Shown one piece after another: positions 1 through 64,000 of a stretch of DNA of 64,000 nucleotides. The stretch's first letter is position 1, and each line of letters begins with the position of its first letter. The DNA is from Mizuhopecten yessoensis (taxonomy: Eukaryota): the NCBI RefSeq assembly GCF_002113885.1, contig NW_018404881.1, positions 19,558 to 83,557 of the forward strand, read 5' to 3'. The notes below the pieces were generated by a model, which was given only the letters and a program-made list of their open reading frames with translations, was not told the DNA's origin and did no database searches. The position numbers and the translations under genes are program-made.

Positions 1-1136
1 GTATGTGGAGGGATTTGAGTGTGTGTGTGGTTGTGGTGTGTGTGTGTTACATTAATCATCCTGCCAGCCAAAAATAAAACGAAAAATAAAAATTAAAAAA
101 AACATGAAAACACAGAATCAAAAGTATATTGTGCCGTCACCTACACGAAAAACTTGGAGCGAAATGAGGTTTTTCAAGTCAATACTATAAAGGTAGCTCA
201 GTTTCCGAAAATTTACATGCATACAAGTTCGAAAACGTGTAAAGTTTTATTATGCAAAATAAATAACAACAATGACTCCGACTACATCTGACGTTTACAG
301 TTACCCGTCGATAAAAGACATAATGTCAAAATTTCAGTCAAAGTGTACTATCTGTAGTAATTTACATAAATGAATGATAAATCCAATAACACGTGACAAA
401 ATATATCTTCATTTCAACAACAATTTGAACCATACCACCCGGACTATGTCGTCACATACTTTAAGCTATATGTCAACGATTTTAACGTAAAGAATAGGTC
501 TAGTTTTCTTAATATTAAAATATCTCAGTATACGATCTAGGAGTTTTTTTATTGATATTTTGTTAAAGTATTGCTCTTAGTATATTTGCAATATGTACAT
601 GTGTACGTTATATCGGTATTCATTGCTTTAGCGTTAGAGGTTAGTTAAAAAAAACTCATCTCTTACGTTATATCGGTAAATATTTCTTGAGCATTAAGGA
701 GGTTATTTTTTTTTTTTAATGCTCATCTTTTACGTTTTCAAAAAAAATATAGATTCATTATTGTATAAAGTTTCCTTAGCGGTTTTACCACAACAGACAT
801 ACACGTACCGGGAGTATATGTTGGATCTACCCTAGTACAATGTTACAGAAGGACTTAGGTTTTTTCCCCCACTGCTATGAATGCTCTTCCTCAAAATTTA
901 ATACAATGTAGGAGTTATAGTTCTTGAGTAATTTCCGATTTCATTTACAATAAGATCATAAGATGCACATAGGAGCTCTAAAACTCAATGTTTATGCCAC
1001 TTAAATTGCTAATCAATAAATGAGTATCAAACTTTTTATTTACATGTTAGTAATTAAATGCATTGACCGTGTCCACTGTTTCTCATTGCAAGTCAGTTGA
1101 CCATTTGTCCCGTGTTACATGTCCACATACAAACAT

Positions 1137-2234
1137 CTATCTGGTATCGAAATCCTCAGGCTTAAAGGCTCTGTTTTCGCTTGCTACCGCAATCGCAACT
1201 TCAGAGATCGTCCTTAATTGTAAGGATTCTAACCCTTCTGTTAGATTTTTCACTTTTCTTTCAAAACTGAACCTTTGAATATTCTTCAACCAGCTCAACA
1301 GAATAGACATTTTCAATGATGCATGATCTCCTTCGTATATGACATGCAGTTCATCGATTTTGTTGCCTTCAAGATTCAATAAAAAACCAAGCTTTGTCAT
1401 TTGGGTAACACTAAGCTGATCACTCAGTACGAAGAGGCTTCTCCGATCGTCAAACATAGCTGTACAAAACAAAACAGTATTCTGTACATAGCTTATTTAG
1501 TGAGATGCATCCATGGGCACAAGCCAACAGAAGTCAGCACAACAATTGCCAAATAAAATGCGCTGGACGTTCGAGATTACATATTTTTTTTAGACGTTAT
1601 TAAGCCTAAAATCTGGGTCAACTAGATAAATATCTAAATGAAAGAGGAACAAGGTATTGCGATATCCTACATATTTTCTAATTTGTGTAACCCGTGAGAT
1701 TGGGACAAAATGGATTTCATCAAACAGATATCAGTACAGGTAAGAGTAATGAGTAAGTAACCTACCGTGGTGTGCAGTGTTCGTGAGTCTCGGTTGGTAC
1801 AGTTTCGTCGGTGTAAAAAACTCGTAGGCGCCAAACTGGGCCTCGTGAAGCAAATCGTGTGGTGCTTGGATCCGGCGGTATTTCACAATGGCTTGTTCAT
1901 TCTGATGCCTCTTGTTCCTAATAATCGACAGACGGTGAAAATTTTCGTAATTTTTCTGGTCGTACCATAATACTGGCGGTTCTTTCGAAGCCGTTGGCGG
2001 GATTGTGATTCCTACATCGACCGGAATTTCGATACGAATTCTCTCAAAATTTTTAACCATCACCGGCCGGGATATACAGGTCGAAAGTCCAGTGAGCCCG
2101 TCTTTTCTTCGTTTTTTTAAGGTGGCTTTAACAGTTTTTTCCTTTGCAGGGACTATTTCGGACCATAATGATACATCGGAGTCGTCTTCATCAATGAAAA
2201 GTATAATCTTGCAACAATATTGGTTCACATCCAT
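1137..2234 (-). CDS. Gene A: truncated paralog of gene B encoding a UPA-like domain plus death domain (263 aa, 2 exons); may instead be a pseudogene
   Basis: Exons 2234-1766 (ATG in GCTATGG context; donor G|gtaggt, phase 1) and 1459-1137 (acceptor ttttgtacag|CT, phase 1; TAG). Total 792 nt, open throughout. Clearly paralogous to gene B exons 7621-7080 and 6528-6206. The last exon has a death-domain pattern (LG..L.L...ID.L......IL..W.......L..GLE.LQL..ISE.A). Confidence 0.6.
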
Positions 2235-2519
2235 AGCATGTGCAATTTCGGATCCTTTTCAGAACCAGCACGTCTTTTCCTTATTCCATACCTATTGTAT
2301 TGAAAATTGTATTACTTATTTTTACTTCTTAAACGTTCGATACATTTTAACCTGTGTTATAATATGAACATAAAAAATCATCACTCGAGACCAATTTTAA
2401 GTCAATTTATTTAACATTCTGATGCTGAGATGTGCTTGAAAATGATAGCAGGACAAAAACGCATATTTAATTCCATTATGACTGATATTACATGTAACAG
2501 AGGTCATTATGTTTTCAAT

Positions 2520-2795
2520 GCCTCCACTAGGAGTCGAACCCGGGGCCTACAACTTACTAGTCTTACGCTCTACCAGGTTGACATACTCCCCCTTCAGGAA
2601 AGAACTCGTCCCTAGTTTTCCAAGGGTCATAGCGATTCCTTTGCAAGTATTGCGGAGTATATTTGTCAAATCTCCCGGGTCCCTACGTGTGCCCCAATGT
2701 AACAGAGACCTCTGGCTTACTAGTCTAACGCTCTAACGAATGAGCTAAAGAGAAATTCTCCCTAGCCGAGTCGGTAGGAAGTGACTAGTGGGCGA
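2520..2795 (-). mobile_element. tRNA-derived SINE remnant(s)
   Basis: The minus strand reads ...ggtagagcgtaagactagtaag...ccgggttcgactcc (A-box/B-box-like head), with a second partial head at ~2715-2750. Absent from the paralogous intron of gene B. Confidence 0.6.
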
Positions 2796-2799
2796 CATA

Positions 2800-3033
2800 C
2801 TTACTTCTATTTGATAAAGTGATTTTGATTCGGAAGCACACTTCGCGGGAATATTCACAATCCCTAAGCCAGAGGAAAGTCTTTCATCTCAAATAAATCA
2901 TTCAATTTGCTTAAATGCTTAAATGTCCAACTAGTATATAGATAAGCAATATTGGATAATGTCTTAATACTGATCTGTAAGTCGTTTGTGTTTACTCTTT
3001 AGATCATTCGAAGCAATTTTTAATACAAAAGAA
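2800..3033 (-). pseudogene. Decayed copy of the second-ZU5 exon of gene B
   Basis: Aligns by eye to 7880-8163. The acceptor AG is lost (tattatag in B vs tattaaaa here), there are internal deletions, and the codons for DTFSG are missing. Confidence 0.7.
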
Positions 3034-6000
3034 AAACAAACAATCCGGCATCTAAGTATATACAGAAATGTATAAAATGTTCAAAGTAACAAAGAATTCC
3101 AGTACGTTTGTTTTTACGTCAACTTTCTCTCAGGTGATAGAGCATCTTTGTGTAAACAAAGATTTCACGTGACAGAATCAAAGCTGTATATTCTGCTCTT
3201 AAAGAAAGAGCTGATGAAGAATCTTTGAGTTCTATTAAGCATTATTAACATTCAAACTTTGTTTCAAATTGACATTATAAGGATATCACTTTTATAATTA
3301 CATTTAATTACGTTCGAGGTCTTGTCTTGAGTGATATTTCAACTGTTGTGTAGGTTTTATGCAAGGTCAGACTGATTCATATAAACTGTCGAAGTTATCG
3401 TATTGAGTCAGTTGCAGCAATAGGGTTTCATATTGAGAATGCTCACAATTGTATTTGCCTGTGGTCATGGCCCTACAATGACGTCGAGGTGGTCCAGTTG
3501 TAAGAACTGAGGCTATTTCTTGGCTAGGCGAGTTGGTGACGTAGGTCGTATATCTAGGTACAAACACAAGTTTATACACAAACTGGACCATGTACAGTAT
3601 ACATACATGTACATGTATATTTTCCATTGTTTTTCCCAAGCTATAACGCCATTGTCATAGGGGAGTTAGATGGGGGCTTCTATTATGTTACACAGCTCAG
3701 AGTTCACGTGGGAATTAATGAGACTGGCATGTTCACGTGTAGACTTTGGTCAGTGGGTAATGGCCACAGTGTAAATAAGGATAAGTGAGGGTCATTGATT
3801 ACTTTATAGCTTCATGATCAGCAGCCATAACCAACGATAACACTGGGGAGATATTGATAAGGTTAAGGACATTGACCACTGGTCAGCATCTGCATCTTGG
3901 CAAATCAGGAAGCAGGAATCATGCAAGACAATAAAGATGTTTAAAGTTCTTAGCCTCATCCTAGCCAGTATAAAAAAAAACTCTTTTGAGTAGAAGACGT
4001 TCATTTTAGACAGATTTACTTTATCGAGCCATCACCATTCCCAGCCTCCAGCCTGTACATAAAAATACATTAAGTGTGATATCACTTTATCAATGTTTCG
4101 TTTCAATATGAATACAACGTTTCCATAATTACATAAATCATTTTATTTGGAGATGGCATAATTAAGAGGTAACAATTCTTGATAGTATTGATAAATCCAA
4201 TGTACATTGGTAGGCTAGGGCTATTCACTACTCAATAATCCTTATGAGATTTTGTTTCGTTCTTTTGTCTAAAATTTTACATTACAATCTATTCTGTACG
4301 GGTTTACTTTATTCAATCAGGCTATGTAACGAATCAGGGCAAAACAAACTCTGAGGCTCTGCCAAGCCTGTACAGCTGTCCGACCCGACAATCTGGTTTT
4401 AATTTTGAGGTGTTTGGGTTTACCGGACCGCGTGTGACAAATGGGTTTTCCCCTAGAGACTCATGGCCTTGGATGGCTAACCTCTCAAGACTCAAGGCTC
4501 AAATACAGTACAGTCTGCATACTCCGTCTGTAACCCATACTCTAAGCTAAGGAAATCAACCACTGTGATATGAGGAACACTCAGATAAACAAGATATTCC
4601 TCTTTATTGCATATTTCCGCTAATTTCATATATGTATAAATGAAATATTACATAATTACTTAAAAACATCTTGCATAACTATCGATACTATGCAATTAAG
4701 TTGATTTCATCGTATTCACACAAGAGACTTATTGTTCTTGTCTTTGTTTTGACAAGGATGTTGACGATATAAATAATGTTTATGGAAATTTCTTGGAGAA
4801 TAAATCAAATCAAATATGCCTAGCATTTTAAGGGTGTACAAAACATGTGACATCATATTTTATTTAATTCATTTGGAATATACAAAACAAGGACCCTTTC
4901 ATTTGTTCTTATAACTCTTTTAATGTAACAATACAACACAACATGTTTCAAAATCAAAGATAATCTAGTGTTAACAATTAAATTGAATTAAGGAAAAGGA
5001 TTTTCTCTTACATACATTTTATATTATTTTATGATTATCTTCATCTGAACTTACACGAACTACGGCGACAACAAAGTCGACATCAACCCAAAATCTGTGC
5101 CTAGAATCAGAAGACAGATCACAATGTTCCCAAAACACCATATGCGAAAGCAGTTTCTTTGAAGGGGTCAGTATAATAGACTGTATAGTCACTGAAGAGA
5201 AAGGCTCGGAGTCAAAATATTTAAATACAATTAATACATTCAACTCCGACTCGTTTAATAAATCTCATATGAAAAAAAGGTTTCTTAATATCTGTGTAGG
5301 AATTTCAAAATAACATTACATACAGGTGTATTATTTTTTGGCTAGATTGTCTTGTATTATTTTAAAATAAATAACAACAATGATGACGATTTCTGAGTTA
5401 TTACCTGCCGACGTAAGAAACAGTGACGTCATTTTATGCAACGATAAGTAGGTGTGAAATGTACATAAATGAATGATAAATCAAATAATAATTGGCAAAT
5501 ATGATTCCGTTTTATATAAACAAGTAGTCAAACACACCATTTTGGCTATGACGTCAAACGAGATGGGCCTTCTTCAAGTTAGCTGTATACGAGCTTAAAT
5601 GAAAACGTCGGATCAGCTTTATCAATCTCAAAATATCAAAGTATGAGATCTAGCAGTGTCTTGTTAATGTTAAATCGTTAAAGATTGATTATATTTAAAG
5701 TTAATTGATTTTTGGGTTGTTTTTTTTTTTTGGGGGGGGGGGGTTAATTTGCAGTTTCGCAAGCAACATTTATTACACATCTCATTCACTATCACAAAAA
5801 TATAGATATCATTACACAGTGCATTCATTAGCTTTATTAAACGCAAGGCAATTGCCCCTATGAGCTTAACATTCAAATCATCGGGAACACATATACAGCA
5901 CAGCCAAGAGGGTATGGGATCAACCCTACTGTAATGTGATAGGTTTCCCTTCCTCCTTTGGTTTGCGCATCCTAATAATACAGAACAATGTAAGAGTTAT

Positions 6001-6205
6001 CGTTCTTGGATAAAAAAAAAATGTATTATGTTTACAAAAAGAGCATACAATACAGGCAGAACCTGACAAACTCGAGTTTGTAAAGCAATGGAAAATCACT
6101 GCACCACAGAATTGAGTAAACTACTTTTTATATACATGTTAGTAATTGAATGCATTGACCGTGTCCACTTTTTCTGTCCTGTGTTACATGTCAACAGACA
6201 AATAT

Positions 6206-9200
6206 TTAGCTGGTATTGAAATCCTCCAGCTTAAAGGCTCTGTTTTTGTTTGCTACCTCAATCACAACTTCAGAGATCGTCCTTAATTCTAAGGTCTCTA
6301 ACCCTTCTGTTAGATTTTCTACTTTTTGTTTGAAGCTGCATCTTGAATCATTCTCCAGCCAACTCTGAAGAATAGACACTTTCAGTAATGCAGGATTTCC
6401 ATAGTGTTTGTGTTTTAGTTCATCCATTTTTACGCCTGTCAGATTCAATATACTGCCGAGCGCTGTCATTTGGCCAACAGTCAGCTGCTTACTCAAGATG
6501 AAGAGACTCTTTGACTCGTCAAACATTGCTGTACAAAACAAAACAGTATACGTTCTATGATAGCGTATTTGATGAATGAATCACTGGAGACAAGTCAAAA
6601 GAAATCAGCACCACAGGAATTACGCTGGACATATGCGATTACATTAATGAACAATCAAAATATGATAAAGCCAGAGATGAAAGTCAAATGAATATATACA
6701 AGTGAGAGAAAATAAGATATGGATCAGCACAGGGTTTTATTAAGAGAAAATTTAAATGCTGTAAAAAGATAAATAGTATTTTTAAAGCTTTTCATTCAAT
6801 CATAAATGAAGATCATCTGTACGTTTCATGTCAGTTACAAAGAGTCGTGTAGTTAACACGCACANCCCCAAAAAAAAATAAATATAAAAAAAAAATATAT
6901 ATATCCTCATGAAGTGATACCCTACAAAATATCTTTGTTCTTGTGATAGGGACAACATGGAATTTATCAGAAACTAGTAGAGTTAAGAACAATCTTAGAA
7001 AATGCGAAAGTTTTGAGATATTTACTATTATTTCAAAACAGTTTGTATGACTATACCTACAATATGATTTTTAACATACCACAATGTTCAGTTCTGAGCG
7101 AAGGTCTTCTCGGTTTGTTCAGATTCGTCCCTGTAAAATACTTGTGGGCGCCAAAATGGGCCTGGTGAAGTAAGTCATTTTGTTCTTGAACTCGGCGGTA
7201 TTGCACAATGGCTTGTTCATTCTGATGACTGTTGTTCCTGCTTATCGACAGGCGGTGAAAATTTTCGTAACTTTCATGGTCGTAACTCAGTACTCGTGGG
7301 TCTCTCAAAGCCGATGGTGAGATTATGATTCCTACATTTTCCGGAATCTCGATACGAATGTTCTCCAGGTTTTTCACCATCACAGTCGGGGATCTACATA
7401 CCCTAAGTACAATGAGTTTCTCTTCTTCTTCTCGTTTTTGAAAAGTTTTTTCAACAATATCTTCTTCTGCAGGAACTATTTCGGACCATAATGATACATC
7501 AGAGTCGTCTTTTTCAATGAAAAGTAAAATCTTGCAACGATGGTAGTTCATATCCATAGCGTGTGCTATTTTTGGGCCGACGTCCCTTTGATAATCTGTA
7601 CGTCTTCTCCCAACACCATACCTGTTATATATAAAAAGTTGAATTATTTTAACTTTAAATTTCTAAACAAAAATTGAAAATTTCATTACCTGTTAAGCAT
7701 TGTTTAAAATTTGTACCAAATTTTAAACTTTCATAATTCCAGACCAAGTTTTATGGCATTTTATTTAACATTCTAATCTTTAGAAGTGCTTTAAACGGGT
7801 TACAGCACAAACATGAAGAAATGGCATACTCAATCCCAACATAACTGATATCACATGTTAACATACCCGCTAAATGTGTCCACTTCTATTTGATAAAGTG
7901 CTTTCGACTCTGAAACGCACTGCACGGGAATGTCCACAATCTCTAACCCTTTCTCGTCACAGTGGAATACAAAAGTTTCCAGGGGAGAGTCATCCATCTC
8001 AAATAATTCATCCAATTTAAACGTGAGAGCCGCTTTGTGCCTCAATTTGTTCTCATTGGTATGAATATAGGCAATATTGGATAATGCCGCTATATCCGAT
8101 TTATCTGTAAGTCGTTTTTTCTTACTCTTTGGATCAATCGAAACAGTCTATAATACAAAAGAGAAATAATCAACTTGATGTTAAACTATAAAAAGCAGTG
8201 GATATATTGTTAAATTTCGTAATAATATCGAGTGACAAAGTTTGCACGTAAATTATCTTTAGTTCTTTGACCACAAATATTTTATAAATTCACAATTCCC
8301 AGCGAAGAAGATAAGTCTTTCGTTTCAACACCAACATTGCAAATATTCAAAGCGATGATGTACCTATCCTTAAACAAATAGTTGATGTTCAATAACATCA
8401 GCATCATTCCTCCACAATAATGATATAATATGGGGATTGTTTATGGTAATTACAATAAATGCTGTTTGTAAGGTAACATGAATTCTTTTAACCTGTCAGA
8501 ATGTTCGTATCCAAGCATTTGCAGCTCTCATGTTGATGTGTTCGATCGATTTGCTGCATATGGTCGCAATATGGTAAAACCTAGACACATGGTTAAAATG
8601 AAATAACTTACATTTAATTGCTTTTTGAATGTGACAATTATATTCCATTAAATAGTTAAGATGTATACTTACACTGACTTTGACTTGTGTTGTTGTTGAA
8701 ACTGATCCCTGAGGGAAAGTGATAATTTCATCTGCAGAGAGAATATTTTTGTAAACAGTCTCCTTCTCTGGATCCAAAGACACATTATCATATATACGAC
8801 TTGACGTCAGACATATGGAAGCAATGCTAAGGTCTGTGAGGTTTATTTCCAAGGTTTTAGATCCAACCTGCAACAGAACAATAAATGATAACAATAATGC
8901 GTAGGATGAATTTTCGCGTTTGTAAAGATTGATAGCATTTTACAAGTATCTTGTCAACACAAAAAAAAAATGTTTTGCCCATTTTGCTGTATTGTAAGGG
9001 TTTTAATTTATTTAATTAATTTATGTTATGTTATTTATTTATTTATATATTGCTTTATCTATTTTCGTTTTTTACGTGATTACCCCTATCAAATTTAGCA
9101 ACAGATACAGCACGCTGAAAATGAATGACACTATATCTACTGTCGTATCGTCGGTCTAGGAATCATAAGTAATGCTAGGACAAAAAATGCTGAAATCTAA

Positions 9201-10957
9201 ATTGGTTTGGATTACATTTGAAAGCAAAGGGGGGGGGTCGTAAAATACAGTTATCTGATTGCGATTATCAATTGATTGATTTTCATGACTAATTATTGCT
9301 GTCCAATAATGCATATGTTTATTTAGCTGTATTACGTATTTATTTATTATAATTGATTTTTGTCTTGTTATCGTACACATTATAAACACACAAACATGCA
9401 GCCAAATTGAATAACAAATTGCATCAACAAAATAAGAGAAAAAGTGATTCAACCTTCTTTTCCAACGAAATCTTCGTCCAGTTTCCGTCCTTTTTGATGT
9501 GTAATGTATACACCACCCGGTTTCTGATCACACGAAGTCGGAATTGCAGCTTTATGGATCCCTGGTCATGCTTTAAAACTGATTTTTCATATGGTTTTTC
9601 TGTCTTCTTTATGGGGACAAACATTTTTGGGAAGTCGTAGTTGTCTTCCTCTTCTTGATCATTTAATACATCAGCCGGTAGATCTGTGATGCTGATATCG
9701 TACGTGGTGGACTCGAATGTATCTTGGTCACTCTCAATCAACTTTGTCGGAGGTTCGGCCTGCCGCCGTGCATTGTCCCAGGGTTTAATCTCCACTCGCG
9801 CTTTTCTTTAAAAATCAATAACATCACATTATGTAGATTTACATTAACCGATTTTTTTTAATTCGAATTTATATATATATAAATATAAATATTGTAAAAG
9901 AATGTATATGTACATGTAACTGTTTTGTTTCACTGTGTCTTGAAAAAGGAGCGGATCGCTCCGAAAATTTGACAACCTAAACTTGTCCACACTGTTGGAA
10001 TCACTGCTTTGCCCCATATATATATAATATAAGAAGAAAATATTTCAACAACGAGTCTTTAGTATTTTCATCTCTTATAGGAGATTTTTTCACACTGTTT
10101 ATGTTGTATAGGTCGACTTATGCGGGAATACCCTGCAGAAACGTGAATTTTCTTATGTGACCTTTACTGCGGGACACGAAAGCAACAAAAACAAATATGG
10201 TTATTCGTTCGTACGGATAATTTATCTGCTTTTATATTATATATATGTATATATAGTTGTGCATGTTTCATTTGCCCTGTTTAGAAATTTTAGCAAAAAC
10301 TACTGTGTTTGTTATTTCAAAATACATTAGAATTTACAACAGATAAAAATGTTATTGTGAAAATCTTAAAAACTTACTTTATTTCTTTCGGATATTCACT
10401 GAAGTCTCTGAAAGTCAATGCGTAAGAGGAATGAGAAGATAGAGAATTATCACCGCACACTTTGTTATATTCGAGACGACCAATGTTTGGCCCCGTAATA
10501 GATGTTTATCATTTTGTTTTCTGATTGGGAGCACGGAATAAGATGTTTGTGGCAGCCTTATTGCACATTTTATATCTGTCTATCATTATTTCATTCTTTT
10601 AAAATTGCCTTTGTCGTGTTGGCAGTCATATTGCCTATAAATTTCAAATGAAAGCAGGAATTGCTTAAATAATTTACAAATTAAATTGACACGGTATCGT
10701 CGATACGAAATGACAATAACAGGAATTATACAGAAGACTTGATGAAGGCTCCAATAGACGTGTGGCGAAATCAAAATGGAACGAAAGAAGGAGTTATATT
10801 CAACAACAACGTCTAATCGCAAATATAACTGTATTAGCGCTTTAACATCGTTATCAATCGCTGTTTTGATTAGTCGGATAAACAAATTACATTAAGTTTT
10901 ATTGAAATAAAAAAATACAACTTTGTTAAATTGTACTACTTACTTGTCCTTTTCCAT
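6206..10957 (-). CDS. Gene B: ZU5-ZU5-UPA-death domain protein (DTHD1/PIDD1-like), ~578 aa, 7 coding exons
   Basis: Exons 10957-10944, 10407-10378, 9805-9454, 8867-8673, 8147-7867, 7621-7080 and 6528-6206, all GT-AG. Phases 2,2,0,0,2,1 join to 1737 nt without stops. ZU5-like motifs (ITFPQGSV...VKV; LSNIAYI...AALTF; YQIEVDTFSG) and a C-terminal death domain. The first two small exons and the weak donor at 9453 (gttgaa) are less certain. Confidence 0.75.
9885..10020 (+). mobile_element. Short Penelope-like (pLTR-type) fragment between (TA)n tracts
   Basis: Contains gtCTTGAAAAAG-gagcg-gat-cgctc-CGAAAatttgac, a minimal hammerhead-variant motif of the kind associated with Penelope-like elements. 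Flanked by TA microsatellites. Confidence 0.45.
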
Positions 10958-11119
10958 TGTTCTTGAGTTAGTTTCTCCTGGTCTTCTCCTTCATAGATAA
11001 ACTGAGGGAAGAGCAGGGACGCAAATGACAAAATAGTTCAGTTAATCTCCATTTTCAATACTTGATGTATTAACACTAAGCTTAATGATAATTAAACTTG
11101 TTTATGTGATATCTTTGAA

Positions 11120-11480
11120 CCCTGCAGATCGGAGTTGAGCGAATGCAACCTGCACTCGCCCACAGTATGTCGTATCGGACGACTAATGTGGGATTACCCT
11201 GTGGAATCGGGGGCTTTCTTCTGTGACCCTTACTAAAGGACACCAAAGCAACAGAAACAAATACGGTGCATCTATTGACCTTTCAGCTGTACATTGGTGA
11301 CACGAATGGGTTGATATTTCGTTGTCGACATCGCGTGACCGGGCAGGGGGTGGCATGCTATCGAGTCGAGGTTAGGACACTTCAGCATGATAAATGACAT
11401 TCGACTGGATCCAACGTCCATGAACTCTACCTCAATAAGAGTTTAGCTGTTGCAAAGACGTAAACCCTCTAACAACAAAG
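11120..11480 (+). mobile_element. SINE-like interspersed repeat (partial second copy at ~10120-10200)
   Basis: 3' tail gctgttgcaaagacgtaaac...aacaacaa resembles the reverse complement of 55880-55915 and 50705-50735. An ~80-bp diverged copy lies at 10120-10200. Confidence 0.45.
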
Positions 11481-13224
11481 CCTTTTATTTCAAGAATCGA
11501 AAAGAACCAGACTGTAAATGTATAGCTCAGTCTACAATGTTCTGTACAATTTAACTTTATTCTAATAATGATTGTTTCTAATGCTAAGGGAGACATAAGT
11601 ATCGGTGGACTGATCTAAAATGGTATGAATGGAAGAACATTAGTAGCATGTAAGTACATACATGTATATATATATACAATGCTTTCTCCTCTTTAGAGGT
11701 TCATCAGGGGAACTGTGTATATATATATATATATATGAATATGTATCTACGTTACCCAAACACACACTGGAACGTATTCGAGTGCGGTTTTATACTATTC
11801 GCCGTAGCAGGCCATTTTCCAATAGTTCCGCCATTTTATTTAGAAGTGATGTGTTGACTGTATTACATCCGAGGATACTTCTTGTAGCTACATGTATTTA
11901 CCTGTTCTGGGGTAAAAAGTAATAAGCGGAAACTCCCGAAGACTCCCGAATATTTGTTGTTGCTGGCACTACGGTGTGTATTGTATTACGTCGTAATGTA
12001 CGTCCGCTTTATATATTGTTACGAGGTATTACGTCACAATGTATTTTTCGTGATACGTAATCGATATTTCGAGGTAATAATTCACACTTGCGGCTTCATC
12101 ACTGAAAATCTTATCTTAATGACTCGATACTTACATATTTGTTTTCTCTTTGAACACTTGCCAAAAAATATCACACGCAGGTATTACATACATTTACTAT
12201 CACAGACGGATATAGAACATGTATACCACACACTGGTATTTAATTTCACAAACAGGTATTACACATGTATTAACATAAATACAGTATTAAACACACATAA
12301 TAAAACCTGAAGGTGCTGTGATTGGTTAAAACCTTGGGAACATATTTCCACGCCACTACAGGTACTACTTTTATTTATTATATAACATGATACATTTTAT
12401 GTTCTTTTAAATGAATATTTGAAATGTTTATTTTGTCAGTATTATTTTCATTTCACTTAAAACTGTTCATTATTGAAAAAACAATCTTGAACTACTTTGC
12501 ACTGCGCAGAACAAATACTATGATTGGAGTACTTTGGTTCTGACCTTTTTAGAGTCAGCTAATAACACACAATTGTGTTGAAGCGTTTTGTTCAAATTAT
12601 GAATGTTAAGTGATGAATAGAATCGTACATTCGTGTCCATGTCCACTCGCCAAAAGACACGTGTTACATAAAATAATTGAACTCGTTTGATTAATCCGTT
12701 ATGACATGGACACGAATATTAGATCCTCAATGTAATTATTTAAAAATATTTATTTCAAATTCAACATTTTCTCAATCTAGTGGGATTTATCCAACATAGT
12801 ACAGTACCAGCTGTTAACTATTTCTCGACTGAGTCTAATCATATACATGTGTAGACAATGATTTAGTGTAATGATTACATTAGGGGTATTGATAGAGGAC
12901 ATGCTTACAGCGGAGGAGCTACATTGTTTTATTATTGTTCATTAAAGCATGACTGCCAACTAGGGACGCTTATTGTTTTAAAGTGTGTACACATTGAATT
13001 TAACTTAAGTATGGTTCCAAAACTATTAACACACTATTGAACATTGATTTATTATCCCGTTAAATTGCATTTCAAGACTATATATAGATTTATCGACCGA
13101 TAAAAGATTTTAAAAATCTCCTTCCTGATATAAAGGACATAGAGTTAAACTGCGCGTATTTGAAATACATGTATATTCAAATATTCCAAATATACTGATT
13201 TCTATTAAAGACTCACAATAAAAC

Positions 13225-13800
13225 TCAATCAATCCACTTCAAAATCCATTTTCTACGTCTTAAGTAACATCAATTATTATATCTGAAATCCGTTATATAC
13301 ACCTTCTTCAAAACATATGTCAGGTACATTTCAACAATCATTTTCTTCTCCTAAAACATTAGTCGATACACTTCAAATCCATTATCCATGTCTTCAAAAA
13401 CATTAATCAAAACACTTCACTTCCATTATCTACGCCTTCAAAAACATAAGTCAGTTCACTTCAAGATTAATTATCAATGCCTTAAATTCATATGTCAGTA
13501 CATTTCAACATTCATTTTCTTCGCCTTAAAAACCACAAGTCAGTACATTTTAAATTCGTTATCTACCCCTTCCTAAACATAAACCAGTACGTTTCAAAAT
13601 GCATTATCTACTTCTTCAAAAACATTAGTCAATACAATTTAAATCCATTACTCATGTCTTCAACAACATAATTCAGTACACTTCAAAATCTATAATCTAC
13701 GTCTTCAAAAACATGAGAGTTAAAACGCTTAAAATTCATTGACAACGTCTTCAAAAACAAACACAGTTCATTTCAAAGTTCATTATTTACATCTTTAACT
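13225..13800. repeat. Degenerate ~43-bp tandem repeat
   Basis: Recurrent aatccattatctacgtcttcaaaaacat.agtcagtacacttca-like units. Confidence 0.65.
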
Positions 13801-16800
13801 GCATAAGTAAATCAAAACAAAACAAAACGCAAGAGCGTATTGAAATAAGGTGTTAATTAATCCTACCTTTGAACAGCTGATACTAATTAAATCCTGTATT
13901 TACATTTGTTAGATACCCTCATGCCGTGCTTGTCACCTGTAATATAGCATGTATTGTGCATTACATACGCATTATGTAGTTTATCTTACAGATCTGTAGA
14001 ACAAAAGCTTAACCGTGTGTGTTATATATAAACTATGACGAAATTTAAAAGATATAGGGAATTTAATTTAGGGAAAACCTGCGTAAAAAGAGTGTGGTAA
14101 AGGTAATATACTATAATGATATAAGTACAAAATGAAAATAAATGTTACTCAAAAACTATTAAAATCATTTTAACACCTGATCGAAGTCATTGAACATAAA
14201 ATTAGTGAGTATATTTTGTGAAATAAAAAGCGAAGACAGATGTTATAGAAATACTTAATTGCCAGTAAACAACATATGTGTTGAGTTCGGAGGCAAGGGC
14301 TATTTGTTTTGGAGACTTTAAATATAATTATATGGACAAACTGTGTCCATCTTTTGAGTCTTGATGGTCTGTTTTCCCCCTTCATAGCCAGCAAACTCCT
14401 TGCCAAATCCTTTAATTTCATTTCATTGCCAGATGTATATATGTGTTGTCTGTAAATAACATTACAATTATGGACCATGTCGATCGTATATAACCTTCAG
14501 AATATTAAATGAGAGAGAGAGATAGTGTAAACCTCTTTACATAAGTCACTTATTTCCATCGTTACATACAGCGGAGCATTCATGGACAACTTACCTCTAC
14601 GCTGGAAGAGAAGGTTTACGTTTTCGATTTTCTGGTCATAAACTTTGCCTTTTCTTATGATAACGTCCCTGCTTTTCCATCTTCGGTTTCAGCACGTCGC
14701 AGTGGAATCCATATTCAATGTTTTGAAAATAACGATTTCAGTGAAAAATGCCGAATGTTAAAGAAAAAACCTACAGCAAAGGTGTTCGACACATCAGACT
14801 TTCGTGAAATGCAAGATCATAAAGGCAGTGTTCAAGTTTTATTATCGCCACCATGAACTCGTAAGGAAATTATATTATTACCCAGCTTCATCAATTTTCT
14901 GTTCAAATTACGATTTTATTCACACTTAAGTAATCTCCTTAAACATTATTGGAATATTCTGTTATAGAACCTTGAAAGCTGTATAGTTTGCCGGAAGGAT
15001 TTATATCTCCGAATATACAATTATATGTAAAGATTTGAGTGCGCGCGTGTGTTCGTGCGTGCGTGCGTGTTACCGTGTACGTTAATTTTCGTAGGTACCC
15101 TGTGTATAGATACATTGTCCGCATTCAGGATTTACTGTGTTAGTATTTTTTCCGTGAAATTCCTGCCTAACGTTTTATGTTAAGCTAACCTTTAGTTGAT
15201 CCGGAACCGGGACGACAATAGTATTATTTTATCTATGTGTCGTGTTTAAACAATTCACCTGTCATAACAAGTCACTGATGACTCACCAGGACACCTTATA
15301 CCTAATTATATACTCATATATATGTATGTGTGTGTGTGCCTACCAAGTGTACTCAATGGCGTTGGATTTCAAATAAATACAATCTACGTACATGCCACAT
15401 GTGCCACCCTGTAATTTGTATATATTACCCCTATAATATACAACAGTACACAATGCTCACACCTCATCTGTAAGTTCGTTTGATGTTAATCTATCAATAG
15501 GAAATATATCTTCATCATTTCAATGACATCTTATTTCTTCACTTTTGTATCGTTTTAAATATATATTGGATATTTTTTGGTAAAATAAACTTGTTTTCTG
15601 GACAGATGGATCTTGCCTGTCAGGATAAATATAATAAGACTGAATTCCAGAGGAGATCATGTTCTTGTTTAAATATCATGAAAAAATACATGTTATGTTT
15701 CTGTGGTTCAAATGTAAATACAGATAGAAAAATGACGTCAATTGGGTGTCTTACATCAGAGTCAATGTATATTTTCTCTTAAATCCTCGTACTAAATGCA
15801 TCGGCATTTTTTTTTCAATGATTTAAGTTTGAAACAATATCAGTTAAACATGTAATTGATAGCAAGCCTTCTTTTTTCATGAGATACTTTCAAGGATATT
15901 TTGTATGCTAAAATACCGAGGGCTTCCGAGGAAGTCTTCCAATCCAGTATAGATTATACTTCGGGAGTAACAAAAACCAAGTTCAATTCATTTAAAGACG
16001 TCAAATACATACCTGTATGTAAACACTCAGGTGCTTCCCAACGAAAGGTTTGTAGCATATATCAAATAATTTGTCTATAAAATACTGTATTTACAGGTAT
16101 AGCGAAATATATTATAAACGTAAAATAATATGATACATCTGAAACTGAGCTTTGTATTTACAGGTTATACGAGTATGCCAAATAATTATTTAAGTATAAT
16201 AATTGTACTGATTTGTTTTTACATAACTGAGATTATCATATATTTTTATATAATACCTGACACTATAGATATATTGTATAACACAGATAATGATACTTAT
16301 ATTTATAGTGCACTAAAGTGATGATACATGATATATATTATAATATTCATGGATGTTGTTAATTACACTATTATAGTGCAACATAACATGAATATATGAA
16401 AAACACTGTAGTATTGTTGCTTAACAGGGATAGATTAATGTATTTACATAGTGAGTGACAATATGAAAGTGCTACATAACGGAAATTATGTTGTTAATTC
16501 ATATGCAAGTAGTAAGAGACAGTTTAGTAAGGTTACATAACAGAGATTATTATATTTACTTATGTAGTAAGTGTCACAAACGTTATGTACATACAGGAAT
16601 TATTTTATGAATTTATATAATTAGTGGCACTATACAGAGATACACAGTTCACGTAACCTTAAGAGGGTCTGTGTATTGTTTCTACGTTATGTACAAAACA
16701 ACAGTGTAAAAATTAATATGGAGATACAAAGGTTATGAAACTTAGTTATAATTGGACAACGATCTTACTTTTGTTACATTTACATAATAACATTTGTTCG

Positions 16801-19186
16801 ATAGGGCTAATCTAACCAAACCAAACAATAACCAAACTACTATAAAAAGACTCAGTTAAATGGCATCAGTTCAATACAAAAAATAAATAATTCCTCGAGC
16901 TATGTCGTCAAGTGCTTTTTCACGAATAAAATGTCTTATTTGAAAGCGATCATAAAAGGAAATCAGAACATATCTTATAAAACGCAGATTGATCAGTTAA
17001 GGAATAAATAAGACAATATATATCCAATCAATGAAATCAATCAACAACCAATTTCCTAAGCTTACGTACGTATATCTTTAAGGAAGTTTGTGTAACGCTA
17101 TTGTTATAAGGAGACAAAGCTCTTATCACATAGACCGCAGCGCTCTGTCGTTTGCACGAATGGGCAAACATGGGCCAGTTATTTAAGACAATGAATATAG
17201 GTCTGCATAGGTCTTTGTTGCAACAAAACGCACGATTTGATAAGATTGTAAGTAAAACAAAGATATGCGTTAACGTCAGGTCATGTGTAATGTTAATTAA
17301 AACAAACCTGCTACTGATATTTGCTAAATACAATGACCAGTTGTATCGGCAGTCTCTCCTCCACTTTTGGAAAACATGTCATCGTTAACTGGCGAAATAA
17401 CTCTGAAAAATAATACTTACATATACTTTGAACGTAAGCGCTTTTTCGCTTCAAGTATTTCGCTAAATTGTGGTTGAGCTTATTGAGGTTTTTAGATATA
17501 ATTTCCTATGGCATATTGCGACTGCGGATATCGATCAATGCGCTAGCATATAAAAAAAACGATAATATGTTTAAATTCAATTCCGCTCAAATAAGTCCTT
17601 TTACACTTAGGTAACAATGTTTATTGTACACTGTATAATCTATCTTTCAGTGAATGGGGAAAGCATTTGAGATGTGGCGACAGAAATGGGAAGCAAGCCA
17701 AGCAGGTAACATCTAACTTAACATTGTTATGCAAATTCCTGTATTTCAAAATTGGTCTCGACGATTTCGACATAACGAAGTTGAAATGTAGTTGAACTAA
17801 AATGTTATAAATGTAAATTGGTATTACAATTTGTAAATTATTATCACTGTGACTCTTGCACCTGTATATCAATTAGTTTAGTCACCTTGTGCATTTGATT
17901 GAATACCTTTAAATCGGGGGAAAAGTAAAAATGAAATCGATAGATTATAGAGATAATGTTGGCATTCGTTTTCTTGTTATTTGGGAGACTTCAACACACA
18001 ATTATACAGTTATAAACTTGATAAACATATGTATCCACACATCTTTAGTACAAAAGCGGTTATCTCCCTTGGCTCTACAGACTCGTGTGCATCGTGGGAT
18101 TTGCTATCTTGCACAACAATCCAACAACGTCACGTCAACAATATTGCAAATAGTGTCATATCTGATATAGGTGAGATATGTATATATTCTGTAAGAATAC
18201 AAAATAAATAATTCACTAATGTCTATGTAGTAAAAGGTTAAAAACCGTTAGGGAGTATATGGCATCAAAGTATGACCCCGTATTGTAGTTTATGTACATG
18301 TACCCCCTACGTCCCTTTAGTACATTTAGGATTACTTTCATTAACCAGGAAGCCATACATGTAGTTAACATTATAGATATTTCACTTCTAAACTGAAATA
18401 TATTTTAACAATGAATATTGCATAAATGAATGCGAGTTTAGAACTGATTTTCTCCTAATGGCTGCTACGATTCTTTTATGAATGTAAACACACAGATAAA
18501 CAGAATTGGTCTGTTATGGCTGCCGTTGGTTAAATGGTACGTCTTTTCATCCAACAAGAAAGTTGTTGTATCTACATTGTGTTTGTCTGTACTCCATAAT
18601 CACTGGTCGCGCGTGTATTACGTGAGAACATGTTACAATGATAAGAACATCGTTGGTAAGGTATATGTATAAGATGAAGATCAGGGACTTGCAGTCATCT
18701 ATTTTGGCAACATTTTAGAATCCAAGTGAAACATCGACCAGACTTCTCTATATTCCCAAAAAGTTTTTTATTCTATTATATTCCGTCAAAACATTTAACA
18801 AATAATGAACAAGAGCTGACTGAAATCTTGGATTTTGTTTTAATTTGTAACCCTTACCAACAATTTCTCAAAGCGTTCATTGGGTTTTTCCCTGTGAATT
18901 GGCATTTGGAGATACTGATGTTAGCATTGAACTACTGCACTTGAGATCCACGGGAGACCATTAGGTCAACTAGACAAAGGTTGTTTCAATGCAGCGCATT
19001 ATCTCTATCAACCAAGTACTAGATTGTATTTTTGAAAGAGGGACATTTGTAATTAAAGCGACCATAAACTAGCTTGATGATGATCTTACACTGACTGTCA
19101 TAGCGAAATTCTAAAATCTAGTTTTGCACATATTATCTCTCAATTTGAATATGTAAAATAAAAAATATAATTATTTCTGTCCACAG

Positions 19187-22100
19187 TCTGAATGAAAGCT
19201 CCTTTTCAAGTATTGCAGACCACAAAATGGCAGAGTAAGTAAACACAATATCTAACAGTTCGATTATATGATTTTATATAAACACGTCCTCTTCGGAAGT
19301 TCGATAGTGCTGAATAAGAAGCAGACACATTTAACACTGCGTAGAAAATTACTCTGCAATCCCTGTTCAAAACAATGGACAAAAATTCTTCCACAAACTG
19401 TTACGGTGAAAGTATCGTTTATTGAAATAGCGTTGTGATCACCGAGTCCATGGTTTTGTCTCATTCATTTTAACAGATCAACTGAAAAATGATATTGCTA
19501 AGAATTTTTTTAGTATTCTATCCATCTTTGACCTGGCACCCCGAAAAAAAGAACCTAAAAATGGTTAGTTGCTTAACATCATACGAAGTTTCGGATAATC
19601 GAGAGGCCACTTAAACGAACTTGTACTGAAGATGTCTTCACAACATGAACTAAATATAATTGAAACCTTTTGCCGTGAAACTTTATTGAATGTGACAAAA
19701 TCCAATATGTTTTACAAGTTTTACGTACAGTTTATAATGACACTGTCGAAACGAAAAAGACGTGGAAAACGCAAAAATCGTGGACAGGTGGTGACGTCAT
19801 CATTACTTAAACTCCAATTATCTAGCAAATGAAATGTTTAATATGATATCTTATTTCTTTATATCCCAGCTCGATTGCGTACCAAAACATTATTCTGGTG
19901 AAAACAAAACCATGGGACTCCCAAAAAAGGAAAGATCAGTTTCCTACAGAAGAGGTTACAGGTGATAAAATGACTTTCGAAACAACAATAATCGATGTTG
20001 AGATCACACATCCTACACTGACCGAGAAGGAATGTACAGAGAAGGACATATTTCCTATGCCTTACGTCAACCTCGACAACGACAAGGAGCAGGAGTTTTA
20101 CACACTGAAGAACTCCAGTGGTCAAATAGTGGTATCTGTTGAACCTAGAATTCCTAAACGAAACGCAATATTTACCTTCCATGTCAAACGGAAAGGGAAA
20201 CAATCATGGGATCAACATCACGTTAAAAAGAAGGTACTTGTGTAACGTACGACTTTAAACTGTCTGAACGGTTTTTGTTGTTGTTGTTTGCATTAGATCT
20301 AGTTCCCATTTGAAATTCAATAGTTCATATTAGTTGTGCAATATAATCGCTAATGATCGATTGCAATTGGTCAATAAACATCAGTTAAGACTTTGCTCCT
20401 TGTATTATGAAAAAAAAAATTGCATATTATGTGAATGTATATTCAAATGAAAATGAATACATTTGACACGTCTAACTAACGACATTACTAAAGACATAGA
20501 ATAAAACATCACTAGCAGCTGTAATCTTAATTTGAAGTGTAAACTAGTAATTATCGGTATCATTAGAAACTGATATTTTTTCGTCGAAGCTGTTTAGTGC
20601 GCACATATCGGTGTCATAACGCCTCAGTTACATGTTTTAGAAATTAGTCCTCTTTCGAAAACAAAAGTGACATATATGTTTTGCTTTCTCAGTCTATTCT
20701 GGAGGCACAATCCCATACATCTTGGTATCATTGCAGATTTCAGCAAATGTAAGGTGCACATATTCCAGAGCTATTATATCTATGATAACCTTTTGAGGAA
20801 TAAACTCTTCAGGTGTGGCATCATTTGAAATGATCTAAGTAGTTTTCCGAAAAAAGTTAATGCGTACGAATCAGTGCTATAACAACTCGGTCAAATGATT
20901 TCGAAGTTCGAGTTTCAGAACAACAAGATTGGAATGTACATTTTGCATCCTCAGTCCTTTCCAGAGTGAAAACCCAATAAGTCATGTCATCATTGGAATG
21001 ACCATTCCAGCCACTTCCACAAACAAATGTGTAGTGCGCGTTTCTCAGAGCTATATCACCCCGGGTATACATATTAAGTAAACAAATGGGTAATGAAGAA
21101 TCGAGAAAAATGTACGCTATTTTTTGTAAATTAGCACTTTTCAAATTGTAGAAAGGAGAGATGACTGTGTTTATAGAAACAGAACAACTTGATATTGACA
21201 CCGTGTTTATAACATCACAACTTGAGGTCCAGACTGTTGAAGTCACTCGAGCCGGCTGTGCGAAAAAACTTGATCCTAATGACGAGAACATGAAGATTGA
21301 ATTTCAACCCGAGTCTGTGAGAAGTACCATGGAAGTCACAATCGAGGTCTGTAAACACTACTATTCCAAAAAAGGGAATATATATTTTAATTCTTGCAAA
21401 AAATGTGAAAAGTCATGACTACCAAATAGTTTAATGTGAACCAACCGGGTTGACGAAACCGTTGATATGACAAAAGTAAATAATTTAGAACTCTTATCAA
21501 ATCATGTTCGTGTTAAACCGTGACCACCGCTATGTCATAATGCTTGAAGCATAACTTCATCTTAGCCAAATAACTGTGATGTCAGAATTAAGACAATGGA
21601 AAGTATGCCATGGTATGAACGTTGCATTGAAGAAGATAAACATGGAGGTAAGATGGCTTTGTTGAAGACAAATTATACTCAAAGAATATTCATCGTCATG
21701 CTAAAAAGAGATTTTGAGTTGGTTTCTAGTCTCGTGTTATAAACCTCAAAATATAGTGAACGTGCATTATGACGTTAAAAAATACACACCTAGTGACGTC
21801 ACCGGCAACATACAAACTGGAATCGTCGAGAGTATTATGTACTTGCGCAATATAATTACATTGATTGATTGTACCTTCAGAAACATTTTTCTAAAGGCCT
21901 GTGTTAAAGTAAAACAAAGCTTGGACACACGCATGACTGTACATAGATAACAGGCTTAAACTCATTCGTACCTCTACTGCGCAAAGGAGGTAACATTCCT
22001 TTATATATGGCAAGTTTTTATTCTAAATTGTAGTTCAACCATTTTAAACAAATTTTGACAAACTTTTCATCACTAAACAGATAAAAATTGTAGTTGACTT

Positions 22101-25100
22101 TCATTCATTATTTTGCAAATGATAGTGAATTGCATACACTTCTAAAATTTTTGAACCCCTTGTTTCTTTAAGCGATTGTTAAAGTAGCATTGCTGCGTGT
22201 TTAAATCGCAATTAAACAGAAAATAGAACAATTTCGTTTATTATGCGGAGAAACAACATTTAATTCCTTTAACTGTGCCGGGAATTTTCGTCAAAATAGA
22301 TTATAAAAAGCTTCAGAAAAACGTCGATAATAATTATTACTTAGCAAACTTACTTCGTATACCAACATTACTTTGTATGATATAAGTACTGCTCGAAAGA
22401 GTGCAGTACCTTTGTTGTCAAGCGAAGCTACAGGACAGCAGAGTGTACTTCAGGGGATCTTAAAGGTACGAACATTGGTCTTTTAGGTTACCTCTCTTGA
22501 TGATATCGTAAAGGTAACGAAACTGGGAAAACTGTTTGGTAAAAACCACGGTATACTGGGAATCTCTGACATGGTGAACGTGACACACGAAGGAAACTTC
22601 CTGCTACCTGTCAACCTAACATTAGCCATGCAGCCTCTACAACCCCAGCCTGTCGATGAACTGCCCGCTTCACTCGTCTTGTATGTTGAGGACGATACAA
22701 TCCAAGAGCTGGAACAAGCGACGGTAGAACAAATTGCTGACAACCTTTTCACCATTTCGACGAATCACTTTTGTCCGTAAGTATTTTTAATTCGGGTTTT
22801 TTCACATTTATTCCCAGTACTTTAACATGCTACAATGTACAAGCACATCCTCACCTCTTTTCAAAACAAAACTAGCCATTTAGGATCCATCGAAAATACT
22901 TTGTCCAATAGTGTTGTTATACAGAAGAAGTTAAGATGTCATAATAATTGAACTTTGTATTACAAAAACGCGTTTACCTATTTCAGGTAATAGGATTGTG
23001 TCGCCATTTCTCAGTAGAATTTATTCCAATTTTGTAGTTATATTGCTTTGAAGTAACATTTTCTGCCACAAAAAAAATATAGGTTGTCAGAATTTTAAGG
23101 ATTTTAAATGGAAATTTATGTAAAAAGGAGTGAATTTTGAAAAGAAATATGAAACACACAATTTTTTCCAAAATAATGTCAATAAAAATGATACTAACAT
23201 AGATTAGTATTGCATTGATGTATATCAATTTCATAAATACTGAAATTGTGTAAAATTAATTATTTATAAACCGATTAAAAATTGATATTTTGTAATAAAA
23301 CCATATACACATAGTAATTGCATGCAAGAGTTATCGTTCTTGAAAAACTTCACAGTAGTGAAATAGGTAAAATGGACACATGTGACTCATTGATTAAAAA
23401 ACAACTGAATTAATGCCTGGATTGCTTTGCAATACTTTAATATTGAAAGAACACACTGTTCTGTCAATAATAATCATACAATATTCATCACTTTAATATT
23501 AAACATTAGATTATGCGGAAATTGTGATACTGTCTCCCTACATTGGATTTTCAACTAGGGATGTACTTCCTATTTCCGTTTCACAATACACTCCTATGAT
23601 CTTAATCTTTCTTATCAAAAACTTTGACAGAAAATATCAATTTCGTATGTTGTATCAATCAACCGCTTCGTAGTGTATGAACATTTAACTATAATAAATA
23701 TGTATATATATATTTCAGGGTAGTATGTGTAAGACTGAGACCAACTGTCCGTCGGTTTCACGCGGAAAAAGCTCTCAGATATGTTTACGATCTCGACGAT
23801 CCAAGGTGTAACATCTTACTGTTTTCCAAAAAAGATGGAAAATTACTACTCCTTCGCTCAGAAATAGTGTCTGAAGATGAAAGGTTGAAAAAGGAGCAGG
23901 AAAGAACGACTGGAATGGGCATGAATTTGCTGCCGACTTGCACGTCACCAACAATACGATTGAAAAATATGGACAGAGTGAGAATTTCTTTGGCTAATCA
24001 TATGTTCCTAAAGTTCGCGACTGGTATCCCGCTGGCAGGGCGCTTTATCGTGTTTGACCGGCATAATAATGATAGCTCCCTCTCATTTCATGTTGAAGAA
24101 AACAAAGAGTTTGGAGCTGGAAGCATGGCTACACTGGAATATGACTTAGACAGTGGTCGGAATCGAAGGTCACTTCACAAAGCAACGTTCAATGCTTTGA
24201 AAGAAATGACAAATCAAAAAAATCCTACCTTGTCAAGACATTGTTCGCAAGACACCTTAAGTACAAATCCAGGATTGCAAACAACATATTACACACGGCA
24301 AGTATCTGATTCTTCTAGGTATAGAACTTCCACTGAAACGTCTGCCGGAATTGCGTCTGTACGTGATGATGTCACTCCCTCTTCGTCAGCTACTGACGTA
24401 AAAGAGGGAAAAGCGATCAGTCTCAATCTTCCAGACATGAAGCTAGACTTGTTGCCATCCCGATTACCTGAAAACTCTCCACAAACCGGAAACACCAAAT
24501 TACCAAAACATGTGACAAAAAACAAACCCCAGGTTCTTCCCGGTGCGGTTAAAGAAGAAAAAGACGTCTCTAAAACAGGAACAAGACCGGCTTCTACCGG
24601 AGATAAGGATTCATGTTCAGGTAAGTTATTTATTATTAACAAACATGTCGCTGTCTTACAGATTATTTTATCGCAATGTTATGTAGCTCGTATATGATAA
24701 AGAACAAGTCCTCTAAATATTTTCTTAATTCTATTGCAAACGAGACTGTGTATCTTTCCAATAGACATGGACTCTGCTATATGATAAATGGTAAATTTCT
24801 GCTTATTTTCCAGGATCAAAGAAAGTCTGAAAATTCCAAAGATGACAAAACAAGAAATGGAAAGTTTAAATGATCACCAGAATTATTATAGCACATATGG
24901 TAAACCCAGCGACCCGTTCATTTAAATGTATAAGTAAACTTCAATTATACCACACAAATCTGGTCAGCAGCCTACATCAAAGGCGTAAACTTTATAGGCT
25001 ATTTTTAACTGTTTAACGCATAGCAATGACCCTAGTACGGCACTAACACTTCAAAATATCAATTAACAGAGGGCGCCATATTATTGTTTTCTCCGTCATA

Positions 25101-27540
25101 AATAAAAATAAAATATTGACGACAAATATTGCATGGATACGAAACAATTGTCCGGAAAGATGATCTAATGTTCAACTCTGAACATTTCTATATCAATATA
25201 TGACCTTTTGAATCATATTTCTTATTATATACAGAAATATTTAGCAAATTGTCAGACACACAACTCTCAACGTATTATATGTCATCTTTAAATTAAATAA
25301 TAAAAAAATCTGTGACTTATAAATAAACACAATGTGTTTTGTTGAACACCTTATGTTCTCTGTCCTTAAACGCAGCTCGAGATCAACATCATACGTTCAA
25401 TTTTCAAATATAATAAATGAGAATTATGTTGTTGTTTTTTTGTGATATCTCTCTTATGATATGTTGAACAATGTAGTACATATTGTTCCAAACTGAACGC
25501 GATTCTAGCATACGTCTTCTCCCTTGTAAAATAATTTTTATATTTGTTGAGGCTCGTACACAAAAGAAACGATATAGTTAGTTCTACTTTATGTTAAATA
25601 AAACAGATAAACTCCAGTGTTTTCGAGAGAAAAAAATCGGTTTGGAGCTTCAAAGTGTAAATTTGATTAAATTGTTTGGTCTACACAGTAAAACAACTTA
25701 GGTTACCAATGCTGCACTACATGTTGAAGACACTTGCATACATAAAATGTGGAGTTATTCACCAAAAAGACTGAGGATATCAATGATAAAACTTGTCGGT
25801 GTTTTATGTTGCAGGAAAGACTGAGGAACTCAATGATAACATTGTCTGTGTCTTATGTTACAGGAAAGACTGAGGAACCCAATGATAACATTGTCTCTGT
25901 CTTATGTTACAGGAAAGACTGAGGAACTCAATGATAACCTTGTCGGTGTTTTATGTTACAGGAAAGACTGAGGATATCAATGATAACATTGTATGTGTCT
26001 TATGTTACAGGAAAGACTGAGGAACTCAATGCTAACATTGTCTGTGCCTTATGTTACAGGAAAGACTGAGGAACTCAATGATAACATTGTCTGTGTCTTA
26101 TGTTACAGGAAAGACTGAGGAACTCAATGATAACATTGTCTGTGTCTTATGTTACAGGAAAGACTGAGGAACTCAATGATAACATTGTCTGTGTCTTATG
26201 TTACAGGAAAGACTGAGGAACTCAATGATAACATTGTCTGTGTCTTATGTTACAGGAAAGACTGAGGAACTCAATGATAACATTGTCTGTGTCTTATGTT
26301 ACAGGAAAGACTGAGGAACTCAATGATAACATTGTCTGTGTCTTATGTTACAGGAAAGACTGAGGAACTCAATGATAACATTGTCTGTGTCTTATGTTAC
26401 AGGAAAGACTGAGGAACTCAATGATAACATTGTCTGTGTCTTATGTTACAGGAAAGACTGAGGAACTCAATGATAACATTGTCTGTGTCTTATGTTACAG
26501 GAAAGACTGAGGAACTCAATGATAACATTGTCTGTGTCTTATGTTACAGGAAAGACTGAGGAACTCAATGATAACATTGTCTGTGTCTTATGTTACAGGA
26601 AAGACTGAGGAACTCAATGATAACATTGTCTGTGTCTTATGTTACAGGAAAGACTGAGGAACTCAATGATAACATTGTCTGTGTCTTATGTTACAGGAAA
26701 GACTGAGGAACTCAATGATAACATTGTCTGTGTCTTATGTTACAGGAAAGACTGAGGAACTCAATGATAACATTGTCTGTGTCTTATGTTACAGGAAAGA
26801 CTGAGGAACTCAATGATAACATTGTCTGTGTCTTATGTTACAGGAAAGACTGAGGAACTCAATGATAACATTGTCTGTGTCTTATGTTACAGGAAAGACT
26901 GAGGAACTCAATGATAACATTGTCTGTGTCTTATGTTACAGGAAAGACTGAGGAACTCAATGATAACCTTGGCTGTGGCTTATGTTACAGGAATGACTGA
27001 GGAACTCAATGATAACATTGTCTGTGTCTTATGTTACAGGAATGACTGAGGAACTCAATGCTAACATTGTCTGTGTCTTATGTTACAGGAATGACTGAGG
27101 AACTCAATGCTAACATTGTCTGTGCCTTATGTTACAGGAATGACTGAGGAACTCAATGCTAACATTGTCTGTGCCTTATGTTACAGGAAAGACTGAGGAA
27201 CTCAATGATAACCTTGTCTGTGTCTTATGTTACAGAGGTATTCAGTGAGAGAAGCTTGACTCTCCTTGCAAGGCAGATACCAGACCATGAATACACTTCC
27301 ATGGCCACTTTTTTAGGGATATCTATGGTTGTTGCGGACAGGTTAATGCAGTCCCTCCCAAACACTCAGGACAGAAATCAGTTGAAGCTGAGGCTTCTGA
27401 TACACTGGCTACAAAACGAAAGCACCAACCCTTCCAAAAGACTTCAAACATTAACTGTTGCATTACAAGATATCGATCAGAAAGGCTTGGCAGAAAAGGT
27501 TGAGGAAGCTTTCAACAACAACAGGCCTTTTAGACCATAA
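19187..27540 (+). CDS. Gene C: ZU5-ZU5-UPA-linker-death domain protein (DTHD1/PIDD1-like), ~700 aa; 5' end uncertain
   Basis: Exons 19187-19234, 19870-20233, 21152-21346, 22487-22776, 23719-24620 and 27236-27540. Phases 2,0,0,2,1 are identical to gene B, and one exon is 195 nt in both genes. Shared motifs: KPWD, TFE(S/T)T..D, C.ILLF, SEIV, KN...IRI, LH.A.F, F...SL..L, N.R.F.P. ZU5 signature ISDMVNV....FLLPVNLT...HFCP. Confidence 0.8.
22985..23605. mobile_element. Non-autonomous DNA transposon (TTAA-ended, Kolobok-like MITE), longer copy
   Basis: Both ends match 57981-58189 (gtaataggattgtgtc.ccattt... and ...caatacactcc.atga.cttaa). Imperfect terminal inverted repeat. Confidence 0.65.
25765..27235 (+). 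repeat. 49-bp minisatellite, 30 units, forming the 3' end of the last intron of gene C
   Basis: Unit gaaagactgaggaactcaatgataacattgtctgtgtcttatgttacag. The terminal AG recurs every 49 nt from 25814 to 27235; the central units are identical. Confidence 0.97.
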
Positions 27541-27651
27541 ATAGTTTCGTTTTAACATATTGAGAAACATAATTACAGAAACTATAAAACGTAGATATCA
27601 CCTTTTATGATCTAGTTGAAGTATTGTTGTTTGTGAATGTTCGTTCTGTAG

Positions 27652-30029
27652 GCCTGATTAGATGTCGACCCTAGTAACAGATAGCCGTCGTAACATCGTA
27701 ATTTTAAAGAAGTTTGCGTGATTAGATGTCGACCCTAGTAACAGATAGCAGTCGTAACATCCTAATTTTAAAGAAGTTTGCCTGATTAAATGTCGACCCT
27801 AGTAACAGATAGCCGTCGTAACATCGTAACTTTACAGAAGTTTGCCTGATTAGATGTCGACCTTAGTAACAGACAACAGTAGTAACATCGTAACTTTACA
27901 GAAGTTTGCCTGATTAGATGTCGACCCTAGTAACAGATAGCCGTCGTAACATCGTAACTTTACAGAAGCTTGCCTGATTAGATGTCAACCCTAGTAACAG
28001 ATAGCAGTCGTAACATCGTAACTTTACAGAAGCTTGCCTGATTAGATGTCAACCCTAGTAACAGATAGCAGTCGTAACATCGTAACTTTATAGAAGTTTG
28101 CCTGATTAGATGTCGACCCTAGTAACAGATAGCAGTCGTAACATCGTAACTTTACAGAAGTTTGCCTGATTAGATGTCGACCATAGTAACAGATAGCAGT
28201 CGTAACATCATAACTTTACAGAAGTTTGCCTGATTAGATGTCGACCCTAGTAACAGATAGCAGTCATAACATCGTAACTTTACAGAAGTTTGCCTGGTTA
28301 GATGTCGACCCTAATTACAGATAGCAGTCGTAACATCGTAACTTTAAAGCTGTATGCCTGATTAGATGTCAACCCTAGTAACAGATAGCCGTCGTAACAT
28401 CGTAACTTTACAGAAGTTTGCCTGATTAGATGTCGACCCTAGTAACAGATAGCAGTCGTAACATCGTAACTTTAAAGCTGCATGCCAGATTAGATGTCGA
28501 CCCTAGTAACAGATAGTTGTCGTAACATCGTAACTTTACAGAAGTTTGCTTGATTAGATGTCGACCCTAGTAACAGATAGCAGTCGTAACATCGTAACTT
28601 TAAAGCTGTATGCCTGATTAGATGTCAACCCTAGTAACAGATAGCAGTCGTAACATCGTAACTTTACAATGTTTGCCTGATTAGATGTCGACCCTAGTAA
28701 CAGATAGCAGTCGTATCATCGTAACTTTACAGAAGTTTGCCTGGTTAGATGTCGACCCTAATTACAGATAGCAGTCGTAACATCGTAACTTTAAAGCTGC
28801 ATGCCAGATTAGATGTCGACCCTAGTAACAGATAGTTGTCTTAACATCGTAACTTTACAGAAGTTTGCCTGGTTAGATGTCGACCCTAATTACAGATAGC
28901 AGTCGTAACATCGTAACTTTAAAGCTGTATGCCTGATTAGATGTCAACCCTAGTAACAGATAGCCGTCGTAACACCATAACTTTACAGAAGTTTGCCTGA
29001 TTAGATGCCGACCCTAGTAACAGATAGCAGTCGTATCATCGTAACTTTACAGAAGTTTGCCTGAGTAGATGTCGACCCTAGTAACAGATAGCAGTCATAA
29101 CATTGTAACTTTACAGACGTTTGCCTGATTAGATGTTGACCCTAGTAACAGATAGCAGTCGTAACGTCGTAACTTTACAGAAGTTTGCCTGATTAGATGC
29201 CGACCCTAGTAACAGATAGCAGTCGTATCATCGTAACTTTACAGAAGTTTGCCTGGTTAGATGTCGACCCTAATTACAGATAGCAGTCGTAACATCGTAA
29301 CTTTAAAGCTGTATGGCTGTTTATATTAGAATTCGACCCTAGTAACAGATAGCCGTCGTAACATCATAACTTTACAGAAGTTTGCCTGATTAGATGCCGA
29401 CCCTAGTAACAGATAGCAGTCGTAACGTCGTAACTTTACAGAAGTTTGCCTGATTAGATGTGGACCCTAGTAACAGATAGCAGTCATAACATTGTAACTT
29501 TACAGAAGTTTGCCTGATTAGATGTCGACACTAGTAACAGATAGCAGTCGTAACATCGTAACTTTAAAGCTGTATGGCTGATTATATTAGAATTCGACCC
29601 TAGTAACAGATAGCCGTCGTAACATCGTAACTTTACAGAAGTTTGCCTGATTAGATGTCGACCCTAGTAACAGATAGCAGTCGTAACCTCGTAACTTTAC
29701 AGAAGTTTACCTGATTAGATGTCGACCCTAGTAACAGATAGCAGTCGTAACATCGTAACTTTACAGAAGTTTGCCTGATTAGATGTTGACCCTAGTAACA
29801 GATAGCAGTCGTAACGTCGTAACTTTACAGAAGTTTGCCTGATTAGATGTTGACCCTAGTAACAGATAGCAGTCGTAACGTCGTAACTTTACAGAAGTTT
29901 GCCTGATTAGATGTCGACCCTAGTAACAGATAGCCATCGTAACATCGTAACTTTAAAGTTGTATGCCTGATTAGATGTCGACCCTAGTAACAGATAGCCG
30001 TCGTAACATCGTAATTTTAAAGAAGTTTG
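27652..30029 (+). repeat. 64-bp minisatellite, ~37 units, with recurring variant units
   Basis: Unit gcctgattagatgtcgaccctagtaacagatagcagtcgtaacatcgtaactttacagaagttt. A variant ending aaagctgtat recurs. Confidence 0.97.
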
Positions 30030-30283
30030 ATTTCTGTTAAGTGTACCATCTCCTGTGTTTCAAACTTTAAACGATAATTATGGTTATAGTAATCTGTATA
30101 TTATTATTTATACTCATTAATTCTTATCACGTCAAGACTCGAAAGTGATCGTTTGTTCATGACTGTTATTCTATTGTCTGTTTTTCTTTATTTTCTTCCT
30201 GTTCGTTACATAGGAGTCACATCGTGTAGTTCGCTACTCAACCTGTACAGTTAAACCTCTGTTATACTACAAACATTATTCTG

Positions 30284-31134
30284 GAGAGAAAATGTATGGT
30301 CTGGAAAGTAAACTCTATGGTTTGGACAGAAAAATGGATGGTCTGGAAAGTAAACTCTATGGTTTGGACATAAAACTGTACGGTCTGGAAAGAAACCTGT
30401 ACGGTCTTGAAAGAAAATTCTATGGTTTAGACAGCAAATGTACGGTCTGGACAGAAAAATGTATGGTCTGGAAAGAAAACTCTATGGTTTGGACAGAAAA
30501 TGTGTGGTCTGGAAAGTAAGCTTTATGGTTTGGACATAAAACTGTACGATCTGGAAAGAAAACTGTATGATCTGGACAGAAAATGGATGGTCTGGACAGA
30601 AAACTGTATGATTTGGACAGAAAAATGTATGGTCTGGAAAGAAAACTGTATGGTTTGGACAGAAAATGTATGGTCTGGAAAGAAAAATGTATGGTTTGGA
30701 CAGAAAACTCTATGGTCTGGACAGAAAAATGTATGGTTTTGACAGAAAACTCTATGTTCTGGACAGAAAAATGTATGGTTTGGAAAGTAAATTGTATAGT
30801 TTGGACATAAACGTGTAAGGTCTGGAAAGGAAACTGTATGATCTGGACAGCAAATGTATGGTCTGGAAAGAAAAATGTATGGTTTGGACAGAAAACTCCA
30901 TGGTCTGGACAGAAAAATGTATGGTTTGGAAAGTAAACTGTATGGTTTGGACAAAAACGTGTAAGGTCTGGAAAGAAAACTGTATGATCTGGACAGCAAA
31001 TGTATGGTCTGGAAAGAAAAATGTATGGTTTGGACAGAAAACTCTATGGTCTGGACAGAAAAATGTATGGTTTGGAAAGTAAACTGTATGGTTTGGACAT
31101 AAACGTGTAAGGTCTGGAAAGAAAACTGTATGGA
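30284..31134 (+). repeat. 20-21-bp minisatellite (~40 units)
   Basis: Units like tatggtctggaaagaaaactg / tatggtttggacagaaaaatg. This array explains the spurious ORFs at 30292-31165. Confidence 0.95.
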
Positions 31135-33051
31135 CTTTTGAGATTCCATGAGTCATGAACGTCATTATTGCTGAAAAGCTGTTTAGTGTTCATGATGATA
31201 CATTATGATAAAATAAACACATAAATATGAATGTATTGAAACTGCGTTATTTGATTGTTATTATTGTGTCAATTTCCATAGATAAATATTAATATGTAAA
31301 ACAAATAAAACAATACTCCGAAATCAACATATCCAGTTTGCATAACAAATGTGTACTACATGTGACTTGCGTCAGTTTTATTTTCCTTGAGCAGTTATCT
31401 TGATTTTTATCCTTTACTCCAGCATTTTTGATAATAACACATAAATGTAGAGGATCTTACAGTGGAAATGTGGATATAGATAAGAAAATATACTTTATTC
31501 AAACTTAATATTTAAGACAATATACCGTTTTTAAACTTAACACTTCAGACGATATACTGAATAAAAGCTTCAAATCTCCGAAAATATACTTTATTTAAAC
31601 TTCATTCATCAAAGAAAAAACTGTGTTCAAACTTTATTGTTCAAACAATGTTCTGTATTTTAACTTTATACCTCAGACAATATTCTGAATTTTAACTTCA
31701 TACCTCAGACAATATTCTGAATTATTAAAACGCTGTACATGTATCAGGTAATACTATGTATTACAATTTCAAGGACCGGATAATAGTCTTTATTGACAAA
31801 GTATACCAAAATATATGGAAAATGATTTTGTGAATTCAGTCTGATTTCCTCCTTTGAACTCTGCTTAAAGCACCCAGAGAAAAGGTCAGAGCCCTAATTC
31901 CATACATACATATGTGCAATACCCATTTTTCGACATTATGCGTTGGCACATGTAATTCGTATAGATTGGTTATATCATGAATTATATGTTTTATGTTTAA
32001 TCACCTGTGTGTGATTAAAGTTGTATATTTCAAATTTTAAAAATTGAGGGGAGGGGGGCTATATATACTCCCCATCAGTAACCTCATCCATATAGTTTGT
32101 ATACACTTTCTATCGATAGGCGAAACGTCCCGGGCCGAGTGACATGTGAAGTTTACAATTTCCTCACATCATTGAACAGGTAAACAATACAAATCGCGCA
32201 CTCAGTCATAGTTTGACAAAGGGACCAGTCAGTCTTGAAACGTTGCGACACACGTTTAAGACGTGTATTGTTTGTAAAACTTTGATTCACCTTGAAGAAA
32301 GAATTTTTCTTTGGCCTCACATTTACATATGTTTCGGAAGACTTCAGTAAGATTTTTATACATTTGATCTTAATTTAAGGGGAGTGGAGGTGGGGGTATT
32401 ACAATATCGTGGTGATATTAGTAAGTATGATTAGCTGTAGAGCTATAGACGTGTCGATCAATTTTCACAAATAATGTTATATACTTCACAAAACGTGTAA
32501 TAGAAATAAAGGTAAGTAATAAATACGCGTATTTACAATAAAAACATACAAATTAGATATTTCAATAATTTTTAATTGGTTGCATATTAAATAATAAGGC
32601 TTGCTTTTTTCGTTTTTCCAAAACCAACAACAGCAAAACATTCCGTATTTTACTAAAATAAGCCCCAAATAATTGTGACATTTTTTCCCCAGAAAGGCAA
32701 AAGTTAATAATTTATTATACACCCTCATTTATAAGATTCCACACTACAAGTACTCGCATGTACCCATCCATGTTATAATTCCACACTGCCCAGAGTCATC
32801 TAGGCCATTACCTAAAACTAACCCGCCCTACGTCACCTTACACATTCCAGCCTTCAAACGCTTCTCTCAGCCACTCCGATACCCACGGAAAGGAGTAGTA
32901 CAGCCCTTTAAATCGTGACTTAGAACACCGCCGAACCTTGTTGACTTATTTTATTACGGGTGAGGTAATTTATGGGGTGTAGGACACATGTACCGGACTA
33001 ACGGGCGTATTGACTTTAAATAATGACTGTAATAAAGGATAGCCGAAAAGG

Positions 33052-33425
33052 ATCAGATTCAGATTTCAGATTTCAGATTCTTTATTTCCTTATGTTTACA
33101 ACACATCGGAGAGTAGACATACATATGTACAAGATATCACAATATATAACACAAATTACAGTTGGTGCAATAGTGTACAATGCATCACATAGATTATTAA
33201 AACACAATATACCTGTATGTGGGTATAACATACAGAACATGCAGTATTATATTTAGTTAAACAATATTATTTCGTCGTTTTGTACTTAAATGCAAAAATT
33301 TGCCTAGGTTATTTAGATCTTTAACGATTTTGGTATTGAACAGTTCTATTAACTTGAAAACACTTGGTCGTTTGTAAAGATAAGGTTTAATATATTCATG
33401 CCTAAAATCCTCATAAAATTTGCAT
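33052..33425 (-). mobile_element. 5'-truncated non-LTR retrotransposon (LINE) 3' end
   Basis: The minus strand encodes LRHEYIKPYLYKRPSVFKLIELFNTKIVKDLNNLG (ORF2 C-terminus-like), followed by AATAAA and a (tctgaaa)n tail at ~33052-33080. Confidence 0.6.
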
Positions 33426-34139
33426 TTAAGTATAAAATGGAATTCATCTTCAACATCATTAGCGTTACAGAGTGATCACTATCATCAGGACGCTTGCTCA
33501 TAGCGGTAGAACATTGGTAAAGAAAATACATTATATGAAGTAACACAGCATTACAAAAGTATATATAACATACAATAAACAGCCAGATATAAAGAAATCT
33601 TTGAAGACTTTCAATTATCACTAAGACTTTGTAAGGTTTGGATTAAATTCCGTGTCAGTTTTTGTTTCTATATATGTAGATTTCTTGGTAGGTTTGAGGA
33701 TGTCCCCTTCATCTCCCTTCATCTCCTCTTCTTCCCCCTTCCTACTTCACTCTCCGTCCATCTCTCTTTCCCCCTATTTCCCCCCTCCCCTTTAATATAC
33801 CTCCCCCTCCTCTCCCATTCCTCCTTTATATCACAAATTGATACAAGATTCTGTATTATAACTCGAGGTAATTTATGATAAAACGAGATAATATGAAAGA
33901 TAAGTCGAGAAACAGTTAAGTGTAACGTTCAACAATGCAGACTGGTGATTTGATAAGAAATTGAAAACCCAAATTTAATGTGTTAGTTAAGACATTTTGT
34001 GATTTTGACATTAAATCGTTGTATTCTATATAACACATTAATAATGTGTGTCAAAACGTAAATGGTTTTAATATCAATTTACAGCAATTATGAAATTAAA
34101 AAAAAATTACAAACTTATATTCATAAATCTTGTTAGCCT

Positions 34140-34310
34140 GGATGGAAGCGCACAGCTAGTGTCTTACTGGGAGAGAAAAAAATGGAGTATCAGAAGAAAA
34201 TCCCACCTGGTCCAGTAGGTAATGAACTATTTTCACATCTAATCGGGGAATTGAATACGGCCGTCCTGGTGATAGGCCAACACGCTATTCCATTGCGCCA
34301 ACCAACCACC
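34140..34310 (-). mobile_element. tRNA-derived SINE remnant
   Basis: Minus strand ggttggcgcaatgg...cgtattcaattccccg resembles a degenerate A-box/B-box head. Confidence 0.4.
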
Positions 34311-35067
34311 GTAATACTACTCAATAGTGGGTTTTTTTGTTGATAATTGGAAATCCTGCGACGTGTATATTTTGTTTTTAACGAGTATTTTTATAATATT
34401 AGAAATATATATTTTATCTTAGAGCGTCGCTATATTAATGGAGATAGACAAAACGATTCCAGGAAATATTCCGAAATCAACAGGAAATCAAATTTTCCTG
34501 TTTAACGAGGTTTCATTGTAGTAAATAAAGGTTGAGATTCTGAACACCATTGTCTCTAAGGAATGTGGGTCATTTGAAAAAAATTGTCCAGTCAAATTCC
34601 TAGTTAATTTACGATGATTGTGTAGGTCAAAACTGAGAGCTTGTGTCCGCGCTTAAACACAAATTGGCCGGATAGCTGTGTAATGTAAGTAATACCAAAG
34701 TGACGCGGCAGGTAAACCATTACCTTATCGATGTAATTTGAATCATAGCAAATATTCCCCCTCCCCGCCCCCGCTGATAACAAATATTATCCTACGTGTC
34801 AACAAAACATGTTTCTTCTTGTTCAGTAAACGATCGTTTGTTTTGTACAGAGAAGCGAATATATGTATGAGATATGTAAGATATTCTGGCCATTTGATGG
34901 TCAGAGGGCCTTGCACCGACAGATAGCTTGACCACTGGACCGACATTACAAGTATGGAGTAAGTACCCGGAACAATGATAATATAGCAGATTTATTTCTT
35001 TTTTATCAAGTAGAGGTCAAAGATATTATCTATTTGTTTTTAACTTGATAATTATGACGTAGAATAT

Positions 35068-35312
35068 TGTTCTAGTGGTAGGACACCGGGCTCGTGACCG
35101 AAGGGTTGCGGGTTCGAGTCACGGCACGGCTCTGTGTTGTATCTTTGAGCAAGATACTTTAATCCGCTTGTTCCAGTGTACTCAGCTATAAATAAGTACG
35201 TGGTTGGGCAGTGCTAGAATTGCTGAATGCTAGCTGTTAGTGAACCGCTTTTAGACGACCTACGAACTAGGTTGTGATAAAGCGGTATATAAGAACCTAG
35301 AATTATTATCAT
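35068..35312 (+). mobile_element. tRNA-derived CORE-type SINE
   Basis: A box tctagtggtagg, B box gggttcgagtc, CORE-like gtgttgtatctttgagcaagatacttt, and a LINE-like tail aagcggtatataag...attattat. Confidence 0.7.
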
Positions 35313-35909
35313 TTATGTAAATTATTTAACTCATAATTCAGTATAATTCATTGTAGAAATATTTACGTGCAGAAATCGATGAAACAAAGTTTCCTGTGCT
35401 TTTAGCATTTTTTTTTTTTATAACTAATGTACAAATAAGTAGGGTGGAGAGACTAAATATGTAGCAAGGTATCGCATGATAAAGCAGAAAGAGTTATGTT
35501 ACTTAAAGAAATTGAGATTCCCTATAAACCATTTTATGGTAGCTTTTGTCCAGTTAAAATCGCTCCTGAAATTTAAGCATGCCTTCATATATTGTGTCTG
35601 AATATCTGAATACGTTTGTTTGTAGTTTATATTTAATTAGTTACAACATGAAAATGTAAGTTATAACTTAAGCAAACAGCCTTTGTGTGTATCCCTCAAA
35701 CACTGTAGGTACATACAGATGGTTTAATGTATATATGACGCGGTAGCTGTATTCTCCGAGTACATCCATTTAACAAGTGTACATTTCTATACACGTGGTA
35801 TGAGGGAGTATAACGTATCATTACACTGCTGTTGAATTACGCATACTAAATAGGGGGAATGATGTGTTTATAGAGAAAGATGAAAGAGAAAGATGAGGGG
35901 GGAGGGGGG

Positions 35910-36022
35910 NNNNNNNNNNNNNNNNNNNNNNNNNNNNNNNNNNNNNNNNNNNNNNNNNNNNNNNNNNNNNNNNNNNNNNNNNNNNNNNNNNNNNNNNNNN
36001 NNNNNNNNNNNNNNNNNNNNNN
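35910..36022. other. Assembly gap (N run) within a G-rich tract
   Basis: Run of N flanked by G tracts. Confidence 0.99.
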
Positions 36023-37148
36023 GGGGGGTGGGGGTGGGGGGCAAGCAGATGGACAGACAGAGGGCGAGAGTGGAGGAGCAAAGAGAAGCAGGAGGGAACA
36101 AAGGAAGTAACAAAGCATACAGATTGATGACACATTAAGCCTGAAGATTCGGGTATTTAAAAATGGTAGCGTTGTTTATAGATTAAAAAAAAATCAGAAA
36201 TGGAGAAAAGTTCAACTAAAAAACAAAACAAAACACACAATATTTACCAGAAAAAAGTAAGAAAAAGGAAAAAAGAAATAACTTAGATGCGAGTATTATG
36301 GCTAAATATATAACGACGATAAGGACTTATTGATGAAAATTATATATTTCGATTAAATCAGCGCCCCCTACATCATCCAATTGTTTGAAGTACCTTAGCT
36401 GTATATATTGTCTCTTTGTGTATAAAATAATGGTCACGTGATGCATCGTTTTAATTTCCCCATCAAGCCGAGTTCACAGTTGATGTGATGGTATCTGGAC
36501 GTTGAGCCAGTTGTTAGGTAGGCTCATTTAATGTCGATGTATACAAAAGTGTTTTAGATATATACATTATGGAAGACGGTTCCTTCTTTCCACAAATTTT
36601 ATTCGTTTAAAACAATTACACTACAAACTTGATAATATTTGCAATACGAACGCGCGTGGGAGGCTCTTAGAATAGCATGAGCAGGCGCATGTTTTTAATA
36701 CATGCAGCACATGTACTGGCATCAAATCCGTTTGGTAAAGTTATCGCGGTTATCTCCCTTGCCATAGAACTTGATTTTTTCCGGAATTTCTTTTTATACA
36801 GACCAACGTACTTGCTTTGATAGTACTGTACAAACATTAATTATGAAACAATTGTAAATATCTTTTTATTTAATACAGGCCTATCAAACGGAAACTCGAT
36901 AGCGGAAGTGACAACACCAAGAATGTCGCAAAAACCAAGAAGTCCAAAACAAAAGAAAGTCACTCCTCAGAGTTAGTAAGTATGATGACCCGTCACTATT
37001 GTAACAGAAAGAAACAATGTAGGTGATGAAGATAAAATGTTTAACATGTTTTCAGTTTCTTGCCGGTGTGTTTAACATAAATAACAATTATAGCTAATGA
37101 GAAGTATAAGGATTTCGTGTAATTAATATCAATTTACCATCTAGGAAC

Positions 37149-37802
37149 ATGTTTGAGAAAGAGTATGGTTCATGTTCCAAATGGCACTTGTATTGTTTAA
37201 AGGAAGCGAAAAAGATCAAGACGCCAGAAGAAATATCAATCGGACGATTCGTGAATGGCCGAACAGACATATACCCAGTGTGGCAGTCCCTTCTGCAGCG
37301 GTGGTTCTCCGAGTCTTCCACGGAGGTGTACATCGTCACTCCTTTTATGGACTTAGAACGACTGTATGAGATATGCTTCTTCATGCTAGAAAACCAATCG
37401 GCGGCAAATCTGAGGGCGATTTACGTCAGAGAAATTTCAAACGTCCGCGTCCCAAAAAAGAATCCCCCGAAGTTCATCCCATACTGGAAATTCGGTCCCG
37501 GTTACAAACCTGATGACCCGGAAGCTTATGGCGCCCTTATAAGGGCTTTCCTAGACGCATTCTCGCCGAAATATCGCAGCTACGTGAAAGAGCACGTGAT
37601 TAGTAAATTGACCAACCCTAAGTCGACGTTTCACGGGAAGTTCGCAGCAGGTGTCAAGGCCAACAGTGCTCAGGTTTTGATCACTAGCGCCAATTTTCAG
37701 GGTCACCATTTCGATCACAATAATTACGAGACAGTTTGTTATTCCACCATGACGAAATTAGATTTTGAAGACAGATTTCTCAACAATATACAAATTGAAT
37801 AG
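37149..37802 (+). CDS. Phospholipase D superfamily (single HxK motif) nuclease/phosphodiesterase-like protein, >=217 aa; probably the terminal exon (acceptor at 37144)
   Basis: Motifs EVYIVTPFMD (the PLD I.i.sP[YF] strand) and FHGKFAAG...VLITSANF...NNYET, matching HxK-(x)n-[GT]SxN-(x)n-N.E of Nuc/BfiI/Tdp1-type enzymes. AATAAA at ~37929. Candidate upstream exon at 36879-36971. Confidence 0.8.
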   Translation: MFEKEYGSCSKWHLYCLKEAKKIKTPEEISIGRFVNGRTDIYPVWQSLLQRWFSESSTEVYIVTPFMDLERLYEICFFMLENQSAANLRAIYVREISNVRVPKKNPPKFIPYWKFGPGYKPDDPEAYGALIRAFLDAFSPKYRSYVKEHVISKLTNPKSTFHGKFAAGVKANSAQVLITSANFQGHHFDHNNYETVCYSTMTKLDFEDRFLNNIQIE

Positions 37803-38575
37803 CAACTTCTCTTTTGATCATATGGCAGCTAGTTTTATACATACATGTAGTGCGGTGTACTGAGGGCTGGTTAAATAGAACTTGGGCCTTACGCTGGTTG
37901 TTGATATCATTTGTGTTTGTGTCGTAATAATAAACCTATGTAAAATACAAGTTCATTTATATTTCCTGTATTGTTAAACATTAGCTACTTACAATGTACG
38001 TACATTATACATAACATTGGTATATACATAAAGAATACGAATAGTACGACACAGAGTCTACACCGACAATCATCCAATGCTCATTATTCCCGTAAACTAG
38101 AGTTAGCATTTAAAACATGACCATAGAACGTAAAAAGATTCCATGACATTGACAACACTACAAATGGGTGGAGCTATGCAAATTTTTCAGCGAACGAGAT
38201 ACAATTGTGTGACGACATCTACAGTATATGCTATTTCTTATTGACCCGATCACACGGTCAAGGCTTCGTCATGTTACACGTGCTCAACCGATTCATCACT
38301 TAAAAACCGAACCAGAAGGATACTCATTCAACAATCCTTTTGTACATTGATACGTTACCAAATACGTGGGCTAATCAGCAGCAGGTGGTTTGTATGTGAG
38401 TAATGGTCTACCTTGACTCAGTCAAGCAGTCAGTATGCTCATCAACCGATAGTATATTTTAGACCGTTTCCACTACAATGTATGTACTCACACAACTTGT
38501 TTAGGAGGTATGGGTCTTGTAAATGATTTAGTTGCGTAAGTCCTTACTCCAATGAACCGAATCAATGGAACGAAA

Positions 38576-39662
38576 AACATCAGTCCGTCCATAAAGTAAC
38601 ATCAATCCGTCCATAAAGTAACATCAGTCCGTCCATAAAGTAACATCAGTCCGTCCATAAAGTAACATCAGTCCGTCCATAAAGTAACATCAATCCGTCC
38701 ATAAAGTAACATAAGTTCGTCCATAAAGAAACATCAGTCCGTCCATAAGGTAACATAAGTCCGTCCATAAAGAAACATCAGTCCGTCATGAATAAACACC
38801 AGTCCGTCCATAAAGTAACATCAGTCCGTCCATAAAGTAACATCAATCCGTCCATAAAGAAACATCAGTCCGTCCATAAGGTAACATAAGTCCGTCCATA
38901 AAGTAACATCAATACGTCCATAAAGTAACATAAGTCCGTCCATAAAGAAACATCAGTCCGTCCATGAATAAACACCAGTCCGTCCATAAAGTAACATCAG
39001 TCCGTCCATAAAGTAACATCAGTCCGTCCATAAAGTAACATAAGTCCGTCCATAAAGTAACATCAATCCGTCCATAAAGTAACATAAGTTCGTCCATAAA
39101 GTAACATAAGTTCGTCCATAAAGAAACATCAGTCCGTCCATAAAGTAACATCAGTCCGTCCAACAGGTAACATCAGTTCGTCTATAAAGTAACATCAGTC
39201 CGTCCATAAAGTAACATCAGTCCGTCCATAAAGTAACATAAGTCCGTCCATAAAGTAACATCAATCCGTCCATAAAGTAACATCAGTCCGTCCATAAAGT
39301 AACATCAGTCCGTCCATAAAGAAACATCAGTCCGTCCATAAAGTAACATAAGTCCGTCCATAAAGAAACATCAGTCCGTCCATAAAGTAACATCAGTCCG
39401 TCCAACAAGTAACATCAGTTCGTCTATAAAGTAACATCAGTCCGTCCATAAAGTAACATCAATCCGTCCATAAAGTAACATCAGTCCGTTTACAAAGTGG
39501 CATCAGTCCTTCAATTAAGAAATATCAGTTCGTCCATAAAGTTGCATCAGTTCGTCAATAAAGTAACATAATTCCGTCCATAAAATTTCATCAATCCGTC
39601 CATAATGTGATATCAGTCCGTTCATAAATGTTCATCAGTTCGTCCATAAAGTAACATCAGTC
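38576..39662 (+). repeat. 22-bp minisatellite (~49 units)
   Basis: Unit catcagtccgtccataaagtaa, degenerating toward the 3' end. Confidence 0.95.
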
Positions 39663-41526
39663 CTAGTACTAATATTGGAAGTTATTTTCTATGTCATTCA
39701 AAGTTTTGATAATTACAACAAATTATAGTCGGGATCAGGCTTTACTGAACACTTAAAGGAAACACTGTTAACAACAACAGAAATGTGTATTGCCCGAGTA
39801 AAACGTTGGTGGCAATATATTCTAACTATAAGGCGTTATCACTATCAATATAGGGTTTGAATTGGACGGAGATATAAGTTGAATTATGATATCCGTTATT
39901 TATTCTTTGATAATGAATAATACCAATATTCAAGTGAGACACTTTTCCACGCACATGGAGTCAGTACTGCTTATCAATGATAACGTTACTGTTGTGTCTG
40001 TTCTAAGTATTATCAATTAAGTTTCGTGCTTCGAAGATAAAAGGGAAAAAAATAACGAAAGGAACAAACAATTGATATTCAATAACAGTTTAATATTGAT
40101 ATGGCACAATATAGAATACAACGTTTAACACACAAGGTATACGTAACATAATGTACGGCGCTATACGGAATAAGTACAGTGGATTTTCGTTAACGCAGAC
40201 TCCGATACGTGAGATATATAATCAGGTATACAATCTGGACAAAATAAAACTAAGATCTTTCTGTTTCAACTCTCATAGAAAAAATGCCTTTTTCAAAAGC
40301 GAAGAAAACGTCTCAGTTTTTTACAATGTTCGTTGAAGATTATTATTAAAACAATCAAATTTGTTCTAATTAAATAAGTGACTTTTCTATCAACTTACAA
40401 GCTATATACCTTTACGAGAGTACATATTTTTCAACTAGATATTATTTACCTTGTACAATAATAATATTGAAATATTTATGAAAGAACCAGTGAAATATCG
40501 ATTTAAAATCACATTTATCGATTACTGAAAGGTTAACTTGTAAAAATATATTTACATTTCTTTTGTACAGCCCCTTAATATACCAGACTACTAAACATGT
40601 GTCGAATCTAAATCCCAAGAACTCTTCCACGTGAATGTTTTCCATCTGGGAACTGTTGCAATCTTCGTTCCCGAAACAATGGCTGTGTGTGGTTTGTGTA
40701 TAATGTATAATTAATGTATAATGTTCTTGTGATAATGTATCACAGAAAAAACAAAAGATGAAAAACAGTTGTTAGTTTTACTGCAAATATTTTCACATTT
40801 ATGAGGATATGAAACCATGTTGCTTAGACAAATATTACCCGAGATGCTTTATTACTCATCATAGAGTAAGTCTTGGCTGCAGCTTTACTAACGTTAACAA
40901 TATATATTATCATTTAAAGGAATGTATATGTACCTCAAACTATAATAATGATAATATGTCAAACATTAGTGATTTTAATGGGGGGTTTTGTGCATTTTTG
41001 TACATTCCAAAGTTCAATAGAATGGCAAATTATATCCAAAATATAAAACATTCGAGAAAGTTTTTTAAGAGTTCGCAATACAAAAATGGAAAACGAAGTC
41101 TCCACCATGTCATTCTGTTAAAGCTTTAAAATATTCTATAAAAGCTCGAGAAAATGTAAAAACGACACATATTCTCTCAAAGTTCGAGAAAAAAAGGAAA
41201 CTTAATAACCACGAAAACCTTCTGCTGGACAGCAACAAGGAACAAATAATGAATGCATATAAACAATACTGTAAATCCGTTAATTGATACGAAAATTATA
41301 TTTTTGTTTTACTATTATACCGTCAGATTTATAACAAATAAACAATAACAGGGTAGATCGTGACATGGCTGAATATATGTCTGCAAAATAGTTGACTTGG
41401 TGCGATATGAATAATGCTTCTTTTTATAACTCACAAAAATATTTAATCTACCGTAAACAATTCTAAGAATTTGCAATTTTATTGCTCAGAAACTACAATT
41501 TAAATACAAACGTTTCCCGAAGGACA

Positions 41527-41716
41527 TATTCCGTCTTTGCGTATTGCAGAGTTATCTTTTCTTGAGAGCAAGTATTGATTGTTACGTCATTGGGTTGTGT
41601 GAGAAAATTACGTCGTTTTCTCAAAAATTGATGACGTTACTCTCACAAACAAATGACGTAACAATCAATATCTGCTCTCAAGAGAAGATAACTCTGCAAT
41701 ACGCAAAGATGGAATA
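41527..41716. mobile_element. Palindromic (fold-back) MITE
   Basis: tattccgtctttgcgtattgcagagttatc... mirrors ...gataactctgcaatacgcaaagatggaata, with TA at both ends. The arms pair over most of the 190 bp. Confidence 0.85.
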
Positions 41717-41919
41717 GACAGACGGACAAGAAGATGGACATTGAATTAAAACTATCATTTACACTGAAGTATAGGTATCCATCGAGTAATGAAAAGCAAT
41801 GATAGTTTGTAACGAAATCAAATATGGGACAGTTTCTTCCACTCAGATATGTTTGAGTGATTATCATTCGGAACACCTTTGGTGATCAATTAGGAATATC
41901 TGTACAATCACGTGAAAGT

Positions 41920-44900
41920 TTAAACAAGACACATACAGAAGAATAGAAACATGACAATAAAAAGGGTGTAGAAGGATTTCAAAAAGGCAGGAAATGACGC
42001 AACAATGTCTTTGTTCGGAAACGTCGCCTTCAGAGATGAGTTGTCGTTCTTGTTAAGCAGAAAAGCAGAAATGCGGTTCCTGATTCCTGAAGACAAAGAA
42101 GAGTCAACATTCATTTTGTCTGTCAAAGCCGAATTAACGTTGATGTTTTGGGAGCCGGACGAGTTGTGGTTCTTTGGCATGACTTTGGTATGCATGGAAG
42201 CGCTGTAACGATTCATGGCGTTGATGATAGACGATTTGGCGCCGTTCCATTTCCCTGGTCCCTCCAAACGGTACTGAGCAGGTAAACAGGGCCCGAACAC
42301 ACAGTTCAGGGCAAGGTACGGGTCCTCAAAGAACGTCCGCCATAAGTTGGGTTTTGCTCCAAATTGTTCAGCAACATCATCCATGTAGTCGATCCAAAAA
42401 GTCTGGAAAAATTAATAGAAAATATAAGAAATTTCTGTATTTTAAAGAACATGAACAAATCAACATTACATTCATGTATATTGAGGCACTTTTATTGGTT
42501 TCCATTGAATATCGACTACTACATGAATGTGTAACCTGCACGACTGAAAACAGGAAGAAAAATATTGAACACATGGGTTTATCTATATATGCTATTGAAA
42601 ACTATCGAACGTTCAGCTGATTCTCTTTCACGAATATGCACGAATTGCGTAAAAACCCACGTTTGTCGGGACTACTGCACATACTTTGACGTCACAATCA
42701 CATGTCGTCTTTGTCACTGCGACTCTGTGCACATTGTATCTGATCGTTTTACCATCCATAACTGACTCATGTTACACATCTCAAGGTATCCGTGACGTAC
42801 CTGGATAGTGTGACGTTTGGCGGTATAGTAACCATTGGCAACCGTCTCTCTTTTCAGTTCAATGTCTGCCATCATTTCCGACTCCGATGGAAGTTTACAC
42901 AATCCTAAATATAAAATAAATACACTTAGGGTTTTTTAATATTCCTTTCATATTTTCTATAAATAATTTCTTTTCGAATTGAAAAAAATAAAATGACATG
43001 TTTTGTTAATTGTACCAATGCCATGAACTATTGATCATAATATAGAGGGGTTTGAGATAAGATATCATTTCCTGTTATCCTTTTAATATATATAAATATA
43101 TGTAATATCACTAATGTCAATATACATAGACAATGTGACTGTTTCTAACATTTTGTTCGTTCTTTTCCCCTAAAACAATCAATAGAAATTCACCCTTGAT
43201 GACTCTAGTGTACCATCGGCACTGTATTTCCGATATCGGCATCACAGCTCCGATGGCCTGGACCAGTCCAATAATGCCTAGAGTAGGGTGTTTCAAATGG
43301 GGTGGGTACATGAACTTGTAGAGACAGGTTTCGTTATCTTTCACCCTCGTAATAGATTCGTCCACCATTGGAATCGTGTAATTGTAACCAGTGGCAAAAA
43401 TTACAGTATCGATCTCCTCTAAACTCCCGTCTTCAAACGAGACTTTTTCGTGTGAGAAATGTCGGACATTTGGTTTGATCTTGATACTTCCGGTTAACAG
43501 ACGAAGCGGAAGTTCATCATTTATGGTGGGATGTGACTGCAGGGCCCTGCAGCGAGAAAAGGCATCCATTCTTATACAATAAAAACGTCGATTCACAATT
43601 TGTGTGAACTGGTTGCCTTTGTAGGATATCTATATAAGTATACAGTTCAAACAACAGGTCCATCTGTTTCTTTACACCAGGGCCCGTATTCATGAAACCG
43701 TTCTCATGTTCAAGCATGGATTCTGTGCTCAAGCAAGCCAGCTTTCTTGTAACCCACTTAAATCATGTCAACGATCAAAAAGTCAAATTCAAATATTGAA
43801 AACAGTAGTCGGCTTCAAGTTTCTTCAATTTTTGTCCAAAACTTCAACAAAACAAAGATTTTTTAAATAATTTATAACTGACACAAGAAATTAGACTTGA
43901 GCACAAAATCCATGCTTGAGCATGAGAACGGTTTCAAGAATACGGCCCCAGACTTTGACATTTGGACAGATAGAGATGTCTGGTGTCAGGGCCAGTGGAA
44001 ACCTGGGCTACTGTACCTGTTGATTAGCCCGAGTTTCCTCTGGCCCTGACACCAGACTTTGACATTTGGACAGATAGATGTCTGGTATCAGGGCCAGAGG
44101 AAACTCGGGCTACTGTACCTATTGATATACTACAAGTTCGAGTTGAATTGATTTTGTAGTTGACTTATAAAAGAAAACATCACGGACTTACCTTTAAACT
44201 AGAAATTCATATAAACATGTTCGAATTATACATATAAAATAAATTCTCCAGATGCTTTCATCTCTAGACAACAAAATACTATCATTAAACGAAATTCGCT
44301 CACAACTGTGACGTAAGTACCACCGACACTAATATAACCCCCTCGTGCAGTCAGTGTTACCTGTTAGCTGGCCTGATCCCAAATTTGTTGTGGTCAAAGT
44401 TGAAATTTGACATTTTCTCAACTCCCCACTGGAGGACGCTCTTTGGTAACATGAATGCAAATCTACTGTTGGCCATGGCATCCGCCGGAAGTCCCCAGAA
44501 CCCCTTCCGGTTAATGATCCACGCACCTCTGCGCGTGCTTAGATACACCTGCAAAATTGAAAAGAATAAACTAAAAAATAATTTATTACTCCCCTAGTAT
44601 ATGCAGCTTTAAACCAAAGGAACTATTGATCAATTCCGTAATACAAATTCAGACATTTCCTCTTAATACAATTTGATGTGTTTTAGAGGGTATCCTAAAT
44701 ATCAAGTCGGTGTGTTAGAGGTTATCCGAAATGCTAAGTCGGTGTCATCGATACATATAGATATAGATATATTATAATACATATAAAGTAATAGGATAAC
44801 AACAAACACAGTCCTATGAACAGGTCTATCAATTACCGTATATTAGTGTGTAAAACAAGTGGGGGAAATGCACGGCAAGACAGGAATCCGAAACAGATCA

Positions 44901-47900
44901 TTTACATAGGACAAAACATATTGCGGTAACTGTAAAAGTGAACATTTTCCGTATTGAGTAAATATGGCGTTTTCCGTATTGAATAAACTATTTCAAAAAT
45001 ATCGACACGCGAATAGTTATTTAAAGATGATCTAGAATAAAGATATAAAGAATATAACCATTGTCAATGTGAAAACTCCACATCGCGATCAGCTTTAAGG
45101 GTCACGACGCGAACATTTCCGCACGCTAAAATTTCACGTTCTCAGTACAGTATTTTGAATTAATTTATATAGTGAAAACCCCACTTATACTTATAAGAAT
45201 ACTTAAAAATGAGACGAGAAAGCACGAATGAATGAAATCAAAATAGTTTTTGAAGCCATAGCTTGTTGTATTTTCTCTTGTTCAAATAATGAAAATGATA
45301 AGAGCATTGACCCTAAATGTATTTAGGAGGGCGGGTATGGTTTACATTACTGTAAGAGTGTGTAAACGCCTAACATGTCTATTAAAAAGTTTTTTAAAAA
45401 CAGTGAAAAGATTCCAAAATAAAAAGTACTAAGGACATTCCATACGAGTTGTATGTTGGATATATATCCTTATAATCGAATTACTTAACATAAAAGACAT
45501 AACTCTAAATGATATGTTTAAATCAATATACCGTTAACAATATGTACTTTATGCCGTTTAAAGATAATAATATTCGGTACACCAAAATGTAAGCTTTGCA
45601 GGACATCTTATTTTCTGAGCCGAAACAGTACAGATCCCTCAAAGCCTAGCAAAAACTTCATTTTTCATATAACTCTGCAGACGTGATAAACAGGACGATG
45701 TCGAATAAATGGAGTTACTTCAAATCTAGAAATACCGGGTCCAAAACGTAGGAGGACTGATCCTTGTCTCCGTTATGATCAAATTCTTTTGATCATTCAC
45801 AAAATGATATGGCAATACTTTTGTGTTACACAATAATTGTTATTTGCATAAAAAGCTTCAGAATTCTTTGTAGAGATATCATATAAGTTTCATTAAGATT
45901 CTTACCTAGAGATCCCAACGATTTACAGTTTAATTTGAAATACTTATTATTGGCATAAACTTGTAAGTCATTTACAGAAAAAGCTCCGGAATTCTTAGTG
46001 GAAATATATGATTATTTTCATTAATGATTCAAAGCGAGCCTAATTTGTTAAGGCCGAAGTAAGTAAAACTTCACGTACCTGTGAGGCAGCATGGCTTATG
46101 TCGACAGCAATATCCGCCCCGGAGTTCCCTATCCCTGAAATAGAGTATTAGATAAAAGATATGAGAAAAACAGCCAATCTACTCATTACAGTCGGTCTAC
46201 TGATGTCGTCTCCTGAAATAAATACACCTATATTTCGAGGAATATTCTATTTTTCATGAGGAAGCATGAACAAATTCATTAAGGAGTATCTACCAATTTC
46301 AATGTGCATCGCACAGTAAAGAGATGCATAGACCTAAAGAAAAGAAATCGGAATTTGTTTTATTGTTTCATGTTGGAGCGTTTAAACTTTAACCGTGCAA
46401 AACAGTATTTACTACATTTAATTCCTCGCGCAGACCCAAGTCAAACCAACGCGTAAATCTAGACTATTCACTTCGCCTGTAACCTGGGAAACCAAAGCAG
46501 AACGCAGCAATGCTAGGAGCGGTAGTATACGTTTATTGTTCCTATGTTGTTTCATTTTCAGCCTTAACGTTATCGAGGACTTTTATGATAATCCTGTTAA
46601 TTCCGAAACACATAAAGTATGAACAGATTATACTTTATTGCATGGAAATTGTTGTGAAGCTGGCAGACCTCCTCAAAAATGGTTTTACCTACATCATTCC
46701 TTGCGTAAGTGATCACATGAATTAATATTTATTACAAAATAGAGCTATAACGAATTTGTTTCACATCTGAAGATTCTTGTTGCTCTATTAAGGAGTCATT
46801 TAAACTAAAAATAGTTCGCAATTCCGTTTAAATACGTAAATATTGGCAGGCAAGCTCGACGTTGAGGTGTTTAAAGTGTAATTCTCTTTAGGTTCGATTT
46901 CAATTGTTGGTAGTCAGACAGTGCTTTTAAACACACAACCTTTACATAAAAAATAGAAGTTAAAAGCAATGCCACCGTGCGCTATCTAATCCTGTGGCTG
47001 TTGTCATAGCATTCGGTATTACAAATTCACAAAAGAGAAGATATCTGTGTCGGGAAACAATGCCTACATTTATTAAAATACAAGAACTAAAACCAAGATT
47101 AGGAATCATTGCAACATCATTATTGAAATAAGGGGTCAGGGTCCTTCTTTTTAAATAAAACACCATCATTCAATAACGTTACACTGTCTGTACAGTAATG
47201 TAAGATATTTTTTGTTCAAAAGCCTCCTTTAAAATACAACAAGAATGCATATCTGTGAACCCTTGAACGACATACTTTGATCCCGAGTGAAAACATTTTG
47301 CAGAAAATTGTACAACTTCGGAACATTAAACACACGCGCACTCAGGTAAGATAGCACTGTCCGGCTTCGGAGGCACTCCCCCACGTAAACACAGTCACGA
47401 CCTCACATGGGTATACGGGGTAGCATCGATCATACGTCGAGGGTAAATTTTGAATTAACGTGTAGTTGGTTTTATTTCTTTACTTATACAAATAGTACAA
47501 CTGTTATTTTAAATCACACATAGACCATTATATGAATAACAGTGGTTACACTCACTTACGGCTTACGTTCTCTACAAGTAAGCGAACGAATGATATTTCG
47601 AGGATGCACAAAGACATGATCAGTTGCTAAAAATGGTCCTTTGAAACTGAAATGATTAGTTGAATAATTTATCAAAATGAATTGCAAGCTACACATATCC
47701 TCAAAATATTCCTAGCGTGAGTACATGTAAGAGCGCATCTCAAAACTGACGTGACACGGACGTCACTGGTAATAACACCTACCCCTCAATGATTCTACTG
47801 AAAAAACGGAAAACGAGATTCGTCTGGGTGTTATTTATGTCGTACGATTATTTCCAACACCTGGCACATACTCACAACTAGATCTACATCAGTACGGCCG

Positions 47901-49467
47901 AAATAGTCCGAGAATCATGCTGCATTATTTACATTACAAATGAACGTGAACTTCACTGACATATTGTATATTGTGTACTATGATAATGTCTTGTAAAGTA
48001 AACACAAACCCCGATGCAAATACAATGAAGGTACGCGCTTGATATGTCTATACAATAGTATGTGACCGTGTTGTCAGGTCAGCTATTTGTATTACCTCCG
48101 TGTGAAATGGTCGTACGTATACTTCCAATGACAGAATCTGGTTTCTCGTTAATTCACCGAATGATTTGTTGATTTTCTTTCATCATTTCACATATTAAAA
48201 AATGGTGGATGATACATGGTTAGAGAAAGGGAGGGATTTAAATGACATATCCACATTAACAAAAAGGACAAGTTTAAACTGACAGAAAATAAATTTTATA
48301 TCATTTCTGACACGACATTTATTGACGGAAAGAAATCCTGTGTTTGCATTTGCTAGAATACGTATATATATTGTTATACATTATATAGATAACACTTAGC
48401 CATAGATTATGTGTATGTATTGAATACATTATAAAGATAATACCAAGCCGAAAAGTATATGCATGTATTATGAATACATTAAAAAGAGTATGCGTAGCCG
48501 TATTGTGTGTGTATGCATTGCTATACATTATAAAAATAATACCTAGCTGTACAGTATGTGTAAGTATTGTAATACGTTATATAGATAATATCTTGCCGTA
48601 TAGTATATGTATGTATTGTAATACACTATAAAGCTAATACCTAGCGGTATATGTGTAAGTATTGTAATACGTTATATAGATAATATCTAGCCGTATAGTA
48701 TATGTATGTATTATTATACATTATAAAGATTATATTGGCCGATTAGTATATGTATGTATTGTGATACATAATTAAGATAATACCTAGCCGTAGAGTACAT
48801 TTTGTGTGTGTGGATAGCTTGTTTTTTTGTTAATGAAATATGTGAAACATTTTGATCTTATTCTAATTAATAAGTGAATATAACAAAACTTACCGACCAC
48901 AAGCACCTTTTGATCTGCAAGCTCCTTGTTGGAGCGGTAACTGTGTGTATGCATGATCTTTCCTTGGAACCCGTCTTGACCCTCAAACTCCGGGGTAACA
49001 GGGAAAGTGTGATGTCCGGAACAAATGAGGACTCCGTCAAACCTCCGAGTGACCCTCCCAGGGTCTGATCCGGAACATGAACAATACGTCACGTCCCAAC
49101 AACCGGAATGGTCGTAATCCGGAGACGGGACAATCCGAGTGACGTCTGTTCGGAACTTTATATATTTCCGCAAATCGAAATTGTCCGCGTAAAGTTGAAA
49201 ATATTGATTGACCTGTCTATGAGGTAGAAACACTGGGAAGTCGTCTGGTGGGGGAAAGTCACTAAACGCCATCATTTCTTTACTAGTATTCATCACACAA
49301 GAGCGATACACACTGCCGGTCCCTACTTTTGAATTTTCTTTGTAATTCCATAATCCACCGATGTCATTTTCTCTTTCAAAACAGACAGGGGTCAGTCCTT
49401 CGTCTAAACAACACTTTATAGCGGTCAGGCCGCTACACCCGCCTCCGATGATGGCGATTGTTTTCAT
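41920..49467 (-). CDS. FMO5: Flavin-containing monooxygenase (dimethylaniline monooxygenase, FMO5-like), 585 aa, 6 exons
   Basis: Exons 49467-48894, 46134-46079, 44548-44361, 43546-43194, 42904-42801 and 42402-41920 join in frame (1758 nt). FAD motif GGGCSG, GGLW, NTSKEMMAFSDFP, FMO fingerprint FQGKIMHTHSY, NADPH motif GIGNSG, FATGY, QYRLEGPGKW, and a C-terminal hydrophobic anchor. The symbol denotes family resemblance, not proven orthology. Confidence 0.95.
43681..43948. mobile_element. PIF/Harbinger-type MITE in an FMO intron
   Basis: ~50-bp TIRs ggcccgtattcatgaaaccgttctcatg... / ...catgagaacggtttcaagaatacggccc, with a 3-bp CAG target-site duplication (43678-43680 and 43949-43951). Confidence 0.85.
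44025..44112. mobile_element. 88-bp hairpin MITE (33-bp TIRs, TA ends), with a truncated tandem copy at ~43950-44010
   Basis: tagcccgagtttcctctggccctgacaccagac ... gtctggtatcagggccagaggaaactcgggcta. Confidence 0.75.
48385..48795. repeat. Degenerate ~45-bp AT-rich tandem repeat in FMO intron 1
   Basis: Recurrent gtatatgtatgtattgtaatacattataaagataatacctagcc-like units. Confidence 0.7.
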
Positions 49468-49501
49468 TTTGATCGGCTGGTTGACGGTGGAGCGTGCGAC
49501 C

Positions 49502-49540
49502 AACTGACAGTCCGGCCCGACTCGCCAGGCCACTTATATA
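49502..49540 (-). promoter_or_regulatory. Candidate FMO core promoter (TATA + initiator)
   Basis: Minus-strand TATATAA at 49540-49534, TCAGTT (Inr consensus) at 49507-49502 about 30 nt downstream, and the ATG 35 nt further on. NRF1-like cgcgcatgcg at ~49591. Confidence 0.55.
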
Positions 49541-52500
49541 TTCAGCCACAACATCTGTATTACAGTAGCAGATAATTCAGCTGTTAAAATCGCGCATGCG
49601 TATAGGCATGCGAGCTACCGTTTGTTCGGTCTCATAGTTTTTACAATGTACCTGGAGCTGTAAGTAACAAAGAACCGCGCGCTATTGAAAATGTTCTAAA
49701 ATGCTTTCATAGTTGTAGAGGCGGTTTAATGTTCCATACAACCGTAAAATGTTAACAGTTGATCTTCCAGTTTGTTTCAGTTATCGGGAGCTGTTAATTG
49801 AATAATTCGATATCAAAAGCAGGTACCTCCCAATAACCTAAACAAAGTAGAAATTTGATAAATATATGAAATGGTTCCCTTCATCAAGATCCGTTTCGTT
49901 TTTGTTCACTTCAAATATTCAAGAGCAATGTATGAGAACCATTATTTTGCCGACTGACACAACCGATTTCAATCTTGCACATATTGTTAAATATTTTGTA
50001 TAGTCTTAAATCTTACTTGTTGTTTTAACGAAGATATTGCGGGGGAAAACAGAAAGTATTTACATTTAAATGATAGTCCGCGGAAGGATTATTGTGACTG
50101 CTCCGTATGTATCAATGCGCACAGAAGAACAACAATCATTTTTGAGGGATGGTGTTAATTGTTCTGATAAAGGAAAAACAATCAATTGTAACTATAAAAT
50201 AACAGTGCGACGATTTTAATAACGCATGACGTAGTATAACCGAATATTTGTGCAACTATATAGAGAGAAAAAATCTGCACCAGATAAAACAGTTATGATA
50301 GTTCCCGCAGAAAAGACTCAGGCTCAATGGGCCCCTCAACCAGATCTGAAACAAAATGGTTTCCAATCTGAAACAAAATGGCAAACACAGACCTGATCGA
50401 AGGCTGGCCACTTGAAAAATCGGCACGTGCTTATATCATAGGGTCCAGTTGAGCCTGGCCGAAATACTTAAGTACTGAGTGTCGGTAGTTGTTTTACTTT
50501 TACAACAACAAAAAACAAGGTCAAATTACATATATATTTTATGCACATTACATGTAATGAATTTAGTACACGCTGAAAGAAACACATACTATTCTTGGTT
50601 TCTTGTGATTTATTTGTCATAAAGCTCCGAAACTGTGCATTCTGAGCTCTGTTTATTGGCTTAGCCCACTTGGGTCCAAAACAACCTTAGGTATTAGGCC
50701 TTTTTGTTTGTTTGTAGTTTAACGTCCTCTTAACATGGAAAAGGCCCTCAAATGCATTCTTACAAATCATGTCGTTTGGGATAGAATTCAATTAACCTAA
50801 ATGTAATGTACGTTCCTCGTCGTTTATTAAACTTTTACCCCTTTTCTCCAGTTCGACATTGCCTGACTGTTTCGCGTCGATTCACCGCTTTCGCTGTTTG
50901 CATCTGACAGTTAAATTGTCACGGCAAATTCTGTTTGATGTCAACTATCAACTGGTTATGTCAACAGAGATATAAAACCCGGCTTATTGTAATTTATAGT
51001 AATCATACATCAAAATTAAAAATTAGGAATAATAAACGCACAAGTATGAAGACAACATTACACTAACACCTGCAGGTTGCCATGCTTTTGAGAAGACCAG
51101 TATTGTTAACAGCTAAAAATATTTCTCCTTTTGGAACCCTGTCTATTAAACATTAAGGTGTACGGAGGTCTACGATATGCTTACAGCGGTACGTCATTCC
51201 CTAAAGCATACAAGAACTATTCGATGAAGTCAGTTCCGTGACCCTGTGTAACTTACATGTACGCGTGTGAATTCATTTCCGGATTCATATTGATACAAAC
51301 CAATGAACGGAACCAAAAACGGTTTGATACGCGTTCGAAGCCGATTGATGCTAACATGTGCTGAACGTATGCTTCATTTGTAACCCGACAAGTTGTAGTG
51401 CTCTACCGCGTTAAAACGTCTGGTCTGTCTCTGTTGTGCTAAGCGCCTCGGGGACGCCAACTTATGTGTATCAGTCTTTGCGGTAACACTTATGTCAGAG
51501 GCCGCTGTTGACAAACGCCAACAGGAGTTGGATGCCCCCAGGCACCGGACAATGGTCAGTCTGGCTGAAGAAGAGTTAGTGAAGTGGTCAGCCTCTAACG
51601 ATTATTTACGTACCGTGTGTTTAGGTGGCTGGCCAATTACTTTAGGAATACTTCATAAATGTCAACGTTATATTTTCAGGTGACGTTTCACGTTATTTAA
51701 CGCAAGCGTGTTTCTGATGTATTTTTATGAACGAGATTGTTGAACAAGGTTGAGATATCAAAGAAACTTCACACTACATGATCGCTCTGTTTGTGAAACC
51801 AAAGAAACACTAGGAATTTCGGAAATGCTGAGCCAAAAGCTTGAAACATGTATTTTACTCACAGTACCTGCAAAACATTTTTGCTATTTGAAGTATGAAT
51901 ATTTATCTCGTCATGGAATACGTTAATGACACTCAATCGCATTATACTGTTTGATAATTATACTATACTGTTTGATAAAAATATCTAAACAACTATCAAA
52001 AGTAGATGAAAGAATAATTATAATCAGTAAAACGACATTGAAACACATCTCCAAACTTACAACTATGTACACTCCGACATGTGTATCATTCACCTATATT
52101 CGTACGCATGTCACATCACTAATCACGTTTAGGTACGTAATTGTTCAGATGTACTGTCTTCTTTGGTGCTAAATATAGCAACAATAACTGTGTCACGCTG
52201 GAGTGGGTGATGGATTGCGATTCTCGAACCTTTTGGATGTAGAGCAAAAAGTTCGTTGTGACCATCACTGCCCACACTGAAAGCACATTGACCCAGATAA
52301 AGAGCAATTAACGATGACCTCCTGTTACTCACGTCATATATCGTTACGTGCGAGTTTACAAGTTGTCACTTAGGAATGCAGAGTTTCGTAATCAGGAACG
52401 ATAACCCATGCGGAACTGAAATATACTCAATAACTAATTTCTGGATTTTAACTTACGGAAACTGTTGAGAGACAATATTTCCATTACAAAAGCAATCATT

Positions 52501-54849
52501 TAGTTATAAAACTTTATCAATTAGCGATAAAAAGTCAATCATTGGAAACATTTCGTTCACTCCATACACAATTATGTATATTTCATTCATTCACCATTTA
52601 GATACAACAACATCTGTGTTTTACTCTAACTTTTGAGAAACGTTTATAAAGAGAGAACTTGTACTTGTTATTTAGAATCATAACAAAGTCACACTGCGAG
52701 TTTTAAAGTTAACACCGTGTGTTCCCGATTTTTTTTGAAAATAATATCTTCTTCTGATAGTATTCTTATTTGAATAATAGAGGTAAACTGAACGAGAAAC
52801 GTTACAAAAGGTCTGACAAAGTGTCCAAAGAATCGGAAAAAATGTGTGGAAGTCATGAGCTTCGTGAAAGTTGCAAGCATCCATCGATTTAGAGTTTTTA
52901 TATAGAGGTTCATGCGTAACGAAATGTAAGTCCTGTAATTTGTCGGCAGTCTGTTAATTCACAGCATTATCCCACTGACATAGTAAGTTAAGAGAACTGT
53001 CAGGAGATTTTCTAATCATTCACAAATCGCTGCCTCAGCATTCAACATTCCGTAACGTGTGACAAAGAGTGCCGAGAAAGGGCGATAAATGTGTACATGG
53101 CAGACATTTGTACATTATTACGATATGGTGTTACGATATTTAGGAATGTGCAACACCGACAGCTGGTCATTCTCTTGTCCCCGAGGCGCGCATCAAATAA
53201 TACGGCACACAACTATGGTTTCAATACTCACGTGCACTTTATTTTCTCGTCTATATGCGTTAATTGTCTATTGCGTACTAATATCTTCTGTGAATGTACA
53301 TATTTAAGGTAATTTAAATGCATAAATCGTGTTTGCCACACTTCGTTCATTAATTTGCTAGTCTGTTAAATTCGATAATGTTTGAAATATGCGTGCGTTA
53401 GGATAAGATATATAACAAAAAACATACTCGAGGAGGGTAACGAGAATACATTTCTCCCGACTAAGTACAAAAGGTCGTTTCAGAGTATTAAAGTGTGCGC
53501 AAATTTAAGTAACCTGTAGTATTCTTTTAAACGATTAATATTGTAGTGGCGTTATGAAAATGAAGTTTAGCTCTCTTTTTGATTGGAACGTAAAATATTG
53601 TACAAATAATACTAATATCTTTTAATGATTCTGACTAGAACTTAAATCGTAAATAACAATTCAGTTAAACAAACTTAGGAGATGAGTCATGGAAAGATAA
53701 AAAGTCCCAGACCCACTCATCATCCCGGTATAAAGCAAGTATTTCAAACTCCACTAACTATAGGCCTTTTTAAGTACTCATCAATGAAAGTTTATACTTG
53801 ACATTCAACTTCTGTCATACATACTTAGTCGAACATTTCTCACCTGTCACGCTTTTTATTCTTAAGGTCAATTCCAAGGTGTAGCATATAGTTACTGTAA
53901 ATACAAATAACCCGCATGACTACCGTTCAGCTTTTAACTTGTCGAGATGGAGTTTTAATGCATATCGGAACGTTACAGAATTGCATCCTACATCCTTTTT
54001 CGTTTAGGCATGCTATTTTATTGAAAATAGTTCAATATGCAATGTTAGATTTCTAACACTGCATAACCCCCTACTCCACGGCGGTCTTATATATGTCAAA
54101 TGGGTTGTTTTACGTTTTCTATGTGAAAGCTACAGTTTCGGAGAGTAACCTTGTGTTTTGATATGTTTTATCAGTCTTGTCTCCATGGTTTGTACGTCGT
54201 TCCTCAAAAGATTCTCCGACGTGTTTGTGTCGATGTTAGTTCAATAGGAACGTTGTTGTTGAAGTTTGATAAAGATCAAGATTTCAATTCACTAAGGGTT
54301 AAAGTTACTACCCCGTCTTTGGACCATTTCAATTTTGTAAGAAGAGTTAATATATGAATTTATTATATGCTCAATATTGTGTAGTCATTTTGAGGCGTGT
54401 GATTATGATGTGTCGTCCACAAATAGACGCGATAAAGAACGATGTTTTGCATAAATGTCATTGATATATTACACAAAAGAAAATAGTAAGACTTAAGACA
54501 GATTCCTGAGGCACCCAAGCGCTTGCATTGTATTCGTCTATAAAAACAAAAAGAATGATTCCTCTGTGTTGAAGCTATATGTGAAAATAATGAAGAACTC
54601 AAGCTAACTTTCAGCTGTTTCAATTTATAAAACAGACAAACATATCACTGTCTATAAAAAGCTTTTAAAAAGTCAAACAATAAATATTTGTCTATATTTT
54701 TCTTGGTAAGATTCGAGGACCATTCACTACACAGCTCCCGTGCGAACAGGCAATAAACTAGCTAAGCGCCTTTGCTATAGAACAATGTACGTGCAAAATT
54801 TCGACAGCATCTGACAAGAGTTGAACAAGTTATTCATTATTGAATGGTA

Positions 54850-55875
54850 TGCACTCGTGACTAGTGGCTACTTTCCCATACTAAAATGAATGTTGAGACT
54901 AAATCTGAAACACGCTCCTATATGAAGGAACGGTGTGCGTTACAGATAACAGGCACCTCTGACGTCACACTGAGAACTGATTTAGGTGGACGAACAATTT
55001 AAGAAGGGTAATGTTGACATCAAAGAAGACACACGGCCAGGCAGGGTAGTCGTTGCAGCATGAAATAGAGAGCTAACATTAAGGATGCTGGTCGTTATAT
55101 TGTTTCCGAGATAGCTCATATGGTTGGCATTTCAGAAGGCATTCTGACATTCTGACCAAGCGCTTGAGATTAAAGATGATTTATGCCCGATGGACTCCCC
55201 CTTTGCTGTCATCTGAACAGAAGGTCAAACGTTTGAATTGTGCTAAGATATATTGAGAAGTACGATAATTGCAACGCCGGAAAGCTATCTGAGTTACTTA
55301 CAGGGGATGAGACCTGGGTATATTACTAAGAAACCCCAGAGACGCATTGATAACAAGCAATGGTTGTCGAGAAGTTACAAAAGGCCAGTGATTGCAAGAT
55401 ATATAAAAGCACCAAGAAATTTTTGTATGCCAATTTGTTTTTCAATTATAGTGGACCTTCGGTTCAGATACCGTGTAAGAAAGGGAAAAGTATCGCTGCC
55501 ACGTTTTGCAGAGACTAAGTACTGAAATCTGTCAAAAGATTCTACAGAAGAAAGCGTCCAAATAAAGGACTGAATCGTATCAAGCTTATTCATAACAATT
55601 CTTCATCAACCAAAGAAATAAAGTACAGAATATTTTTGAAGCAAGAGAAGATATCACAGAGTGACCACCCACCCTATTCATCAGATCTTGGTCCCCGTGA
55701 CTTATTCCTGTTTCCTTTGCTAAAGACAATGTTCACTGGAAAACGATATGCATCTAGGATTTTCTGGGTGGAGCTACATTCCAGTGTCTTACCAGTATAC
55801 AAAGGGAAGACTACCGCGCAGCGTTTACGTCATGGATAGCGCGATTGCGAAAGTGTGATTCATCACACTGGTGAG
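54850..55875 (+). pseudogene. Decayed Tc1/mariner (mariner-type) transposase
   Basis: Frameshifted fragments: YARWTPPLL (WVPHEL-like), LTGDETWVYY (~55297), IKLIHNNS (HDNA-like) and HPPYSSDLGPRDLFLFPLLK..F.GKRY (YSPDLAP.D motif). Confidence 0.88.
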
Positions 55876-55877
55876 CT

Positions 55878-56490
55878 TGGTTTGGTTTAATTTTGTTTAT
55901 CGTCATATTAACAGCTAAAGTCAGTTAAGGACGTGCCTCCATGTGTGAGGTGTATGCGTGCTTGCGTGTGTGTATGATGGAGACAGGGTATGTTGGTGTT
56001 CTTGCCTCCTTGTGATAGCGCGGATCTGATACCGAATTTATAGTGCTATCTCACTGAAATGCCATGCCGAAGGAACCCAGTACAGCATTCCGCCCAGTCA
56101 CATTATACTGACAACGGGTGAACCAGTTGTTGCCATTCCCCTAAATGCTGAACTTTAAGCAGGGAATTACAACTACCATTTTAAGGACGTTGGTATGTCC
56201 TGGCCCGAGGACAGAACCCGTTGCCTTCGTCACCTGGGCGAACCCTCAATATTATGGCCAAAAGTGAGGTGTTGCCAAGCAAGGCGCTAGGAAATAAAAG
56301 GTAGTTAAAAGTAGTAAGAAAGGTAAAGATTCCAAATGTTGCAATGGGTGCAGCAGATTTATTTTGGTCGCTTTTGACACCAAAGCAAATCTCCAATTCT
56401 GCGGGGGGTTATACATATGTCGCCTCCTATGATACATGCAGTGCGTAACAGCAGGTGTATTCTTTTCCCGATCCCCAACCTGCAGGGGTA
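55878..56490 (-). mobile_element. SINE-like element (Meta-SINE-type) inserted at the mariner 3' end
   Basis: Contains cagtcacattatactgacaacggg...gcaggga...actaccatttt and a gtttggttt tail. The mariner C-terminal G.YFE-like coding sequence is split around it (ggtgag at ~55870, tattttgaa at ~56489). The family name is from recall, not a search. Confidence 0.55.
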
Positions 56491-57980
56491 TTTTGAATAT
56501 ATTCCAGTTGAACTTCTCTAAAGCTTAATTATACGTACTTTCAACTCGTTCAGCGTTTGGGGTATTCAAGATCAATGCTCTTTTAGACGGAGGATCTTTC
56601 GTATCCAGGGAGATTGTGTTTTAACAGCATTGCCAAGAAGATAAGTGTGAGGCAGACGCGGAATGGGCTGATGTTGCTATTTTCTATTTGTGCACACCAC
56701 ATTTCTTCATTACCGACCAAAAGACATTGCAGATCTGGATATAGGCCTAAACGAGAAATCTGTAATGAACAGGTGCCACTGTTGACGTGATATAGCTCAT
56801 TCCTAGCAGAGTGAATAATTGCGTTTATAATTTATCGTGCGAGGTGAATATTATTTTTTTTCACGTGGACAATGCATGGAAACAACATGTAAATAAAACA
56901 ATGAGAACATGAGTACTGAAGTGACAGAAATCATTTCTGGCCGTGGTGTCGTAGACTACTTTGTCACAAACGCCAGACTACAGTGTCATAACGACTGGTG
57001 CTTTTGAGTTTATTTATGACATGTACTTAACACGTGGTTTTAATGTATTTCCTTACCTTTGTCAAGTCTTCTCAACGATTTACTAGGTCGTAATCATATG
57101 TTTATGATATACCACCATGTGAAAAAGTTCTTCCGGTTGGTCCGAGATTGGACTAATTGGCTGGTACCAACTGTCTTAAGTATTGACCGTGTTGCTGTCT
57201 TTTCCTTGAGAAACAGTCAAAAACGATTCATATAAATTTATTCAGTAGTTCATTAACAGATAAATTGTATGTCTAACATGAAGACTAGATGTTTAATGTT
57301 AAAGAAAAAACTGAATCGACTGTGTAGGGTGAATTAATAGTTCAATTATTGCACTATATCAAAGATACATGACGGCGCTTTCGCATTGTTGTTTGATTGT
57401 GTGTTTTTTTTTTATAAAGAATCGCCGAAGTGTTTTATTTAAATACAAATTTTCAATACAGATTTATGTGATCGCATTGTCGGACGTAGGAATTTTCCCC
57501 CGAGAGAGATTATCTGAGACAGGATTTTGTAGTCATTAATTATTAAAGGGTATATACAAAATTTTCTTATTCTGTTCAAGGAAACCCTGATCGAACAAAC
57601 GTGGTTATTAAAGTAGACCTCTTGTTAATATTTTTGAAATCTAGAAAAAAGTTTCAGAATAGCACATGTTAACCACTACCACATAGAGCTAACGTCGGCG
57701 ATTAAAACAGCTGAGTTATTTATTGTATAATGTAATAATCAATCTGCCGTACACATTGTCGCGCCCTGATTAATTAGCCGAGAGGCGAGATATCGCGCTG
57801 CCTAACTGGACAGCCCTGTGTCCACACCATTAAGTAACCTTAACGTACATATTTCTGGTATGTGTCCAAAGGCCGATGGCCTATTTAAAGTGACCATCAC
57901 TCAACGCCTTGGCTACAGGTCAGTTTCGAAATTTATAAATCCTGTTTATCGCACGTAAAGTACCTCAAACCTTTCTGTAC

Positions 57981-58189
57981 TTAAAGTAATAGGATTGTGT
58001 CACCATTTTTCAGTAGAATTTCTTCAACTTTTGTAGTTATATTGCTTTGAAGTAAAGAAAATTTACTGCCACAAAAAAATATAGATTGTCAGAATTTTAA
58101 GGATTTTGTGATACTGTCTCCCTTCATTGGATTTTCAACTAGGGATGTACTTCCTATTTCCGTTTATCAATACACTCCAATGACCTTAA
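57981..58189. mobile_element. Internally deleted copy of the TTAA-flanked MITE at 22985-23605
   Basis: TTAA at both ends. The 5' ~125 bp and 3' ~80 bp match the two ends of the longer copy. Confidence 0.7.
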
Positions 58190-61100
58190 AAGTATCTTAT
58201 ACGATTCGATTTAAATAGGATAGGTAATTGACTTCCCAGTATCCTTACGTTTCATAGGCCTTAATGCTTTAGGAACAATTTTGTACCATGTTTGAAGTCA
58301 GCCGCTGTACCTGTTCTAGAGAAGAAGCAGAAAATGCCTCAGCCCATCAGAGGTAAGCACGCCCATCTTAGATTCTTGGACAACCACGAAAATTGGAAAC
58401 ATTATACAGACACATAGGTAGGAGTTTGGAGACGGACTTTTCAGTTAATCTTAAGAAGAAGCCGAAAACATTGAGTCCAGGGTGTCCATCTTGAATTTTC
58501 AGATCAGCCAAAGAAGTGTTAACACTTGGTGACACGAGGAACATTTGTAATGACCCTTAAATAAGTTTGAGTATGTTTCATCCAATTATATACCATGAAC
58601 GCTATTTTACATTCTTCAATCGACACAAAAATTTAAAAATAATCAAGATCCCATAAGAAACTATCTTCAACTTAGTTTAGTTCACATATTACTCTCATAC
58701 TGGAGAGGAAAATGTTTCAGCAATTCAGAGGGTATGATATTAACAAATCAAACCTTCTCGCCCTCCCCAATCAGATCAATGTCGTCAGGAATATTTGACC
58801 AAATTCGCAGTTATTCAATTGATTTGCCACTAAGAAGAAGTCAAGCTTCAAATAATTTTACAAACTGGTTCCATAATTAGAAATAAACGCAAAGGAAATG
58901 CTCATAATGCTCAAATACATCCCTAAAAAGCGTTTTGCAAATCCTAGCCATGAACATTAAAAGTATATGTTCTTTTTATCGTCCTTTAACACATGTAATT
59001 TTATCTTCACATACATGTATGTATACTGACATTTCTCGTCTGTTCGAAAATATTTAACCGACTTGTAGATGTAGAAAAAGCCAGACTGACCACGTAATGA
59101 TAGGATGGGTCACATTCTGGCGCTTGACCAACGTAATCAATTTTGTTTTAGTGTCCAGACATCCGCGTTCGTGAATAAACACAGCTGTTGACCAGTCCGT
59201 AAGGCACGTTCCATCTTATGTCCAATGACTTTATAACAGATGTCACGTGACCAATCTTCCATTTTTCGTTACTTATCTTCTATGTCCTAAATTATGTGCA
59301 TGTACACATAATTAATTCTAAATAGCTTTACATAATGCAAGAATCATGTTTATAAATTTATATTTCAACCCAAAATGTTGATTTACAGCAGTAAAGACTA
59401 ATAAGAACGTTTACACGTGAATGTTTACTAGTCGATACACGCATGTGGTCTTTCCGCCAAACTGTTAGAGTAATTAATTGTGGAGCAAATTCTGGAATGT
59501 AATCGGATTGTTCGTCGCCTTCTGGAACTGGTTACCGTGGTAAAATACTATCATGTCTCGCAAAAAAAGAGAAAGTTTTATTATTTGGCGATAAATACAA
59601 GGATTGAAAAGCACACATAAACCAAACTCTATCGTATTGCAGTTATCCTCTTCATTTGATTTAAGTGCATTGTAGGTAATGTAAAAATGAACGGCATGTA
59701 CTAATGGAAGGTATTTCGTTAATTGGCCGAAAGTCAAAGTATCGTTAGTATTTTGTGACTTGACAGATGTTGTTGATAGGATAAGGGAGACTTTTGTTGT
59801 ATGGTAGGGAAGTAAAGTAAATGGTTCAGGTTTGTTGGGATATGGCATATAATTATTCTAGCGGAAAAGCAAAGGCTTGGACGACAGATTGATACACGTG
59901 GTAAATAAGAAGTGGGCATGGGATAAAAAAAAAGTCAAACAAGAGAAGGATTCGGGGAACTTATTGAATGTGAGAATGAGAGGAATTTAAGAGAGTGAGG
60001 AATATGAACAGGCAAGTCATATCAAATCATGAGAATTTAATGTAAATCTTAATGTTATATATCACATTTTATACATAAAATGTATTGTATACAAATATAA
60101 TTTTGTTGTAAGAGTTGTCTCACTTGAGAAAGTTTTGATTTCCTCTGTCTAACTAACCGTGTTGTTAACAATGCATTCATCATTTGTAGTTAGGTCAATA
60201 TTCGACATTATGTCAATTCATGTATTTCTCAATTACCATAAACAGATACGCATAATGAACTGTTACTGTGGGTAGTACAAGTTCATATGTTTAATTTTTG
60301 GACAAAGGTGAGCTCCTTGTAACCTTGAGAACCTAATAAATTGACGACTAAACATACTTTGATATATGAAATAAAACGTTCCTCTTATTTTGCTAACAAT
60401 AACCTGAAAATAACATGCAATAAGCTCTTTATTATTAAAACTTTTAAATGGAAAAGTTTGCAAAATCAGTACAAAATTATGTTTGTTTAAATGAGGCAAA
60501 TCCTTCATCCTTCTTTATAGAAAAAATATTGAAGTGGGGCTTTCATGCTTATTCAAGTTTTTATTTTGTTTTATCTGTATATTATATTTTGCTTATTTCG
60601 AAAACATGCCAACAGACATGACTCAAGATCTTTTAGTCAAAAATAAAAACAACATATATTTCCCATTTTACTTGATGTTGACGTTGTTTGCTTGTTTGTT
60701 GTTGTTTATGTTATTTTTTCAACAATAATATTTTGAAGCAAATACTTTTCAGTTGCATGAACCAGAATCTAACGTCTGGAAAGATATTTCTATAAGGTTA
60801 CATTTGTTTCATTCTACAAGGCTGAAAATTGTTGGCGGGAACGTGAATGTTTTTGGGTTTTTTTTTTAATTTAATGACTACTAGTCTTCACACGAATATA
60901 ATGGAGTACCTAACACTCTTGTACACCTTATATGTTTACAATATTCATAAAATCATCAATATGCCATTGTCCTGTTGTTCACATTAATCATATTACTGAT
61001 GATACATATTCATCTTGATTATTAATATACATTTGTTTTGGTATGAAAGATGTTTGATTGAATCAAATGAGCATGTAAACAAATGTGTAAGACCATACTG

Positions 61101-63179
61101 TATTGAAAAATAATCTGAAAATAAATCAAATATTAAAAACAAATCACATTAAAACTGTTTTCTAGCAATGCCTAATGTTCAAGTAAGCTATACGTGCAGA
61201 ACTACATAAATAGATTTACCAAAGACAAAAACAGCCATGCGACTACCTCTGTTTAGAGACAGTATGTGTTCAGAGGCAACTTAAAATGATCTCAATCGTT
61301 GAATTTTCATTATGAACACAGTTTGTGTATAAGCGTCCTCCTGTGTTAAACGCTTTACTTACAAGTGGTGGATTTAATACGGGTGTGACTGTATTTTAAA
61401 AATCATGAATTGTTGCCACAGTTTATTGGCTTCAACAATTATGACTTCTTCTGGTGTTATTTAAACAGAAACTGTTGTAATGCTTACTTAAATGACAACC
61501 AAACTATCACAATGAAATGATGATGATTATCTATTTAACCCTCAAAATATGTTCTTTGCGTTAAACTGAGCTCAAGTTTGTACAATATATATCACGGCGG
61601 CCTAGATAGATATTGTGATTTTTCCAATAATCTACGGTTTTGAGTACAATATTGACAGAGCTTGCAGCTACATATTAAACACTGGCACTCTGTCCCACTT
61701 TGTTCTTGTGAATATGTTTTAACTGCACAGAATGGTTTTATGTTATTCGCCATATTATTATTCTTTATAATTTTATAGTTTTCAAACTTTTATAAATTCC
61801 AAACGTTGAATGATGAACCTTTAGGAAATTTGTAAACCCTGAAGTCCGACATAATTCGGTAAATAAAACTTAAAATATTCTAGTCGCACATAATATATTT
61901 TTGGTATCAAAATAATGGTAATATGTAGAATATCAATCACATGGGGAAAGTAACATTAACTGACAGGAAAAGTTTTGGCAACGGAATCTTTGAAAATTAC
62001 AAAGGTATAAACCAGGGAGGTCCTATTTGTCATTGATTGTGTTCTGATTTATCGTTAATTTGTCTGATTTTAAACCAATATAATACCGTTTTGAAAGAAA
62101 AAAGGGAATATCCTAGTCGCGGCTTAGACAAATGGTTTAACATAAGGGTTGACCAAATAAAAAAAAACAAGTGTGATTACAATGTGTCACAATATCTTTA
62201 GCTATCTTAACTAATATGTCAATGATAGGGAAGAATGCTGGAGAAAACATAAGCCGAATACCGTTTTTACACTTGACTTTTTGACCATGTTACACGAATA
62301 AAGCGGATTACACGAAAGTTAGCTTGAACATAGAAGCTATTCTTGAGCATTATAATGGTTTCATGAATACGGGTCATGTCTTATTTTTATTCTATTTGAA
62401 AGCAATATCGAGGGGCAATTTAGAAACTTTGTAAATGCCTTTGTGGCAGAGGCTATCATATGACCATAATTCATAAATATATATTCACAGCATCGACCTG
62501 TATTTTGTAGTAAATCGGTAACATTAAAAAATAAACAAAATTGCCTATCGCAGGTCTGACAAGGACGAACGTAGACAGCTTTGTTAGCTCGGACAAAGGA
62601 ATATGCAAATGAGCATCTGTCTGCACGTGCTGTAGTGGTCATCAGGTCACTTGCTGTCAAAGCGGGATTATATTCACACGCTTTTTTATGTCAAGCGTTT
62701 TTATCAATATCATTTTACTATGTAAGCCGTAGGTCAAGGTGAATCGTGTTTCATGTCATCGGTCACAGAGGTCACCATGGCTGTATTTTATACAAATATG
62801 AATTGACATTAATACTCCAGGGTGCACGCATGTATGGCAAGCCAACTTCATATTTATCCCTTTATTCAAGGAGAAATGACAATCTTGTTTTTATGACATT
62901 AGTAAAAACCCTAAGATATCCTAAAATATAACAAATATCTCATTAAGAATGCATTATATATATTCTAAAATAACGCGAATATAGCGAGGTTTACACTTAA
63001 ATGCATAATTGAAAATGATACTGTTTACCAACTTATAAGATATTTTGATGAGTTTATTAGATAAATAATATACTCTTTTATAAACCTTATATTAGATGAG
63101 TGTTTATGTTTGAATATAAAGAGATTCATAATGTATGCAAAATATGATATGTATTATATACGATTTCTAGTAAAATATA

Positions 63180-63360
63180 TCGTAAGATATCTTATATAAA
63201 TCATTTTGAAAAATAGCTTATACAAATCTTTGAATAGCATTTCTTATATAAATCTTTGTATAAGATATCTTATATAAATCTTTGTATAAGATATCTTATA
63301 TGAATCTTTGTAAAATATATCTTACATTAATCTTTGTAGAAGATATGTTATATGTAAGAG
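63180..63360. repeat. Short AT-rich ~26-bp tandem repeat
   Basis: tataagatatcttatataaatctttg repeated with variation. Confidence 0.7.
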
Positions 63361-64000
63361 ATGATGATACATTTTATAATATGAGGAACGATAGTTGACT
63401 ATGAATGATAAATCCTCCCCCAGGAAAGCAAAGCAATGTTAATAGTATTCAGGTTGAAACGATTTACACTGACTTGTTTCAGATTTTTAGATTTCAATCT
63501 AATGTTTGCATCATTGAATTATTTTTAGTCATACTTACTTGTTTATATTAGTATTTCTGTTTTATGCAGTTATGTTAACATCTGAAAATGATTTTACATG
63601 TCGTATTTCAATAGAATAGCGCTTCATCAAATGAAAAATTCCAGTCTCATTTTTCTCAATTTCAAGAAAGATTTTATAAAATTCATATCTTCATTAACTT
63701 GGAAAACGAAAAATTGTGTTCTTCATAATCACCAGTCAAAAATTCATAATTTGCATGTGTACTTTATTGTGATATCACAGAGCATATTTGGAACAAAATT
63801 CGGCCTTTGATGTGTATATACTTGTAAGATAAGGCTCAAATACCATTAGATCAAGCAAACATTCTAAAAGAGAAATTATGGAAATTGACCTCCGCTTCAT
63901 CAGGCACAGTTGAATAATTATAGCAAATCGAAGGCAATAACACAACTGTAGCTTATTGCTTAATCAAATAATAATCTTTCAAATTCAGTATGAAAATATA

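What the first reader, a model, noticed from the sequence alone, without database searches (positions are those of the whole stretch)
1137..27540. Cluster of three diverged ZU5-ZU5-UPA-death-domain genes: a candidate invertebrate FIIND/PIDD-like cell-death sensor locus
Seen: B (minus) and C (plus) are head-to-head and share intron phases (2,0,0,2,1), a 195-nt exon and scattered motifs, but are otherwise very divergent. A is a younger partial duplicate of B. No LRR, ankyrin or transmembrane segment is visible upstream. Known: ZU5-UPA plus a death fold is the module of PIDD1, UNC5CL, NLRP1/CARD8 (FIIND) and DTHD1; in PIDD1, NLRP1 and CARD8 autoproteolysis frees a UPA-death-fold fragment that nucleates a caspase-activating platform. 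Inference: a lineage-expanded, fast-evolving family of stand-alone CARD8-like sensors that use a death domain instead of a CARD.
Basis: partly seen in the sequence, partly recalled or inferred. Interest (0 to 1): 0.8.

Follow-up and report, generated by a model that had tools for sequence, protein, structure and literature searches.

The report
Scallop ZU5-ZU5-UPA-death-domain gene cluster
This stretch of the Yesso scallop genome holds two expressed or intact genes and one truncated copy of a mollusc-only, previously unrecognised family. Its proteins have the same ZU5-ZU5-UPA-death-domain build as the vertebrate cell-death and immune adaptors PIDD1 and DTHD1, and they keep the short motif at which such proteins cut themselves.

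Summary
The window is Mizuhopecten yessoensis. It carries gene B (minus strand, LOC110447010 / KP79_PYT16351, 578 aa), gene C (plus strand, KP79_PYT16352, my model 707 aa) and a partial tail copy, A. B and C lie head-to-head and share intron phases 2,2,0,0,2,1 and a 195-nt exon. All six B junctions appear in transcript-like contigs (labelled only 'RNA?') from two studies.

Pfam sees only a weak death domain. A family profile matches PIDD1 (hhalign 98.4%) and the ankyrin ZU5-ZU5-UPA-DD tandem (E 1e-14). AlphaFold models (pLDDT 85 and 79) match ankyrin-B ZZUD (Z 16.4) and the NLRP1 and CARD8 UPA domains (Z 12-13.5). The nearest overall shapes are DTHD1 and PIDD1.

An invariant Phe followed by Ser or Cys aligns with PIDD1's second HFS self-cleavage site. 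There is no LRR, ankyrin repeat, transmembrane segment or CARD.

All named members are molluscan. The scallop has at least 10 copies, with recent tandem expansion and raised dN/dS (0.14-0.85).

Self-cleavage, caspase recruitment and any immune role are untested. The CARD8-like sensor reading is therefore only partly supported. I class this as a new, divergent member of a known kind.

The parts
10944..10957 (-). Gene B, first coding exon (ATG at 10957-10955). Its 5'UTR extends upstream. An alternative 5' exon, 10378-10808, is seen in run X1.
   Evidence: Joint 10407|10944 in X5 and piece 10378-10808 in X1. Sequence read. N-terminus MEKDK of P0040.
10378..10407 (-). Gene B, 30-nt mini-exon (phase 2 on both sides)
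   Evidence: Joints 9805|10378 and 10407|10944.
9454..9805 (-). Gene B exon encoding the N-terminal ZU5-like domain (ZU5N)
   Evidence: Joints. Model residues 11-156 align with ankyrin ZU5A. hhalign to the end of PIDD1's first ZU5.
8673..8867 (-). Gene B 195-nt exon, first half of ZU5C
   Evidence: Joints 8147|8673 and 8867|9454. ZU5 match to model residues 157-297.
7867..8147 (-). Gene B exon, second half of ZU5C, ending in EVDTFSG. The Phe-Ser codons are at 7874-7869.
   Evidence: Joint 7621|7867. The motif aligns with PIDD1's second HFS. The same heptapeptide is kept in five other scallop paralogues.
7080..7621 (-). Gene B exon encoding the UPA domain
   Evidence: Joint 6528|7080. rNLRP1 UPA Z 13.5 and CARD8 UPA Z 12.3 on model residues 314-458.
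6206..6528 (-). Gene B last coding exon: death domain plus stop codon. The 3'UTR runs on below 6000.
   Evidence: Pfam Death E 0.012. Family profile matches the FADD, Fas, PIDD and ankyrin death domains. The contig continues 944 nt beyond 6000.
17686..17705 (+). Gene C, first coding exon: MGSKPS, which fits the N-myristoylation consensus
   Evidence: 100% match to the N-terminus of Argopecten orthologue P0006. A GT donor follows. No RNA evidence was obtained for C.
19187..19234 (+). Gene C, 48-nt mini-exon
   Evidence: 65% match to P0035 residues 7-23. AG acceptor and GTAAGT donor.
19870..20233 (+). Gene C exon, ZU5N-like domain
   Evidence: E 2e-14 to the corresponding B exon. Splice sites read.
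21152..21346 (+). Gene C 195-nt exon, first half of ZU5C
   Evidence: Present in P0003.
22487..22776 (+). Gene C exon, second half of ZU5C, ending in NHFCP. The Phe-Cys codons are at 22769-22774.
   Evidence: The P0003 junction reads NHFCPVVC. H-F-C aligns with PIDD1 H-F-S.
23719..24620 (+). Gene C exon: UPA domain plus a disordered Ser/Thr/Pro-rich linker of about 130 aa
   Evidence: Model residues 331-454 have pLDDT below 50.
27236..27540 (+). Gene C last exon: death domain plus stop codon
   Evidence: Pfam Death E 0.0024. Six-helix bundle at 464-553. TNFR1 DD TM 0.82, rmsd 2.3. Acceptor read.
25766..27235 (+). 30 tandem copies of a 49-bp unit in C's last intron. Each copy carries the polypyrimidine tract and AG of the 3' splice site. 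Only the last copy abuts the death-domain exon.
   Evidence: Tandem Repeats Finder: 30.0 copies, 97% matches. Sequence read.
1137..1479 (-). Gene A, death-domain exon (open frame, acceptor kept, stop at the same place as in B)
   Evidence: 66% aa identity to B. Alignment. dN/dS 0.54.
1765..2234 (-). Gene A, UPA exon, open from an internal ATG (MDVNQY...) to a conserved phase-1 donor. A 7-nt deletion just upstream of the ATG breaks the B-type frame.
   Evidence: Alignment. 60% aa identity. dN/dS 0.66.
2748..3043 (-). Gene A, decayed remnant of the ZU5C second-half exon: pieces in two frames, about 10 codons deleted, F-S motif and donor lost. The duplication ends about 26 bp into the upstream intron.

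Best explanation
B and C are cytosolic death-fold signalling adaptors of a mollusc-restricted, highly divergent branch of the ZU5-ZU5-UPA-death-domain superfamily. Their nearest overall relatives are DTHD1 and PIDD1. A is a truncated tail copy of B.

Shown:
- The domain order is ZU5N, ZU5C, UPA, linker, death domain.
- B is seen spliced in transcript-like contigs.
- There is no sensor or membrane-spanning part.
- A Phe-Ser/Cys pair is conserved in the turn between the last ZU5C strand and the next strand. This is the position where PIDD1, NLRP1 and CARD8 cut themselves.

Inferred:
- The proteins autoprocess at F|S (B) or F|C (C) into a ZU5 fragment and a UPA-DD fragment that stay associated.
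- Once the UPA-DD part is freed or unmasked, UPA-assisted death-domain oligomerisation recruits another death-domain protein. Candidates present in molluscs include CRADD (leading to caspase-2), FADD and MyD88.
- C and its orthologues start with MG.KPS, so they are probably N-myristoylated. That would hold the uncut or associated form at a membrane.
For: - Profile homology: the family alignment A2 against PIDD1 gives hhalign probability 98.4%, E 9e-15, over 440 columns spanning the end of ZU5-1, ZU5-2, UPA and DD.
- hmmsearch against PDB sequences: ankyrin-2 ZU5-ZU5-UPA-DD 4d8o E 9.9e-15, ankyrin-1 4e-13, and death domains of FADD, Fas and PIDD at about 1e-3.
- PIDD1 scored 89 bits, E 5.6e-20, in the word search.
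- Structure: B model pLDDT 85, pTM 0.79. C model pLDDT 79.
- Foldseek: 4d8o E 7.6e-16 (B) and 1.1e-13 (C). UNC5b, rNLRP1 FIIND and CARD8 all at probability 1.00.
- VIA: 4d8o Z 16.4, ZU5A-ZU5B 3ud2 Z 15.2, NLRP1 UPA Z 13.5, CARD8 UPA Z 12.3.
- ESM Atlas: DTHD1 (features 0.95, 179 of 256 shared; TM 0.47) and PIDD1 (TM 0.44) are nearest.
- Motif: Phe is invariant in 16 of 16 full-length members. The next residue is Ser in 8 and Cys in 5. H-F-C aligns column for column with PIDD1's second H-F-S. EVDTFSG is identical in B and five paralogues that are otherwise about 37% identical in that exon. In both models the pair sits between two strands: B F289/S290 between E281-288 and E291-298, and C F157/C158 between E149-154 and E160-165.
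- D'Osualdo 2011 (PMC3210808) shows that the buried Phe and the following Ser are the essential pair, and that non-cleaving UNC5b has Leu at that position.
- Expression: spliced contigs of 3274 and 3086 nt in two studies.
- Myristoylation motif.
Against: - No experiment or read data bear on cleavage.
- Pfam Peptidase_S68 and FIIND do not match, and ZU5 scores only 12-13 bits.
- C has Cys, not Ser, after the Phe. Three family members have Asn, Asp or Thr, and one (P0007) has lost the motif.
- The conserved His/Glu that tune CARD8 cleavage could not be mapped without model coordinates.
- The partner of the death domain is unknown. Death-domain matches do not discriminate between FADD, Fas, ankyrin and PIDD.
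- Raw RNA-seq runs X21 and X24 showed no reads on B exons in the roughly 19% of each run that was sampled. Tissue and condition of expression are therefore unknown.
- Human DTHD1, the nearest shape, is reported as an inhibitor of MyD88 rather than a cell-death platform (PMC10011749).
Confidence: 0.55

Rival explanations
1. Non-cleaving regulatory adaptors of the DTHD1, ankyrin or UNC5 type. In this reading the ZU5-ZU5-UPA block is a closed scaffold that masks or presents the death domain. The proteins damp or tune death-domain signalling such as TLR-MyD88, as reported for human DTHD1. The conserved Phe is only a structural anchor.
For: - The nearest ESM Atlas clusters are DTHD1 (features 0.95 and 0.93; structure TM 0.47) and a mollusc 'DTHD1-like' cluster.
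- DTHD1 binds MyD88 through its death domain and lowers NF-kB output (PMC10011749).
- Ankyrin and UNC5 ZU5 domains keep the fold without cleaving (PMC3210808).
- Some family members lack a nucleophile after the Phe.
Against: - Phe plus Ser/Cys/Thr is kept in 14 of 16 full-length members, and EVDTFSG is frozen in six scallop genes despite fast change around it. That is more than a fold anchor needs, since UNC5b uses Leu.
- The DTHD1 link rests on embedding and shape similarity only, with no alignment. The UPA profile search of 1.84 billion proteins found no chordate DTHD1 at E <= 0.001.
Confidence: 0.27
2. One reading: CARD8-like 'tripwire' sensors. Pathogen-driven degradation of the N-terminal ZU5 fragment frees UPA-DD, which nucleates a caspase-activating platform. 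Fast evolution would reflect an arms race.
For: - Stand-alone ZU5-UPA-death-fold build with the cleavage motif.
- Lineage-specific tandem expansion and dN/dS up to 0.85.
- The variable N-termini across the family could act as bait.
Against: - No dN/dS above 1.
- No evidence of immune induction.
- Two ZU5 domains and a death domain resemble PIDD1 and DTHD1 more than FIIND. FIIND clusters rank lower (TM 0.30-0.33).
- B's N-terminus before ZU5N is only about 15 residues long, which leaves little room for a bait.
Confidence: 0.1
3. Decaying or non-functional duplicates. For B and C this means mis-annotated pseudogenes. For A it means a dead tail copy.
For: - A has a broken E4 remnant, a 7-nt frameshifting deletion at the start of E5, and no E2/E3 counterpart.
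- No protein of 92-292 aa matching A is on record.
- A's branch is longer than B's, 0.40 against 0.16.
- A/B dN/dS of 0.54-0.66 fits one neutral and one constrained lineage.
Against: - B and C have intact frames of 578 and 707 codons, B is seen in spliced transcript-like contigs, and orthologues occur in other scallops.
- A keeps 262 open codons, both splice signals and in-frame indels. The chance of no stop under drift is 0.03 or less. A UPA-DD-only product is therefore not excluded.
Confidence: 0.05

Closest known systems
PIDD1 (LRR-ZU5-ZU5-UPA-DD; MEROPS S68 autopeptidase; core of the PIDDosome with CRADD and caspase-2)
   Same: - Two ZU5 domains, UPA and death domain in the same order.
- The profile aligns over 440 columns (98.4%).
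- The family's F-S/C aligns with PIDD1's second HFS, the site that yields the UPA-DD fragment PIDD-CC.
- Second-best global shape match (TM 0.44).
   Different: - No LRR region.
- PIDD1's first HFS site corresponds to D-I-D or S-I-A here, so at most one cut is possible.
- Pfam ZU5 and Peptidase_S68 do not reach threshold.
- About 13% identity.
- Multi-copy and restricted to molluscs.
DTHD1 (death domain containing 1; vertebrate, poorly characterised, reported MyD88 inhibitor)
   Same: - Best ESM Atlas match by sequence features (0.95, 179 shared) and by shape (TM 0.47 over residues 2-456).
- No known sensor domain.
- C-terminal death domain.
   Different: - No alignment-level test was possible, because no DTHD1 sequence was obtainable through the tools.
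- DTHD1 clusters are about 900 aa against 578-707 aa here.
- The scallop has at least 10 copies rather than one.
Ankyrin-B/G/R ZU5N-ZU5C-UPA-DD supramodule (PDB 4d8o, 6m3q, 3ud2)
   Same: - Best solved-structure match: Foldseek E 7.6e-16, VIA Z 16.4 with 357 residues aligned. ZU5A-ZU5B Z 15.2.
- hmmsearch E 1e-14.
   Different: - No ankyrin repeats and no spectrin-binding context.
- Ankyrin ZU5 domains are not known to self-cleave.
- Relative domain orientation differs (global rmsd 12-13 A).
FIIND of NLRP1 and CARD8 (ZU5-UPA-CARD, cleaved at SF|S)
   Same: - The UPA domain superposes well: Z 13.5 and 12.3, rmsd 3.0 A over 124 residues.
- Phe plus nucleophile in the turn at the end of ZU5.
- Stand-alone build like CARD8.
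   Different: - Death domain instead of CARD.
- An extra N-terminal ZU5.
- Pfam FIIND and UPA-FIIND do not match.
- FIIND clusters rank below DTHD1 and PIDD1 in global shape.
UNC5 A-D / UNC5CL cytoplasmic ZU5-UPA-DD
   Same: Shared fold (3g5b, Foldseek E 1.7e-07 and 4.4e-09).
   Different: - A single ZU5, and a transmembrane receptor context in UNC5A-D.
- UNC5b has Leu at the Phe position and does not cleave (PMC3210808).

Membership tests
ZU5-UPA-death-domain supramodule superfamily | ZU5 beta-sandwich fold (two copies here) | tested here: met
   B model residues 11-316 align to ankyrin-R ZU5A-ZU5B (Z 15.2, 248 aligned). Residues 157-297 align to a single ZU5 (Z 10.8). hhalign to both ZU5 domains of PIDD1.
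ZU5-UPA-death-domain supramodule superfamily | UPA fold directly after ZU5 | tested here: met
   Model residues 314-458 against rNLRP1 UPA (Z 13.5, rmsd 3.0) and CARD8 UPA (Z 12.3).
ZU5-UPA-death-domain supramodule superfamily | C-terminal death domain (six-helix bundle) | tested here: met
   Six helices at 464-553 in the C model. TNFR1 DD TM 0.82. Profile hits to the FADD, Fas, PIDD and ankyrin death domains. Pfam Death reaches threshold only in one relative (22.9 bits) and is below it for B and C (16-18 bits).
Pfam ZU5 (PF00791) / UPA (PF17217) / FIIND (PF13553) as sequence families | Score over the curated cut-off | tested here: not met
   ZU5 scores 12.9 and 11.9 bits against a cut-off of 21 in the C orthologues, and nothing for B or C. 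There are no UPA or FIIND hits. A genome-wide ZU5 HMM scan finds 10 matches, none in this window.
Self-cleaving ZU5 (PIDD1 / Peptidase S68, FIIND) | Buried Phe followed by a Ser nucleophile in the turn at the end of ZU5 | tested here: met
   - B has F289-S290. It aligns with PIDD1's second HFS and lies between two strands.
- C has Phe-Cys, a plausible but unproven nucleophile.
- Phe is invariant in the family, and Ser, Cys or Thr follows in 14 of 16 members.
Self-cleaving ZU5 (PIDD1 / Peptidase S68, FIIND) | Actual autoproteolysis | not testable with these tools
   Needs protein expression and a Ser/Cys-to-Ala mutant.
Self-cleaving ZU5 (PIDD1 / Peptidase S68, FIIND) | Match to Pfam Peptidase_S68 (PF10461) | tested here: not met
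   No match in the family proteins or anywhere in the scallop genome.
PIDD1 orthologue | N-terminal leucine-rich repeats | tested here: not met
   Full-length B starts about 15 residues before ZU5N. C and its orthologues start with MG.KPS, followed by about 25 residues. No LRR hits in Pfam.
PIDD1 orthologue | Two HFS cleavage sites | tested here: not met
   The first site aligns to D-I-D / S-I-A. Only the second is kept.
CARD8 / NLRP1 FIIND proteins | C-terminal CARD after UPA | tested here: not met
   The C-terminal domain matches death domains, not CARD.
DTHD1 orthologue | Alignment-level homology and a one-to-one relationship | tested here: inconclusive
   - Nearest by embedding and by shape, but no DTHD1 sequence was available to align.
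- Copy number is at least 10 in the scallop, so the relationship is not one-to-one.
- The UPA profile search found no chordate protein at E <= 0.001.
Ankyrin / UNC5 | ANK repeats, or an Ig/TSP ectodomain with a transmembrane segment | tested here: not met
   Absent from the full-length proteins.

The most novel reading that the evidence does not exclude
These LRR-less ZU5-ZU5-UPA-DD proteins are the molluscan counterpart of the PIDDosome core. After cutting at F|S/C, their UPA-DD fragment nucleates CRADD and caspase-2. A 2024 survey found both of those in molluscs while reporting PIDD itself as absent from all lophotrochozoans (PMC11463336). The multi-copy, fast-changing N-terminal halves would then act as diversified triggers, with some members membrane-tethered by myristoylation. 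Cys would serve as the nucleophile in the C-type branch.
Probability: 0.15. Interest if true: 0.75.

Novelty: new member of a known kind. Interest (0 to 1): 0.5.

Why it matters
Databases label these proteins 'uncharacterized' or simply 'death domain-containing', because Pfam misses their ZU5 and UPA domains.

Recognising them as PIDD1/DTHD1-like ZU5-ZU5-UPA-DD proteins with a retained self-cleavage motif has three consequences:
- It adds a missing class of death-fold adaptor to the bivalve cell-death and immune toolkit.
- It bears on the published conclusion that PIDD-type activators are vertebrate-specific even though molluscs have CRADD and caspase-2.
- It gives a simple testable prediction: a Ser/Cys-dependent cut between ZU5C and UPA.

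It is still a variation on a well-known module, not a new mechanism.

Tried and rejected
- **Pfam on single exons and on full-length family members.** Only weak Death hits appeared, with no ZU5, UPA or FIIND.
- **My first guess for B's start codon.** I placed it in the ORF at 10017, but the RNA contigs put the upstream exons at 10378-10407 and 10944 onwards.
- **Word search with A's UPA exon, to find an annotated product of A.** Nothing was found.
- **The look-up of encoding contigs for P0002.** The protein is not on record.
- **Literature searches.** Searches for the gene id and for ZU5/UPA proteins in molluscs found no paper on this family.
- **Raw RNA-seq runs X21 and X24.** They gave no reads on B exons, only on a repeat at 9940-10136. 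I therefore have no strand, level or tissue information.
- **Joined exons.** Exons were searched by reference. The database proteins P0002, P0003 and P0040, which equal the spliced products, were used instead.
- **Alignment against DTHD1.** I could not do this because no tool returned a DTHD1 sequence, and I did not type one from memory.


Full report
**Identity of the window.** The window is contig C1554 (19558-83557) of a 988-Mb, 82,659-contig assembly. Proteins encoded here are on record as Mizuhopecten yessoensis KP79_PYT16351 / LOC110447010 (gene B) and KP79_PYT16352 (gene C). They are named 'hypothetical', 'uncharacterized' or 'Death domain-containing protein'.

**Observation.**
- Stop-to-stop fragments of the three regions were compared with each other. 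B and A share their last two exons at 60% and 66% amino-acid identity (E 9e-69 and 7e-50), plus broken pieces of the exon before them. B and C match in three exons at E 2e-14, 5e-12 and 5e-11.
- At DNA level the A/B duplication runs from B 6110 to 8173 (A 1018-3043). It stops 26 bp into the intron upstream of B's E4.
- I derived the splice sites from the sequence.
- B coding exons (minus strand): 10957-10944, 10407-10378, 9805-9454, 8867-8673, 8147-7867, 7621-7080 and 6528-6206. Excluding the stop codon (6206-6208), these give 1734 nt, or 578 codons.
- C coding exons (plus strand): 17686-17705, 19187-19234, 19870-20233, 21152-21346, 22487-22776, 23719-24620 and 27236-27537. These give 2121 nt, or 707 codons.
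- Both genes have intron phases 2,2,0,0,2,1 and a 195-nt third-from-start domain exon.

**RNA support.**
- Fourteen runs labelled 'RNA?' hold 36-52% of the sampled words of the 4-kb B region. That is about the exonic share.
- Two of these runs, from different studies, were laid on 6000-11900. Each gave one long contig (3274 and 3086 nt) with joints exactly at every predicted B junction, all GT..AG.
- One run uses a longer alternative 5' exon (10378-10808). The other uses the ATG exon at 10944 onwards.
- RefSeq protein P0040 (578 aa) is identical to my model.
- P0002 (482 aa) is an older annotation with a different 3' exon and no death domain. Only a separate low-depth contig (6584-6827) hints at that isoform.
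- Raw-read runs showed nothing on B exons in the roughly 19% of each run that was sampled.
- C's junctions from E3 onward are those of the annotated P0003. Its two 5' exons are inferred from the Argopecten orthologues. I had no reads call left for C or A.

**What the proteins are.**
- Pfam gives only sub-threshold Death hits on exons and on 20 family proteins. ZU5 scores at most 12.9 bits.
- A profile of the UPA-exon translations from the eight scallop copies was searched against 1.84 billion representatives. It found only 34 proteins at E <= 0.001.
- Every one of those 34 that carries a name is molluscan: scallops, ark clam, oyster, unionid, abalone and limpet.
- A 16-sequence full-length alignment (A2) matches PIDD1 by hhalign at 98.4% probability, E 9e-15. 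The match covers 440 columns from the end of ZU5-1 through ZU5-2 and UPA to the death domain.
- By hmmsearch, A2 matches the ankyrin-2 ZU5-ZU5-UPA-DD crystal sequence at E 9.9e-15.
- AlphaFold2 with the 34-sequence family alignment gave confident models: B without its death domain at pLDDT 85, pTM 0.79, and C from E3 onward at pLDDT 79 with a 125-residue disordered linker.
- Foldseek puts ankyrin-B ZZUD first for both models (E 7.6e-16 and 1.1e-13). It is followed by AnkG, UNC5b, rat NLRP1 FIIND and CARD8, all at probability 1.00.
- VIA-align gives Z 16.4 for 4d8o, Z 15.2 for ZU5A-ZU5B over model residues 11-316, Z 13.5 and 12.3 for the NLRP1 and CARD8 UPA chains over residues 314-458, and Z 10.8 for a single ZU5 over residues 157-297.
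- Against ESM Atlas cluster representatives, the best whole-module matches are DTHD1 (TM 0.47) and PIDD1 (TM 0.44). These are ahead of ankyrin (0.37), UNC5 (0.33) and FIIND (0.33). DTHD1 is also the top hit by language-model features (0.95, 179 shared features), together with a mollusc 'DTHD1-like' cluster.

**The cleavage motif.**
- In A2 the Phe of the motif is invariant. The next residue is Ser in 8 members, Cys in 5, and Thr, Asn or Asp in one each.
- hhalign places C-type H-F-C exactly on the second H-F-S of PIDD1. PIDD1's first H-F-S falls on D-I-D / S-I-A in the family.
- B has D-T-F-S-G, and the same E-V-D-T-F-S-G is kept in all five other B-related scallop genes.
- In both models the pair lies in the turn between two strands at the ZU5C end. 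This is where D'Osualdo et al. place the CARD8 SF|S. That paper shows that the Phe and the following Ser are essential, that the preceding residue is nearly dispensable, and that non-cleaving UNC5b has Leu there (PMC3210808).
- This is good circumstantial support for self-cleavage in B and weaker support in C. It is not a demonstration.

**Family dynamics.**
- The scallop genome has eight matches to the UPA exon: three in this window, three on C76506 and two on C4118. At least two more distant paralogues exist, P0025 and P0028.
- A maximum-likelihood tree of the UPA region was built. I left out P0001, P0002, P0003 and P0040, which duplicate the exon-derived rows, and any hit covering fewer than 100 profile positions.
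- The tree pairs A with B (100/98). It puts C with three Argopecten paralogues (100/100). It makes the five other scallop copies a tight species-level clade (99/93).
- Among those five copies, dS is 0.05-0.22 and dN/dS is 0.14-0.85. The duplications are therefore recent and constraint is relaxed, but there is no signal above 1.

**Gene A.**
- A lacks E0-E3. Its E4 remnant is split across two frames, with about 10 codons missing and the F-S motif gone. A 7-nt deletion shifts the frame at the start of E5.
- From an internal ATG, however, 156 + 106 codons remain open. The phase-1 donor, the acceptor and the stop position are kept, and the indels are in-frame.
- A/B dS is about 0.4 and dN/dS is 0.54-0.66.
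- Random mutation of the B exons at half to all of the observed divergence leaves no stop in only 2.8% to 0.14% of trials.
- No matching protein is on record.
- A is either a recently disabled copy or a live UPA-DD-only gene. I lean towards a pseudogene (about 60%).

**Mechanism and rivals.**
- The architecture and expression are shown. Cleavage, partner and pathway are inferred.
- The PIDD1-like reading gains context from a 2024 survey that found CRADD and caspase-2 but no PIDD in any lophotrochozoan (PMC11463336). It also fits the absence of a Peptidase_S68 match in this genome.
- The DTHD1-like reading gains context from the report that human DTHD1 binds MyD88 and damps NF-kB (PMC10011749).
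- The CARD8-like tripwire idea is possible, but it is the least supported of the three.

**Verdict.** This is a real, expressed, lineage-expanded cluster of a divergent ZU5-ZU5-UPA-DD family that standard domain annotation does not recognise. It is a new member of a known kind. Its interest is moderate because it makes a concrete question about molluscan death-fold signalling testable.

Noticed in passing
window 25766-27235: There are 30 near-identical 49-bp units, each carrying the pyrimidine tract and AG of C's last 3' splice site. 49 is not a multiple of 3, and each unit holds a TGA. Use of any upstream copy would therefore end the protein before the death domain. This parallels the annotated death-domain-less isoform of B (P0002).
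   Followed up: partly
window 27652-30029 and 30280-31133: Two more long tandem arrays lie directly downstream of C: 37 copies of a 64-bp unit, and 41 copies of a 21-bp unit (146-bp higher order).
   Followed up: no
window 9940-10136 (intron between B's mini-exon and E2): Word depth here is very high (686-1267) in the contig runs. It is the only place where raw RNA reads map, and all of them map only partly, with many different loose ends. It looks like a short dispersed repeat transcribed elsewhere, not part of B.
   Followed up: no
window 17686-17705; P0006, P0035, P0023: C and its Argopecten orthologues, and a Haliotis family member, begin with MG-x-x-x-S, which fits the N-myristoylation consensus. 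B begins MEKDK and does not. Part of the family may therefore be membrane-tethered.
   Followed up: partly
window 41920-49533, minus strand: Three ORFs match successive parts of Pfam FMO-like (E 4e-21, 1e-41 and 2e-66). This is a flavin-containing monooxygenase gene downstream of the cluster and unrelated to it.
   Followed up: partly
   Followed up: partly
window 22948-23670 vs 57959-58215: Part of C's intron 4 resembles a stretch 35 kb downstream (up to 75% over 32 aa in translation). It is probably a dispersed repeat.
   Followed up: no
P0033 cluster (28 members, JGI/ENA metagenome contigs of 1-5 kb): A UPA-like protein of this family appears repeatedly in environmental assemblies. The C-terminal half reads like translated intron, so these are probably mollusc DNA fragments in metagenomes.
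   Followed up: no

What the first reader, a model, noticed from the sequence alone, without database searches (positions are those of the whole stretch)
22757..22776. HF|CP motif: possible cysteine-nucleophile autoproteolysis giving an Xaa-Pro neo-N-terminus
Seen: gene C reads FTISTN-H-F-C-P-VVCVR at the end of the second ZU5-like exon; gene B reads YQIEVD-T-F-S-G-YGV at the same place (7877-7867). In both, an intron falls one codon after the Ser/Cys. Known: PIDD1, UNC5CL and Nup98 self-cleave at HF|S; NLRP1/CARD8 cleave at F|SP, and their Ser-Pro terminus is bound by DPP8/9. Inference: C could self-cleave through an N-to-S acyl shift and expose Cys-Pro, which fits DPP8/9 specificity. B would expose Ser-Gly or not cleave, so the paralogs may be regulated differently.
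Basis: partly seen in the sequence, partly recalled or inferred. Interest (0 to 1): 0.7.

Follow-up and report, generated by a model that had tools for sequence, protein, structure and literature searches.

The report
Swapped catalytic histidine, scallop death-domain proteins
A scallop death-domain gene has His-Phe-Cys exactly where related human immune and cell-death proteins cut their own chain, so it likely self-cleaves using cysteine, while its neighbour and most close paralogs carry a histidine about 30 residues upstream that would do the same job; the proposed link to the enzyme DPP9 is not supported.

Summary
The motif is real: H-F-C-P at 22766-22776 plus 23719, with the splice bridged by transcript-like contigs. 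Gene C (707 aa, Mizuhopecten KP79_PYT16352) and gene B are LRR-less PIDD1-like ZU5-ZU5-UPA-death-domain proteins of an unannotated mollusc family. Profile and fold comparisons put the Phe on PIDD1's second HF|S and on NLRP1 F1212. Self-cleavage by an N-to-S shift is plausible but untested. The DPP8/9 idea is weak: Pro follows the nucleophile in 2 of 43 relatives (2 of 4 HFC proteins), and CARD8 starts Ser-Leu and does not enter DPP9's active site. New here: gene B and 11 of 13 non-HFC scallop paralogs keep a His about 30 residues upstream, spaced like the catalytic His of NLRP1/CARD8. All four HFC proteins lost it and have His next to the Phe instead. B is therefore a likely FIIND-type self-cleaver, not a dead copy, and the catalytic base appears to have moved. 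This rests on one evolutionary event, and the residue-level match to NLRP1 H1186 is inferred. The scan noted an HFC variant (sea urchin) and a similar mussel family before, on other DNA.

The parts
22766..22776 (+). Gene C H303-F304|C305-P306 codons (Pro completed by base 23719); predicted scissile bond F304|C305
   Evidence: homologous to PIDD1 second HFS
22777..23718 (+). Phase-2 GT..AG intron inside the +2 (Pro) codon; position shared by the family
22682..22684 (+). Gene C Tyr275 at the distal position where non-HFC paralogs have His
22712..22714 (+). Gene C Glu285, 10 residues after the distal position; column is Asp/Glu in 27 of 43 members (possible counterpart of NLRP1 E1195, inferred)
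17651..17705 (+). Gene C first coding exon; ATG at 17686, N-terminus MGSKPS (N-myristoylation-like)
19187..19234 (+). Gene C coding exon 2
19870..20233 (+). Gene C coding exon 3 (first ZU5-like domain, degenerate)
21152..21346 (+). Gene C coding exon 4 (end of ZU5A, no HFS-like site; start of ZU5B)
22487..22776 (+). Gene C coding exon 5 (3' part of ZU5B, ends in the motif)
23719..24620 (+). Gene C coding exon 6 (last ZU5 strand, UPA domain, disordered linker)
27236..27540 (+). Gene C last exon (death domain) and stop
   Evidence: (loose ends at 24620)
7867..7877 (-). Gene B T-F|S-G codons (Gly completed by base 7621)
7962..7964 (-). Gene B distal His, 31 residues before the Ser; candidate FIIND-type catalytic base
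6206..11001 (-). Gene B (about 578 aa, ZU5-ZU5-UPA-death domain; exons 11001-10944, 10407-10378, 9805-9454, 8867-8673, 8147-7867, 7621-7080, 6528-6206)
   Evidence: contig joints; open frame
1140..3020 (-). Gene A, broken copy of B: stops and frameshifts in the ZU5B exon, codons of the D-T-F-S motif missing

Best explanation
Gene C encodes a 707-residue ZU5-ZU5-UPA-death-domain protein whose His-Phe-Cys sits at the junction where PIDD1 and NLRP1 cut themselves, and it likely cleaves itself once between Phe304 and Cys305, with His303 predicted to activate the Cys thiol for an N-to-S acyl shift. The 34.5 kDa N-fragment (MGSKPS start, possibly myristoylated and membrane-held) and the 45.4 kDa UPA-linker-death-domain fragment would stay clipped together, because the strand after the cut completes the ZU5 sandwich. 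Loss or release of the N-fragment would free the death domain to oligomerise, as in PIDD1-CC and NLRP1/CARD8. Gene B and most scallop paralogs likely do the same chemistry with Ser and a His about 30 residues upstream (the NLRP1/CARD8 arrangement). The C lineage lost that distal His and has His next to the Phe and Cys instead, so the paralogs differ in active-site layout, not in cleaving versus not cleaving. The Pro at +2 is most likely incidental.
For: Shown: architecture. The family profile matches PIDD1-type proteins over ZU5-UPA-DD with its 'dsfsg' column on their HFS (E 1e-35 to 1e-42) and ankyrins (E 1e-28). AF2 models of the HFCP relative P0002 (pLDDT 82.5) and the TFSG paralog P0006 (87.6) match ankyrin-B, rat NLRP1, CARD8, UNC5b and the PIDD death domain. 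The alignment of the P0006 model to the human NLRP1 ZU5 fragment ends at model Phe153 and chain residue 1212 (Z 6.0, rmsd 4.0, 109 aligned). Four GAIN-domain chains align up to residue 304, the Phe of HF|CP. Shown: pattern. Of 43 mollusc members, 32 have Phe at -1, and 29 of these have Ser/Cys/Thr at +1 (19/9/1), none Ala. Distal His in 18, proximal His in 6, both in 0 (Fisher p 0.03, rows not independent). Phe plus nucleophile in 21 of 24 with a His against 8 of 19 without (p 0.003, same caveat). In the 17-member scallop clade the distal His is one of 7 of 126 ZU5B columns with at least 11 of 13 identical residues, and the only one of the 7 lost in all four HFC proteins. The proximal His is one of 3 of 290 columns unique to the HFC four. 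P0003, 52% identical to P0002, has distal His with RF|S. The HFC group is nested in the distal-His clade (100/100). Known: rat H942, human H1186 and CARD8 H270 lie 27 residues before the Ser and are required for cleavage; Ser, Cys or Thr serve as nucleophile in cis-autoproteolysis.
Against: No cleavage was measured. The His swap is a single event on the tree; independent-pair tests have 3-4 starred pairs and give no support (median p 1). The swap was noticed first and then counted. The equivalence of the distal His to NLRP1 H1186 is inferred from spacing (28-38 residues against 27), strand order and an acidic column at +10; no residue-level alignment could be obtained (one search found no FIIND chain; models give no coordinates). 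Ser/Cys exchange with almost no Ala also occurs at a UPA column with no known catalytic role (column 337: 16 Ser, 12 Cys, 1 Ala), so it is weak evidence for a nucleophile. 19 of 43 members have no His at either place and 11 lack the Phe, so many members probably do not cleave. 92 of 290 columns are invariant among the four HFC proteins, so keeping H-F-C is not very surprising. A canonical motif need not cleave: ADGRB2 with HLS has a half-life of about 100 days (PMC13062082). The folded proteins were relatives of C and B, not C and B themselves.
Confidence: 0.55

Rival explanations
1. The protein is a non-cleaving ankyrin/UNC5-like scaffold; H-F-C is a relic of an ancestral HFS/xFS site, Phe and a small residue are kept for structure, and the two His changes are coincidence.
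For: Best solved-structure matches are ankyrins, in which cleavage is not known (recalled; a review says it is not observed in canonical UNC5). The motif is degenerate in a large part of the family. Ser/Cys mixing occurs at another column. Motif-bearing GAIN domains can be uncleaved.
Against: PIDD1-type sequences score above ankyrin-1 against the family profile (best-domain 111-132 bits against 103). His is kept at one of two places in 15 of 17 scallop-clade members and never at both. No Ala at +1 among 32 Phe-bearing members.
Confidence: 0.3
2. One reading: gene C self-cleaves and the Cys-Pro end enters the DPP8/9 active site, restraining the UPA-death-domain fragment as DPP9 restrains NLRP1.
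For: Pro is fixed by the two exonic bases CC and is shared with Argopecten P0002. The genome has a DPP8/9 N-terminal domain match (E 3.8e-13). NLRP1-CT has Ser-Pro and threads into DPP9.
Against: Pro at +2 in 2 of 43 members and 2 of 4 HFC proteins. CARD8 lacks X-P and does not use the active site. The NLRP1 and CARD8 complexes need ZU5-DPP9, UPA-DPP9 and UPA-UPA interfaces, and fold-level identity to FIIND chains is 8-15%.
Confidence: 0.07
3. The Cys site forms a long-lived thioester or is redox-gated, so cleavage is conditional or transfers the N-fragment to another nucleophile, as in Hedgehog or inteins, and is not simple hydrolysis.
For: Cys at +1 occurs in 9 of 43 members and needs at least 6 changes on the tree. 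[quoted passage not shown]
Against: No acceptor-binding module is evident in the model; Ser-to-Cys is a one-base change and is common elsewhere in the alignment.
Confidence: 0.08

Closest known systems
PIDD1 (LRR-ZU5-ZU5-UPA-DD; HF|S at S446 and S588)
   Same: ZU5-ZU5-UPA-DD order; the motif aligns to the second HFS; PIDD death domain is the best death-domain fold match (Z 12.9, tied with FADD 12.8); His at -2 as proposed base.
   Different: No LRR; no HFS-like site after the first ZU5; Cys for Ser; MG-type N-terminus; member of an expanded mollusc family in which most paralogs lack the -2 His.
NLRP1 and CARD8 FIIND (ZU5-UPA; SF|S with distal His H1186/H270)
   Same: Fold and position of the Phe. 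Gene B and most scallop paralogs have xF|S with a His 28-38 residues upstream and an acid about 10 residues after it.
   Different: Death domain, not CARD; two ZU5 units; no Pfam FIIND match among 42 members at E up to 1 in the 25 of 28 families shown; 8-15% identity; gene C itself lacks the distal His; only NLRP1 has an X-P end.
Ankyrin ZU5-ZU5-UPA-DD tandem (ANK1/2/3) and UNC5B
   Same: Best solved-structure matches by profile and fold.
   Different: Ankyrins read NVSARF at the aligned place, without Phe-Ser/Cys or either His; no ankyrin repeats or transmembrane region in gene C.
UNC5CL (ZU5-UPA-DD, autoproteolytic) and Nup98/GAIN autoproteolytic domains
   Same: Same ancient autoproteolytic fold (PMC10084454); GAIN chains align up to the Phe of HF|CP.
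   Different: UNC5CL has a transmembrane helix and one ZU5; natural variants seen in the papers read are HFS/HFT and H-X-S/T, not HFC. No UNC5CL sequence was compared here.

Membership tests
ZU5-UPA-death domain superfamily | ZU5 sandwich(es) followed by UPA and a C-terminal death domain | tested here: met
   (models are of relatives P0002 and P0006)
PIDD1 | N-terminal leucine-rich repeats | tested here: not met
   707-aa frame from ATG 17686 has no LRR; upstream in-frame stop; no LRR family among the 25 of 28 shown for 42 members
PIDD1 | HF|S after the first ZU5 | tested here: not met
   gene C reads EQLDIDTVFITS at the aligned place
PIDD1 | His-Phe-nucleophile after the second ZU5 | tested here: met
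   H-F-C aligned to the second HFS; Cys replaces Ser
PIDD1 | Actual autoproteolysis and RAIDD/caspase-2 recruitment | not testable with these tools
   needs expression and biochemistry
FIIND (NLRP1/CARD8) | xF|S with Phe structurally at NLRP1 F1212 | tested here: met
   model Phe153 aligned to 6x6c_E residue 1212 as last pair
FIIND (NLRP1/CARD8) | Distal catalytic His (H1186/H270) next to the nucleophile | tested here: inconclusive
   His at similar spacing in gene B and 18 of 43 members, Tyr in gene C; residue-level register not obtained
FIIND (NLRP1/CARD8) | Pfam FIIND match and C-terminal CARD | tested here: not met
   C-terminal domain is a death domain; no FIIND hit shown
DPP9-restrained sensors (NLRP1 type) | Conserved Xaa-Pro neo-N-terminus | tested here: not met
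   present in gene C but in only 2 of 43 members and 2 of 4 HFC proteins
DPP9-restrained sensors (NLRP1 type) | ZU5-DPP9, UPA-DPP9 and UPA-UPA interfaces | not tested
Ankyrin | N-terminal ankyrin repeats and motif-less ZU5B | tested here: not met

The most novel reading that the evidence does not exclude
One mollusc gene family holds both known ZU5 self-cleavage chemistries side by side: the ancestral scallop state is FIIND-like (distal His, Phe|Ser), and the gene C lineage moved the catalytic base to the PIDD1 position while switching to a Cys nucleophile. The family would be a natural experiment linking PIDD1-type and NLRP1/CARD8-type autoproteolysis, and an invertebrate set of CARD8-like 'degrade the N-terminus, free the death fold' sensors, some tethered to membranes by myristate.
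Probability: 0.35. Interest if true: 0.7.

Novelty: new variant of a known kind. Interest (0 to 1): 0.45.

Why it matters
PIDD1 uses a His next to the scissile bond and NLRP1/CARD8 a His 27 residues away; how one layout turns into the other is not addressed in the papers found. Close scallop paralogs with each layout, including a pair about 50% identical, allow a direct swap experiment and a test of a natural Cys nucleophile in a ZU5 domain. If the family cleaves, molluscs have an expanded, fast-evolving set of self-cleaving death-domain proteins that could serve as inflammasome-like sensors, although a FIIND search of this genome found none (an uninformative blank).

Tried and rejected
Pfam on single exons: only sub-threshold death-domain hits; on 42 members: Death 12, UPA_2 3, ZU5 2. 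phmmer of P0002 against PDB: nothing meaningful. A profile of 8 ZU5B exon ends against PDB, meant to give a residue-level match to NLRP1/CARD8: 1 chance hit. FIIND family search of the own genome: no match, and none in the controls, so uninformative. No RNA holder is listed on record; two raw RNA runs (about 19% read) gave no reads on the exons of B or C, only on repeats, which is not taken as evidence. An ungapped automatic placement of the distal position gave 14 His and slipped by two residues in several rows. I corrected 17 rows by hand and 3 of them again; the independent HMM column gave the same 18 His and differed from my calls in 2 of 43 rows, neither His. Rows dropped before the 43-row count: of 70 library hits, 21 did not cover the motif region or were fragments, and 7 long or divergent hits were set aside (2 of them used as PIDD1-type outgroup); P0073 was added. 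Independent-pair tests were not significant. The intron next to the motif was rejected as meaningful: it is family-wide. No complex prediction was run. Papers not held: PMC1782377, PMC18040, PMC4258472 (Liao et al. 2014, on the ZU5/GAIN/Nup98 superfamily, which may already discuss His placement or HFC variants), PMC2248301. Searches for prior description of this family or of Ser-to-Cys mutants found nothing relevant in the listings; most subscription papers are not searched, and supplements and figure alignments were not seen.

Full report
Observation. The window shows CAC TTT TGT CC at 22766-22776, then a GT..AG intron to 23718 and G GTA GTA TGT GTA AGA, giving H-F-C-P-V-V-C-V-R. Contigs of two runs guessed to be RNA cross the junction without a gap in their own coordinates. 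Joints and loose ends define seven coding exons and a 707-aa open frame; the motif is H303-F304-C305-P306. Gene B on the minus strand reads T-F-S-G at 7877-7867 plus 7621, and its contigs include the death-domain exon that the public model P0004 lacks. The intron position is shared by all 10 loci of this genome whose exon reaches the motif, so it is ancestral and carries no special message.

What the genes are. The gene C exon matches KP79_PYT16352 of Mizuhopecten yessoensis at 100%. A profile search of 1.84 billion representatives gave 70 proteins. Of the 30 looked up, 26 are from bivalves or gastropods (scallops, ark clam, oyster, mussels, abalones, limpet), mostly 'uncharacterized', 3 are deuterostome proteins and 1 has no name. 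The family profile matches ankyrin ZU5-ZU5-UPA-DD tandems (E 1e-28) and PIDD1-type proteins (E 1e-35 to 1e-42), with the family's 'dsfsg' column on their second HFS. AF2 models of the HFCP relative P0002 and the TFSG paralog P0006 are confident over ZU5-UPA and match ankyrin-B, NLRP1, CARD8, UNC5b and PIDD/FADD death domains. The P0006 alignment to the NLRP1 ZU5 fragment ends at Phe153 against residue 1212, the residue before catalytic S1213. Four GAIN chains align up to Phe304 of P0002; that these chains end at their cleavage sites is recalled, not checked. The site is therefore the known autoproteolysis position.

Conservation at the site. Among 43 mollusc members that cover it: Phe at -1 in 32; after those, Ser 19, Cys 9, Thr 1, other 3; His at -2 in only 6; at +2 Gly 18, Ser 8, Arg 6, Pro 2. 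The closest relatives of gene C read HF|CP (P0002), HF|CS (P0005), HF|CR (P0073) and RF|SS (P0003). P0002 groups with P0073 (96/98), and a clade of the two Pro proteins is rejected (AU p 0.017). Control: a UPA column has a similar Ser/Cys mix, so Ser/Cys exchange alone says little.

The DPP8/9 idea. From passages read: the CARD8 C-fragment starts SLMGILLR (PMC3210808); NLRP1 but not CARD8 has the X-P motif, and CARD8-CT does not enter the active site (bioRxiv 2021.01.13.426575); NLRP1-CT threads in but is not cleaved, binding needs three interfaces and full-length NLRP1, and the first strand of the C-fragment is normally inserted in ZU5 (bioRxiv 2020.08.14.246132). The scallop has a DPP8/9-type gene, but with Pro in 2 of 43 members and 8-15% identity to FIIND chains nothing here favours that link.

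NLRP1 and CARD8 lack the -2 His and use a His 27 residues upstream: rat H942, human H1186, CARD8 H270, with E1195/E279 nine residues later. The mollusc family has a column 28-38 residues before the nucleophile, near the end of a strand followed by a hairpin, that is His in 18 of 43 (background 2.5%) and is followed ten columns later by Asp/Glu in 27 of 43. Gene B has this His (7964-7962); gene C has Tyr. No member has both His residues (0 of 43; p 0.03, rows not independent). In the 17-member scallop clade (SH-aLRT 95), 11 of 13 non-HFC members have the distal His. It is one of the 7 best-kept of 126 ZU5B columns and the only one of them lost in all four HFC proteins, while the -2 His is one of 3 of 290 columns unique to those four. 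The HFC group is nested among distal-His proteins and is sister to the gene B group; P0003 (distal His, RF|S) is weakly placed outside the four (57/78). The simplest history is one switch from distal His + Ser to proximal His + Cys. Three vertebrate PIDD1-type outgroup rows have a His at or next to the distal column as well as HFS, which hints at a two-His route, but their register is ambiguous. Limits: one event, noticed before it was counted; independent-pair tests are not significant; the match to H1186 is inferred, since no residue-level alignment was obtained.

Likely mechanism. Shown: architecture, motif position, residue pattern, splicing. Inferred: cis-autoproteolysis at F304|C305 by an N-to-S shift with His303 as base, giving 34.5 and 45.4 kDa fragments that stay associated; release of the UPA-linker-death-domain fragment on loss of the N-fragment, as described for PIDD1 and NLRP1/CARD8. 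Gene C, P0002 and P0073 begin MG[S/N]KPS, which fits the recalled N-myristoylation consensus and would tether the N-fragment to membranes; gene B does not. Against cleavage: ADGRB2 keeps HLS and barely cleaves (PMC13062082); Nup98 H862A only slightly reduced cleavage according to PMC3210808, so the role of the -2 His is itself not uniform; 19 of 43 members have neither His.

Novelty. The module and chemistry are known. A natural HFC and this or a similar mollusc family were noted earlier in this scan on other DNA (e1-7810301, e1-9593762; unchecked AI notes, not support). The paper searches showed no description of this family or of a His swap between the two positions, but key papers such as Liao et al. 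2014 were not held. Papers seen: passages of PMC3210808, PMC8195603, PMC3482391, PMC9700037, PMC10084454, PMC13062082, bioRxiv 2020.08.13.250241, 2021.01.13.426575, 2020.08.14.246132 and 2026.09.13.750810; section 6 and passages of PMC9162469; others as search listings only; no supplements. Verdict: observation confirmed; interpretation partly supported; new variant of a known kind; interest 0.45.

Noticed in passing
window 25766-27235 (+): 30 copies of a 49-bp tandem repeat (97% matches) fill the last intron of gene C; each copy carries the TTATGTTACAG acceptor-like sequence and the last copy supplies the true acceptor of the death-domain exon at 27236. Contigs of X1 and X4 splice from 24620 straight to 27236.
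   Followed up: partly
window 1140-3020 (-): Gene A is a broken copy of gene B: stops and frameshifts in the ZU5B exon, the D-T-F-S codons are missing, and a roughly 290-bp insert with tRNA-like stretches follows (about 2790-2500); ARAGORN finds no tRNA.
   Followed up: partly
window 22485-24295, contig X3 record 8: One contig differs from gene C at 16 of about 870 coding bases, changing 11 of 15 affected codons, leaves H-F-C-P intact, and runs on into unlike sequence after 24295: a divergent allele or an unassembled paralog; the high share of amino-acid changes fits relaxed or diversifying selection.
   Followed up: partly
window 17686-17705 (+): Gene C begins MGSKPS, an N-myristoylation-like start shared with P0002 and P0073 and echoed in P0012 and P0039.
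   Followed up: partly
window 21152-21346 (+) and 6528-6206 (-): Public models are incomplete: P0087 skips 25 residues of the 21152 exon and P0001 starts inside it; P0004 lacks the death-domain exon that contigs join to gene B.
   Followed up: yes
G000 C4118 and C76506 (L004-L008): Five near-identical paralogs of gene B in two tandem clusters; at least four read distal His and TF|SG, a recent expansion.
   Followed up: partly
window 11001-17651: Genes B and C are divergently oriented, with 5' exons ending near 13867 (-) and 16047 (+), about 2 kb apart: possibly a shared promoter region.
   Followed up: no
window 37110-37799 (+): A 230-codon open frame without a Pfam hit; it has an H-x-K-like stretch (TFHGKFAAG) reminiscent of phospholipase D-family domains (recalled, untested).
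   Followed up: no
window 41923-49533 (-): Exons of a flavin-containing monooxygenase-like gene (IAIIGGGCSG, FATGY motifs; family recalled, not searched).
   Followed up: no
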